From: Macrostomum lignano
Taxonomy: Eukaryota
Length of the DNA stretch: 64,000 nucleotides
Assembly: GCA_002269645.1 (NCBI GenBank)
Contig: NIVC01002467.1
Coordinates: 1-64,000, forward strand
Direction: 5' to 3'
Below, piece by piece: positions 1 to 64,000 of the stretch (within the stretch, counting starts at the first letter, position 1; every line of letters starts with the position of its first letter). Both the position numbers and the translations under genes were made by a program. Under the pieces are notes generated by a model. The model was not told the DNA's origin and ran no database searches. It saw only the letters and a list, made by a program, of their open reading frames with translations.

Positions 1-225
1 TTTGTCTCTTCTCAGATCTCTTCTCTCACAGTATCCTCTCTCCCAAATCTCATCTTCTTTCCCTTCTCTCCTGTCTCCCATGTCTCCTCTTCTTTCCCTT
101 CTCTCCTGTCTCCCTCTCCTCTTCTTTTCCTTCTCTCCTCTCTCCCCTCTCCTCTTCTTTCCATTCTCTCCTCTCCCCTTTCTCTCTTCTCTTCCTTCTC
201 TCTTCTTCCTTGATATCTGGCGCTA
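1..225. repeat. CT-rich low-complexity tract
   Basis: Almost pure pyrimidine tract. The overlapping Ser/Leu-rich and Arg/Glu-rich ORFs are compositional artefacts. Confidence 0.9.
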
Positions 226-764
226 TCAAAAATTTTCCGACCCCTACTATAAGTAGACTGACTTATCAATCTTTATTCGATTTTTTTCTGTAAAAAACTA
301 CGCAAATTTTTGCTTAATGCCACTGTTAGTAGCGTGTTAAAACCTTTTTGTGTTTTTTTTGATATTTTCTTGAAAAGGGCATTACCAGTTTTTATCTATG
401 TTCCATTTTTATATTATAAAACTCAATGTAGTGTGATTTCAACTATGTAAATTATCGTATTCATTAGTTACAGCTCTTAGTCTTAGTACTTTTATTACAG
501 TATTCTGTCTATATGACCTTTATTGTTCTTTTAGAATGTTTATACTAAAGAGAAAGCACGTTTTGCTTAAACACCGGTAGTTTTTTGTAACGATTGCGTC
601 TTTTTCCACAGGTCACAATTCCGCGTCATAATTCAACTGAAAATATATGAATATTATATGGAATATATTTAGTTGCAAAGTCCCTTTATAAAATACTTAT
701 TTCTAGTAGCATTGGGTTTGAGGCCGCGTTTTAGTGACCAAAATTTAGGGATTGTAAATCTTTT

Positions 765-1805
765 TTAAAGGACTAAAATATTGGAAATGTAAGGACTACA
801 ATCTAGGGGATTTGAGGACCACAATCTAGGGATTTGAGGACCAAAATCTAAGAGATTTAAGGACCACAATCTAGGGGATTTAAGGATCACAATCTAGGGG
901 ATTTGAGGACCGCAATCTAGGGGATTTGAGGCCACAATCTAGGGGATTTAAGGATCACAATCTAGGGGATTTGAGGACCGCAATCTAGGGATTTGAGGCC
1001 ACAATCTAGGGGATTTAAGGATCACAATCTAGGGGATTTGAGGACCGCAATCTAGGGGATTTGAGGCCACAATCTAGGGGCTTGGAGGACCACAATCTAG
1101 GGGATTTAAGGACCACAATCTAGGGGATTGAAGGACCACAATCTAGGGGATTTAAGGACCACAATCTAGGGGATTGAAGGACCACAATCTAGGGGATTTA
1201 AGGACCACAATCTAGGGGCTTGGAGGACCACAATCTAGGGGATTTAAGGACCACAATCTAAGGGCTTGGAGGACCACAATCTAGGGATTTGAGGACCACA
1301 ATCTAGGGATTTGAGGACCAAAATCTAAGAGATTTAAGGACCACAATCTAGGGGATTTAAGGATCACAATCTAGGGATTTGAGGACCGCAATCTAGGGGA
1401 TTTGAGGCCACAATCTAGGGGATTTAAGGATCACAATCTAGGGATTTGAGGACCGCAATCAAGGGGATTTGAGGCCACAATCTAGGGGCTTGGAGGACCA
1501 CAATCTAGGGGATTTAAGGACCACAATCTAGGGGATTGAAGGACCACAATCTAGGGGATTTAAGGACCACAATCTAGGGGATTTAAGGACCACAATCTAG
1601 GGCTTGGAGGACCACAATCTAGGGATTTAAGGACCACAATCTAAGGGCTTGGAGGACCACAATCTAGGGGATTTGAGGACCGCAATCTAGGGGATTGAAG
1701 GACCACAATCTAGGGGATTGAAGGACCACAATCTAGGGGATTTGAGGACCACAATCTAGGGGATTTGAGGACCACTGTGCATGGGGGTTTAGTGCCACAA
1801 TCTAG
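765..1805. repeat. Minisatellite, ~22-23 bp unit (GGACCACAATCTAGGGGATTTAA)
   Basis: About 45 degenerate tandem copies immediately upstream of HIBADH. Confidence 0.95.
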
Positions 1806-1897
1806 GGATTTCCCTGTTCTAGCTAGTTTCAGAAAATAAGGAAATTAAAATTTAACAATGTGATAGATACTGCAGCTACCCGCGAGTCCCCCAGACA

Positions 1898-3273
1898 ATG
1901 CCCGCTAGAAATTTGCTCCGCCTTACGCTTGTCGCGCGCCGTTCCGTGTCCACCGCCTCGGCCAGTCAGCTTGGCTTCATCGGCCTTGGCAACATGGGCG
2001 CGTCCATGGCAACTAATTTGGCTAAAGCCGGGCATCAAGTTCGAGTATTCGACGTTAGTCGAGCCGCTATTGACGCCGTTGTGGCTGGTAGCGAAGGTCG
2101 CGCCTCGGTCGCTTCGAGCGCCAACGAAGTCGTGCCTGGCGCCAGCGCCGTTGTCACCATGCTGCCAAGCTCGAAGGAGGTCACTCAGATTTACAGCGGA
2201 TCGATGGCCTCCTGGCTGCCAGCAAAGGCAATGGCACCCTGTTTATTGACAGCACCACTGGCGAGCCGGGCGTGTGCGAGAAGGTAAAGATTGCCTACAC
2301 AGATTTTTTTATTTTCAATATCGTCATCTTACTACTTATGACAGTAGGCGAGTAACGCATATTCATCTACATTAATGGTTTTATTTTCAATATCGTCATC
2401 TTACTACTTATGACAGTAGGCGAGTAACGTATATTTATGTACATCAACAGTTTTATTTTCAATATCGTCATCTTACTACTTATGACAGTAGACAAGTAAC
2501 GTTTATTTATGCATATTAACTGTTTTTTTATTATCGTCATCTTACTACTTATGACAGTAGGCAAGGAGCAGATTTTATTGATATTTTGCTTAAAATATTC
2601 TAAAACTGATTTTATTACTAGTTCAGTAGGCCAGTATAGAATTTTTATATTTTTTACAAAATTCTTTCAAAATTCAGATTGCCGAAGAGGCGCAACAGGC
2701 TGGCGCGGTGTACATCGACGCCCCAGTCAGCGGTGGCGTTGTGGCAGCAAAAAATGCCCAGCTAACATTCATGTGCGGCGGCCCGAAGTCGGCATTCGAT
2801 ATCGCCGCGCCGTTGCTAGCCGCGATGGGTAAAAAATCAATTCACTGCGGCGGCGATAAAGTGGGCAGCGGAGAAGCCGCCAAAATCTGCAATAATATGC
2901 TTCTAGCCGTCTCAATGCTGGGGACATGCGAAGCAATGGCTCTTGGCAAGCACCTGGGCTTGAACCCTAATAACCTAGCTGAGGTACTCAACGCCAGTTC
3001 CGGTAGGTGCTGGAGCTCGGAGGTGTACAACCCGTGCCAGGAGTTGTGCCAGGCGTGCCATCGTCCAGAGACTACGACGGCGGCTTCTTGTGCGCCCTGA
3101 TGCTGAAAGATCTGAGATTGGCCCAGGCGGCCGCCGCTCAGAATCAGGTGTCAACCGTGATGGGCGGGCTGGCATGTCAGATCTACAGTCTGATGTGCGC
3201 TCATGGCTTGGCCGCCAAGGACTTCTCTGTGTTCTATAAGTTTCTGCAGGACCAGCAGAACAAGTCTAATTAA
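1898..3273 (+). CDS. HIBADH: 3-hydroxyisobutyrate dehydrogenase, mitochondrial; exons 1898-2283 and 2678-3273; two apparent 1-nt deletions (~2200, ~3033)
   Basis: Arg-rich N-terminal targeting-like peptide; Rossmann motif LGFIGLGNMGASMATNLAKAGH; family motifs VVTMLP, FIDSTT, YIDAPVSGG, GSGEAAKICNNMLLAVSM, SSGRCWSSEVYNP, RDYDGGF and LMLKDLRLA. Phase-0 intron AAG|GTAAAG (2284) to TTCAG|ATT (2677). The frame is restored by adding one base near 2200 and one G in CCG(G)TG near 3033. Confidence 0.95.
2305..2560. repeat. Intronic minisatellite, ~72 bp x ~3.5-4
   Basis: TCGTCATCTTACTACTTATGACAGTAG recurs at 2321, 2393, 2465 and 2534. Confidence 0.95.
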
Positions 3274-3364
3274 CAATGTTGCCATTTTCAATTCATTAAT
3301 TACCCACTTTAACTCTCATCTCTGAACTGGTACTGTGTTTTTAAAGATTAAAAAATGTGTCCGT

Positions 3365-3925
3365 CTGGTTGATTCTGATTGGTTGGGGAGGTGACTCACT
3401 GATTGGTTGGGGAGGTGACTCACTGATTGGTTGGGGAGGTGACTCTCTGATTGGTTGGGGAGATGACTCTCTGATTGGTTGGGGAGATGACTCTCTGATT
3501 GGTTGGGGAGATGACTCACTGATTGGTTGGGGAGGTGACTCACTGATTGGTTGGGGAGATGACTCTCTGATTGGTTGGGGAGATGACTCTCTGATTGGTT
3601 GGGGAGATGACTCTCTGATTGGTTGGGGAGATGACTCTCTGATTGGTTGGGGAGATGACTCTCTGATTGGTTGGGGAGATGACTCTCTGATTGGTTGGGG
3701 AGATGACTCTCTGATTGGTTGGGGAGATGACTCTCTGATTGGTTGGGGAGATGACTCACTGATTGGTTAGGGAGATGACTCTCTGATTGGTTGGGGAGAT
3801 GACTCTCTGATTGGTTGGGGAGATGACTCTCTGATTGGTTGGGGAGATGACTCTCTGATTGGCTGCTGAGATGACTCTTTGATTGGTTGGGGAGATGACT
3901 CTCTGATTGGTTGGGGAGACGAATC
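3365..3925. repeat. Minisatellite, 24 bp unit (CTGATTGGTTGGGGAGATGACTCT)
   Basis: About 23 tandem copies; the same unit occurs at 22455-22790. Confidence 0.95.
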
Positions 3926-4470
3926 AATGTTTAAACACAGATAGTTGTTATTAATTAATTTAGTAATCTTGTCAGTTTTGTTTTTTATATCTGGAGCGCT
4001 AGGATCAAGTTGTTAAGCTATATTTTTCTTGTTCTAAAAGAAGTACTTTGCCAATTTAAAACTTCTTCACATTTATTTTCTAGCTAATCCTATTTTACCG
4101 TCGAAACATTCGTTAAATTTAAGTTTCTGAAATAATCTCCTTCCTTTTTGTTTTTTTCGGTGTTCTACCATTACCATACCATACTAACACATTTTACAAC
4201 AGTGACTTTACTTACTCAGTAGTAGCTGCTATAGATTTTTATCATCGTATTCTATTTGAGGTTTATATGTCATAATAATATATCTAAGATATATGATATA
4301 ATAATTCCAACTGTACTTGTATTCAAATATTTGTATACTCCAATATTATATAAGAAAAATATAGAATTTATTAAATTAACAAGCATAAATTTTACTTGAA
4401 AAATCTGCCCTTGATTTGTGAATTGTTTGCTTTCACAACCATGGTCTGGTCACGTGCTTCAAGTTTAAAA
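3365..4470 (+). repeat. Dispersed repeat (24-bp array plus ~550-bp unique body); uninterrupted paralogue of 22455-23225 joined to 45382-45545
   Basis: 3928-4280 aligns with 22876-23217 and 4294-4470 aligns with 45387-45545 (divergent but collinear). Confidence 0.85.
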
Positions 4471-5340
4471 CCTTTTCCTGACTAGCCTACTATACCAACA
4501 CATCCGTTCCCGATGGCTTGGACCGAAATCGTGCCATAGACATTTTTTGCGCTCCACGATGAGACTGATGGCACTGATGATCTCGTGCCAAGCCAGCAAA
4601 ACCGCACACCGACTGACGATTACGAGTTATTTATAGTTTATGTTCGCATCACCTTTCCCGAAGATAGCACAGCCATTGCAGACTGATATGGACCGTTTTC
4701 GTGCCATGGTTTTTGTCGAAAGACAAAAATCTTTTTTTCAATAGATAGAGCAGAACGTAATAGGGAATTGTGCATATCTCTCAATCTCTACCTATAAAAA
4801 TCAAAACTCTGTCTGTCTGTCTGTGGACAAATTACTTCGCTATGGACTCCCAAACCGCTCAACCAAATTACACCAAACTTTACACCCACCCTAAACTTAC
4901 TACGGAGAATGTCTTAGGCTACCTTTAAATTTCCTAAATTTGAGTCTTCCTACCTAAAAGTACAAAAAACTGCTCAAAATGCGCGATTTTTTCACTTAAT
5001 CCTCCATAGCGCCGCTCCACTTCTACCGATCCTCTTCAAATTTGACACAATCAATTTTCAACTATTTTGACACAATCGTGTAAAATTTCGAGTCTCAAAG
5101 TTAATCCTGAACGGCGCTGTGCACTTTTAAAGTTTGGCTGTTTTTTTCAGCGAGACAGCCACCCCAACCTCCGCCCGCCTGCCTTTCTTTCTTTCTTGGA
5201 TGAGGAAGATGGCAATCGATAAGACTAGCATAGTTGTCTGTGGTACAAAAAGCGATACGATGCAATCCTGATTCCTGAATTAGTCACACAAAATAGAATT
5301 TGTAACACTAAGTCCTATTTAAAGGCACTTTAAAATTCAA

Positions 5341-5745
5341 ATGCCCCCAAAGAAAAGCGCATTGGGTCGTTTCACTGCTGCAGCTAGACGATGGAGATCT
5401 ACAAGGCAAAGCAATGCGGCTGAAGCAGGAACATCACATAGCACAGAGGAAGCAGACAACACAGGTAGCTCTGCCCAGGCCCCTCCTCAGCAGGGACCGG
5501 TCTGGACGATGCCGGCCCAGCCTTTGATTTTGAATCAGACGACGCGCGCAGCTGAAGATTTGGATGATGCCGAATCAGATTGTTACGATATTGGTAGTAG
5601 CGATCGGCGCTGGCTCGATGCCAACAGTGCCGCGGTTGAGGAGGAGCTCACCGACGAAGACGGATGCGAAGACTTCGACGAGGATGCGCACTTTGATGGT
5701 GCCGAAGACGGTTGTGGAGATTTGGAATATTTTCCCGCGATGTAA
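5341..5745 (+). CDS. Chimeric ORF in Helitron: RepHel-like N-terminus fused to an unrelated acidic segment
   Basis: The first ~47 codons (MPPKKSALGRFTAAARRW...SSAQA) match the ORF at 11519-11041 (-), then diverge into a D/E-rich sequence. Confidence 0.45.
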   Translation: MPPKKSALGRFTAAARRWRSTRQSNAAEAGTSHSTEEADNTGSSAQAPPQQGPVWTMPAQPLILNQTTRAAEDLDDAESDCYDIGSSDRRWLDANSAAVEEELTDEDGCEDFDEDAHFDGAEDGCGDLEYFPAM

Positions 5746-6769
5746 CTGCTCAAGTAAGACTTTCATCTATGTAGTGTATTTTTTGCGCTAACGACCGGCC
5801 TTCAAAAAAACTATTCTAAGAACGAAACCACCCCAACCTCCGCCCGCCTGCCTCTCTTTCCCGATACCGATCTGGGCCCAGATGTGTAAAAGGGTTTCAA
5901 AATTGACTAACTTTCAGCTGCCATAAGTTTGCTCCACGTAAAGCGATTGACTTCAAACTTGACACAATTCTTCATTGACTCATTCTCTATCTAAATGTAA
6001 AGTTTCAACTCTGTAACTCAACCGAAAAAGAAACTGTAAGCATGTGAAGTTTGTCTGCTTTTTCTGTTGTTTGTGCCACTCACTCACTCATTCCCCCAGA
6101 GCCAGACGAAGGGTCAGGCGCATAGATAAGGTATACTTTATCTATGGTCAGGCGATAGGGCTCAATGTACATAGCGAATGTACAGTGTTTTGGAATAACT
6201 TTTTAATAGCCTTCTCTGCACCCCCGCGCGAGTGGAGAGGCGTGGAGAGGAGAGACAGTTTCAGTGAGAGATTCAAACCACTGTCCTCTGTATAGACACA
6301 AGTCTGCAGCAGTTTAATAGTAGATGGCAAACAGGCAAATCAAGGCGATGCGGGATGGTTTGTAAAAATAGCGAAAAATTAATGAATAACTTATTACAAT
6401 GCAATACTACTCAATTAGTTACACCATGAAGCTTTTAACATTAAGTTTCGCATAGGGTAACTTTAAAATTTAAATGACTCCTAAGAAATGCGTATTTCCT
6501 TGGTTGTTAGACTGCTGCAGAGTGCAGACTGGGTGGTGGAGCTGGAGATACACAAATTCCTCTCAGGGCTGCTAATTGGCCAGAAAGGTGACGTGATTAA
6601 AGCATGAGAAATGATAACCATGATAGTACCGTCCCACAAACTGGCTTTCGAAGCAGGGATCGGTAGATTTTTAACTCAAAGGCCAGATAAAGAATCCAAC
6701 TCATGGCTGCGGGCCAGATGAGAGTGAAAAAGAAAAGGAATAGACTATTAGAAAGAGAGGAAGGGCGAG

Positions 6770-8260
<1,491 letters not shown>

Positions 8261-8515
8261 ATCCAAGGGACATAAGGAGAGGCAGAGGCCAGAGTTTGCC
8301 TGTTCGCAGCACCCCAGCCAACAATATAAATGTTTGCCTCAAATCCTAATTTTTCACGAATGTACTCTATTTTATGTTTAATTCTAACCTAACTATTAAC
8401 AAGTTTTTGTTTGAGTTTGACCTCAGATTTTAGAATACGACATACGAGTACATGCAAAAATAGTTCCAGGGATTGAAATTCCCCGGGTTCAAAATCCGCG
8501 GGTTTCAACAGCTTG

Positions 8516-9027
8516 TATACACATAAAAATCAAAACTCTGTGTCTGTGTACAAATTACTTTGCTATGGACTCCCAAACCGCTCAACCAAATGACACCAAA
8601 TTTTGCACCCACCCTAAACTCACTACGGAGAATGTCATAGGCTACCTTAAAATTTCCTAAATTTTAGTCTTCCTACCTAAAAGTGCAAAAAACAACTCTT
8701 CACTAAATCCTCCATAGCGCCGCTCCAGTTTTGTCAATCCTCTTTAAATTTGTCACAATCAATTTTCAACTATTTTGACACAACCGTGTAAAATTTTGAG
8801 TCTCAAAGTTAATCCTGACACGGCGCTGTGCACTTTTAAAGTTAGGCTGTTTTTTGTCAGCGAGACATGCAGCCACCTCAACCTCCGCCTGCCTCTTTCC
8901 CGGTCTCGGCCCAGAGAGGGTAAATGGGTTTAAAAATAGACTATAGACTCCATAGGCCCACAGTTAGTTGGAGGCTGAAACCGAAAGTGGAAGTTTGAGC
9001 CATAGACAAACTAGCTTCAACAGCTTG
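8516..9027 (+). mobile_element. Short, more diverged family-3 Helitron copy joined head-to-tail to 4785-8515
   Basis: Starts directly after CTTG with TATACACATAAAAATCAAAACTC (5' TC eroded); body homologous to 4790-5180; ends TCAACAGCTTG|T at 9027. Confidence 0.75.
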
Positions 9028-10509
9028 TATTTGATAATAAAGAACATGTGAAATTATGTGAAAACGAAGAGAGTCAGCAAACGTGCGCTGATGGACCTGA
9101 TATACCGGTGTTGCAACAGTATGACTGTTCGAGAGTTCGAGAGAATGCAATAAGGGGTGTGAAATAGGGTAAAAAATAGTAACTATGAAGACAAACCGGG
9201 AACCATAATATAAGATGCACATTAATGACGGGATTTTCGGTTCCCCGTTCAGTTCCACGAACCTAAATCAAATGCATACTACAGCAAGAAAAATCTTTTA
9301 AAAATTAAACTAAAAGTAATTTTTGCAATATAACATCTTAGTAGACTTTACACCAAAAATATCTTTTCATTTGAACATCTGTGAGCTTCATGGCACACCC
9401 CGAATGCTGATATGGAGAGTGATTTCTTCGTGCATTTTATTAGCTAGCCTGAGCTTGTTTGGCAACGCTGGCGACCTGCGACCTCTAATTTTCCTCGTCT
9501 GTGGAAAGCACAGAAAGAGGTGGGTTCAAGCGTTGTCAGCATATTGAAGACCGAGATGCTGACTGTGTCTGCTGACGTCACAGCAGACCTGACATGCCAC
9601 GGCGCAGACGCACGCTGCCAGCAGTGGTTCATTATATCTGGTGCTCCATGTGGAGAGGAAAACCTTTCATATGAGGGGCCAGGCCCGAACCCATTGATCA
9701 ATCCAAACTAGATGTACATGTATAGCTGTTCTACGTGTTCTCTATATACACTGCTCTTTGCAATCTGAACCATGTCATCACAGCCTTAACAGTAGAACGA
9801 CCAAGGGGGGGGGAAATTTCTCCCCCCTGACAATTTTTTTTGCTGCGCCGGAACGGAGCAACGCAGGCACACAAAATTCAAGAACACGGGCTAACTTTTT
9901 GTTGCGCACCTTCTCAAACAAGAATCAAGTCGCCAGCCCTCCGGACCGTCGAGATATTCGACGATTCTGCCAGAAGGTCGGATTTTTCCCATAAGCGCTA
10001 GTGTATTCAGTACACCCCTGTGCGCCAATCAGCACTGCGCCTCAGTGCAGCCTTGCCAAGTCTCCAAATTTCATCAGCACGTCGACCACATGTGTCTGCA
10101 TCAGTTCTGACTTCGTTGGTCACTAGCCTTCACCCAGGTGGAGCTTCTGGACCCTCAACAGCTGTGGCACCGGGTGACTATGGACACCCTGATGCGGATT
10201 TCTCTAGTTTCGTCGATCAAGCCTCGACAGTGGGCAAGAATCAACCGTCAGACATTCTCAGCTAGTCTTTCAAGCATTCCGTCATCATCCCGACGCCGTC
10301 GGCACCTTCAACAGGTGGCACCAGGTGACTACGGACATCATGTTGCAAATATGTCAGGTTTTTCTTATCAAGCTTCAATAATGGGCAAACCTCAACTGCT
10401 GGACATCCTCAGCTAGTCAGTCAAGCATTCAGCCATCACACCGACGCCGTCGGCACCTTCAACAGGTGGCACCAGGTGACTACGGACATCCTGTTGCAAA
10501 TATGTCAGA

Positions 10510-12079
10510 CAAGCTGTTGAAACCCGCGGATTTTGAACCTGGGGAATTCAAATCCCCGGAACCATTTTTGCATGTATTTTAAAATCCAAAGTCATACTCA
10601 AAACTTGTTAATAGTTGGATAGAGGTGTGAACGAAACTTGATATAAATGTGTATTAAAAAGTATATTTCTAGAATAGAATAAAGCAGAACAGAATAGAAA
10701 CTAAGACTACACAAACGCTTACAGCATTAGGACAGTATAGAATCTGTCTGAATATTTTTAAGTAAAGGAGATGGGATTAATACGTAGCTTTCAAGCATAA
10801 CAAAAAAGAAGCTGTACAGCAGTTGCTGTCTAAGACTAAGTAAAAAAAGAAAAGTAATTGTACTGTTTAAGTAGGCTATTCTAGAGAAACTAAGCAGAGT
10901 GAATATGCAGGACAACAGCAAAACCGATAAGGAACAATAACATATTTGGGAGTGATAAAAAACATTTTAGTATTCAAACTGCAAATTAACAGTAGAAGTA
11001 CCAAGCTTTATTCTGCCAACTTTCTTTGCAAATCAATCTTCTAGTTCTTTTCTTCTAGACCTAAACACTGATCTCTGTCCCGCTCCTGTCGTTGCTGAGT
11101 CTGGACAGTCGTTTCATTGCGTCGTGCCTCTGCGGTCTGATCTCTGTCCCGCTCCTGTCGTTGCTGAGTCTGGACAGTCGTTTCATTGCGTCGTGCCTCG
11201 GCTGTTTGCTGTCTTTTTTGTTCACGTCGTCTTTCTTCCCAATTTGCAGCCCTGAGAGGAACCTGTGTACTTCCAGTTCCATCGGAAGTGCTGGCGCCGG
11301 CTGCTGATGTCGATGATCTTGTCGGTGGTCGAAGGCTTCTTTTCTGGGCTTGTTCTCCTAAGGCACTTGCACTCGATCTGGCCTGGGCAGAGCTACCTGT
11401 GTTGTCTGCTTCCTCTGTGCTATGTGATGTTCCTGCTTCAGCCGCATTGCTTTGCCTTGTAGATCTCCATCGTCTAGCTGCAGCAGTGAAACGACCCAAT
11501 GCGCTTTTCTTTGGGGCATTTGAATTTTAAAGTGCCTTTAAATAGGACTTAGTGTTACAAATTCTATTTTGTGTGACTAATTCAGGAATCAGGATTGCAT
11601 CGTATCGCTTTTTGTACCACAGACAACTATGCTAGTCTTATCGATTGCCATCTTCCTCATCCAAGAGAGAAAGAAAGGCAGGCGGGCGGAGGTTGGGGTG
11701 GCTGTCTCGCTGAAAAAAACAGCCAAACTTTAAAAGTGCACAGCGCCGTTCAGGATTAACTTTGAGACTCGAAATTTTACACGATTGTGTCAAAATAGTT
11801 GAAAATTGATTGTGTCAAATTTGAAGAGGATCGGTAGAAGTGGAGCGGCGCTATGGAGGATTAAGTGAAAAAATCGCGCATTTTGAGCAGTTTTTTGTAC
11901 TTTTAGGTAGGAAGACTCAAATTTAGGAAATTTAAAGGTAGCCTAAGACATTCTCCGTAGTAAGTTTAGGGTGGGTGTAAAGTTTGGTGTAATTTGGTTG
12001 AGCGGTTTGGGAGTCCATAGCGAAGTAATTTGTCCACAGACAGACAGACAGACAGAGTTTTGATTTTTATATGTAGAGA
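10510..12079 (-). mobile_element. Non-autonomous Helitron, family 3 (1570 bp), precise A|T insertion without TSD
   Basis: Minus strand reads A|TCTCTACATATAAAAATC...(TCTG)n ... hairpin-CAACAGCTTG|T. Removing it restores TATGTCAGA|TTTTTCTTATCAAGC, identical to the neighbouring repeat unit at ~12373. Confidence 0.92.
11041..11519 (-). pseudogene. Truncated Helitron RepHel-like N-terminal ORF with two 23-aa STPR-like repeats
   Basis: TAEARRNETTVQTQQRQERDRDQ (23 aa) occurs twice, the length and E-T-x-x-Q/R pattern of STPR repeats seen at RepHel N-termini. The ATG at 11519 is out of frame by one missing C relative to the 5341 copy. No Rep or helicase motifs remain. Confidence 0.7.
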
Positions 12080-13829
12080 TTTTTCTTATCAAGCTTCAGT
12101 AATGGGCAAACCTCAACTGCCGGACATTCTCAGCTAGTCTCTCGAGCCTTCAGTCATCACCCCGACGCCGTCGGCACCTTCAACAGGTGGCACCAGGTGA
12201 CTACGGACATCCTGTTGCAAATATGTCAGGTTTTTCTTATCAAGCTTCAGTAATGGGCAAACCTCAACTGCTGGACATCCTCAGCTAGTCAGTCAAGCAT
12301 TCAGCCATCACACCGACGCCGTCGGCACCTTCAACAGGTGGCACCAGGTGACTACGGACATCCTGTTGCAAATATGTCAGATTTTTCTTATCAAGCTTCA
12401 ATAATGGGCAAACCTCAACTGCCGGACATTCTCAGCTAGTCTCTCGAGCCTTCAGTCATCACCCCGACGCCGTCGGCATCTTCAACAGGTGGCACCAGGT
12501 GAGTAAGGACACCTGAGCGTGATTTTTCATCATGCGCTTGACATTTCTGAAGCTCTCAAAATTTTTTAAGCACGGACATTGCTATATTTAGGCTTGAACT
12601 CATGTTGCTGTATATTTATATTATTATTACACATACTTTTATACACACCGAAAAAAACCGATTGAATTTACTGGCACGCAAAAAAAATTTTGGTTTTTTC
12701 ATTTTTTAAAAGCGTAACCCTTTCTGCATAAAAATTGGGTTCAATATTATAGTTGAATAAACTAAACAGCTTGTCAAATAAAATATGTATGTAGCTTGTA
12801 TGTATAAAAGTATGTGTAATATTAATAATAAAAATATACAGCAACATGAGTTAAAGCTTAAATATAGCAATGTCCGATTCGACGGCGTCGGGATGATGAC
12901 GGAATGCTTGAAAGACTAGCTGAGAATGTCTGACGGTTGATTCTTGCCCACTGTCGAGGCTTGATCGACGAAACTAGAGAAATCCGCATCAGGGTGTCCA
13001 TAGTCACCCGGTGCCACAGCTGTTGAGGGTCCAGAAGCTCCACCTGGGTGAAGGCTAGTGACCAACGAAGTCAGAACTGATGCAGACACATGTGGTCGAC
13101 GTGCTGATGAAATTTGGAGACTTGGCAAGGCTGCACTGAGGCGCAGTGCTGATTGGCGCACAGGGGTGTACTGAATACACTAGCGCTTATGGGAAAAATC
13201 CGACCTTCTGGCAGAATCGTCGAATATCTCGACGGTCCGGAGGGCTGGCGACTTGATTCTTGTTTGAGAAGGTGCGCAACAAAAAGTTAGCCCGTGTTCT
13301 TGAATTTCGTGTGCCTGCGTTGCTCCGTTCCGGCGCAGCAAAAAAAATTGTCAGGGGGGGGGGGGGGGAAATTTCCCCCCTCCTTGGTAGTTCGAGGGGC
13401 GGAAAAATGGCTTGGTATTCCTACTGTAGGACCCCTCTGCTAAAAATCCTTCAGTATGATCCCGGAGTTCCCGATTTGTGCCCAAACAGAGTCCCATTAT
13501 TTGGCTGCATGCTGCTTCCCGCTAGCTCAAACCCTTGATACCCATCCTAGGCGGGGCTCTGGCCTCGCCAGGTCTAGTCATACCGTAGATCCAGGTTCGC
13601 CAGGTCACAGAGTGGTGGCAGCCAGTGGGTCATGCAATAACCCGATGATCAATATTTGCACCTTAGCTATCGATGGGGCACATATGAGTCCTTACCCCTG
13701 GTCTCTAATATAGCACTACCAAAAGCTATCAATAATGGGCGGGACAACTTGAAGGCGATCTGTCGGTCATAGCCTGATCATAGACTGCTGGCAGCCCATC
13801 CCTATAGTCATACCATCTGATCCTTCCCC

Positions 13830-14602
13830 ATGAGAAGACAGCTCACTAGGGCGATTACATCATCATCCGTTCGACACTTCATCAGGAGTTCTGCAGGGCG
13901 ACACTTTGGCGCCGTTTCTCTTCGTGCCGCTGTTGGACTGGGTGCTTTCGGACCGCACTCCCCTCGGCAAATGACGGCTTCCTGCTGCGCAGACGCATCG
14001 GTCGCCGCCACGGCGAAAAGCGCCTTATAGCGTGCTTGGCTACGCCGACGACCTCGCCCTCCTGTCCTCGTCCGTTGAAGGCGCCCAGCGCCAGATCGAC
14101 AGGTTGGTCGAGGTGGCATCGAGCGTCGGACTGGTTGTCAACACGCTGAAGACCGAGGTGCTGACTGTGCCAGCCGACATCCCAGCGGACCTGACAGGCC
14201 GCTTCGCAGACGGGCAGACGACCACGCTCGCACGCTGCCAGGCGGTTCACCTACCTCGGCGGTTTGGTGCCTCACGTGGACGAAGACCTCCGGCGGCGCC
14301 GAGGACTTGCCCGGGCGGCCTTCCGTTCGAGGGCTCGGCTGTGGCAGGCGGTGGTCGAAACCGTCCTGCTCTACAACGCCGAGACGTGGACACTTTACGG
14401 CCACGCTGGAGCGGTAGCTGGACTTGGCGCACTCAGGGCTGCTCCATGCGGCATTTCGAGCTGACGAGAGCGTCGGGACCGAGGCCCTGTTCGATCGGGC
14501 CAAGCTGCAGCGCCCGTCCACCATCCTGCGCCGCCATCTGACGCACCCTGCTCCCTGACTTTGATTGCGGGGCCGCGTATATTGTTGTTGTGTTGTTGTT
14601 AT
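13830..14602 (+). mobile_element. 5'-truncated non-LTR retrotransposon (LINE, RTE-like) reverse transcriptase relic
   Basis: GVLQGDTLAPFLF (~13886), LGYADDLALLS, GLVVNTLKTEV and VETVLLYNAETWTL, with frameshifts; ends in a (TTG)n-like tail at ~14583-14600. Confidence 0.9.
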
Positions 14603-15176
14603 GAGCTACTTGATAAATTTTTATTCATTTAAGTAAAACAATTAGTTAAAACAAGTTATACTTTATAGTCCCCAAGTACGAAGTAAAATTGTTTTTGTAG
14701 TCTCAAGAGTAACTAAATACAAAAGCAAAGTTCATCTACGCATATTCAAATATTTAGTTCCATCATTATAGAGTGACAGTTTGGCTCAGCAAAAGACTGC
14801 AAGGCATGACTCTTATGCTTAATATTTTATTCTTATGAGTTATGTTTTCAAAGAAAGCGATAAATAAAAAATCTTATTCTTAATTGATTAGAAAAGTTTT
14901 ATATTGCAAAGACGTGTGTAAGAAAACTTTATTTGCCCTAGTGTCTTTTCAAAGGATTTCGAAAGGAATTCGAACTTTTGAATAATTCATATTCGTGCAT
15001 AAGTTTCATATGCGGCCAAAGAGGCTGTTGATGGGGCCAAAGTAGGTGGCTGTTGGAGAACTGCTAGAATTGAGATCAGAGGCGCCAAACCTGCTTTGAA
15101 GGGCCGCCAAGTCAGCGGGAAATCAGCCATTATTTTTGACAGCCTTTTTGGAGAGCCGGGTCCCTTTGCCCCCCTC

Positions 15177-15191
15177 CCTGGCCACGCCCTG
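15177..15191. mobile_element. Orphan hAT-like right terminal inverted repeat (CCTGGCCACGCCCTG)
   Basis: Resembles the CAGGG(G)CGT(A/G)GCCAG terminus class seen at 59540; no partner TIR found nearby. Confidence 0.35.
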
Positions 15192-15899
15192 ATCATTTAA
15201 TCCTCAGATTAGTAAGAAAAACATTAACTAAGTATACCCCGTTTCAAAACTTGTTTGCGATATCATTTTCAGCTTTGAATATTATTTTCATAACTGTAAG
15301 CACTGGAAAAGCGCTTAAAAGAGGTTTCCGGGCCAAGCCAGCAGCCTGCGAACGCGTGACAGAAGACTCGCGGCAAAATGCTTTAAGGGGCGGTGGGTAG
15401 ATGGTTGCCTTAACAACAGCACAGAGAGAAACTGCCTGAGCTACTATTCATTTTTTTGCATTGCGTCTATACATTCTCGTTGACTAGATCAAATACCCTG
15501 CTTTGAATAATATTCGGTACTGCGAATTCTAAGATGCGAGCTTCGCACTCATAATAGGGCCTTTAGAAGCCAGTGTGTTTGAAAGTCTTTCTTTGAAAGT
15601 CTTTGCAAGCAGAAGATAACAGGAAAATCAAACCCTAGTACTTGCACATGCAGATGGCACTCTACAGACGTGTTGCTAAAAAATGGCTCTGGGGTTCGCC
15701 TTGCGTACATGGGGTGAGAGCGGCTGGCACAATCAGGCAGTCCCATATATTGTGGGTTTGCGCCTTGTCTCCAGCCTGCTGGCTGACGCTGGCAACCCGG
15801 ATTCGGTCGGCGGCGTGGCCTTCCTTTGCGACTTGTGCCGCTACCGTCAAAGGACTCTGTCAGCGTATCTTGTTGTTGTTTCCTTGCGATGCCGAGGAA

Positions 15900-16110
15900 A
15901 TTTGGGAAATGTAGAATTTGGAATTTTGAAATCTGGAAAATGTAAAATCTGGGGAATGTGAAATCTGGGGAACGTGAAATCTGGGAAATTTAAAATCTGG
16001 AAAATGTAAAATCTGGGGAACGTGAAATCTGGGGAACGTGAAATCTGGGAAATGTGAAATCTCAGGAATGTGAGACCTGAGAAATAATGTAAAATCTGTG
16101 AAATTTGAAA
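15900..16110. repeat. Minisatellite, ~16 bp (CGTGAAATCTGGGGAA-like)
   Basis: Degenerate tandem copies. Confidence 0.85.
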
Positions 16111-16644
16111 CATAACCTAAAATTCTAGCGAAAGATGTCTGCCAGTCAGAGCGACAAAATGAGTGCGATGGAATTTATGCTGTTTGTGCACTAACATTAC
16201 ACTTAGCTTGCAGTTGTTGAACTAAACTAAGATAGTGGTTGATATATTAACTTTTAATTCCTTGCCTTAGACATTCAGCTAGACCCAATGTTCCATGCTT
16301 GTAGATAAGTGCTTTGAGGTGAACTAAATGTAGTCTATTAATTACGAGCTATTTCACAACTTGTCGAAATAACTATAAAAAATTCAATTCTTGGAAAAAA
16401 ACTGAAGTTCTCTTTTTTGTACAGCACAGCGTGCATCCTCTGCTTCTCTTCCCTGACTGACATGCTACTACAGTAGGTATCTTACTGCCGTTACTGGGCG
16501 ACAACGAAGTGCGCACGCATAGACTCCCACTCCTATGTTACGCTGCTTCCCGAGTTCTTGAAGATGTTCCTAGAAATAGAACTCGCTGCTCCGGAAGTAG
16601 CTAGATAGCACCGTTGTACTACCTATCGATTTGCCTGAAATACT

Positions 16645-16852
16645 GATTGGGTGTCATACTGATTGGGGTGTCATACTGATTGGGGTGTCATACTGATTAG
16701 GGTGTCATACTGATTGGGGTGTCACTGATTGGGGTGTCATACTGATTGGGTCATCATACTGATTGGGGGTGTCATACTGATTGGGTCATCATACTGATTG
16801 GGGTGTCATACTGATTGGGTCATCATACTGATTGGGGGTGTCACTTATTGGG
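16645..16852. repeat. Minisatellite, 17 bp (ATACTGATTGGGGTGTC)
   Basis: About 12 tandem copies. Confidence 0.9.
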
Positions 16853-17206
16853 TCGCCGTCCTTTGTCGGGTTGTCCTCTCCGAGCTGTTCTTCTAGAGTG
16901 AGGGCTTCGAGGATTGCGAGGTTGACACTGTAAAGTTAAACATGTATTTGAATGATTGAATGCATTTATGGACTTAGAATCTAATTTGATCCTTGAAATA
17001 AGCCAAAGAACAATTTCCCCAAAATTTCGATGTCATTTCTTTCATTTCTAAAATATCTTAACTACTCACCGCAGTGCCACAAAACTAAGTATTTAACATT
17101 TTTGCCTATCTAACCTAAGATCATAAATAGGGTGCGTCTGCAATAACTTTCAACTCTAAATTTACCACAGCAAATCTACTTTCCCGCCCATTCTTATCCA
17201 CAGAGC

Positions 17207-19185
17207 TCTGGCAGGCAACCGGTACTGCTATCCGCGCAGCAACACCAATGAGTTCCAGCTCAGTCTAAAACTTGAGTTCATTGAAGATCGAATCATTCCT
17301 AAAACAGATGGAGATCCTGTGCCTGAATGAATGAAATGGAAGATTCTGAATGACCATCTTGACAATGCCGTTGTGGTTCTGACTGGCTTTGACACGGAGG
17401 CGCACCTAAGCCAGCAGAGGTGGACACGATCTGTGGATTCAGCTGCACAGGATCAACTGATGCGATACGAACTGCACTCGAAGGCTTCGGACTGTAAGCA
17501 GCGCTCTGAGCACAATTAAACTTATTATACATGTAATATTGGTTTCGACCTCCAGTTCTAACCATTACTGTGAACAAGCAGTCAGTGGCTGTTGACCCAT
17601 GCTGCTGACTGCTAGCAGGTACTCTATAAAACCGGTCAAATGCTTTCATTCTTAATGTGTCAATACGAATCCCAATGCATTTCCAGCGACCTGCTCGTCG
17701 CCTTCAACAGGCGAGCCAAAGCCCGTGGAGCTGGAGATGCTGCGCGTGCTGCAACTGACGAAAGGGTACGATAGAGCTGGCCCGATGCTGGACACCATTT
17801 TTTAAATCCATACCTTAATTGAAACCAATCTCTGTACATCAAACTGTAGGAGCTACCTGACTGTCTCATTCCGGCTGAATCGGAGAAGCTCAGCAAATAT
17901 CCCGGGTCTACAAATTCGCCTGATGGAGCCGGGATTCTGCGGCAGAAGCATGACTAATTTTGAGAGCAACTGCTACACCACTGGATCGGTTCGTCGGAAC
18001 CTGACTGCTGAGCTGACTGCGATGAGCGCTGACAGCGGAGTCATGAGGCTCGCCAGCTTCAGCAGCTTGGAGGCTCTGCAGAACTTTGTCACAGAGAGTA
18101 AGTTGGAGTGAAGAGGTGGCTTTTAAAAATAGTTTACTTATTACTATTAAATTGTAGTAAATTGATTAGCTATTACATTTGATGGCTCCTTTGACGGCAG
18201 TGTGTATGAGCGTTTCCCTGAGAAATCCCCTGAGGTATTTCTACTGTTAAATGTTAGAACTTATGCATTGACTAAACTTAAAGTCTATAACTATCTTTTC
18301 GAGTACAGTAAAATTTCGCGTCAAGAATGCTTATAAACTTAGTTCTTGTTCTATTAATAGTTCTTGTCCTCTACTGAACATCGCTGTTTACTTTGGATTG
18401 TAGGCAGCAGAGCTTAACTTTTGCACAATTTCACTCCACTTGAACACCGGCTTCAGGCCAGCGAACTCGCGTCGGCTCCGGCCTGAGCACCCGCATAAAG
18501 GAGCCGCTGAGTCTCGCACAGAGGCTTCGCATCGGACTGTTCTATGAGCACAGGACCAAGAAGGTCTTCTACCTGAACTGCGGGGCAGAAGAGTGCAAAA
18601 TGGCTGAGTTCCAGGATGCTGATAAGCTGTGAGTTTCTTAACTAGAGAGCATAGCCGTTTATCTGCTGTCAGAACAATGGGCTCGCTAATTAAATCAAAT
18701 TTCACAACTCCTGACACTTGAATTCCAGGTACCATGTAGTCGAGACTATGAACTCCTCAGTCTCCTGTGGTTCGCTCAGAGCTGTCAATCTTACCATTAA
18801 TGGTGAGGTAATCGGACTGGTGAGCTTTACGGACTGCAGTGAGCAGCTTCCGGCTCTGATCAGCTTCCCGGATGCGGCCAGAAACAGATGCGGAGACTCG
18901 AGCCAACCTGTGCTCAACTGGATGCTTGCGGCTGCCCAGTCGGCTGCGGAAGAAGAGCAAACAAGTGCCAGTCCTAAAAAGATGAATGTGCTGAGCATGC
19001 TTCTCCTTGGAGCTTTTACTACGACTCTGTTAGTACTTATCTTTATTATGACGCTACTTTTTATGAGACGACGGCAATACCTTCAATATAAAGCAGGAAC
19101 TCCGCCAAAGACGGTCCCAAGCCCGGTTGAAAAAGGAGGGTTTGAGAAGGTCTGCCAATCCGACTCTAAAATATCTCCGGTGTAA
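17207..19185 (+). pseudogene. Single-pass membrane protein gene; intact C-terminal exons (~17806-18097, 18457-18628, 18729-19185), upstream part disrupted by stops and frameshifts
   Basis: Phase-matched introns GAG A|GTAAG...CTTCAG|GC (18098-18456) and AAG CT|GTGAGT...TTCCAG|G (18629-18728) join three open frames. TM helix VLSMLLLGAFTTTLLVLIFIMTLLFM is followed by RRR and a short tail. In-frame stops at 17803, 17653 and 17593 upstream. Family not recognised. Confidence 0.6.
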
Positions 19186-20661
19186 CGGGTGATGCGTCTT
19201 AGACGTCATGTGAACAGAGTGACGCAACACCCAGCACCGTTCCCTGGCAACCTGACCAAGGGTACAACACACACATAAAAACAGCTTGAAAGACTTTCAG
19301 CTCTAACTTTGCCCCGCTAATTATGTTTGCTTGATCAGCCAATAGCAGAGCTAACAACAGAGACAGAATTATCCATAACAATTGAGTCTGATAGCTCGAA
19401 ATCAAGTTTCACTTCCGCGTCGGAAGATCCAACAAAAACCATATTTTGGGTTGTTGCTGCTGCTGTTAACTTGCGAACTAAAAGTAAAATCTTTTAATTG
19501 CCTCCTGAGCGGCAAAAAGAAATTGCCAATGAAGAGATTTAATGCAGCCCACTGATCGAGAAACATGCTCCTATATACCAGTCTACTACAGTGTAAATAT
19601 ACCATTCTGTTGCAGAAAAATCACATTGCTTTAGAAATAAGGAACTCGCTGCGAATATCGGGAATTGTAATGTTTATTTTATACTGTAAACTTTCTGTAA
19701 ATTTCATTATTTGGCATTCATTTTGCTTCCCAAAGTTGCTCCCTAAAGCACATTTTACCTATGCTTCGTCGCGTTTATTATCCATCCACCCCTGTTTATC
19801 TATTCACTACCGTGAACTGAGTGTAAAATCATGGTAGACTGTTTATAATGCCTTTTACCTGAGTTAAAAAGTGGCTAAAAAACGAGCTGATTGAGAGTGA
19901 GTGTTTCCCGCCAATCTACTCGGTAGCCATGTATCCTCAACATTTTGCAAAATTTTATGTTTGTAATGAAAGTGTAACTAAGGACCACTGTACTACAGTC
20001 CTTAGGTGTAAATTTACGAGCGTGAAAAATTGATTAACAAAATTGATTAACCTGTCGCTTGAAGAATCCAGCAGAAATGCAGTAATTCAAGACTTGGGCA
20101 ATCTGATATCTCAGTTATTGGTGATTGTGGTAGTCGGAAAGCTGCTTTCAAGAATAATCTTAATGAGTATAGGCAATCGAAAAACTGCCTGTACGAGCTA
20201 AGTATTAATCCCTGAGTTAAATAAGAAGAAAGAAAATTAGGAGGAAGAAGAATTGATTGTAATGTCCGAATGCGTTTACCTAATTCGGAATATCATAACC
20301 GAGTGCATTTACAATATCGTAATTGTCCTATTGTTTATTGTTAATTGCATTCTTCTAAGGGTAGCTTATAATGGCGATTTCAGGAAAGCTGTGGACCCAG
20401 GAGAAACGCTTTCGTCGACATCGTCCCGCAACGAGCGGCTCCCATAGAATCAGACAAATGGGTGCATTGCACCGACGAATAACGACGTTGGCTGAACGTC
20501 GCTGCATTGTAAAAGTACCTGCATTTGTCTGCGGCGTCCTATGTGTCGGATTTCTGTACGGGATTATTAGAATGATGCAAATTTAACCTTTTTAACCTTT
20601 AGAATAAGTATTAAATCTAGTTTTAGTTCATGTTCGGGCTTCATTTCTTTGTACAAGTGTC

Positions 20662-22058
20662 TTTAGCACCAAGGGGCTTTAGCACCAAGGGGCTTTAGCA
20701 CCAAGGGGCTTTAGCACCAAGGGGCTTTAGCACCAAGGGGCTTTAGCACCAAGGGGCTTTAGCACCAAGGGGCTTTAGCACCAAGGGGCTTTAGCACCAA
20801 GGGGCTTTAGCACCAAGGGGCTTTAGCACCAAGGGGCTTTAGCACCAAGGGGCTTTAGCACCAAGGGGCTTTAGCACCAAGGGGCTTTAGCACCAAGGGG
20901 CTTTAGCACCAAGGGGCTTTAGCACCAAGGGGCTTTAGCACCAAGGGGCTTTAGCACCAAGGGGCTTTAGCACCAAGGGGCTTTAGCACCAAGGGGCTTT
21001 AGCACCAAGGGGCTTTAGCACCAAGGGGCGCCAGCACCAAGGGGCGCCAGCACCAAGGGGCGCCAGCACCAAGGGGCTTTAGCACCAAGGGGCTTTAGCA
21101 CCAAGGGGCGCCAGCACCAAGGGGCGCCAGCACCAAGGGGCGCCAGCACCAAGGGGCTTTAGCACCAAGGGGCTTTAGCACCAAGGGGCTTTAGCACCAA
21201 GGGGCTTTAGCACCAAGGGGCTTTAGCACCAAGGGGCTTTAGCACCAAGGGGCTTTAGCACCAAGGGGCTTTAGCACCAAGGGGCTTTAGCACCAAGGGG
21301 CTTTAGCACCAAGGGGCTTTAGCACCAAGGGGCTTTAGCACCAAGGGGCTTTAGCACCAAGGGGCTTTAGCACCAAGGGGCTTTAGCACCAAGGGGCTTT
21401 AGCACCAAGGGGCTTTAGCACCAAGGGGCTTTAGCACCAAGGGGCTTTAGCACCAAGGGGCTTTAGCACCAAGGGGCTTTAGCACCAAGGGGCTTTAGCA
21501 CCAAGGGGCTTTAGCACCAAGGGGCTTTAGCACCAAGGGGCTTTAGCACCAAGGGGCTTTAGCACCAAGGGGCTTTAGCACCAAGGGGCTTTAGCACCAA
21601 GGGGCTTTAGCACCAAGGGGCTTTAGCACCAAGGGGCTTTAGCACCAAGGGGCTTTAGCACCAAGGGGCTTTAGCACCAAGGGGCTTTAGCACCAAGGGG
21701 CTTTAGCACCAAGGGGCTTTAGCACCAAGGGGCTTTAGCACCAAGGGGCTTTAGCACCAAGGGGCTTTAGCACCAAGGGGCTTTAGCACCAAGGGGCTTT
21801 AGCACCAAGGGGCTTTAGCACCAAGGGGCTTTAGCACCAAGGGGCTTTAGCACCAAGGGGCTTTAGCACCAAGGGGCTTTAGCACCAAGGGGCTTTAGCA
21901 CCAAGGGGCTTTAGCACCAAGGGGCGCCAGCACCAAGGGGCTTTAGCACCAAGGGGCGCCAGCACCAAGGGGCGCCAGCACCAAGGGGCGCCAGCACCAA
22001 GGGGCGCCAGCACCAAGGGGCGCCAGCACCAAGGGGCGCCAGCACCAAGGGGCGCCAG
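20662..22058. repeat. Satellite, 16 bp unit (CTTTAGCACCAAGGGG; variant CGCCAGCACCAAGGGG)
   Basis: About 87 nearly perfect copies; variant blocks at ~21029-21150 and ~21925-22058. Confidence 0.97.
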
Positions 22059-22452
22059 CTCTCTACACGAACTGTAGAAGCTACCTGACGGTCTCATTCC
22101 GGTTGAATCGGAGAAGCTCTGCAAATATCCTTGGTCTACAAGTTTGCCTGATGGAGCCGGGATTCTGCGGCAGAAGCATGACTAATTTTGTGAGCATCTG
22201 CTACACCAGGCAAGATCTGCCATAAAATGTCACATTGCTACTCTCATGCGCTAATCTTACTCGCAGTAGTAAGCACTAGAGTCAATAATAAATATCATTG
22301 TATAGCGATAATTGTATAGCCTGAGCACCCGCAGCAAGGAGCCGCTGAGTCTCGCACAAAGGCTTCGCATCGGACTGTTCTATGAGCACAGGACCAAGAA
22401 GGTCAAGAAGGCCAACCTGTGCTCAGCTGGATACTAGCGGCTGCCCAGTCTC
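22058..22452 (+). pseudogene. Patchwork of three exon fragments homologous to the 17207-19185 gene
   Basis: 22058-22207 matches 17830-17980, 22321-22404 matches 18483-18566, and 22411-22450 matches 18902-18941. Confidence 0.85.
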
Positions 22453-22454
22453 GG

Positions 22455-22790
22455 ATTGGTTGGGGAGATGACTCTCTGATTGGTTGGGGAGATGACTCTC
22501 TGATTGGTTGGGGAGATGACTCTCTGATTGGCTGTGGAGGTGACTATCTGATTGGTTGGGGAGATGACTCTCTGATTGGTTGGGGAGATGACTCTCTGAT
22601 TGGTTGGGGAGATGACTCTCTGATTGGTTGGGGAGATGACTCTCTGATTGGTTGGGGAGATGACTCTCTGATTGGTTGGGGAGATGACTCTCTGATTGGT
22701 TGGGGAGATGACTCTCTGATTCGCTGTGGAGGTGACTCTCTGATTGGTTTGGGGGTGACGCTCTGATTGGTTGGGGAGATAACTCTGATT
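22455..22790. repeat. Minisatellite, 24 bp unit (same as 3365-3925)
   Basis: About 14 copies of CTGATTGGTTGGGGAGATGACTCT. Confidence 0.95.
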
Positions 22791-23359
22791 GCTTAGATAG
22801 GTTTTTCTATTTTAGATGACCAGCGCCTTGTCGGTTAAATAATCCAAAGTTACTATGTTCTCAATCAGATCTCAGTGTTTAAACGCAGATAGTTTTTATT
22901 GTTTAGTTTATTAATCTTGTCAGTTTTGTTGTTTTTTATGGAGCGCTAGGATCAACTTTGTTAAACGATAAGTTTTCTTGTTATAAAAGTACTTTGCTTG
23001 TTGAAAACTTCTGCACATTTCTTCGCTATTCCTATTTTGCCGTCGGAACATTCGTCAAATTGAAGCTTCTAAAATCTCCTTCATTTTTCGTTTTGTTTTT
23101 TTACGATTACCCATGCCATACCAACACGTCATTTTTACAACACTGACTTACTAATAGTAGGTAGCATCGATAGATTTTTATCAACGTAATTTATTTGAGG
23201 TTTTTGTCATAATAATAGTAGTAAACTAGCAATCTTCGCCCCCCGTTGGGGGACATCTGTATAGAATCTCTGCTCTCTACAAGTAACAAAAAGATAGCCA
23301 AATAAAGCATTCACAAAGAAAACAGACAAAATACTTAAATGAAGTGCAATGCAAAAAGA

Positions 23360-24125
23360 CAGCAAGCATCCCCCAGATAGCAAGCATCCCCCAGATTGCA
23401 AGCATCCCCCGGATAGCAAGCATCCCCCAGATAGCAAGCATCCCCCAGATAGCAAGCATCCCCCAGATAGCAAGCATCCCCCAGATAGCAAGCATCCCCC
23501 AGATAGCAAGCATCCCCCAGATAGCAAGCATCCCCCAGATAGCAAGCATCCCCCAGATAGCAAGCATCCCCCAGATAGCAAGCATCCCCCAGATAGCAAG
23601 CATCCCCCAGATTGCAAGCATCCCCCGGATAGCAAGCATCCCCCAGATAGCAAGCATCCCCCAGATAGCAAGCATCCCCCAGATAGCAAGCATCCCCCAG
23701 ATAGCAAGCATCCCCCAGATAGCAAGCATCCCCCAGATAGCAAGCATCCCCCAGATAGCAAGCATCCCCCAGATAGCAAGCATCCCCCAGATAGCAAGCA
23801 TCCCCCAGATAGCAAGCATCCCCAGATAGATAGCATCCCCCAAATAGCAAGCATCCCCCAGATAGCAAGCATCCCCAGATAGATAGCATCCCCCAAATAG
23901 CAAGCATCCCCCAGATAGCAAGCATCCCCAAGGTAGCAAGCACCCCCCAGATAGCAAGCATCCCCCAGATAGCAAGCACCCCCAGATAGCAAGGATCCCC
24001 CAGAAAGCAAGCATCCCCAAGATAGCAAGCTTCCCCCAGATAGCAAGCATCCCCCAGATAGCAAGCATCTTCCAGAGAGCAAGCTCCCCCAGATAGATAG
24101 CATCCCCAAATAGCAAGCATCCACC
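23360..24125. repeat. 18-bp satellite (CCCCCAGATAGCAAGCAT) in unit A
   Basis: About 42 copies; shorter or variant arrays at 27535-27720 and 31130-31760. Confidence 0.95.
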
Positions 24126-24219
24126 AGACAATAAGTAGCTAGTGCGACAATTTCCTTAGCATTATAGTGGCTCCTTTAAAATTCGCTTACTTTTACGTTT
24201 GAAATTGTGTATCTTTTAT

Positions 24220-26790
24220 GTTTGGCATGGTGGCTCTTTAATGTTTGACATGGTGGCCCTTTATGTTGACATGGTGGCTCTTTTATACTTGACATGGTGG
24301 CTCTTTACTGTTCGAAATGGTGGCTCTTTTATGTTTGACATGGTGGCTCTTTTAGGTTTGACATGATGGCACTATTATGTTTTGACATAGTGGCTCTTTA
24401 ATGTTTGACATGGTAGCTCTTAAATGTTTGACATGGTAGCTCTTAAATGTTTGACATGGTGGCTCTTTAATGTTTAACCTGGTGGCTCTTTTATGTTTTA
24501 CATGGTGGCTCTTTATTGTCTGACATGGTGGCTCTTTTATGTTTTACATGGTGGCTCCTTACGTTTGACACGGTGGCTCTCTAATGTTTGACATAGTGGC
24601 TATTTAATGTTCGAAATGGTGGCTCTTTAAAGTTTGACATAAAGTCACAAATATGTTTGAGATGGTGGCTCTTAAATGTTTGACATGGTGGCTCTTAAAT
24701 GTTTGACATGGTGGCTCTTTAATGTTCTTCATGGTGGCTCTTCAATATTCTACATGGTGGCTCTTTTATGTTCGACATGGTGGCTTTTTAATGTTTGACA
24801 TGGTGGCTCTTTTATGTTTGACATGGTGGCTCTTTACTGTTTGAAATGATGGCTCTTTAATGTTCTACATGGTAACTCTTTTATGTTTGATACGGTGGCT
24901 TTTTAATGTCTGACATGGTGGCTCTTTAATGTTTGACATGGGGGCTCTTCTATGTTTAACATGGTGGCTCTTAAATGTTTGACATGGTGGCTCTTTAATA
25001 TTCTACATGGTAACTCTTTTATGTTTGATACGGTGGCTTTTTAATGTCTGACATGGTGGCTATTTTATGTTTGAAATGGTGGCTCTTTTATGTTTGACAT
25101 GGTGGCTTTTTAATGTTTGACATGTTGGCTCTTTAATGTTAGACAAAGTGGCTTTTTAATGTTTGACATGGTGGCTCTTTTATGTTCGACATGGTGGCTT
25201 TTTACTGTTTGAAATGGTGGCTCTTTAATGTTCTACATGGTAACTCTTTTATGTTTGATACGGTGTCTTTTTAATGTCTGACATGGTGGCTATTTTATGT
25301 TTGACATGGTGGCTCTTCTATGTTTAACATGGTGGATCTTAAATGTTAGACACGGTGACTCTATAATGTTCAACATGGTGGCTCTTTAATTAATATTCTA
25401 TATGGTGGCTCTTTTTTGTTCGACATGGTGGCTTTTTTTGTTCTACATGGTAACTCTTTTATGTTTGATACGGTGGCTTTTTAATGTCTGACATGGTGGC
25501 TCTTAAATGTCTGACATGGTGGCTCTTAAATGTTTGACATGGTGGCTTTTTAATGTTTGACATGGTGGCTCTTTAATGTTAGACAAAGTGGCTTTTTAAT
25601 GTTTGACATGGTGGCTCTTTTATGTTTGACATGGTGGCTCTTTACTGTTTGAAATGATGGCTCTTTAATGTTCGAAATGGTGGCTCTTTTATGTTTGACA
25701 TGGTGGCTCTTTACTGTTTGAAATGATGGCTCTTTAATGTTCGAAATGGTGGCTCTTTTATGTTTGACATGGTGGCTCTTTACTGTTTGAAATGATGGCT
25801 CTTTAATGTTCGAAATGGTGGCTCTTTTATGTTTGACATGGTGGCTCTTTTAGGTTTGACATGATGGCACTTTTATGTTTTGACATAGTGGCTCTTTAAT
25901 GTTTGACATGGTAGCTCTTAAATGTTTGACATGGTAGCTCTTAAATGTTTGACATGGTAGCTCTTAAATGTTTGACATGGTAGCTCTTTTATGTTCAACA
26001 TGGTGGCTCTTTATTGTTTGACATGGTGGCTCTTTAATTTTTAACCTGGTGGCTCTTTTATGTTTGACACGGTGGCTTTTAATGTCTGACATGATGGCAC
26101 TTTTATGTTTTGACATAGTGGCTCTTTAATGTTTGACATGGTGGCTCTTAAATGTTTAACCTGGTGACTCTTTTATGTTTGACATGGCGGCTCTCTAATG
26201 TTTGACAAAGTGGCTATTTAATGTTCGAAATGGTGGCTCTTGAAAGTTTGACATAAAGTCCCATATATGTTTGAGATGGTGGCTCTTAAATGTTTGACAT
26301 GGTGGCTCCTAAATGTTTGACATGGTGGCTCTTTACTGTTTGAAATGGTGGCTCTTTAATGTTCTACATGGTAACTCTTTTATGTTCGACATGGTGGCTT
26401 TTTAATGTCTGACATGGTGGCTCCCAAATGTTTGACACGGTGGCTCTTTAATATTCCACATGGTGGCTCTTTTATGTTTGATACGGTGGCTTTTTAATGT
26501 TTGACATGGTGGCTCTTCTATGTTTAACATGGTGGCTCTTTTATGTTTGACACGGTGGCTCTTTAATGTTCGACAAAGTGGCTATTTGATGTTTGATATG
26601 GTGACACTTAAATGTTTGACATAAAGTCACATAAATGTTAGACGTGGTGGCTCGTTTAGTTTTGACATGGTGGCTTTTTAATCGTTGACATGGAGTCACG
26701 TATATGTTGGACATAGTGCTTATTTTATGTTTGGCATGGTGGCTCTTTTATGTTTGACATGGTGGCTCTTCTATGTTTGACATTCCGCTT
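24220..26790. repeat. 23-bp satellite (TTTGACATGGTGGCTCTTTTATG) in unit A
   Basis: More than 100 degenerate copies. Confidence 0.95.
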
Positions 26791-26855
26791 CTATTATGTT
26801 TAGCAGTTTTGTGTTTTTAAGGTGTTTTGATAAAAAAATTTTTTTGCACTACTAA

Positions 26856-26910
26856 GATTCGAACCCAGGTCGCTACATTAGCATTCCAGTCTGTTTGCAT
26901 CTTGGCTATC
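26856..26910 (-). promoter_or_regulatory. tRNA-derived (SINE-head-like) segment with Pol III A and B boxes in family-1 Helitron; homologues at ~30355-30408, ~34578-34632 and ~37345-37400
   Basis: Minus strand TAGCCAAGATG (A-box-like) lies ~43 nt before GGTTCGAATC (B box). Unit B has GGACTGCTAAT, resembling the tRNA-Ser(GCT) anticodon arm. No complete cloverleaf or acceptor stem. Confidence 0.7.
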
Positions 26911-27383
26911 TATTTTCAATTGGAGAACATGAATTGTGGCCCTTATAATTCAATTCTTACAGCAAGTCAATTGGAGTAAAAAGTTATGACATAATCAATT
27001 TCTCAGTCAGCCAGTATCAGTCTCAATTTGAGTTAGCAATATGGTTACGCAATTTCATTCAAGTCGTGTGTGCATTTCTTCGGCACTGTTTTCAACTTGT
27101 TGTGATGCAATCTTTATCACAATCGGAATTCAGCCAGTCAGTTTTTTCTCTAGCATTCTTACAATGAATTTTAGGTCGAAAGAGCTGCTTGACCTTTGCA
27201 AAAAAGCATGTTTTTCGAATATTTAATCCCTTTAACATTGAGCAATTTCTTAGCCAGGATGCATGTACCGTCCTAGGAAAATTTCCGATCGAATGGTGCA
27301 AGTTTGAAGAAAATCGGTTGAGCCGTTTTTTCTGGAATCTATCTCACACATACACACAGACATTTCATTTTTAGTATATAGGA

Positions 27384-30300
27384 CTAGCAATCTTCGCCCC
27401 CCCCCGTTGGGGGACATCTGGATAGAATCTCTGTTCTCTACAAGTAACAAAAAAACAGCCAAACAAAGCCTTCACAAAGACGACAGACAAACTGCTCGAA
27501 TAAAGTGTAATGCAAAAAGAAATCATCCCAAGACAGCAAGCATCCCCCCAGATAGCAAGCATCCCCCAGATTGAAAGCATCCCCCAGATAGCAAGCATCC
27601 CCCAGATTGCAAGCATCCCCCAGATAGCAAGCATCCCCCAGATAGCAAGCATCCCCCAGATAGGAAGCATCCCCCCTCCCGGATAGCAAGCATCCCCCAG
27701 ATAGCAAGCATCCCCAAATAGTAAGCATCCACCATACAATAAGTAGCTAGTGCTACAATTTCTTTAGCTCTGTAGTGGCTCCTTTAAAATTAGCATGACG
27801 CTTACTTTTACGTTTGAAATTGTGTAAATTTTATGTTTGACATGGCGGTTCTTTATGTTCGACATGGTGGCTCTTTTATGCTTGACATGGTGGTTCTTTA
27901 TGTTCGACATGGTGGCTCTTTTATGCTTGACATGGTGGCTCTTTACTGTTTGACATGGAGTCACATATATGTTTGACATGGTGGCTCTTTTATGTTCGAC
28001 ATGGTGGCTGTTTTATGTTTGACATGGTGGCTCCTTAATGTTTTACATGGTGGCTCTTGAATGTTTGACATGGTGGCTCTTTAATGTTTGACATGATGGC
28101 TCTTTAATGTTTGACATTGTGGCTCTTTTATGTTTGACATGGTGGCTCTTTGAATGTTTGACATGGTGGCTGTTTTATGTTTGACATGGTGGCTCTTTTA
28201 TGTTCGACATGGTGGCTCTTTTATGTTTGATATGGTGGCTCTTTTATGTTCGACATGGTGGCTCTTTTATGTTTGATATGGTGGCTCTTTTATAGTTGAC
28301 ATGGTGGCTCTTTTATGTTCGACATGGTGGCTCTTAAATGTTCGACATGGAGTCATATATATGTTTGACATGATGGCTCTTTTATGTTCGACATCGTGGC
28401 TCTTTTATGTTCGACATCGTGGCTCTTTTATGTTCGACATGGTGGCTCTTTTATGTTCGACATGGTGGCTCTTTTATGTTTGATATGGTGGCTCTTTTAT
28501 AATTGACATGGTGGCTCTTTTATGTTCGACATGGTGGCTCTTTAATGTTCGACATGGAGTCATATATATATGTTTGACATGGTGGCTCTTTTATGATTGA
28601 CATGGTGGCTCTTTTATGTTCGACATGGTGGCTCTTTAATGTTCGACATGGAGTCATATATATGTTTGACATGGTGGCTCTTTTATGTTTGACATGGTGG
28701 CTCTTTAATGTTCGAAATGGTGGCTCTTGAATGTTTGACATGGTGGCTCTTGAATGTTTGACATGATGCCTCTTTTATGTTTGACATGGTAGCTCTTTTA
28801 TGTTTGACTTGGTGGCTCTTTACTGTTTGACATGATGCCTCTTGAATGTTTGACATGGTAGGTCTTTAATGTTTGACATGGTAGCTCTTTAATGTTTGAC
28901 TTGGTGGCTCTTTAATGTTCGATATGGTGGCTCTTTAATGTTTGACATGGTGGTTCTTTAATGTTCGACATGGTGGCTCTTTTATGTCTGGCATGGTGGC
29001 TCTTTAATGTTCGACATGGTGGCTCTTTTATGTTTGGCATGGTGGCTCTTTCATGTTTGAGATGATAGCTCTTATATGTTTGACATGGTAGGTCTTTATT
29101 GTTTGACATGGTAGCTCTTTTATGTTTGACTTGGTGGCTCTTTAATGTTCGATATGGTGGCTCTTTTATGTTCGACATGGTGGCTATTTTATGTTTGACA
29201 TGGTGGCTCTTTTATGTTCGACATGGTGGCTCTTTTATTTTTGGCATGGTGGCTCTTTAATGTTTGACATGGTGTCTCTTGAATGTTTGACTTGGTGGCT
29301 CTTTAATGTTCGATATGGTGGCTCTTTAATGTTTGACATGGTGGTTTTTTAATGTTCGACATGGTGGCTCTTTTATGTTTGGCATGGTGACTCTTTAATG
29401 TTCAACATGGTGGCTCTTTAACATTTGACATGGTGGCTCTTAAATGTTTGGCATGGTGGCTCTTTAAAATTTGACATGGAGTCACCTATATGTTTGACAT
29501 AGTGGCTCTTGAATGTTCGACATGGTGGCTCTTGAATGTTTGACATGGTGGCTCTTTTATGTTCGACATGGTGGCTCTTGAATGTTTGACATGGTGGCTC
29601 TTGAATGTTTGACTTGGGGGCTCTTTAATGTTCGATATGGTGGCTCCTTAATTTTCAACATGTGGCTCTTTAATGTTCGACATGGTGGCTCTTTTATGTT
29701 TGGCATGGTGGCTCCTTAATGTTTCGCATGGTGGCTCTTTTATGTTTAACATGGTGGTCTTTTTATTTTTAACATGGCCTGGCTCTTTATTGTTCAACAT
29801 CGTGGCTCTTTAATGTTGAACATCGTGTTTATATAATGTTTGACATGGTGGCTCTTTAATATTTGACATGGTGGCTCTTTTATGTTTGGCATGGTGGTTC
29901 TTTAATGTTTGAAATGGTGGCTCTTTAATGCTTTACATGGTGGCTCTTTAATGTTTGACATGGAGTCATGTATATGTTTGACATGGAGGCTCTTTAATGT
30001 TTGACATGGTGGCTCTTTAATGTCTGACATGGAGTCACGTATATGTTTGACATGGAGTCACGTATATGTTTGACATGGAGTCACGTATATGTTTTACATG
30101 GTGGCTCTTTTATGCTTGACATGGTGGCTCTTTAATGTTCGAATGGTGGCTCTTTAATGTTCGACATGGTGGCTCTTTAAAGTCTGACATGGAGTCACGC
30201 ATATGTTTGACATTGAGTCATGTATATGTTTGACATGGTGGCTCTTTAATGTTTTAGATGGTTGGCTCTTTAATGTTTGACATTGCGCTTCCTCTATGTT

Positions 30301-30894
30301 TAGCTTTTTGTTTTTTAGGATGTTTTGATAAAAAAATTGTTTTGCACTACTAAGATTCGAACCTAGGTCGCTACATTAGCAGTCCAGTCTGTTCGCATCT
30401 AGGCTATCTCTTTTCAATTGGAGAACATGAACTGTTGCCCTTATAATTTAATTCTTATAGCAAGTCAATTAGAGTAAAAAGTTATGACACAATCAATTTC
30501 TCAGTCAGCCAGTATCAGTCTCAGTTCAAGTTAGCAATATTGGTTACGCAATTTAAATCAAGTCGTGTGTGCATTTCTTCGACACTGTTTTCAACTTGTT
30601 GTGATGCAATCTTTATCGGAATTGAAATTCAGCCAGTCAGGTTTTTCTCTAGCATTCTTACAATGCATTTTAAGTCAAAAATTTTGCTTGACCTTTGCAA
30701 AAAAGCATGTTTTTCGAATATTTAATCCCTTTAACATTGAGCAATTTCTTAGCCAAGATGCATGTACCATCCCAGGAAAATTTCTGATCAAATGGTGCAA
30801 GTTTGAAGAAAATCGGTTGAGCCAATTTTTCTGAAATCTATCGCATACCCACATACCCACATACCCACAGACAACTCATTTTTAGTATATTGGA
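27384..30894 (-). mobile_element. Helitron family-1 unit B
   Basis: 3' end nearly identical to unit A; 5' TCCAATATACTAAAAATG; contains an 18-bp array and a 23-bp array (27830-30290). Confidence 0.9.
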
Positions 30895-33800
30895 AGCAAT
30901 CTAGTGCGGCCCCCTTTCGGGGCGCCCAATAAGAAAGGAGCAAAAATAGTTCATGGAAAACAATAAAAAAACACATTTTCTTAAACACTAATTCCTTCTT
31001 CACATTTTAAAAATCACCTTATTCGTGTAAAATTGTCACGGACTAAGATGTTTGCAAAATTAAAAAATCACTTTTTCTCTAAAATTAACAAACAGTCAAC
31101 AAAATATCGTTTCCCTAAATAGAAAATATTCCCAAGACAGCAAGCAACCCCCTCCAAAAGTGAACAATCGCAGATAGCAAGCATCCTCTAATGCTCATAG
31201 CAAGAATCACCACAGATAGCAAGCATCTGCAGATTAGCAAGCACCCCCCAGATATTATAGAAGCATCCACCCAGATAGCAAGCATTCTGCAGATAGCAAG
31301 CATTCTGCAGATAGCAAGCACCCCCAGATATTATAGAAGCATTCTGCAGATAGCAAGCACCCCCAGATATTATAGAAGCATTCTGCAGATAGCAAGCACC
31401 CCCAGATATTATAGAAGCATTCTGCAGATAGCAAGCACCCCCAGATATTATAGAAGCATTCTGCAGATAGCAAGCACCCCCAGATATTATAGAAGCATTC
31501 TGCAGATAGCAAGCACCCCCAGATATTATAGAAGCATTCTGCAGATAGCAAGCACCCCCCAGATATTATAGAAGCATCCACCCAGATAGCAAGCATCCTG
31601 CAGATAGCAAGAATCCCTAAATAGCAAGCATCCTGCAGATAGCAAGAATCCCTGAATAGCAAGCATCCCTGGATAGAAAGAATCCCATGCATGTAGCCAG
31701 TACCCCCTCTCCCAAATAGCAAGTATCCCCCTCGAGAGCAAGCATCCACGAGACAGCAAGTAGCTAGTGCAAATGTTACTTCCGCTAATGCAATAATCGC
31801 TTTCTCAGGTTGTGCAACAATCCACGTCTCAGCGAGCGCAATAATCTCTTTTTTAGACAGCGCAGTAATCAGCTTCTCAGCTAGTGCAATAATCCTTGGT
31901 TTATTAATAGCAATAATCCTTGATTAATCAAGTACAATAATCCTTGGTTTATCAAGTGCAATAATCCTTGGTTTATCAAGTGCAGTAATCTTTGGCTTAT
32001 AAAGTGCAATAATCCTTGGTTTATCAAGTGCAATAATCCTTTGTTTATCAAGTGCAATAATCCTTGGTTTATCAAGTGCAATAATCCTTGGTTTATTAAG
32101 TGCAATAATCCTTGGTTTATTAAGTGCAATAATCCTTGGTTTATCTAGTGCAGTAATCCTTGGCTTATCAGGTGCAATAATCCTTGGTTTATCAAGTGCA
32201 ATATTTGTTTATCAAGTGCAATAATCCTTGGTTTATCAAGTGAAATAATCCTTGGTTTATCAAGTGCAATAATCCTTGGCTTATCAACTGCAATAATCCT
32301 TGGTTTATCAAGCGCAGTAATCTTTGGCCTATCAAGTGCAATATTCCTTGGTTTATCAAGTGCAGTAATCCTTGGCCTATCAAGTGCAATAATCCTTGGT
32401 TTATCAAGTGTAATAATCCTTGGTTTATCAAGTGCAATAATCCTTGGCTTATCAACTGCAATAATCCTTGGTTTATCAAGTGCAATAATCCTTGGTTTAT
32501 CAAGCGCAGTAATCCTTGGCCTATCAAGTGCAATAATCCTTGGCTTATCAAGTGCAATAATCCTTGGTTTATCAAGTGCAATAATCCTTGGTTTATCAAG
32601 TGCAGTAATCCTTGGCCTATCAAGTGCAATAATCCTTGGTTTGCCAAGAGCAATAATCCTTAGTTTATCGAGTGCAGTAATCCTTAGTTTTCCAAGTGCA
32701 GTAATCCTTGGTTTATTAAGAGCAATAATCCTTGGCTTATCGAGTGCAGTAATCCTTGGTTTGCCAAGAGCAATAATCCTTGGTTTATCAAGTGCAATAA
32801 TCCTTGGTTTATCAAGTGCAATAATCCTTGGTTTATCAAGTGCAATAATCCTTGGTTTATCAGATGCAATAATCCTTGGCTTATCAACTGCAATAATCCT
32901 TGGTTTATCAAGTGCAATAATCCTTGGCTTATCAAGTGCAATAATCCTTGGTTTATCAAGTGCAATAATCCTTGGTTTATCAAGCGCAGTAATCTTTGGC
33001 CTATCAAGTGCAATAATCCTTTGTTTATCAAGTGCAATAATCCTTGGTTTATCAAGTGCAATAATCTTTGGTTTATCAGATGCAATAATCCTTGGCTTAT
33101 CAACTGCAATAATCATTGGTTTATCAAGTGCAATAATCCTTGGCTTATCAAGTGCAATAATCCTTGGTTTATCAAGTGCAATAATCCTTGGTTTATCAAG
33201 CGCAGTAATTTTTGGCCTATCAAGTGCAATAATCCTTGGTTTATCAAGTGCAGTAATCCTTGGCCTATCAAGTGCAATAATCCTTGGTTTATCAAGTGCA
33301 ATAGTCTTTGGTTTATCGAGTGCAGTAATCCTTAGTTTTCCAAGTGCAGTAATCCTTGGTTTATTAAGAGCAATAATCCTTGGTTTATCGAGTGGAGTAG
33401 TCCTTGGTTTATTAATATCAATAATCCTTGAATAATCCAGTGCATTAATCCTTGGCTTATCAAGTGCAACATTCTTTACTATCAAGTGCAATAATCCATG
33501 GCTTATCAAGTGCAATAATCCTTGGCTTATCAAGTGCAATAATCCTTGGTTTATCAAGTGCAATAATCCTTTGTTTATCAAGTGCAATAATCCTTTGTTT
33601 ATCAAGTGCAATAATCCTTTGTTTATCAAGTGCAATAATCCTTGGTTTATCAAGCGCAGTAATCCTTGGCTTATCAAGTGCAATAATCCTTGGTTTATCA
33701 AGTGCAATAATCCTTGGTTTATCAAGCGCAGTAATCTTTGGCCTATCAAGTGCAATAATCCTTGGTTTATCAAGTGCAGTAATCCTTGGCCTATCAAGTG

Positions 33801-35187
33801 CAATATTCCTTGGTTTATCAAGTGCAATAGTCCTTGGTTTATCGAGTGCAGTAATCCTTGGTTTTCCAAGTGCAATAATCCTTGGCTTCTTGAGTGCAGT
33901 AATCCTTGGTTTGCCAAGAGCAATAGTCCTTGGTTTATCGAGTGCAGTAATCCTTGGTTTTCCAAGTGCAGTAATCCTTGGTTTATTAATAGCAATAATC
34001 CTTGGCTTCTTGAGTGCAGTAATCCTTGGTTTGCCAAGAGCAATAGTCCTTGGTTTATCGAGTGCAGTAATCCTTGGTTTTCCAAGTGCAATAATCCTTG
34101 GCTTCTTGAGTGCAGTAATCCTTGGTTTGCCAAGAGCAATAGTCCTTGGTTTATCGAGTGCAGTAATCCTTGGTTTTCCAAGTGCAATAATCCTTGGCTT
34201 CTTGAGTGCAGTAATCCTTGGTTTGCCAAGAGCAATAGTCCTTGGTTTATCGAGTGCAGTAATCCTTGGTTTTCCAAGTGCAATAATCCTTGGCTTCTTG
34301 AGTGCAGTAATCCTTGGTTTGCCAAGAGCAATAGTCCTTGGTTTATCGAGTGCAGTAATCCTTGGTTTTCCAAGTGCAATAATCCTTGGCTTCTTGAGTG
34401 CAGTAATCCTTGGTTTGCCAAGAGCAATAGTCCTTGGTTTATCGAGTGCAGTAGTCCTTGGTTTATTAATAGCAATAATCCTTGGCTTATCGAGTGCAGT
34501 AATCTAAGTGTTTTTATTTAGTCCTTTAATAAAACCTTTTAATAAAAAAATTTACACTACTACTTTTAAACTACTTAGATTCGAACCTAGGTCGCTGCAT
34601 TAGCAGTCTGGTCTGTTCAGCTCTAGGCTAGCTCTCATCGAAGTTATCAGTGATGTTGTACCACTTATATAATTCAACACTCACACCAAGTCAGGTAGAG
34701 TAAAAAGTCTCACGAAGCAGTTATGACATAATCAATTTCTTAGGCAAGTCAGTACCAGTGTCTATGAAAGTTTACAATATGGTTACGTAATATAAATTCA
34801 GTACTGCGCTATGCTTTCACACTCAAAGCTGTGACGCAATTCAATTGAGTGTCAAATTCAGCCAGTACACAGACGATAAATAAAGTGTATTGTGATGCAA
34901 TCTATTTCAGAATCAGAATTCAACCAGTCAGTTTTTCTGCTAGCATTCTTACGATGCATTTCAAGTCGAAAGAGCTGCTTGACCTTTGCAAAAAAGCATG
35001 TTTTTCGAATATTTAACCCTTTAGCATCAAGCAATTTCTTAGCCACGATGCATGTACTGTCACGGGAAAATTTCTGATCGAACAGTGCAAGTTCGAAGAA
35101 AATCGGTTGAGCCGTTTTTGCTAAAATCGATCACACACACACACATACACACACACACATACCGACAGACCATTTTTAGTATATGGA
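30895..35187 (-). mobile_element. Helitron family-1 unit C
   Basis: 5' TCCATATACTAAAAATGG; 3' hairpin GCCCCGAAAGGGGGC then ...AGATTGCT (final AG missing at the junction). Confidence 0.8.
31870..34505. repeat. 24-bp satellite (AAGTGCAATAATCCTTGGTTTATC) in unit C
   Basis: About 110 copies with a 120-bp higher-order repeat in ~33860-34440; source of the spurious 776-aa ORF. Confidence 0.95.
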
Positions 35188-37866
35188 CTAGCAATCTACG
35201 CCCCCCGTTGGGGAGCCAGAGAAATGCAATACACGTTTTTTTAATAAGCTACATGTATCCTTGAAATCTTAAAAAATCTCCTGTCAAACCTTGTAAGCCT
35301 TGACATGTCAGTAATTCCCCCCACAAGCTTTAACATATCAACTTCCCCCCTTGACATCTCAGCAATGCCTCCAATAAGCCTTGGAAATCTAAAAATATCT
35401 GTCAACCTTCTAACCCTAACCCTAGCCTAACCCTAACCCTAACCTAACCCTAAAGCATTGAAATTTCAGTAATTCTCTCTAAGAGTCATTATAGCACTAC
35501 TACAGCATTATAGCGATTCCCTGCAAGCCTCGACATCGTAGGGATTCCCAAATGAATCTCTTAACTTCAACATGAAGCTTCTTTTATTTTTTACATTACG
35601 CTTTTTTAATTAGCGATCCCTCCCCTGAGGAGGCATCAAATAATGTAATAAAAAGTTTTCAATAAACTACATGTAGCTTCTGACTTTAGCCTTGAAATCT
35701 CATTTATACCCTCGTGAGCCTTGACATCTCAGCTATTCCCCCCTTAAGCCTTGACATGTCAGCGATGGCCCCCCATAAACCTTGAAATCTAAAAAATCCC
35801 GTTAACCTTGAAACCCGATAAAATATAACCCTCAACCCACACCTTACCTAAACCTAACTTTAACCCAACCTAAAGCCTTGAAATCTCAGCAATTCTTCTC
35901 CCCTAAGCCTTGACATTTTAGTGATTCCTTCTTTAAGAATCACAGCACTTTAACGATTTCCACCTAGCTTTGACATCGTAGCAATTCCCAAATGAATCTT
36001 TTAACTTGAACATGACTTTTCTATTATGTATACATAGTGCTACTTTTATTTTTTACATGACTCTTCTTCTATCAGCGCCCCCCCCGTGGCGAGCCAACAA
36101 AGAATGCAATAAAAAAATTGAGTAAAGTACATTAACTTTGAATTAGCTTCTGACTTTTGCTTTGACATCTCAGAACCCCACCCCCCGTAATCTCAGTTAT
36201 TCTCCGTGAGCCTTTACGTCTCAGTTTTTCTCCCCAGCACAGCATTATAGCTGCATTTATTTTTAGATGACACCCTTCATGTCTGACATGACGCTTCTTT
36301 TATTCTACCATGATGCTTCTTAATTTTTTAAATGACACTTTTATTAGTTTTTACATGACGCTTCTATGATTTTTTTACATGACGCTTCTATGATTATTTA
36401 CATGACGCTTCTATGATTTTTTTACATGACGCTTCTATGATTGTTTACATGACGCTTCTCTGATTTTTACATGACGCTTCTATGATCTTTTACATGACGC
36501 TTCTATGATTGTTTACGTGACGCTTCTATGATTTTTACATGACGCTTCTATGATTTTTTACATGACGCTTCTATGATTTTTACATGACGCTTCTATGATT
36601 GTTTACATGACGCTTCTATGATTTTTTTTACATGACGCTTCTATGATTGTTTACACGACGCTTCTATGATTTTTACATGACGCTTCTATGATTGTTTACA
36701 TGACGCTTCTATGATTTTTTAAATGACGCTTCTATGATTTTTATATGACGCTTCTACGATTTTTTACATGACGCTTCTATGATTGTTTACATGACGCTTC
36801 TATGATTTTTTACATGACGCTTCTATGATTTTTACATGACGCTTCCATGATTGTTTACATGACGCTTCTATGATTGTTTACATGACGCTTCTATGATTTT
36901 TATATGACGCTTCTACGATTTTTTACATGACTCTTCTATGATTGTTTACATGACGCTTCTATGATTGTTTACATGACGCTTCTATGATTGTTTACATGAC
37001 GCTTCTATGATTTTTATATGACGCTTCTACGATTTTTTACATGACGCTTCTATGATTGTTTACATGACGCTTCTATGATTTTTTATATGACGCTTCTATG
37101 ATTTTTACATGACGCTTCCATGATTGTTTACATGACGCTTCTATGATTGTTTACATGACGCTTCTATGATTTTTATATGACGCTTCTATGATTGTTTACA
37201 TGACGCTTCTATGATTGTTTACATGACGCTTCTACGATTTTTTACATGACGCTTCTATGATTTTTACATGACGCTTCCTTTTAAAAAGTCTTTTAGTTTT
37301 CCTGACGTTGAAAAGCTTTAATTAAAAAAATTATACTCTATGAAAATTCGAATCATCGTCGCTGCATTTAGCAGTTCAGTTTGTTCACCTCTAGGCTAGC
37401 TCTCATCGTTTTGATAACATCAAATTTTTCACTTATTTAATTCAACACTTTAAAATCCAAGCATAGAGTAAATCACACGAAGCAGTTATGACATAATCAG
37501 TTTCTCAGTCAAAACAAAATTTTCATTTTTAGTATTTAGGATATGGTTACGCAATTTAAATCAAGTCTGGTGCTACGCTTCCACACTGCATTTTCAATTC
37601 AAGTCGGAGTTACAATTCAGTTATGATGCAATCTATTTCAGAATCAGAATTCAACCAGTCAGTTTTTTCTCTAGCATTCTTACAATGCATTTCAAGTCGA
37701 AAAGTTTGCTTGACCTTTGCAAAAAAGTATGTTTTTCGAATATTTAATGCCTTTAGCATCGAGCAATTTCTTAGCCACGATGCATGTACCGTCACGGGAA
37801 AATTTCTGATCGAACAGTGCAAGTTCGAACAAAATCGGTCCAGCCATTTTTTCTCTAATCGATCAC

Positions 37867-37899
<33 letters not shown>

Positions 37900-37925
37900 C
37901 ACAGACAGACCATTTTTAGTATATA
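35188..37925 (-). mobile_element. Helitron family-1 unit D
   Basis: 3' CCCCAACGGGGGGCGTAGATTGCTAG; 5' TATATACTAAAAATGG followed by (TCTA)n; head homologous to units A-C. Confidence 0.85.
36340..37280. repeat. ~22-24 bp satellite (TTTACATGACGCTTCTATGATT) in unit D
   Basis: About 40 copies. Confidence 0.95.
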
Positions 37926-40900
37926 CGAGGCCAACTCCTCCTCTGGAGGAGAAAGGGGAAGAACTCCCATCACCTGAATTCCATTCCCTGAAATCCATCA
38001 GCTGAAATTCCATGACTTGAATTCCATCTTCCAAATCATCTCCAAATCCTCTGTAAAGCCTTTCAAATACCATATCTTGTTTTCCCTGTTCGCAAAAACT
38101 GACTGCCATTGTCCAGACTCAGATTCTTCTGTCTCCTCTCTTCTCTTTTCTCTCCTCTCACGTCTCTCATCTCTACCACCTTATTTATCTCTTCTCCCTC
38201 GTCTTTCGTCTTTCTCTCCTGTCTCCTTTATCCCCTGTTTTCTCCTCTCTCCTCTCTCATCTCTCATCCCTCATGCCTCATCTCACTATTTCTTTCTCCT
38301 CTACTCTCAGCTCCTCTCTTCTCTCTCCTCTCATCTTTCCTGTCTCCCTCTGCTATCTCATATCTTCCCTCTCATCTCCTCTCTCCTCTTTTCTTCTCTC
38401 TCCCTCTTCGTTCCCGCCTTACTCCCCTCTTCTCTCCCATCTGTCATGTCTAATCTGTCCTCTCTCATCTCTACTCTCTTTTCTATAATCTCTTCTCTCT
38501 TCTCTTTTCACTCTTCTCTTTACTCTCTTTACTGACTGAAGATACCAAATCCATCAAAATCCCTCCGTGAAACAGAAATCCTCTCCGCGAAACAGAAATC
38601 CTCTCCGCGAAACAGAAATCCTCTCCGCGAAACAGAAACCCTCTCCGTGAAACTGGACTCCTTTCGAAATCCAATCCGCCAAACAGAAATCCTCTCCGTG
38701 AAACTGGGCTCCATGGAAATCCTCTGAGTGAAACTGACATCCATCAAAATCGTCTCCGTAAAACAGAAATACATCTAGATTCTCTCCACGAAAAAGAAAT
38801 CCTCTCCGTGAAACCGAAAACCATCAGAATACTCCGTGAAACTGGACTCAATCGAAATTTTCTCTGTCAAAAAGAACTTAACTCTCAGAATTTATTGGTT
38901 AGGGTTAGGGTTCGAGCTGCACAGAGCTGCGTGTTGAATTAATTGAATCAATTAATTGCGCAAACCATTTCTCAGTCAGACAGTATCAGTCTTATTTAAA
39001 GTTAAATAAACGGTTGCGCAATCTAAATCAACCCTCCAATACGCAGCGGCAGACCCCCTTCCAATACGCCCAACTTTATCTATTACGTCTCGCAAAACTG
39101 AGTACAATTTTTGCAGAAAGTTAAAAGTATGGAAATAGTTTTTTAAATGCTGTGCTTTTTCTTTTCATATTTAAAGCAAACAACTTATATCCCCGAACTC
39201 AGCGTTGCAAGATCTTTCCAGCAATATAAGTTTCTCCTCTCAAAGTTTAAAACTCGAGGAACAGTTAGCGTTTGAAATTTACCAATTTCCCGACTGCTTG
39301 CTAAGTTGCTAGAGAAGCTCGCAAGTTTATTCATTGAATTTCACTGCCAAACTAATACACAGGGCTGCCTATGGAAAAAAGGCGCCAATAATAAAACCAA
39401 ATGAATCTCGACACAGTCTATCTATTCACACTGTACAACTGCTATGTACACTCAGCCCAAGCCCAACCCCCGTTCTGGGTTAAGCATTAAATTTAACTCA
39501 GCCCCCCAACACGCGGGGGTTTTATTTGCATTGAACCCAGAACACGCGCACCCACCACCCCTCAATACACAGCGGCTCGCGGGCGGAGGTTGGGGTGGCT
39601 ATTTTTACAAACTGGCTGCAGCCCCAGTCAGAGTGGCCAAAGAAGGTTATTGGGGGTTAAAAAAGCAGTTTTCTGCTTTTTTAGGGATGTTAAAATGTGA
39701 AAATTAAAAATTAAAATAGCCTAAAGCCTGCTCCGGAAAATTTGCAGTTTTCCCATATAAGTTTCGACGCTGACTTGGCAGAATTGTAGGAGTTCACTTA
39801 ATGCATACAGACAGACAGACAAACATCGCGTCAGTTTTAGTATTAGGACGAGGCCAACTCCTCCTCTGGAGGAGAAAGGGGAAGAACTCCCATCACCGGA
39901 ATTCCATTCCCTGAAATCCATCAGCTGAAATTCCATGACTTGAATCCCATCTTCCAAATCATCTCCAAATCCTCTGTAAAGCCTTTCAAATACCATATCT
40001 TGTTTTCCCTGTTCGCAAAAACTGACTGCCATTGTCCAGACTCAGATTCTTCTGTCTCCTCTCTTCTCTTTTCTCTCCTCTCACGTCTCTCATCTCTACC
40101 ACCTTATTTATCTCTTCTCCCTCGTCTTTCGTCTTTCTCTTCTGTCTCCTTTATCCCCTGTTTTCTCCTCTCTCCTCTCTCCTCTCTTCTCTCCTCTCTC
40201 ATCTCTCATCCCTCATGCCTCATCTCACTATTTCTTTCTCCTCTACTCTCAGCTCCTCTCTTCTCTCTCCTCTCATCTCTCCTGTCTCCCTCTGCTATCT
40301 CATATATTCCCTCTCATCTCCTCTCTCCTCTTTTCTTCTCTCTCCCTCTTCGTTCCCGCCTTACTCCCCTCTTCTCTCCCATCTGTCATGTCTAATCTGT
40401 CCTCTCTCATCTCTACTCTCTTTTCTATAATCTCTTCTCTCTTCTCTTTTCACTCTTCTCTTTACTCTCTTTACTGACTGACTGAAGATACCAAATCCAT
40501 CAAAATCCCTCCGTGAAACAGAAATCCTCTCCGCGAAACAGAAATCCTCTCCGTGAAACTGGGCTCCATGGAAATCCTCTGAGTGAAACTGACATCCATC
40601 AAAATCGTCTCCGTAAAACAGAAATACATCTAAATTCTCTCCACGAAAAATAAATCCTCTCCGTGAAACCGAAAACCATCAGAATACTCCGTGAAACTGG
40701 ACTCAATCGAAATTTTCTCTGTCAAAAAGAACTTAACTTTCAGAATTCATTGGTTAGGGTTAGGGTTCGAGCTGCACAGAGCTGCGTGTTGAATTAATTG
40801 AATCAATTAATTGCGCAAACCATTTCTCAGTCAGACAGTATCAGTCTTATTTAAAGTTAAATAAACAGTTGCGCAATCTAAATCAACCCTCCAATACACA

Positions 40901-43900
40901 GCAGCAGTGAGAAGTTGAACCCTCCCCCAACTTTATCTATTACGTCTCGCAAAACTAAGTACAATCTTTGCAGAAAGTTAAAAGTATGAAAATAGTTTTT
41001 CAAATGCTGTGCTTTTTCTTTTCATATATAAAGCAAACAACTTATATCCCCAAACTCAGCGTTGCAAGATCTTTCCAGCAATATAAGTCTCTCCTCTCAA
41101 AGTTTAAAACTCGAGGAACAGTTAGCGTTTGAAATTTACCGATTTCCCGACTGCTTGCTAGAGAAGCTCGCAAGTTTATTCATTGAATTTCACTGCCAAA
41201 CTAATACACAGGGCTGCCAATAATAAAACCAAATGAATCTCGACACAGTCTATCTATTTACACTGTACAACTGCTATGTACACTCAGCCCAAGCCCAACC
41301 CCCGTTCTGGGGGAATCATTAAATTTAACTCAACCCCCCAACAGGCGGGGGTTTTATTTGCATTGAACCCAGAACACGCGCACCCACCACCCCTCAATAC
41401 ACAGCGGCCCGCGGGCGGAGGTTGGGGTGGCTATTTTTACAAACTGGCTGCAGCCCCAGTCAGAGTGGCCAAAGAAGGTTATTGGGGGTTAAAAAAGCAG
41501 TTTTCTGCTTTTTTAGGGATGTTAAAATGTGAAAATTAAAAATTAAAATAGCCTAAAGCCTGCTCCGGAAAATTTGCAGTTTTCCCATATAAGTTTCGAC
41601 GCTGACTTGGCAGTATTGTAGGAGTTCACTTGCTACATACAGACAGACAGACAGACAGACAAACATCGCGTCAGTTTTAGTATTAGGAGGAGGACGAGGC
41701 CAACTCCTCCTCTGGAGGAGAAAGGGGAAGAACTCCCATCACCGGAATTCCATTCCCTGAAATCCATCAGCTGAAATTCCATGACTTGAATCCCATCTTC
41801 CAAATCATCTCCAAATCCTCTGTAAAGCCTTTCAAATACCATATCTTGTTTTCCCTGTTCGCAAAAACTGACTGCCATTGTCCAGACTCAGATTCTTCTG
41901 TCTCCTCTCTTCTCTTTTCTCTCCTCTCACGTCTCTCATCTCTACCACCTTATTTATCTCTTCTCCCTCGTCTTTCGTCTTTCTCTTCTGTCTCCTTTAT
42001 CCCCTGTTTTCTCCTCTCTCCTCTCTCCTCTCTTCTCTCCTCTCTCATCTCTCATCCCTCATGCCTCATCTCACTATTTCTTTCTCCTCTACTCTCAGCT
42101 CCTCTCTTCTCTCTCCTCTCATCTCTCCTGTCTCCCTCTGCTATCTCATATATTCCCTCTCATCTCCTCTCTCCTCTTTTCTTCTCTCTCCCTCTTCGTT
42201 CCCGCCTTACTCCCCTCTTCTCTCCCATCTGTCATGTCTAATCTGTCCTCTCTCATCTCTACTCTCTTTTCTATAATCTCTTCTCTCTTCTCTTTTCACT
42301 CTTCTCTTTACTCTCTTTACTGACTGACTGAAGATACCAAATCCATCAAAATCCCTCCGTGAAACAGAAATCCTCTCCGCGAAACAGAAATCCTCTCCGT
42401 GAAACTGGGCTCCATGGAAATCCTCTGAGTGAAACTGACATCCATCAAAATCGTCTCCGTAAAACAGAAATACATCTAAATTCTCTCCACGAAAAATAAA
42501 TCCTCTCCGTGAAACCGAAAACCATCAGAATACTCCGTGAAACTGGACTCAATCGAAATTTTCTCTGTCAAAAAGAACTTAACTTTCAGAATTCATTGGT
42601 TAGGGTTAGGGTTCGAGCTGCACAGAGCTGCGTGTTGAATTAATTGAATCAATTAATTGCGCAAACCATTTCTCAGTCAGACAGTATCAGTCTTATTTAA
42701 AGTTAAATAAACAGTTGCGCAATCTAAATCAACCCTCCAATACACAGCAGCAGTGAGAAGTTGAACCCTCCCCCAACTTTATCTATTACGTCTCGCAAAA
42801 CTAAGTACAATCTTTGCAGAAAGTTAAAAGTATGAAAATAGTTTTTCAAATGCTGTGCTTTTTCTTTTCATATATAAAGCAAACAACTTATATCCCCAAA
42901 CTCAGCGTTGCAAGATCTTTCCAGCAATATAAGTCTCTCCTCTCAAAGTTTAAAACTCGAGGAACAGTTAGCGTTTGAAATTTACCGATTTCCCGACTGC
43001 TTGCTAGAGAAGCTCGCAAGTTTATTCATTGAATTTCACTGCCAAACTAATACACAGGGCTGCCAATAATAAAACCAAATGAATCTCGACACAGTCTATC
43101 TATTTACACTGTACAACTGCTATGTACACTCAGCCCAAGCCCAACCCCCGTTCTGGGGGAATCATTAAATTTAACTCAACCCCCCAACAGGCGGGGGTTT
43201 TATTTGCATTGAACCAGAACACGCGCACCCACCACCCCTCAATACACAGCGGCCCGCGGGCGGAGGTTGGGGTGGCTATTTTTACAAACTGGCTGCAGCC
43301 CCAGTCAGAGTGGCCAAAGAAGGTTATTGGGGTTAAAAAAGCAGTTTTCTGCTTTTTTAGGGATGTTAAAATGTGAAAATTAAAAATTAAAATAGCCTAA
43401 AGCCTGCTCCGGAAAATTTGCAGTTTTCCCATATAAGTTTCGACGCTGACTTGGCAGTATTGTAGGAGTTCACTTGCTACATACAGACAGACAGACAGAC
43501 AGACAAACATCGCGTCAGTTTTAGTATTAGGACGAGGCCAACTCCTCCTCTGGAGGAGAAAGGGGAAGAACTCCCATCACCGGAATTCCATTCCCTGAAA
43601 TCCATCAGCTGAAATTCCATGACTTGAATCCCATCTTCCAAATCATCTCCAAATCCTCTGTAAAGCCTTTCAAATACCATATCTTGTTTTCCCTGTTCGC
43701 AAAAACTGACTGCCATTGTCCAGACTCAGATTCTTCTGTCTCCTCTCTTCTCTTTTCTCTCCTCTCACGTCTCTCATCTCTACCACCTTATTTATCTCTT
43801 CTCCCTCGTCTTTCGTCTTTCTCTTCTGTCTCCTTTATCCCCTGTTTTCTCCTCTCTCCTCTCTCCTCTCTTCTCTCCTCTCTCATCTCTCATCCCTCAT

Positions 43901-45381
43901 GCCTCATCTCACTATTTCTTTCTCCTCTACTCTCAGCTCCTCTCTTCTCTCTCCTCTCATCTCTCCTGTCTCCCTCTGCTATCTCATATATTCCCTCTCA
44001 TCTCCTCTCTCCTCTTTTCTTCTCTCTCCCTCTTCGTTCCCGCCTTACTCCCCTCTTCTCTCCCATCTGTCATGTCTAATCTGTCCTCTCTCATCTCTAC
44101 TCTCTTTTCTATAATCTCTTCTCTCTTCTCTTTTCACTCTTCTCTTTACTCTCTTTACTGACTGACTGAAGATACCAAATCCATCAAAATCCCTCCGTGA
44201 AACAGAAATCCTCTCCGCGAAACAGAAATCCTCTCCGTGAAACTGGGCTCCATGGAAATCCTCTGAGTGAAACTGACATCCATCAAAATCGTCTCCGTAA
44301 AACAGAAATACATCTAAATTCTCTCCACGAAAAATAAATCCTCTCCGTGAAACCGAAAACCATCAGAATACTCCGTGAAACTGGACTCAATCGAAATTTT
44401 CTCTGTCAAAAAGAACTTAACTTTCAGAATTCATTGGTTAGGGTTAGGGTTCGAGCTGCACAGAGCTGCGTGTTGAATTAATTGAATCAATTAATTGCGC
44501 AAACCATTTCTCAGTCAGACAGTATCAGTCTTATTTAAAGTTAAATAAACAGTTGCGCAATCTAAATCAACCCTCCAATACACAGCAGCAGTGAGAAGTT
44601 GAACCCTCCCCCAACTTTATCTATTACGTCTCGCAAAACTAAGTACAATCTTTGCAGAAAGTTAAAAGTATGAAAATAGTTTTTCAAATGCTGTGCTTTT
44701 TCTTTTCATATATAAAGCAAACAACTTATATCCCCAAACTCAGCGTTGCAAGATCTTTCCAGCAATATAAGTCTCTCCTCTCAAAGTTTAAAACTCGAGG
44801 AACAGTTAGCGTTTGAAATTTACCGATTTCCCGACTGCTTGCTAGAGAAGCTCGCAAGTTTATTCATTGAATTTCACTGCCAAACTAATACACAGGGCTG
44901 CCAATAATAAAACCAAATGAATCTCGACACAGTCTATCTATTTACACTGTACAACTGCTATGTACACTCAGCCCAAGCCCAACCCCCGTTCTGGGGGAAT
45001 CATTAAATTTAACTCAACCCCCCAACAGGCGGGGGTTTTATTTGCATTGAACCCAGAACACGCGCACCCACCACCCTCAATACACAGCGGCCCGCGGGCG
45101 GAGGTTGGGGTGGCTATTTTTACAAACTGGCTGCAGCCCCAGTCAGAGTGGCCAAAGAAGGTTATTGGGGGTTAAAAAAGCAGTTTTCTGCTTTTTTAGG
45201 GATGTTAAAATGTGAAAATTAAAAATTAAAATAGCCTAAAGCCTGCTCCGGAAAATTTGCAGTTTTCCCATATAAGTTTCGACGCTGACTTGGCAGTATT
45301 GTAGGAGTTCACTTGCTACATACAGACAGACAGACAGACAGACAAACATCGCGTCAGTTTTAGTATTAGGAGGAAGGAGGA
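37926..45381 (-). mobile_element. Four tandem Helitron family-2 units (37926-39848, 39849-41694, 41695-43532, 43533-45381; ~1.84-1.92 kb each)
   Basis: Each has 5' (TCC)nTAATACTAAAACTGACGCGATGTTTG(TCTG)n and a 3' perfect hairpin CTCCTCC-AGA-GGAGGAG followed by TTGGCCTCG. Units 2-4 are near-identical; unit 1 is more diverged. Internal GA-rich tract, 20-bp repeats and GGTTAGGGTTAGGG. Confidence 0.85.
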
Positions 45382-46104
45382 TTTAATGATATAATAATTC
45401 CACTGTACTCGTATTAGTATGCTTTAATCTAATATAGGAAAAATATAGAATTTATTTAATTCACAAGCATAGGTTGCTTAAAAATTCTGCCCTTGGATTG
45501 TTAATTGTTTGCTAGCCAACCATGGTCACGTGCTTTAAGTTGTAAGAACAGCATAATTGAGCACAGTCTCGCCGCGAACTTCTCTACGACAGTCGCATCA
45601 TTTCTCGTCCTTTCGCCGTGCAAGATTGGGTCTCTTGCGCACACACAACTGCAAAAGAGACAGCAACAGCATACAAAGAGGAGGACCACTTCTCTCTCCT
45701 ATAGTTTCTGCAAGCAATGAAAGATCTAACTGGTTTTTCATCCAGTGAGTTTGTGTTTGCCTTAACTCAACTAGGCTACTGCTAGCTGCCCTCTCTGCAG
45801 CTGTGCGTGTGTAACCTGATATTTCCTAGAAACAATGGAGCTTAAAAAGCGAGTCCTTTGGAGTACAGAGAAGACAGAACAGAAAGGTCTACGATAGTGT
45901 TTTGTACTTACTTGGTTGGTTTATAAACGCGATGCTAAAATATAATCTTTTAATTTAATTAAATAGACTTAAAATGCATATACTTATCTGGGCCTACATG
46001 TACATGTATTAGTACATGTAACTCTGGTAAATGGTATGGCTAGAACAAGCTAAAATGTGGACTGTAGCCAGAGCGTTGAAGGATCGAGCGCCTAGCATCT
46101 GCAA

Positions 46105-46315
46105 GGGGTGCCTAGCAGCACCAAGGGGTGCCCTGCAGCACCAAAGGGCGCCCTGCAGCATCAAGGGGCGCCCTGCAGCACCAAGGGACGCCCTGCAGCA
46201 CCAAGGGGCGCCCTAGCAGCACCAAAGGGCGCCATGCAGCACCAAGGGGCGCCATGCAGCACCAAGGGGCGCCTTGTAGCACCAAGGCCGGGGCGCTAGC
46301 ACCAAGGGGCGCCAC
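46105..46315. repeat. 20-bp minisatellite (GCAGCACCAAGGGGCGCCCT), related to the 16-bp satellite at 20662
   Basis: Shares the AGCACCAAGGGGCGCC core. Confidence 0.9.
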
Positions 46316-46828
46316 AGCCCAGTGAAGCGCAGATTTCGCACGGACGATCAAGAGTCAGCTTTTGGGCCATAGACATCCTCAGTGCAGTGGGGGCGTGCCC
46401 TTCAACGCCTACAGTAAGCTGTACAGCTAGTGCAAAAACACTGTACAATTAATAAATAAATCTGATATACTCCATCATTTTACCCTGCAGTCTTAATTTG
46501 ATGCCCTACTGACAGGCGGGGCTACCTACGAGTTCTCTACGCAATCTATATAGCAGGCGCAATGAACAGCTTACATCATATAGAAAAGAATTGTGCGCAT
46601 AGTTTAATCAACTCTCAGAGAGCTTCAAACTTTCATACCCCCCGTTTGCAGAATCTCCTCAAGACCACAGAGGAGAGGTCAGGAAAGGCAGCTAGGGGTG
46701 TATTGCACTGCACACCAGCAGAGAGTATTAATAAGGCAGTCGCCCCTCACAATACTTTAATTGATCCCTCTGCTTTTGCTAAAGCTCCAACACTGCAGCA
46801 GCAGTCTTCTTATCAAAGAGAATTTAAG

Positions 46829-47194
46829 ATGACAAGCAATCTGTATCGTTCGGCCTCGTTGGATCGCCTGTTGACTGAGACTGACTTCCGTCACTCGGTG
46901 GCCAAGGAGCGGTGCAAATGCAGCATGCGCGGCTACCCGCACTGTTGCACTGAGCACTACTACTCCTACCGGTATTGGCCCTACTACCTGGAGCACCGGG
47001 TCGCCGATCACCGGGACTTTATCGGCTGCTACAGTCGCTATCCGCCTCCCTACTACTGGCCTAGATACTACTATTATCCCTACGAACTGTATCCAAGGTA
47101 TTATTCGGAATACCTGCGAGGATACAACTACGGCCTGTGGAAGTATAACAAATGCCCCGATTGGTACTTCAAGGCCCGACGGCGCTGCTTATGA
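46829..47194 (+). CDS. Small Tyr/Cys/Pro-rich protein of unknown function (121 aa)
   Basis: GC-rich, non-repetitive DNA with strong C/G third-position bias amid AT-rich flanks; 25 Tyr and 7 Cys. ATG at 46829 chosen over the upstream ORF start at 46562 because the upstream part is AT-rich and non-coding-like. Confidence 0.7.
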   Translation: MTSNLYRSASLDRLLTETDFRHSVAKERCKCSMRGYPHCCTEHYYSYRYWPYYLEHRVADHRDFIGCYSRYPPPYYWPRYYYYPYELYPRYYSEYLRGYNYGLWKYNKCPDWYFKARRRCL

Positions 47195-47574
47195 TTTATT
47201 AATATGACAGAATCGACTGCGTGAACTTTAATAATTACCCGCTGGACACGGACATAGAGAACACGAATCTTCCATGTAGTTCTAGCTACTGCAAGTATCC
47301 ATATATTGTAGCACTTAATATAAGTAGTATTATAGCAAAACCTAAAACTTTTAGAATTGTTTTTAAGCCTATAGAAATGCGTTGTATACGAGCGTACGTG
47401 TGTTACCGAATAATAGTATGTATGCAAATTAGTTCATAATTTAGGATTAATAGTGTCAATCGTTTTGCACTCGTTTCTAGAATTTTGTACTAACAGATAA
47501 ATACATTTAGCTAGATTATTCTATATTTTATGACTTGAAACTCTTTCAAATTACCTGTTATTCTTTTCACGTAT

Positions 47575-47905
47575 GTTGGTGTCAGAGTGACTAGAATTAG
47601 TGGCCAGAGTGACTATAATCAGTGATCACAGTGACTAGAATCAGTGACCAGAGTGACTAGAATCAGTGGCCAGAGTGACTAAAATCAGTGACCAGAGTGA
47701 CTAGAATCAGTGGCCAGAGTGACTAGAATCAGTGGCCAGAGTGACTAAAATCAGTGACCAGAGTGACTAGAATCAGTGGCCAGAGTGACTAGAATCAGTG
47801 GCCAGAGTGACTAAAATCAGTGACCAGAGTGACTAGAATCAGTGGCCAGAGTGACCAGAATCAGTGGCTAGAGTGACCAGAATCAGTAGCCAGAGTGACT
47901 AGAAT
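47575..47905. repeat. 22-bp minisatellite (CAGAGTGACTAGAATCAGTGGC)
   Basis: About 15 copies. Confidence 0.95.
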
Positions 47906-48789
47906 GTGCCAGATGTACAGCAGAGCCAATACTGCTACTGCTAGAGAAACAAAATAACTAATTAAGTACACACAGTACCGTACTTTGATCTCAATTAAAT
48001 TATAAACCGAATACAAGTCACAATTTGACAAATATATAGATATTTATAAACGTTCAATAGATACGAAACGAAACTTATATGGATGGTAGGAATTTATTAG
48101 GCAGAAACGAACTTGCATGATGCGGGTTCATGTTTATTATTTTATTAATATATAAATACACACTGCATATAGATTGTTTTCGACTATATAATATTATATA
48201 GAAAAAATCAAAAGCGTTACAATTTCAGCAACGAAGCAACAACTTCTCTATTAATTATATTTGTTTAAATGACTCATAATCGTAACTTAAGGGAATTAAT
48301 TCCCCTGGAAACAGAGCAACGCAGGCACACGAAGCTCAAGAACAAGAGATAAGTTTTTGCTGCTACTGTTAAGTAGTAATCAATTACGTCATTTAGAAGA
48401 CGATCAATTTTAATTAGGCCTATTATCAACGCCATTTTAAAGCTTGGGAAATTTATTGCAAAAGACATGCACACAAAATAAACAGGGACACCATAGTGGG
48501 CGCATTTGAATTAACATTAATCACAGATCGACGAAAAATTCTTATCTGCCTACTCACAATCAAGTAGTAAGTAATAATTACTTATTATATCGTTCTTTTT
48601 TTAATTTAAATTTGAATCGACGACAAAAACGCAAAGAAATTGGTTGATAGATCGAGACATTATTGATAACATTGATAGACTTTTAAACTGTATGAAATTA
48701 TCTGGAATAAACTCAATGCATCACTATAGGTACTATAGGCATTTTCCAAGCCAATTTGACCCCTAGGGGACAGATTGAATTTAAATCTC

Positions 48790-49515
48790 TATAGCTTCAT
48801 TCTAAAGACCAGGTGGGACCATAGACAATGAAAAGCCAGTCTACAATAGCTTCATTCTAAGGACCAGCTTGGACCATAGACAATGAAAAGCCAGTCTACA
48901 ATAGCTTCATTCTAAGGACCAGCTTGGACCATAGACAATGAAAAGCCAGTCTACAATAGCTTCATTCTAAGGACCAGGTTGGACCATAGACAATGAAAAG
49001 CCAGTCTACAATAGCTTCATTCTAAGGACCAGCTTGGACCATAGACAATGAAAAGCCAGTCTACAATAGCTTCATTCTAAGGACCAGCTTAGACCATAGA
49101 CAATGAAAAGCCAGTCTACAATAGCTTCATTCTAAGGACCAGCTTGGACCATAGACAATGAAAAGCCAGTCTACAATAGCTTCATTCTAAGGACCAGCTT
49201 AGACCATAGACAATGAAAAGCCAGTCTACAATAGCTTCATTCTAATGACCAGCTTAGACCATAGACAATGAAAAGCCAGTCTACAATAGCTTCATTCTAA
49301 TGACCAGCTTAGACCATAGACAATGAAAAGCCAGTCTACAATAGCCTGATTCTAAGGACCAAACTAAGGAATTATTTGCGCCACAGACCTCCATTTGGAC
49401 CATAGACAATGAAAAGCCAGTCTACAATAGCCTGATTCTAAGGACCAAACTAAGGAATTATTTGCGCCACAGACCCCCATTTGGACCATAGACAATGAAA
49501 AGCCAGCCTACAATA
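48790..49515. repeat. 55-bp minisatellite
   Basis: CTACAATAGCTTCATTCTAAGGACCAG...GAAAAGCCAGT repeated with 55-bp spacing; the last copies are extended. Confidence 0.95.
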
Positions 49516-49724
49516 GCCTGATTCTCCCGACTAGGGATTAAATTGCTTGCTTCCTAGGGCTCAATCGGCTTGGAAAATGTATTACAATGATTTAATAACA
49601 ATCATCAACAGAATAGGACTCCTTAGAATGATTACATCATTAAGATTCATGTAAATCGTTAATTTATTTCAATTAAATATAGAGTAGAATAGTCAATAAA
49701 AAGTTCATTTTCTTACATACATAC

Positions 49725-52700
49725 TTAAGCGGCTAGAATCCGTTTAGCCTCGGGTAGGTACGCCTCCCAGGCCTCCAGTACGCACTGCTGCTGCCGCAGC
49801 TGGTGCTCCAGACTCGCCACGATGGCTGTCTTCAGCTCGTAGCCACGCCGGAGATCGTAGCGTTCAAGTTCGCTACGCACCGTGGCAGAGATCTTGTCGA
49901 ATGCCTCTTGGCCGCGTTCCACCTTAAACGAGTTTAAATGAGGGGCCATTGTTGGTTGGGTTGCTGAACAAAGTACATGTGTACCGGCTTTGTAGCGCTT
50001 CTTTCCCCATTCTAATCCCGTTCACTACCTACTCTCTTCACTCTCTACCTGCTTTCTTCACTCTCTACCTGCTCTCTTCACACTACCTACTCTCTTCACT
50101 CTCTACCTGCTCTCTTCACACTACCTACTCTCTTCACTCTCTACCTGCTCTCTTCACACTACCTACTCTCTTCACTCTCTACCTGCTCTCTTCACACTAC
50201 CTACTCTCTTCACTCTCTACCTGCTCTCTTCACACTACCTACTCTCTTCACTCTCTACCTGCTCTCTTCACACTACCTACTCTCTTCACTCTCTACCTGC
50301 TCTCTTCACACTACCTACTCTCTTCACTCTCTACCTGCTCTCTTCACACTACCTACTCTCTTCACTCTCTACCTGCTCTCTTCACACTACCTACTCTCTT
50401 CACTCTCTACCTGCTCTCTTCACACTACCTACTCTCTTCACTCTCTACCTGCTCTCTTCACACTACCTACTCTCTTCACTCTCTACCTGCTCTCTTCACA
50501 CTACCTACTCTCTTCACTCTCTACCTGCTCTCTTCACACTACCTACTCTCTTCACTCTCTACCTGCTCTCTTCACACTACCTACTCTCTTCACTCTCTAC
50601 CTGCTCTCTTCACACTACCTACTCTCTTCACACTACCTGCTCTCTTCACTCTCTACCTGCTCTCTTCACTCTCTACCTGCTCTCTTCACTCTCTACCTGC
50701 TCTCTTCACTCTCTACCTGCTCTCTTCACTCTCTACCTGCTCTCTTCACTCTCTACCTGCTCTCTTCACTCTCTACCTGCTCTCTTCACTCTCTACCTGC
50801 TCTCTTCACTCTCTACCTGCTCTCTTCACTCTCTACCTGCTCTCTTCACTCTCTACCTGCTCTCTTCACTCTCTACCTGCTCTCTTCACTCTCTACCTGC
50901 TCTCTTCACTCTCTACCTGCTCTCTTCACTCTCTACCTGCTCTCTTCACTCTCTACCTGCTCTCTTCACTCTCTACCTGCTCTCTTCACTCTCTACCTGC
51001 TCTCTTCACTCTCTACCTGCTCTCTTCACTCTCTACCTGCTCTCTTCACTCTCTACCTGCCCTCTTCACTCTCTACCTGCTCTCTTCACTCTCTACCTGC
51101 TCTCTTCACACTACCTACTCTCTTCACTCTCTACCTGCTCTCTTCACACTCTACCTGCTCTCTTCACTCTACCTAATCCTCAACACTACCTACTTCCGTC
51201 ACAATCAATCTACCTACTCTCTCAACATCCTACCTTCTACCTTCAAAAATCTACAACTAAAACTAGTCGTTACCACTGCTCTAAAATGTGTTACTAGGTC
51301 CCAAAAACACACCTGGCCTTCCAATTCTCTAGCAGCAGCCTCGCAAGCGGCCGCTTTGTCAGCCTTGCCGCCAAGTTCATTCCGCACTTTCTCTTCGCGT
51401 TTCTTAGTCAACGCAATTTCGGCATCTTTCCAAGTTTTATAGACTCGAACTCGTTCGTACAGGCTGGCTCGAACAGACTCAAGCATGGCCAAATGGTCGT
51501 GTAGCAATTCGGCTAATCCGTAATAGTCCGAATCTGCCTGTTCAATCTGCAGCCTGCCAACTCGCTCCTCAGTCTCCGCCAGTTTAGTGAACGCAAACGA
51601 CAGATTAGTGTTCTCTTCAACGCTAGAAATCATATTAGCGGAGCCGGCAAACTGCTCCGCCATGAAGCCGTACTCCCGCCGGTGGTTGACTAGAGCCTCA
51701 ATGCTGCTGTGCAACCGGTGCAGATGCTCTTCTAGCTGGTGCACCTCTTGGTTCTTGTCTTCGAACCACTGGTTGGGGGGAGGGCCGGTTGGAGTGGGTT
51801 AGCTAGGGAATTTTACAAGTCTAACTAGAAAGCAGTACTGATTCTTTGAAATTGAAGGGACATTCGATTTTTTGAAAAGAGAATGTGGGTGATTTTTAAT
51901 GATTTCTTAGAAAATATTGCGGACGATTCTTTCTTAGAAAGTAGACCATCAATACTGATTCTTAGAAAGTAGGCCCTCAATAATGATTCTTAGAAAGTAG
52001 GCCCTCAATAATGATTCTTAGAAAGTAGACTATCAATAATGATTCTTAGAAAGTAGACCATCAATAATGATTCTTAGAAAGTAGACTATCAATAATGATT
52101 CTTAGAAAGTAGACTATCAGTAATGATTCTTAGAAAGTAGACTATCAGTAATGATTTTTAGAAAGTAGGCCCTCAATAATGATTCTTAGAAAGTAGGCCC
52201 TTAATAATGATTCTTGGAAAGTAGGCCCTCAATAATGATTCTTAGAAAGTGAACCATTCATATGATTCTTAGAAAGTAGGCCCTTAATAATCATTCTTAG
52301 AAAGTAGGCCCTCAATAATGATTCTTAGAAAGTGAACCATCCATAATGATACTTAGAAAGTAGGCCCTTAAAAATCATTCTTAGAAAGTAGACCATCAAT
52401 AATGATTCTTAGAAAGTAGGCCCTTAATAATGATTCTTAGAAAGTAGGCCCTCAATAATGATTCTTAGAAAGTGAACCATCCATAATGATTCTTAGAAAG
52501 TAGGCCCTTAATAATCATTCTTAGAAAGTAGGCCCTCAATAATGATTCTTAGAAAGTGAACCATCCATAATGATTCTTAGAAGGTAGGCCCTTAATAATG
52601 ATTCTTAGAAAGTAGGCCCTCAATAATGATTCTTAGAAAGTGAACCATCCATAATGATTCTTAGAAAGTAGGCCCTTAATAATCATTCTTAGAAAGTAGA

Positions 52701-54603
52701 CCATCAATAATGATTCTTAGAAAGTGAACCATCAATAATGATTCTTAGAAAGTGAACCATCCATAATGATTCTTAGAAAGTGAACCATCCATAATGATTC
52801 TTAGAAAGTAGGCCCTTAAAATGATTCTTAAAAAGTGAACCATTCATAATGATTCTTAGAAAGTAGGCCCTTAATAATCATTCTTAGAAAGTAGACCATC
52901 AATAATGATTCTTAGAAAGTAGACCATCAATAATGATTCTTAGAAAGTATACTATCAATAGTGATTCTTAGAAAGTAGACTATCAATAATTATTCTTAGA
53001 AAGTGGACCATCCATAATGATTCTTAGAAAGTGAATCATCAATGATGACTCTTGGAAAGAACAGACAATCCCCAGATGCTCAGAAAGAAGAAAATGAGCA
53101 GTTCACCAAGACCAAATACTATTGGTTTATCTCTAAATTAGTTAACAACCCCATCGAGGCGCACCTGGTCAGTCTCGTCCATCTTGTAGGTCATCCGTTG
53201 CACCGAGCTGCCAATGGACGAGAACACCCGCATGACGCCGGCTCCGCTCAGCGCCCGGGTGCCGCTGGACTTGGGCAGGTCGCCGTCGTGCTCAAGAAAT
53301 TCGCGGAAATCCGGGTCCATCCGCAACACCGGGTGGTCGGAGCAGCGGACCAGGAAGCGCTCTAGCTGGGCCCGGCGGCGCTCAACAAAATGGTCCTCTT
53401 CTACGCTGTCCTTGGACATCTTGACCTTCGTGGCGCCGACTACGGACTTCTCCGGCTTGGGCGGAATTACAAAACCGTCCCTGGGATCAGCCATGATTGA
53501 GGGAGACGGCTTTGGTTAAGGCTGGCCCAGCAACTGAGGATCTGGGAGGCTGGCCCAGCAACTGAGGATCTTGGAGGCTGGCCCAGCAACTGAGGATCTG
53601 GGAGGCTGGCCCAGCAACTGAGGATCTGGGAGGCTGGCCCAGCAACTGAGGATCTGGGAGGCTGGCCCAGCAACTGAGGATCTTGGAGGCTGGCCCAGCA
53701 ACTGAGGATCTGGGAGGCTGGCCCAGCAACTGAGGATCTGGGAGGCTGGCCCAGCAACTGAGGATCTGGGAGGCTGGCCCAGCAACTGAGGATCTGGGAG
53801 GCTGGCCCAGCAACTGAGGATCTGGGAGGCTGGCCCAGCAACTGAGGATCTGGGAGGCTGGCCCAGCAACTGAGGATCTGGAAGGCTGGCCCAGAAACTG
53901 AGGATCTGGGAGGCTGGCCCAGCAACTGAGGATCTGGGAGGCTGGCCCAGAAACTGAGGATCTGGGAGGCTGGCCCAGAAACTGAGGATCTGGGAGGCTG
54001 GCCCAGCAACCGAGGATCTGGGAGGCTGGTGGCCCAGCAACTGAGGATCTGGGAGGCTGACCCAGCAACTAAGGATCTGAGAGGCTGGCCCAGCAACTGA
54101 GGATCTGGGAGGCTGGCCTAGGACAAAAGAGAAATTTACCTCAAATACTTCTCGTGCAGTTTCTCATACAAACCGAGAAAGTCGGAGAACCTCCGCCGTA
54201 CGCTGCCCTCGGGCCGGCTGAAAGCCGGTATAGTGGTGGAGAACGACACCTTGTAGGCCACGTAGGCTCCCATTCCGTCGCCAATTTTCTCCGGTTTAGT
54301 GACTCGAACAGTGAGCAGATATTCGAAAGCTAGCGAGGCCGGCAGTTCGAGTTTGCTAGGGCCACCGGAGCTGGAATTTGAAGCTGGTGGATCGGCAGGC
54401 GCCGTGGCGGCAGCGGGAGGTGCCGAGGCGGCGGCGGGAGGTGCCGAAGGCTCCAACTTTTCAGCGGCCGGGGCCGGGGCGGCGGTGGCAGCTGGGGTTG
54501 AGACGCCAGCTCCACTGCTGTTCAAATCGACATCTTCAACATCAACAGTTTCATTGGTCTCAGCAAAGATGTCGTCCTCGGAGTTGTCGCTAGATTTTTC
54601 CAT
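49725..54603 (-). CDS. SNX1/2: Sorting nexin 1/2 (PX-BAR, Vps5 family); exons 54603-54140, 53480-53165, 51768-51313, 49922-49725; 477 aa
   Basis: PX motifs [42 protein letters not shown] and [13 protein letters not shown]...HPVL; BAR region KMDETDQWFEDK; C-terminus [11 protein letters not shown]. All three introns are GT-AG with matching phases (2, 0, 0). Spliced length is 1434 nt with no stops. Confidence 0.96.
50020..51175. repeat. SNX intron 3 satellite: 38-bp (18+20) dimer array changing to a pure 20-bp array (CTCTCTTCACTCTCTACCTG)
   Basis: 38-bp period over ~50080-50630; 20-bp period over ~50640-51100. Confidence 0.95.
51925..53045. repeat. SNX intron 2 minisatellite, 28 bp (GATTCTTAGAAAGTAGGCCCTCAATAAT)
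   Basis: About 40 copies. Confidence 0.95.
53518..54120. repeat. SNX intron 1 minisatellite, 28 bp (GGCTGGCCCAGCAACTGAGGATCTGGGA)
   Basis: About 21 copies filling almost the whole intron. Confidence 0.95.
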
Positions 54604-54779
54604 TGCTATGCTTAATATATATAATAGCAAAATAGATTAATTCTGCCTTCTACCATGCAGTAAAGTTGAAACATGTCACTTTTTATTACTCGTAGGTTCA
54701 AAACCCAAAAAAGCGCGATGATTTAAACTTGCTTTCAACAGTAAAGAGTACTTTAATGAAGTTGTGCTGTAGCCACAAG

Positions 54780-55550
54780 TATGTCTATGGGAAGCTACAG
54801 ATGTCTATGGTAAGCCACAGATGTCTATGGGGAGCTAAATATATCCATGGGGATCTATAGATGTCTATGGAAAGCTATAAATGTCTATAGGGAGCTAAAG
54901 ATATCTACGGGAAGCTATAGATGTCTATAGTGAGCTAAATATATCTATGGGGAGCTATAGATGTCTATGGAAAGCTATAAATGTCTATAGGGAGCTAAAG
55001 ATATCTACGGGAAGCTATAGATGTCTATAGTGAGCTAAATATATCTATGGGGAGCTATAGATGTCTATGGAAAGCTATAGATGTCTATAGGGAGCTAAAG
55101 ATATCTATGGGAAGCTATACATGTCTATAGGGAGCTAAAGATATCTATGGGAAGCTATACATGTCTATAGGGAGCTAAAGATATCTATGGGAAGCTATAG
55201 ATGTCTATGGAAAGCTATAGATGTCTATAGGGAGCTACAGATATCTATGGGAAGCTATAGATGTCTATGGAAAGCTATAGATGTCTATAGGGAGCTACAG
55301 ATATCTATGGAAAGCTATAGATGTCTATGGGGAGCTACAGCTGTCTATGGGAAGCTATAGATGTTTATAGGGAGCTAAAGATATCTATGGGGAGCTATAG
55401 ATATCTATGGGAAGCTATAGATACCCATGGGGAGCTACAGATGTCTATGGAAAGCTATAGATGTCTATGGGAAGCTATAGATATCTATGAAAAGCTACAG
55501 ATGTCTATGGGAAACTAAAGATATCTATGGGGAGCTAAAGATGGCTATAT
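54780..55550. repeat. 20-bp minisatellite (GATGTCTATGGGAAGCTATA) upstream of SNX
   Basis: About 38 degenerate copies. Confidence 0.95.
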
Positions 55551-56697
55551 GGAAGTTCCAAATATGTTTATAGAAAGTTATTCAAGTTCAAGTTATAAAT
55601 ATGCCAGGTTTATTCGCAAAAAAATACACTACACATGAAGATAGTTTTAAGAACTTATGTTTATATTTAACATATCTAAAGAGAATGATATAATAGTAAT
55701 GGGAGAAAACAATAGTGCAGCAACCAATAGAGGTTTAAAAGATGATTTTGAGCTAATCCATATAATCTAAGAACCCTATTGGTCTATAAGCATTTGATTC
55801 TAAAATATTTATTGGTAGATACGATAGATTGACTGGCATTAACTGCTTTAAAAATGGAAAAACTTGATTTCTTAGAGAAAGAGCTTGGAGACATTAAACT
55901 TGTTATTCTCTTTCTAACCACAGCAACTGTATTTTTACAACTCAAAGATAAACAGTTTAGGCTATTGGCATTTAATGAAATAAGGTTGTGCTGCATATAA
56001 TCAGTCTTACATTTTTAGATTATTCTATGATTTAGACAATGCTATAAAATTGTATAGCAATGATAATGTCTATTATAATAAATGAAGAAACTATAAATTA
56101 ATATAATAGTAGCTATAAGCTATGTAGCTATAGGAAAATTTTTATATCAAATATTTTACCATTATTATTAAAATTAAAAAATATATATTTAAATAATGTT
56201 TAATATTTAATAATGTTATAATATAATGTTTTAATAATAATGTTTTAATATTTAAATAATGTTAGGTAATAGAGTTTATTACCTAATTTAGATAATATTT
56301 GCTTTACAAATTACAAGGCCTATAAAAATAACCATTTTACTATTTATATGGTTAGTAGTAGTAGTAGTCATAGTAGTAGTAATAGTAGTAAGTTTGGCTC
56401 AGGCAAAAAGCCTGTTTAGCTAATATAGTTTGATGTAATTTAATAATAATTCAAGAGGAGGCTATTATTATAAGGACAAGTTTTGTATAAAAAATATTAA
56501 AATAATATTTGAAAGAGCAACTAAACAATTATCTATGAAAATTTGAACAAAAATTAATAGCTAAGGCCTAATGAAAGAAAACAAATGAAATTAATAGAGA
56601 GAAATTCTTCCAAAATGTAATTAAAAAGTAAAAACTAAAAACTAAAAAGCTTGGTTTTGATTTACATTTAATCAATGGAGCAATGGAATAAATAAAC

Positions 56698-58148
56698 TAA
56701 GGATGTCAAAACTGGGGAGTGTTCCCCGGGGCCCCAGAGATAAAAAAATAAAAAATGCATTTGTAACTTAATTTTTGCCATTTAAATAAGAATGATTCAT
56801 AGAAAGCTGATTGAAACCCTGATTGCAGCACATGGGCATTTTGGCGGACGGCATCCGGCGCGGATCAGCCTACGCGGCGCAGCATTGGTGGTGGACCAGG
56901 GGTAAGTCGCAAAAATGCCACCCCATAGAATACGGGCATAGTACTAATTAGATGCCGAGGCATTTAGGCTTGATAAGACAGTCATAGTCATAGTCAATTT
57001 GAAACTCTGTCTATGCTCTTTTACTGCATAATTGCTGCTATCCAGTAATCCAGTTGCTATAAAATGCCCTTAGCTACTCTTAGTTACTCTCACAAGCATA
57101 GCTACTCAGCGCACATTTTCTGCCTCTAGACTCTTTCTGACAAAGGTGAGGCCACAATTAGATGATGCCACATTGTCTAAACTGCGACAATTTTTCAAAA
57201 ATTGGTAGAAGCTGCAATAGTGGCATAGTAGCTGCATAGCAGATATAGTAACAATAGCTATCTAGTAGTAGATAGCAACAGATATCAATAGACAGTATCA
57301 TATGGCAGCAGACTGCAGCAAAAAGCAGAAGGTAGCAGGCAGCGGACAGAGAAAAAAATAGCACACAACTATCAACTACATTGAAGTAAGAATCAATAGA
57401 TAGCACCAGGAAGCAAGTAGTAGCTGACAGCAACAGATAGCATCTGGGTTTATTTTTTGTATGTAAAGTGTGCATATGCACCTTAAATTTAAGAATTGCA
57501 TCCTAAAATTGAAACGTAAGTGCAGTTTAGGTGCAGTCTTATAATCTTTTTTTTTATTAAAACCTCATTCGCACTGCCTTAAAATAGGAAAAAAGAGAAA
57601 TTGCACTTTGAGCCTTAAAATTGCACCATGAAAGTGAGCATATGGTGCGATTTTGTACCTTGTCTCTAGCAAAAAAGAAAACCCTAGATAGCATTAGGCT
57701 GTGTGGTAGACAGTATATTAGACTGTAACACACATCACAAATCTGTTGTAGCAGACATTTTTTGCTGATTGCTTGCTTTTTATTGCTACTTGCTGCTGCT
57801 AACCAGTTGTTATACAATGCCCTAGGCCTTATTATTGGTTCCTCCCACGAGCATAGCTACTGAACATGATTTTTTTGCTCTAGACCAGAGTTTGGACTCT
57901 TTTTGACAAAGGTGTATACACAATTTGGTGATGCCACGTTGTTAAATACAATTTTAAATAAGCATTGTTTAAAATTTTTACTCTTGCACCCTAAACATAT
58001 AGTCTAAAATTTAAATCAAAGTTAAAAAATGCCACTTGATTTCAAGTTATCCACTGTTGTTTACTTTTTTCCCCGGGGTCTCTGGGGAATGACAGTAAAT
58101 TTCCTGGGGTCCCCAATAAGAAAATTCCCCAGGGAATTGACATCCTTA
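56698..58148. mobile_element. Non-autonomous hAT-like DNA transposon (~1.45 kb)
   Basis: 12-bp TIR TAAGGATGTCAA / TTGACATCCTTA; 8-bp TSD AAATAAAC / ATATAAAC (7/8 match); subterminal CCCCGGGG motifs at both ends; no transposase ORF. Confidence 0.75.
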
Positions 58149-59539
58149 ATATAAACCTAGAATTTTATAACCTAGGCCTACTTTAACTGAAGTTCAATTT
58201 AAGATTTAGGCATTTGATAGGCCTATGCTTACAAAAATTGCTATTTATATTTTATTACTCTATAAAAAATAAGTTAGGTTCTCTTTCAAATGATTTATTT
58301 TTCCCAAAACTGTCTCTTGACTTAATAGCTAGGCCTAGGCCTATTCTCTAAAAATTGCATTAAGACACTAAAATCCTTATAGGCCTACTTGACAAAATTA
58401 ATCCTTGTATTTATTAACTGGCCTGGCTTTATTAAAACAATGTAGACAGGCAAATAAATATATTTATATTCATTAAATAATCTTTATTATGTAATCATGA
58501 TCATGCAATGAAAGTGGGCCTAGTAATAGTGGGCCTAGTAAAAGGCATTTATAATTAAAGAAATATAGTTTATGGTGTAGTGTAAAAACGATCGTTATAG
58601 CTTAAATAAAGATTGCACCAACGAATTTTACATGTGGCTGACAAAAAGATGGCAGGCAAAACGTAGCAGACAATTCCCCGTCAACTATTTAAATTAGGCT
58701 ACCCGTTGCCGTAGACGTTGGCGTTGGCCGTTTACCCCTGAGCTCTGACTTAGGTAGGCAGACCCCTAGTTATCAAATTTTACATTCGTTTATTTAAACA
58801 ATTACTTGTTATAAAGTAGAGCGTAGTAGTACTACTAGCACTAAGGTTCAGGCAGAACTTTCAAAAGAAATCTTTATTATAAGCAGAAAGGTTCAAACTT
58901 TCTTACTTCCCTTTTATTTCAACTGCAACAAATCTACAACCTACACATTTTTCTGAAATCAGTTTTTTAAAATTGAGTTAGAATTTTATAAGAACGTCTT
59001 TTGCAGCGTAAAACAAAACAATTACCTTAGGATACTATTACAGTATTCAGTATGAAACAAAAAATATTCATTTCTGAAATTCTGCTGTATTAAAATTTAA
59101 TTTTTTTCTTAGTCTAATGAATCCAAAATCCAAGTTCATTTTTGCAGATACCGTTTGCTTCACGTTTGCGCAGCCAATGCTACAAAAAAGCAGAATTCAC
59201 GAATTATCGGTAGAATAAAAAGTTTTATTTTATACGCATTTTAAATGTACGTGTATGTTCAACGATCTATGTGTTTAAAAATCACATATATTTTTATGCA
59301 TGTTTATAGATTCGTTTTAAAAACTGAGTAGTACGATTTCTACAAGTAAAATTGCGCATGTAACAAGGCTGCTGCATCAACAAACTAAACAATTTTCAAT
59401 GCAGTCACATTGAATTAATTTTAAAATACATATTTTAAGAATAAAATAAAGGAAATATTTTTCATGTTACTCGTATGCATGTTTTCCGGCGGGTATTATT
59501 GCTCATATGCATATGCAAATTGTATTACATATAGCAGTG

Positions 59540-60103
59540 CAGGGGCGTAGCCAGAGGGGGGGCAAGGGGGGCCGTGGCCCCCCCCAATCACCAACTCTGG
59601 CCTTGGCGCCCCCCCCCTAAAAGAAACTGGCGCCCCCCCCCTATAAGAAACTGGCGCCCCCCCCCCCCTATAAGAAACTGGCGCCCCCCCTATAAGAAAC
59701 TGGCGCCCCCCCTAAAAGAAACTGGCACCCCCCCCTAAAAGAAACTGGCGCCTCCCCCCTAAAAGAAACTGGCGCCCCCCCCCTAAAAGAAACTGGCGCC
59801 CCCCTAAAAGAAACTGGCGCCCCCCTAAAAGAAACTGGCGCCCCCCCCCCCTATAAGAAACTGGCGCCCCCCCTAAAAGAAACTGGTGCCCCCGGCCCCT
59901 CCTAAAAGAAACTGGCGCCCCCCCCCCTAAAAGAAACTGGCGCCCCCCTATAAGAAACTGGCGCCCCCCCCCCTAAAAGAAACTGGCGCCCCCCCTAAAA
60001 GAAACTGGCGCCCCCCCTATAAGAAACTGGCGCCCCCCTATAAGAAGCTGGCGCCCCCTAACTCACGGCCCCCCCCCAATCAAAATTTCTGGCTACGCCC
60101 CTG
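59540..60103. mobile_element. hAT-type MITE (564 bp) with internal minisatellite
   Basis: Perfect 16-bp TIR CAGGGGCGTAGCCAGA / TCTGGCTACGCCCCTG; perfect 8-bp TSD TAGCAGTG (59532-59539 and 60104-60111); about 18 internal copies of TA(A/T)AAGAAACTGGCG(C)n. Confidence 0.95.
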
Positions 60104-60479
60104 TAGCAGTGCATACTGTATGTATCTTAAATGATGGTAAATTTCTTCTATACATATACATCCATATTACATGTACATGAACTAGCTAAATGTACCCATA
60201 CTACATGTACTGCAAGTAAATTTTTATACCGAAGCTTTCACTTTTTGCCATGGTTGCTTTTGAAGCATCGCGGGGCTTGTTGGGAAGCTATAGTGCCCTC
60301 AAGCTACATGTGCATACATGTACGCTCGTACGTGCATAATGTAAATGCTCCCAAAAATGAAAAAGTGGATGTACATGTAAAGCACGCGCCAGTATCGCAA
60401 AACTACTGTAACCAAAATCATGTTTGGTTCCCCTGACGATATAGCGCCTCCGATCGGCCTGGAGTCTCTCTAATTGCCT

Positions 60480-61280
60480 GTCGAAGATTCTCCACCTCCA
60501 CGCGGTGCCAAGCGGACGGGTACAACAGCCGACAAATAGAGAATCAGGGGGAGGCCTGGGGACTTGGCTCAAGTGACAAGCTCCTCGGGCAAACTTGGAA
60601 TGCCCAAAGAGCGAACATCGGAGCTGGACGGTTTGGAGAAATGGTTAAGTTTGCACATGCAAGCATTGAGCCACCAGCACATGAGAATCTCCCGCGACCA
60701 GCGAACGGCGCAACAGCAACAAGAACGAACCAGCATGGGGAGGGACTCCTACTATGGCTGGAAAGCAATGGCCTGGTATGGATAAGTTCCATCTATCGGC
60801 AAAAAAGCCCGGAACTTGGAAAAACCCAGCGACAAAGAACTGGCATGAGATCGACGGCTCCGTCATAACGAAGAAAGACCACAGTGCAGGCACAAGATCG
60901 TCAGCAAAATTAGCATACAAAACCTATCCGACCACCTACCGAAAGTTTTGACATTTCTGTGAGCGCCACAGGGCGATACCTAAGGAAAAAACGCAAAAAA
61001 TCGCATGGGAACGCCTCCGCGACCCAATAAATCAAGAAGAGTTTCAGGACTCAAACAGAAGAAGATAAGAAAAAGATAGGAACAGAAAATGTAAACTGGA
61101 GCGCCATGGAAGACTTGATTACAATTACAGAAGCAGAGATGACATGCGGGACGCCAACACGCCAAAGAGCAACTAAGGAGTGCAGAAGAAAGCATTGCCA
61201 ACCAAGCGGGAACGAACGAACGTGACGGGATCAAGACGAACGCGACTGGCCTGTCCAAGCTGTAACGTTGGCGACAAATT
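60480..61280 (+). mobile_element. Degenerate LINE (RTE-like) ORF relic: APE endonuclease domain and linker
   Basis: Successive EN motifs across frameshifts: GDL-AQV (~60563), TNQHGEGLLLWLESNGL, TWKNPATKNWHEID and NLSDHLP (~60922). Confidence 0.8.
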
Positions 61281-61282
61281 AA

Positions 61283-62157
61283 AGACAAGACAAGACAAGA
61301 CAAGACAAGACTAGACAAGACAAGACAAGACAAGATAAGACAAGACTAGACAAGGCAAGACAAGACAAGACAAGACAAGACTAGACAAGACAAGACAAGA
61401 CAAGATAAGACAAGACTAGACAAGACAAGACAAGACAAGACAAGATAAGACAAGACTAGACAAGACAAGACAAGACAAGACTAGACTAGACAAGACAAGA
61501 CAAGACAAGACAAGACAAGACAAGACTAGACAAGACAAGACTAGACAAGACAAGACAAGACAAGACAAGACTAGACAAGACAAGACAAGACAAGACAAGA
61601 CAAGACAAGACAAGACAAGACAAGACAAGACTAGACAAGACAAGACAAGACAAGATAAGACTAGACTAGACAAGACAAGACAAGACAAGACAAGACAAGA
61701 CAAGATAAGATAAGACAGGACAAGACAAGACAAGACTAGACAAGACAAGACAAGACAAGACAAGACAAGACAAGACAAGACAAGACTAGACAAGACTAGA
61801 CAAGACAAGACAAGACAAGACAAGACAAGACAAGACAAGACAAGACAAGACAAGACAAGACAAGATAAGACTAGACTAGACAAGACAAGACAAGACAAGA
61901 CAAGACAAGACAAGATAAGATAAGACAGGACAAGACAATTAGACAAGACAAGACAAGACAAGACAAGACTAGACAAGACAAGACAAGACAAGATAAGACA
62001 AGACAAGACAAGACAAGACAAGACAAGACTAGACTAGACAAGACAAGACAAGACAAGACAAGACAAGACAAGACAAGACAAGACAAGACAAGACAAGACA
62101 AGACAAGACAAGACAAGACAAGACAAGACAAGACAAGACAAGACAAGACAAGATAAG
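61283..62157. repeat. Pentanucleotide microsatellite (GACAA)n, ~870 bp
   Basis: About 175 units with GACTA and GATAA variants. Confidence 0.98.
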
Positions 62158-63321
62158 GAGTCTCTCCTTCCCGACGAATTCAAATGTAAAAAATCTGGGT
62201 TGGCAAATTTTATGAAAATATTGCAATAAAAAACAGAGATGCATTTAAAAGTGCATGGTTATAAAATTATAAAAAAATTGCTTTTGCCTGATACATGTAA
62301 TACGCACAAAAATAGCTACATGTGTAGGCGCATGCATGGGCTAATTTCTGCAACAAACATATATATATATACGAGTACATTACTTGTGTAGTAGGGGGTT
62401 TAGTTTCAAGCAGTTTTGCTAAGGCGTTTGCCATTCGTCGGGATGAATTATTTTAGTAGCATGAATTCGAGAATAAGCAGTTTTGCTTTTACGCTACTAT
62501 TAGTAGTTCACCTTCGGGAAAATATCTGAAGCTATGGGAATTCGAGTCTTAGCGGGTTTCTCTATTAGTAAAAGGCTGTTTGGCCTCGGGAAAAGCATCC
62601 TGTTCAGGACCGTCCATTGGACAACATTTGTAAGAGATCTAAGTCTCAAATAAGCCAGACTAAGGGAGTCTCCCCTTTATAAAATAAAAGAATATATATA
62701 AGAAAGTATAAAAGGTAAGATCGGGGTAAAATAGGGAGGCTAAGAGGAGTCTACCGCTTAGTCAAAACGGAGTCTACCGAGAATAGGAATTAGTACAGTC
62801 AGTTAGATAGAAGTAAGGGAAAGGAACCAGGAGTCTACCGGTTCTAATAACATAGTAATAATAGTGCTTAAATCTTTGCATATTTGGTTCAATAATATCA
62901 TTTTCTTTTGTTTGTTTATTCCAATAATCTTCCATGAAGTCGACTCTTGTCTCACTTATTTTAATCTAAAACTATTATTATAAGGGACATTAGTCTGGTG
63001 GCAGCAACCTACCAAATTAGAGTACATAATAACAGAAGTAATAATAGAAAACCAGAATAAACCAGTAGCCTAAACCGCAGGTACCACGCGTGTCCACTTG
63101 TGAGAGCTGGAAATGATGCCATAGATATACAAAATTACATGTAAGTGTAAAAGTTGAAAGCTTTACAAATTATTCGCATGTTAATCTAGCAGTTGATATT
63201 ATATTCTACATCTATTTCATATGCAAGATTTAGCTGCAGCAATCTAAAAACTGCACAATCTATCGTAGTAGCTCGGACAAAAATTAGCTACCAGCAGGAC
63301 ACTGCACAGCTTGCAGCAGTT

Positions 63322-64000
63322 ATGCCCAAGCATAGGCGAAAAAGCGGCGGCATGTTGAAATTGTTGGCATGCACCGAGACCCTCTCCATGGACGACGAAG
63401 ACTTGACTCAGTTTAATGAGGAAGGATGCTTCTTGCGCAACAACAGAACCCACGACGACGGGCCAATAATTGACGGGGACCGATCGCGAACTAAAGACGG
63501 TTTCTTACGAAAAGCGCTCAACAGTTTGCTAAACGATAAAGGCAGCGAAAACTTAAAGATTGTCAGCTCGACTAGGACTGGTAGGAGACTGGCCGATGCA
63601 CCTGCGGAAGCTACAACTGGCCCGCCAGCCGCAGCCGGTCGGTCTGTCAGTCGAAATCTGCGCAAACGTCTGATCGTGGCACTGCTGGAAGACTCCGGAC
63701 AGTTGTCGCCAGCCTCGGGAAGAATCGACAGAGGCAGCCGTCGGACAGCCGAGGCGGCTGCAGACATCAGGAAGCTGCTCCGCCAACTTAATGACGTCAT
63801 AGACGATTACAGCGGATCATCGAGCAGCGGAGTTGGCAGCAACAACACCAGTAGCAGCAGCAGGGACTGTAGCGGCTGCTGCGCCAGCGGAGGCGACGGT
63901 GGATGCTGCGAATTGCCGCAGAGCTCTTTACCACACGAATCACAGTTTGGCATCGACGAAAGGCCACCGCCGCTGCCGCCTCCAAGGCGACTGCAGATCG
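63322..64000 (+). CDS. Unidentified protein-coding exon, open to the window end (>=226 codons)
   Basis: I translated it by hand: no stop from ATG 63322 to 64000 (MPKHRRKSGGMLKLLACTETLSMDDEDL...RPPPLPPPRRLQI). GC-rich after AT-rich DNA. Missing from the ORF track, presumably because it has no stop codon in the window. Confidence 0.75.
   Translation, partial: MPKHRRKSGGMLKLLACTETLSMDDEDLTQFNEEGCFLRNNRTHDDGPIIDGDRSRTKDGFLRKALNSLLNDKGSENLKIVSSTRTGRRLADAPAEATTGPPAAAGRSVSRNLRKRLIVALLEDSGQLSPASGRIDRGSRRTAEAAADIRKLLRQLNDVIDDYSGSSSSGVGSNNTSSSSRDCSGCCASGGDGGCCELPQSSLPHESQFGIDERPPPLPPPRRLQI

Follow-up and report, generated by a model that had tools for sequence, protein, structure and literature searches.

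Evidence that a 22-kb satellite-like block in Macrostomum lignano is a head-to-tail stack of eight non-autonomous Helitrons

Abutting, unlike Helitrons in head-to-tail order have already been published, as pairs, for maize and for the bat Myotis. In maize, such adjacent elements were read as consecutive insertions (Du et al. 2008, BMC Genomics 9:51; PMC2267711), and one of the two models proposed for the pair treats the host A and the 5' T of the resident element as a canonical AT target (PMC2267711). In Myotis lucifugus, HelibatN tandem arrays and abutting Helitrons have perfect head-to-tail junctions, as does the locus described here; the arrays are mostly of one family and are ascribed to rolling-circle concatemerisation (Pritham & Feschotte 2007, as cited in PMC2267711; Grabundzija et al. 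2016, PMC4778049), a process that in our case fits three units only (A1-A3). Non-CTRR 3' ends formed de novo (CTTG, CTAC, AATG) are documented for Helraiser and for Helibat in Myotis and have a likely counterpart here (PMC4778049). In addition, circular Helitron intermediates carry the same CTAG/TC joint as the junctions reported below, where a slash marks the bond between two units or between unit and host (PMC4778049). The locus, located in a 64,000-nt stretch of the Macrostomum lignano genome (hereafter the window), is an unusually long new case of this arrangement, and the novelty implied by the original prediction, made from the same DNA, is reduced by the maize (2008, PMC2267711) and Myotis (PMC4778049) precedents.

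Our analysis supports the view that a 22-kb satellite-like block consists of eight stacked non-coding, minisatellite-carrying Helitrons in one A/T target (Table 1). The series runs uninterrupted on the minus strand from 45381 to 23226, the 3' end of each unit abutting the next 5' end, and contains four A units, two B1 units (B1 and B1'), B2 and B3, hence at least four subfamilies. These have a common 5' terminus, TCC[W2-3]ATACTAAAA, and are unlike elsewhere. Mini- or microsatellites are found within every unit. All units share a single orientation, for which the probability is 2^-7 for the seven further units under random orientation. Tandem repeats detected with TRF make up 62.7% of the train versus 30.3% of the remainder of the window. 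We observed directly the termini, the exact joining of 3' to 5' ends and one paralogue in which the site is empty. The original prediction of eight minus-strand units joined without spacer had the right count, although a tally of 5' ends would misplace the boundaries; its two families become at least four subfamilies (A, B1, B2, B3).

Table 1 Coordinates of the train, its units and internal features, and the host repeat in the window
Feature	Position	Strand	Description
Whole train	23226..45381	-	22,156 bp; eight head-to-tail non-autonomous Helitron-like units, one A/T site
Unit A1	43533..45381	-	1849 bp; 5' end TCCTCCTTCCTCCTAATACTAAAAC adjoining host A; 3' hairpin CTCCTCC-AGA-GGAGGAG then TTGGCCTCG
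Unit A2	41695..43532	-	1838 bp; 5' end TCCTAATAC; zero substitutions vs A1, A3
Unit A3	39849..41694	-	1846 bp; 5' end TCCTCCTCCTAATAC; zero substitutions vs A1, A2 outside 5' (TCC)n tract
Unit A4	37926..39848	-	1923 bp; 43 substitutions in ~1806 aligned nt (2.4%), with indels, vs A1-A3
Unit B3	35188..37925	-	2738 bp; starts TATATACTAAAAATGG, without 5' TCC; 3' hairpin then GCGTAGATTGCTAG
31-nt patch in B3	37511..37541	-	Mimics perfect 5' terminus (A/TCCTAAATACTAAAAATGA...); not a unit junction
B3 internal repeats	37277-36286; 35453-35410	-	23-mer array; (TTAGGG)n run
Unit B2	30895..35187	-	4293 bp; 5' end TCCATATAC; 3' hairpin CGCCCC-GAAA-GGGGGCCG then CACTAGATTGCT, terminal AG missing
B2 internal repeats	34504-31883; 31686-31170	-	24-mer array, ~110 copies; 17/39-mer arrays from GGGGGATGCTTGCTATC motif
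Unit B1	27384..30894	-	3511 bp; 5' end TCCAATATAC; 3' hairpin then GCGAAGATTGCTAG
B1 internal repeats	30283-27829; 27734-27527	-	23-mer array, ~107 copies; 18-mer array
Unit B1'	23226..27383	-	4158 bp; 5' end TCCTATATAC; 3' hairpin CCCCC-AAC-GGGGG then GCGAAGATTGCTAG, adjoining host T
B1' internal repeats	26801-24190; 24128-23357	-	23-mer array, ~113 copies; 18-mer array, 43 copies
Host repeat, left half	22449..23225	+	24-mer array TCTGATTGGTTGGGGAGATGAC plus unique sequence
Host repeat, right half	45382..45549	+	Flank matching paralogue
Host repeat, uninterrupted paralogue	3374..4471	+	Empty site about 4289/4290 (A/T)

The train is a single interruption of an older host repeat. On the minus strand, its outer 5' end reads host A/TCCTCC... 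at 45382/45381 (plus-strand 45382 is T), and its outer 3' end reads ...GATTGCTAG/T at 23226/23225 (plus-strand 23225 is A). Both ends are exactly where the original prediction had placed them, and the flanks carry no target-site duplication. Elsewhere in the window, 3492-4280 corresponds to the left flank (22449-23217; 81.6% identity over 801 bp, E=0) and 4293-4465 to the right flank (45386-45541; 78% identity over 173 bp, E=5e-33). Once joined, the flanks align with the uninterrupted paralogue at 3924-4471 (447 identical columns out of 562, 79.5%), the break falling at A/T, about 4289/4290 of the paralogue; the match is far longer than the 40 nt first noticed (4269-4308). Insertion between A and T without duplication, which is assessable at the two outer ends of the train only, is found there, the joined flanks being colinear with the paralogue. 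These outer ends and the empty-site paralogue bear out the proposal that the satellite-like third of the window is one filled insertion site.

At the internal boundaries, all three originally quoted junctions match the minus strand exactly: GATTGCTAG/TCCTATATAC at 27384/27383, GATTGCTAG/TCCATATAC at 35188/35187 and GGCCTCG/TCCTAATAC at 39849/39848. Two of the seven internal junctions are inexact. A4/B3 (37926/37925), absent from the quoted set, reads CTCG/TATATAC with the B 5' TCC missing, and B2/B1 reads GATTGCT/TCC with the 3' AG missing. Hence, seven of the eight units begin with TCC; the exception, B3, begins with TATATAC because its TCC was lost. The B 3' terminal 18-mer GGGGGCGWAGATTGCTAG occurs three times in the window, versus 0.04 expected.

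A mis-assembly, either by mis-joining of repeats or by false expansion or collapse of A1-A3, could be suspected in a region that is 63% tandem repeat and where A1-A3 differ only in homopolymer length, as is typical of consensus errors from long reads. However, the junctions fall to the base on ends that make biological sense, the paralogue contains the two flanks as one continuous sequence and the B units are divergent enough to be assembled unambiguously, which makes an artefact very improbable.

Canonical Helitron hallmarks are present: 5' TC, a hairpin followed by CTAG in B units, an A/T target without duplication and no terminal inverted repeats. A short G+C-rich hairpin lies 9-14 nt before the 3' end (CCCCC-AAC-GGGGG at 13-14 nt in B, CTCCTCC-AGA-GGAGGAG at 9 nt in A). 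Minimum-free-energy folding of the last 50 nt recovers these hairpins, with modest 50-mer z-scores (-0.3 to -1.9). The search for terminal inverted repeats (first 40 versus last 100 nt) found none, the longest inverted match being 4-7 nt. Among the expected termini (5' TC, 3' hairpin plus CTRR), hairpins are found in A and B units and CTAG ends B1', B1 and B3; B2 ends ...GATTGCT, the homologous end minus AG, and the four A units depart from the expectation, ending with CTCG after the hairpin. This A end always lies against the next 5' end, which alone defines it, and never against host DNA; it is probably a weaker terminus formed de novo (hairpin plus CTCG).

Assignment to Helitron2/Helentron was considered and rejected: the target is A/T and not T/T, B units have no ATIRs, and A1 has only a 7-nt complement, TCCTCCT, to the 3' hairpin arm. 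The ORF list of the window contains no RepHel-like ORF. ORFs within the train are repeat-encoded, and a Pfam search with nine of the non-repeat ORFs returned only HIBADH, sorting-nexin and weak reverse-transcriptase fragments. No copies of the train units were found in the other 42 kb of the window, and two metagenome scans gave 0 matches.

The units differ in how closely they are related. In A1-A3, differences are limited to the length of the 5' (TCC)n tract and to three homopolymer-length differences. A4 is, from its substitutions, an older copy. For the B units, identity of the 5' module is 92% between B1 and B1', 89% between B2 and the first 384 nt of B3, and 78-80% between B2 and B1/B1'. 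These units are thus 8-22% apart in their common 5' module, their central minisatellites are unrelated and, outside the last ~30 nt, the 3' tails of B3, B2 and B1/B1' cannot be aligned; therefore, they are different elements, too unlike to form a concatemer of one monomer. A homogenised one-monomer satellite or macrosatellite array was also rejected as a description of the locus, since homogenised copies are restricted to A1-A3 and the other units range from 1.9 to 4.3 kb (1.9-4.3 kb overall) and have different internal arrays and 3' tails. The original argument against a one-monomer concatemer therefore holds for the train as a whole but not for A1-A3, where the absence of substitutions means that concatemerisation or unequal crossing-over could well account for the stretch.

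For the entire locus, a rival explanation without repeated insertion is that one or two Helitrons inserted once and were then multiplied by unequal crossing-over or replication slippage, with divergence and minisatellite turnover in place. The adjacency of three substitution-free A copies and the shared architecture of B1 and B1' are consistent with such an expansion, and tandem duplication of a dimer would keep exact 3'/5' junctions. Nevertheless, B3, B2 and B1 look like different family members rather than diverged duplicates, given their unrelated central arrays and their tails alike only terminally, and A and B 3' ends are unrelated. In addition, since the (TCC)n length differs among A1-A3, the A1/A2 and A2/A3 junctions are not mere duplicates of one another, as they would be if copied by unequal crossing-over. 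We consider this explanation improbable.

One sequence in B3 resembles a further 5' terminus. The 5'-end motif at 37541 was rejected as a unit boundary: it is internal to full-length B3, and the patch replaces exactly 31 nt of a B module conserved in B2, B1 and B1'.

Chance cannot account for eight units from at least four subfamilies at a single phosphodiester bond; such a number implies end-directed integration or composite formation. In our view, the best explanation, to which we give a probability of roughly 55%, is serial same-orientation insertion at the 5' boundary of the resident element, together with local amplification of A. The first element, B1', would have landed in a host AT. 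The junction between host A and the T of the resident 5' TC would then again make a canonical AT target, and it would also be the bond normally nicked by the RepHel transposase at the start of transposition. B1, B2, B3, A4 and then A1-A3 would each have integrated at this same bond, so that CTAG/TC junctions and a youngest-at-5' order would result. The three substitution-free A copies would be very recent, and may derive from repeated insertion from one source, rolling-circle read-through producing a concatemer, or unequal crossing-over; a concatemer would be expected to have uniform junctions, against which the variable (TCC)n argues. The TCC and AG losses at two junctions would reflect imprecise end processing or later deletion.

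The order of divergence fits this scheme. Between same-subfamily neighbours, compared with each other and not with a consensus, divergence falls towards the 5' end (B1'-B1 8-12%, B2-B3 11%, A4-A3 2.4%, A1-A3 0), as growth at the 5' side would predict and opposite to what growth at the 3' side would. The latter would proceed by non-canonical insertion at the G/T bond between the resident CTAG and host T, making A1 the oldest unit and B1' the youngest. The G/T bond is the other bond cleaved by the transposase, this is one of two models for the maize head-to-tail pair (PMC2267711), and the junction sequences alone are compatible with both directions. On the other hand, G/T is not the preferred Helitron target (PMC4778049), and the 5' units show zero (A1-A3) or 2.4% (A4) substitutions against 8-12% for the 3'-end pair B1/B1'; an oldest-at-5' order would hold only if A had recently been homogenised or duplicated. 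We consider this direction of growth unlikely. Any model, however, would yield the same gradient if A had recently been duplicated locally at the 5' end.

The stack, or large parts of it, may instead have been built elsewhere and arrived in one event, either by end-bypass transposition, starting at the leftmost 5' end and finishing at the rightmost 3' end, or by integration of a heteromultimeric circle. There is a single pair of host junctions, both canonical; read-through past weak 3' ends and composite Helitrons are both documented (PMC4778049), and the CTCG end of A could be such a weak terminator. Arrival in one event, however, only shifts the question of how unlike elements came to abut, and the steps of 0%, 2.4% and 8-12% imply that at least the addition or duplication of the A copies took place long after the B units had diverged. 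A 22-kb Helitron would also be large, though not unprecedented. We therefore regard this origin, too, as having little probability.

The apparent age gradient favours integration at the 5' junction. A more general proposal, which we put forward tentatively, is that resident 5' junctions (host A/TC), being the transposase's own nicking site, are preferred targets and generate polar, chronologically ordered trains, youngest at the 5' end. Trains of this kind would preserve a record of successive waves of family activity and, if genome-wide data bear this out, could be used to order this activity in time. They would also be a natural assay of RepHel target choice and, under the same condition, would make it worthwhile to test junction targeting directly with a reconstructed transposase. 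Overall, the locus indicates that a large satellite-like block can arise by transposition and not by array expansion alone. For annotation, repeat maskers would class most of the region as simple or satellite repeat, and its transposon structure would go unnoticed.

The train is an unusually informative natural example for the unsettled question of how head-to-tail junctions between unlike Helitrons originate. Helitron-derived tandem arrays, and non-autonomous Helitron/Helentron elements that consist mostly of a minisatellite or satellite array and occur in local clusters or arrays, are known as Heli2Xen in Xenopus (PMC12001565) and Cg_HINE in Crassostrea (PMC7492417), and from Hydractinia (PMC11934779) and the Drosophila Y (PMC9248874). 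Several of these are Helitron2/Helentron elements with other ends and targets, whereas the train has canonical Helitron1-type ends and an A/T target; their arrays are of one family, whereas the train is mixed. FoHelis of Fusarium oxysporum acquire multiple 5' termini by self-insertion, so that one element has another 5' terminus inside it (PMC5148889), as B3 has the motif at 37541. However, FoHelis are non-canonical, with Helitron2-like ends (PMC5148889), and self-insertion does not explain the inner terminus of B3, which replaces part of the conserved module and adds nothing. In the maize pair, as in the train, two unlike elements meet at a G/T junction where CTAG, the 3' end of one, is followed at once by TC, the 5' end of the other, and no host A intervenes (PMC2267711). 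The maize case comprises two elements carrying gene fragments and had presence/absence alleles (PMC2267711), whereas the train, known from one assembled sequence, brings together in one site eight elements that carry minisatellites, belong to at least four subfamilies and show an apparent age gradient.

The eight units of the train, a head-to-tail series of Helitron-like elements at 23226-45381, all lie in the same orientation; their boundaries were set by unit-versus-unit Blast and by tandem repeat finder (TRF) runs on each unit. The 5'-end motif of the units is TCC[W2-3]ATACTAAAA and the 3' motif a hairpin...CTAG. Every such motif reported in the original prediction was recovered on the minus strand from 45381 to 23226, and the three junctions that it quoted are exact (3/3). 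At the 5' outer end of the train, a host A precedes TCCTCC... (45382/45381); at the 3' outer end, ...GATTGCTAG is followed by T (23226/23225). The flanking plus-strand bases are A at 23225 and T at 45382. Mis-assembly of the train is a rival to reading these abutments as biological joints.

Location of the train units and of the coding features in the window
Feature	Position	Strand	Description
A1	45381-43533	minus	about 1.84 kb; GA-rich, with 20-30-mer repeats
A2	43532-41695	minus	repeats like A1
A3	41694-39849	minus	repeats like A1
A4	39848-37926	minus	older copy of A, 1.92 kb
B3	37925-35188	minus	23-mer array and TTAGGG run
B2	35187-30895	minus	~110-copy 24-mer array; arrays derived from GGGGGATGCTTGCTATC motif
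B1	30894-27384	minus	~107-copy 23-mer array and 18-mer array
B1'	27383-23226	minus	~113-copy 23-mer array and 18-mer array
3-hydroxyisobutyrate dehydrogenase exon	2708-3100	plus	Pfam
Reverse-transcriptase fragment	14032-14541	plus	Pfam
210-aa ATG-initiated ORF	46562-47194	plus	1.2 kb from train; Tyr/Pro/Arg-rich C-terminus (YYWPRYYYYPYELYPRYY)
Sorting-nexin exon	51214-51744	minus	Pfam
Sorting-nexin exon	54136-54630	minus	Pfam

The train splits an older host repeat, made of a 24-mer array plus ~550 bp, of which an uninterrupted paralogue is present in the window. The left flank (22449-23217) is 81.6% identical to 3492-4280 over 801 bp, and the right flank (45386-45541) is 78% identical to 4293-4465 over 173 bp. 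When the flanks are joined and aligned locally to 3924-4471, 447 of 562 columns are identical and the break falls at an A|T in the paralogue (~4289|4290) with zero duplicated bases, in agreement with the proposed single site without target site duplication. On this alignment, the paralogue shows that the whole 22,156 bp interrupts a single point. Arrival of the composite in one step is a rival account of this arrangement. Because the paralogue is ~20% diverged from the split repeat, it represents a second copy of the older repeat and not an allele. Related minisatellites based on AGCACCAAGGGG are observed on both sides of the split repeat, at 20661-22053 and 46090-46314 (a 16-mer, 87 copies, 98% match, and a 40-mer, 5 copies). 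They suggest that the host repeat may itself be nested in an older array-bearing element.

Minisatellites are very abundant in this eukaryotic window: TRF masks 26,560 of its 64,000 bases (41.5%). Dozens of unrelated 16-151-nt minisatellites are seen, some of them between the sorting-nexin exons (51931-53059, 53519-54118); with the masked fraction, this makes the richness a property of the genome and not just of the train. The 3-hydroxyisobutyrate dehydrogenase (HIBADH) exon matches Pfam NAD_binding_11 and NAD_binding_2, and the sorting-nexin exons match the Vps5 BAR domain, with a weak PX match below the Pfam cutoff; the reverse-transcriptase fragment is also weak and below the cutoff. The best match of the HIBADH exon, at 66% identity, is an Ancora sagittata transcript (TSA GHVO; the source is a gregarine of a polychaete), which may be host contamination, and a sorting-nexin exon has a single database match at 36% identity. 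With closest protein matches at 36-66% identity, the searched database therefore holds no close relative of the organism. Pfam gave no match for the 210-aa ORF beside the train, and no called gene on record corresponds to it. Two pairs of inverted duplicates, 4796-5481 versus 11380-12068 (99.1% identity, 690 bp) and 9795-10301 versus 12880-13393 (97.9% identity, 514 bp), carry a ~135-150-aa ORF (MPPKKSALGRFTAAARRWRS...) without a Pfam match. Their probable origin is another mobile element, of which they would be young copies, or a recent inverted duplication. Rfam, applied to the window with the gathering threshold as cutoff, gave no match.

Within the train, A and B units share the 5' terminus, followed by a (TCTG)n or (TG)n microsatellite, as well as a ~72-nt internal module. 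Their 3' ends are distinct: B units end in CCCCC-AAC-GGGGG followed by GCGAAGATTGCTAG, and A units in CTCCTCC-AGA-GGAGGAG followed by TTGGCCTCG. Folding the terminal 50 nt as DNA recovers both hairpins in the minimum-free-energy structures. Shuffles predict 0.04 occurrences of the B 3'-terminal 18-mer, against 3 observed, and a generic search for hairpins that precede CTRR, the canonical Helitron 3' end, and T gave 6 hits versus 1.6 expected, the B ends alone being convincing. A further Helitron-3'-end-like structure, which could be due to chance, lies at 13559-13577 on the plus strand (hairpin CTGGC-CTC-GCCAG, then GT and CTAG|TC), where it abuts TC. The A family ends in CTCG and so departs from CTRR. 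An alternative parse, in which A would end at ...GGCC and TCG would open the next unit, was rejected as less parsimonious, since GGCCTCG recurs in each of the four A copies, A4 beside B3 included. An internal hairpin with CTGA in A units (44968, 43130, 41284) was set aside as a bypassed ancestral 3' end, the next base being G and not T. The A hairpin with CTCG looks like a de novo 3' end, by analogy with those known from Helraiser/Helibat (CTTG, CTAC and AATG; PMC4778049).

No terminal inverted repeats were found in the units. No RepHel-like (Helitron transposase) ORF is present in the window's ORF list or was detected by Pfam on nine selected ORFs, and the units are therefore non-autonomous. 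Structural hallmarks alone place them, putatively, in the Helitron superfamily. Metagenome scans for other copies of B, with its 3' end and with its conserved 5' module, returned 0 matches each. Telomere-type repeats were also observed: about 7.7 TTAGGG copies near the 3' end of B3 (35410-35453, minus strand) and, in opposite orientation, a short CCCTAA run in each A unit (~44436-44451, 42598-42613, 40752-40767, minus strand).

Two B units have altered ends. The A4|B3 junction (37926/37925) reads CTCG|TATATAC, so B3 has lost its TCC, and B2 ends in GATTGCT, with AG missing, directly before the TCC of B1. Inside B3, a 5'-end-like motif at 37541 is not a junction, as 37925-35188 aligns gaplessly across it. 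We considered a train of nine pieces with a nested insertion, 37925-37542 being a 3'-truncated B fragment and 37541-35188 a separate element at an internal A|T. This reading was rejected because B3 is colinear, without a gap, with full-length B2, B1 and B1' through this point and because 37511-37541 (minus strand) is an exact 31-for-31-nt replacement of module sequence that A and the remaining B units conserve (TTGCTAACTCAAATTGAGACTGATACTGGCT in B1'). The patch reads as a perfect Helitron 5' terminus with an A before it, and may constitute a second start site in B3. A decayed ancestral second 5' end of all B units is not supported either: in B2, B1 and B1', another internal stretch matches the 5'-end consensus better than the homologous segment does, and this segment is not notably 5'-end-like. 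An equal-length replacement is explained neither by self-insertion nor by an inner terminus of ancestral origin.

Comparison of the units upholds the proposed mixed composition and revises the count from two families to at least four subfamilies (A, B1, B2 and B3). Over the shared B 5' module, identity is 92% between B1 and B1', 78-80% between B2 and B1/B1', and 89% between B2 and the first 384 nt of B3. In their 3' tails, B3, B2 and B1/B1' have just the final ~30 nt in common; B1 and B1' agree at 88% over their last 140 nt. No relationship links the central arrays of B3, B2 and B1/B1'. Hence, as predicted, a concatemer of one monomer cannot account for these differing modules, tails and arrays. 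At the other end of the train, A1-A3 show zero substitutions over ~1838 bp, their only differences being in 5' (TCC)n tract length (TCCTCCTTCCTCC, TCC and TCCTCCTCC; 45381-45363, 43532-43524 and 41694-41680, minus strand) and in three homopolymer lengths, while A4 differs from them by 43 substitutions (2.4%) plus indels. Same-subfamily members are adjacent, an arrangement for which duplication in place followed by divergence is a rival explanation. Overall, neighbour divergence drops from 3' to 5': 8-12% at the 3' end, then 2.4%, then no substitutions.

Chance cannot place eight elements at one bond in the same orientation, so end-directed joining of some form is required. By analogy, we favour growth at the 5' junction, the second of the models in Du et al. 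(PMC2267711). With an element resident in AT, the A of the host together with the T of its 5' TC would again form a canonical AT; the HUH mechanism, as PMC4778049 summarises it, leads us to infer that the same bond is the one nicked by RepHel to start transposition. Because host A|TC would be both canonical target and nick site, later elements could integrate there, giving CTAG|TC joints with the youngest unit at the 5' end. The divergence gradient fits such 5'-side growth and contradicts the rival, growth on the 3' side at the G|T bond. The A1-A3 triplet could derive from repeated insertion, circle read-through or unequal crossing-over; the unequal (TCC)n tracts speak against one junction simply having been copied. 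TCCTCCT is reverse-complementary to AGGAGGA, the right arm of the hairpin at the A 3' end. Each A|A junction can therefore fold into an alternative hairpin, and slippage or imprecise joining may be connected with this.

Same-family head-to-tail Helitron arrays are known from bats, Drosophila, plants, Xenopus and Hydractinia, and multiple 5' termini are on record for Fusarium Helitrons. Helitrons are also said to favour insertion near other Helitrons (Yang & Bennetzen 2009, as cited in PMC12477314). In the open-access literature text, no published train was found to combine so many unlike units at a single site. Unlike Helitrons do abut in maize, as one pair (PMC2267711), and in Myotis, as individual cases (PMC4778049); compared with these, the arrangement of the train is the known one, here long and mixed. 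The locus thus adds a long, mixed case to those already described and is no new type of element.
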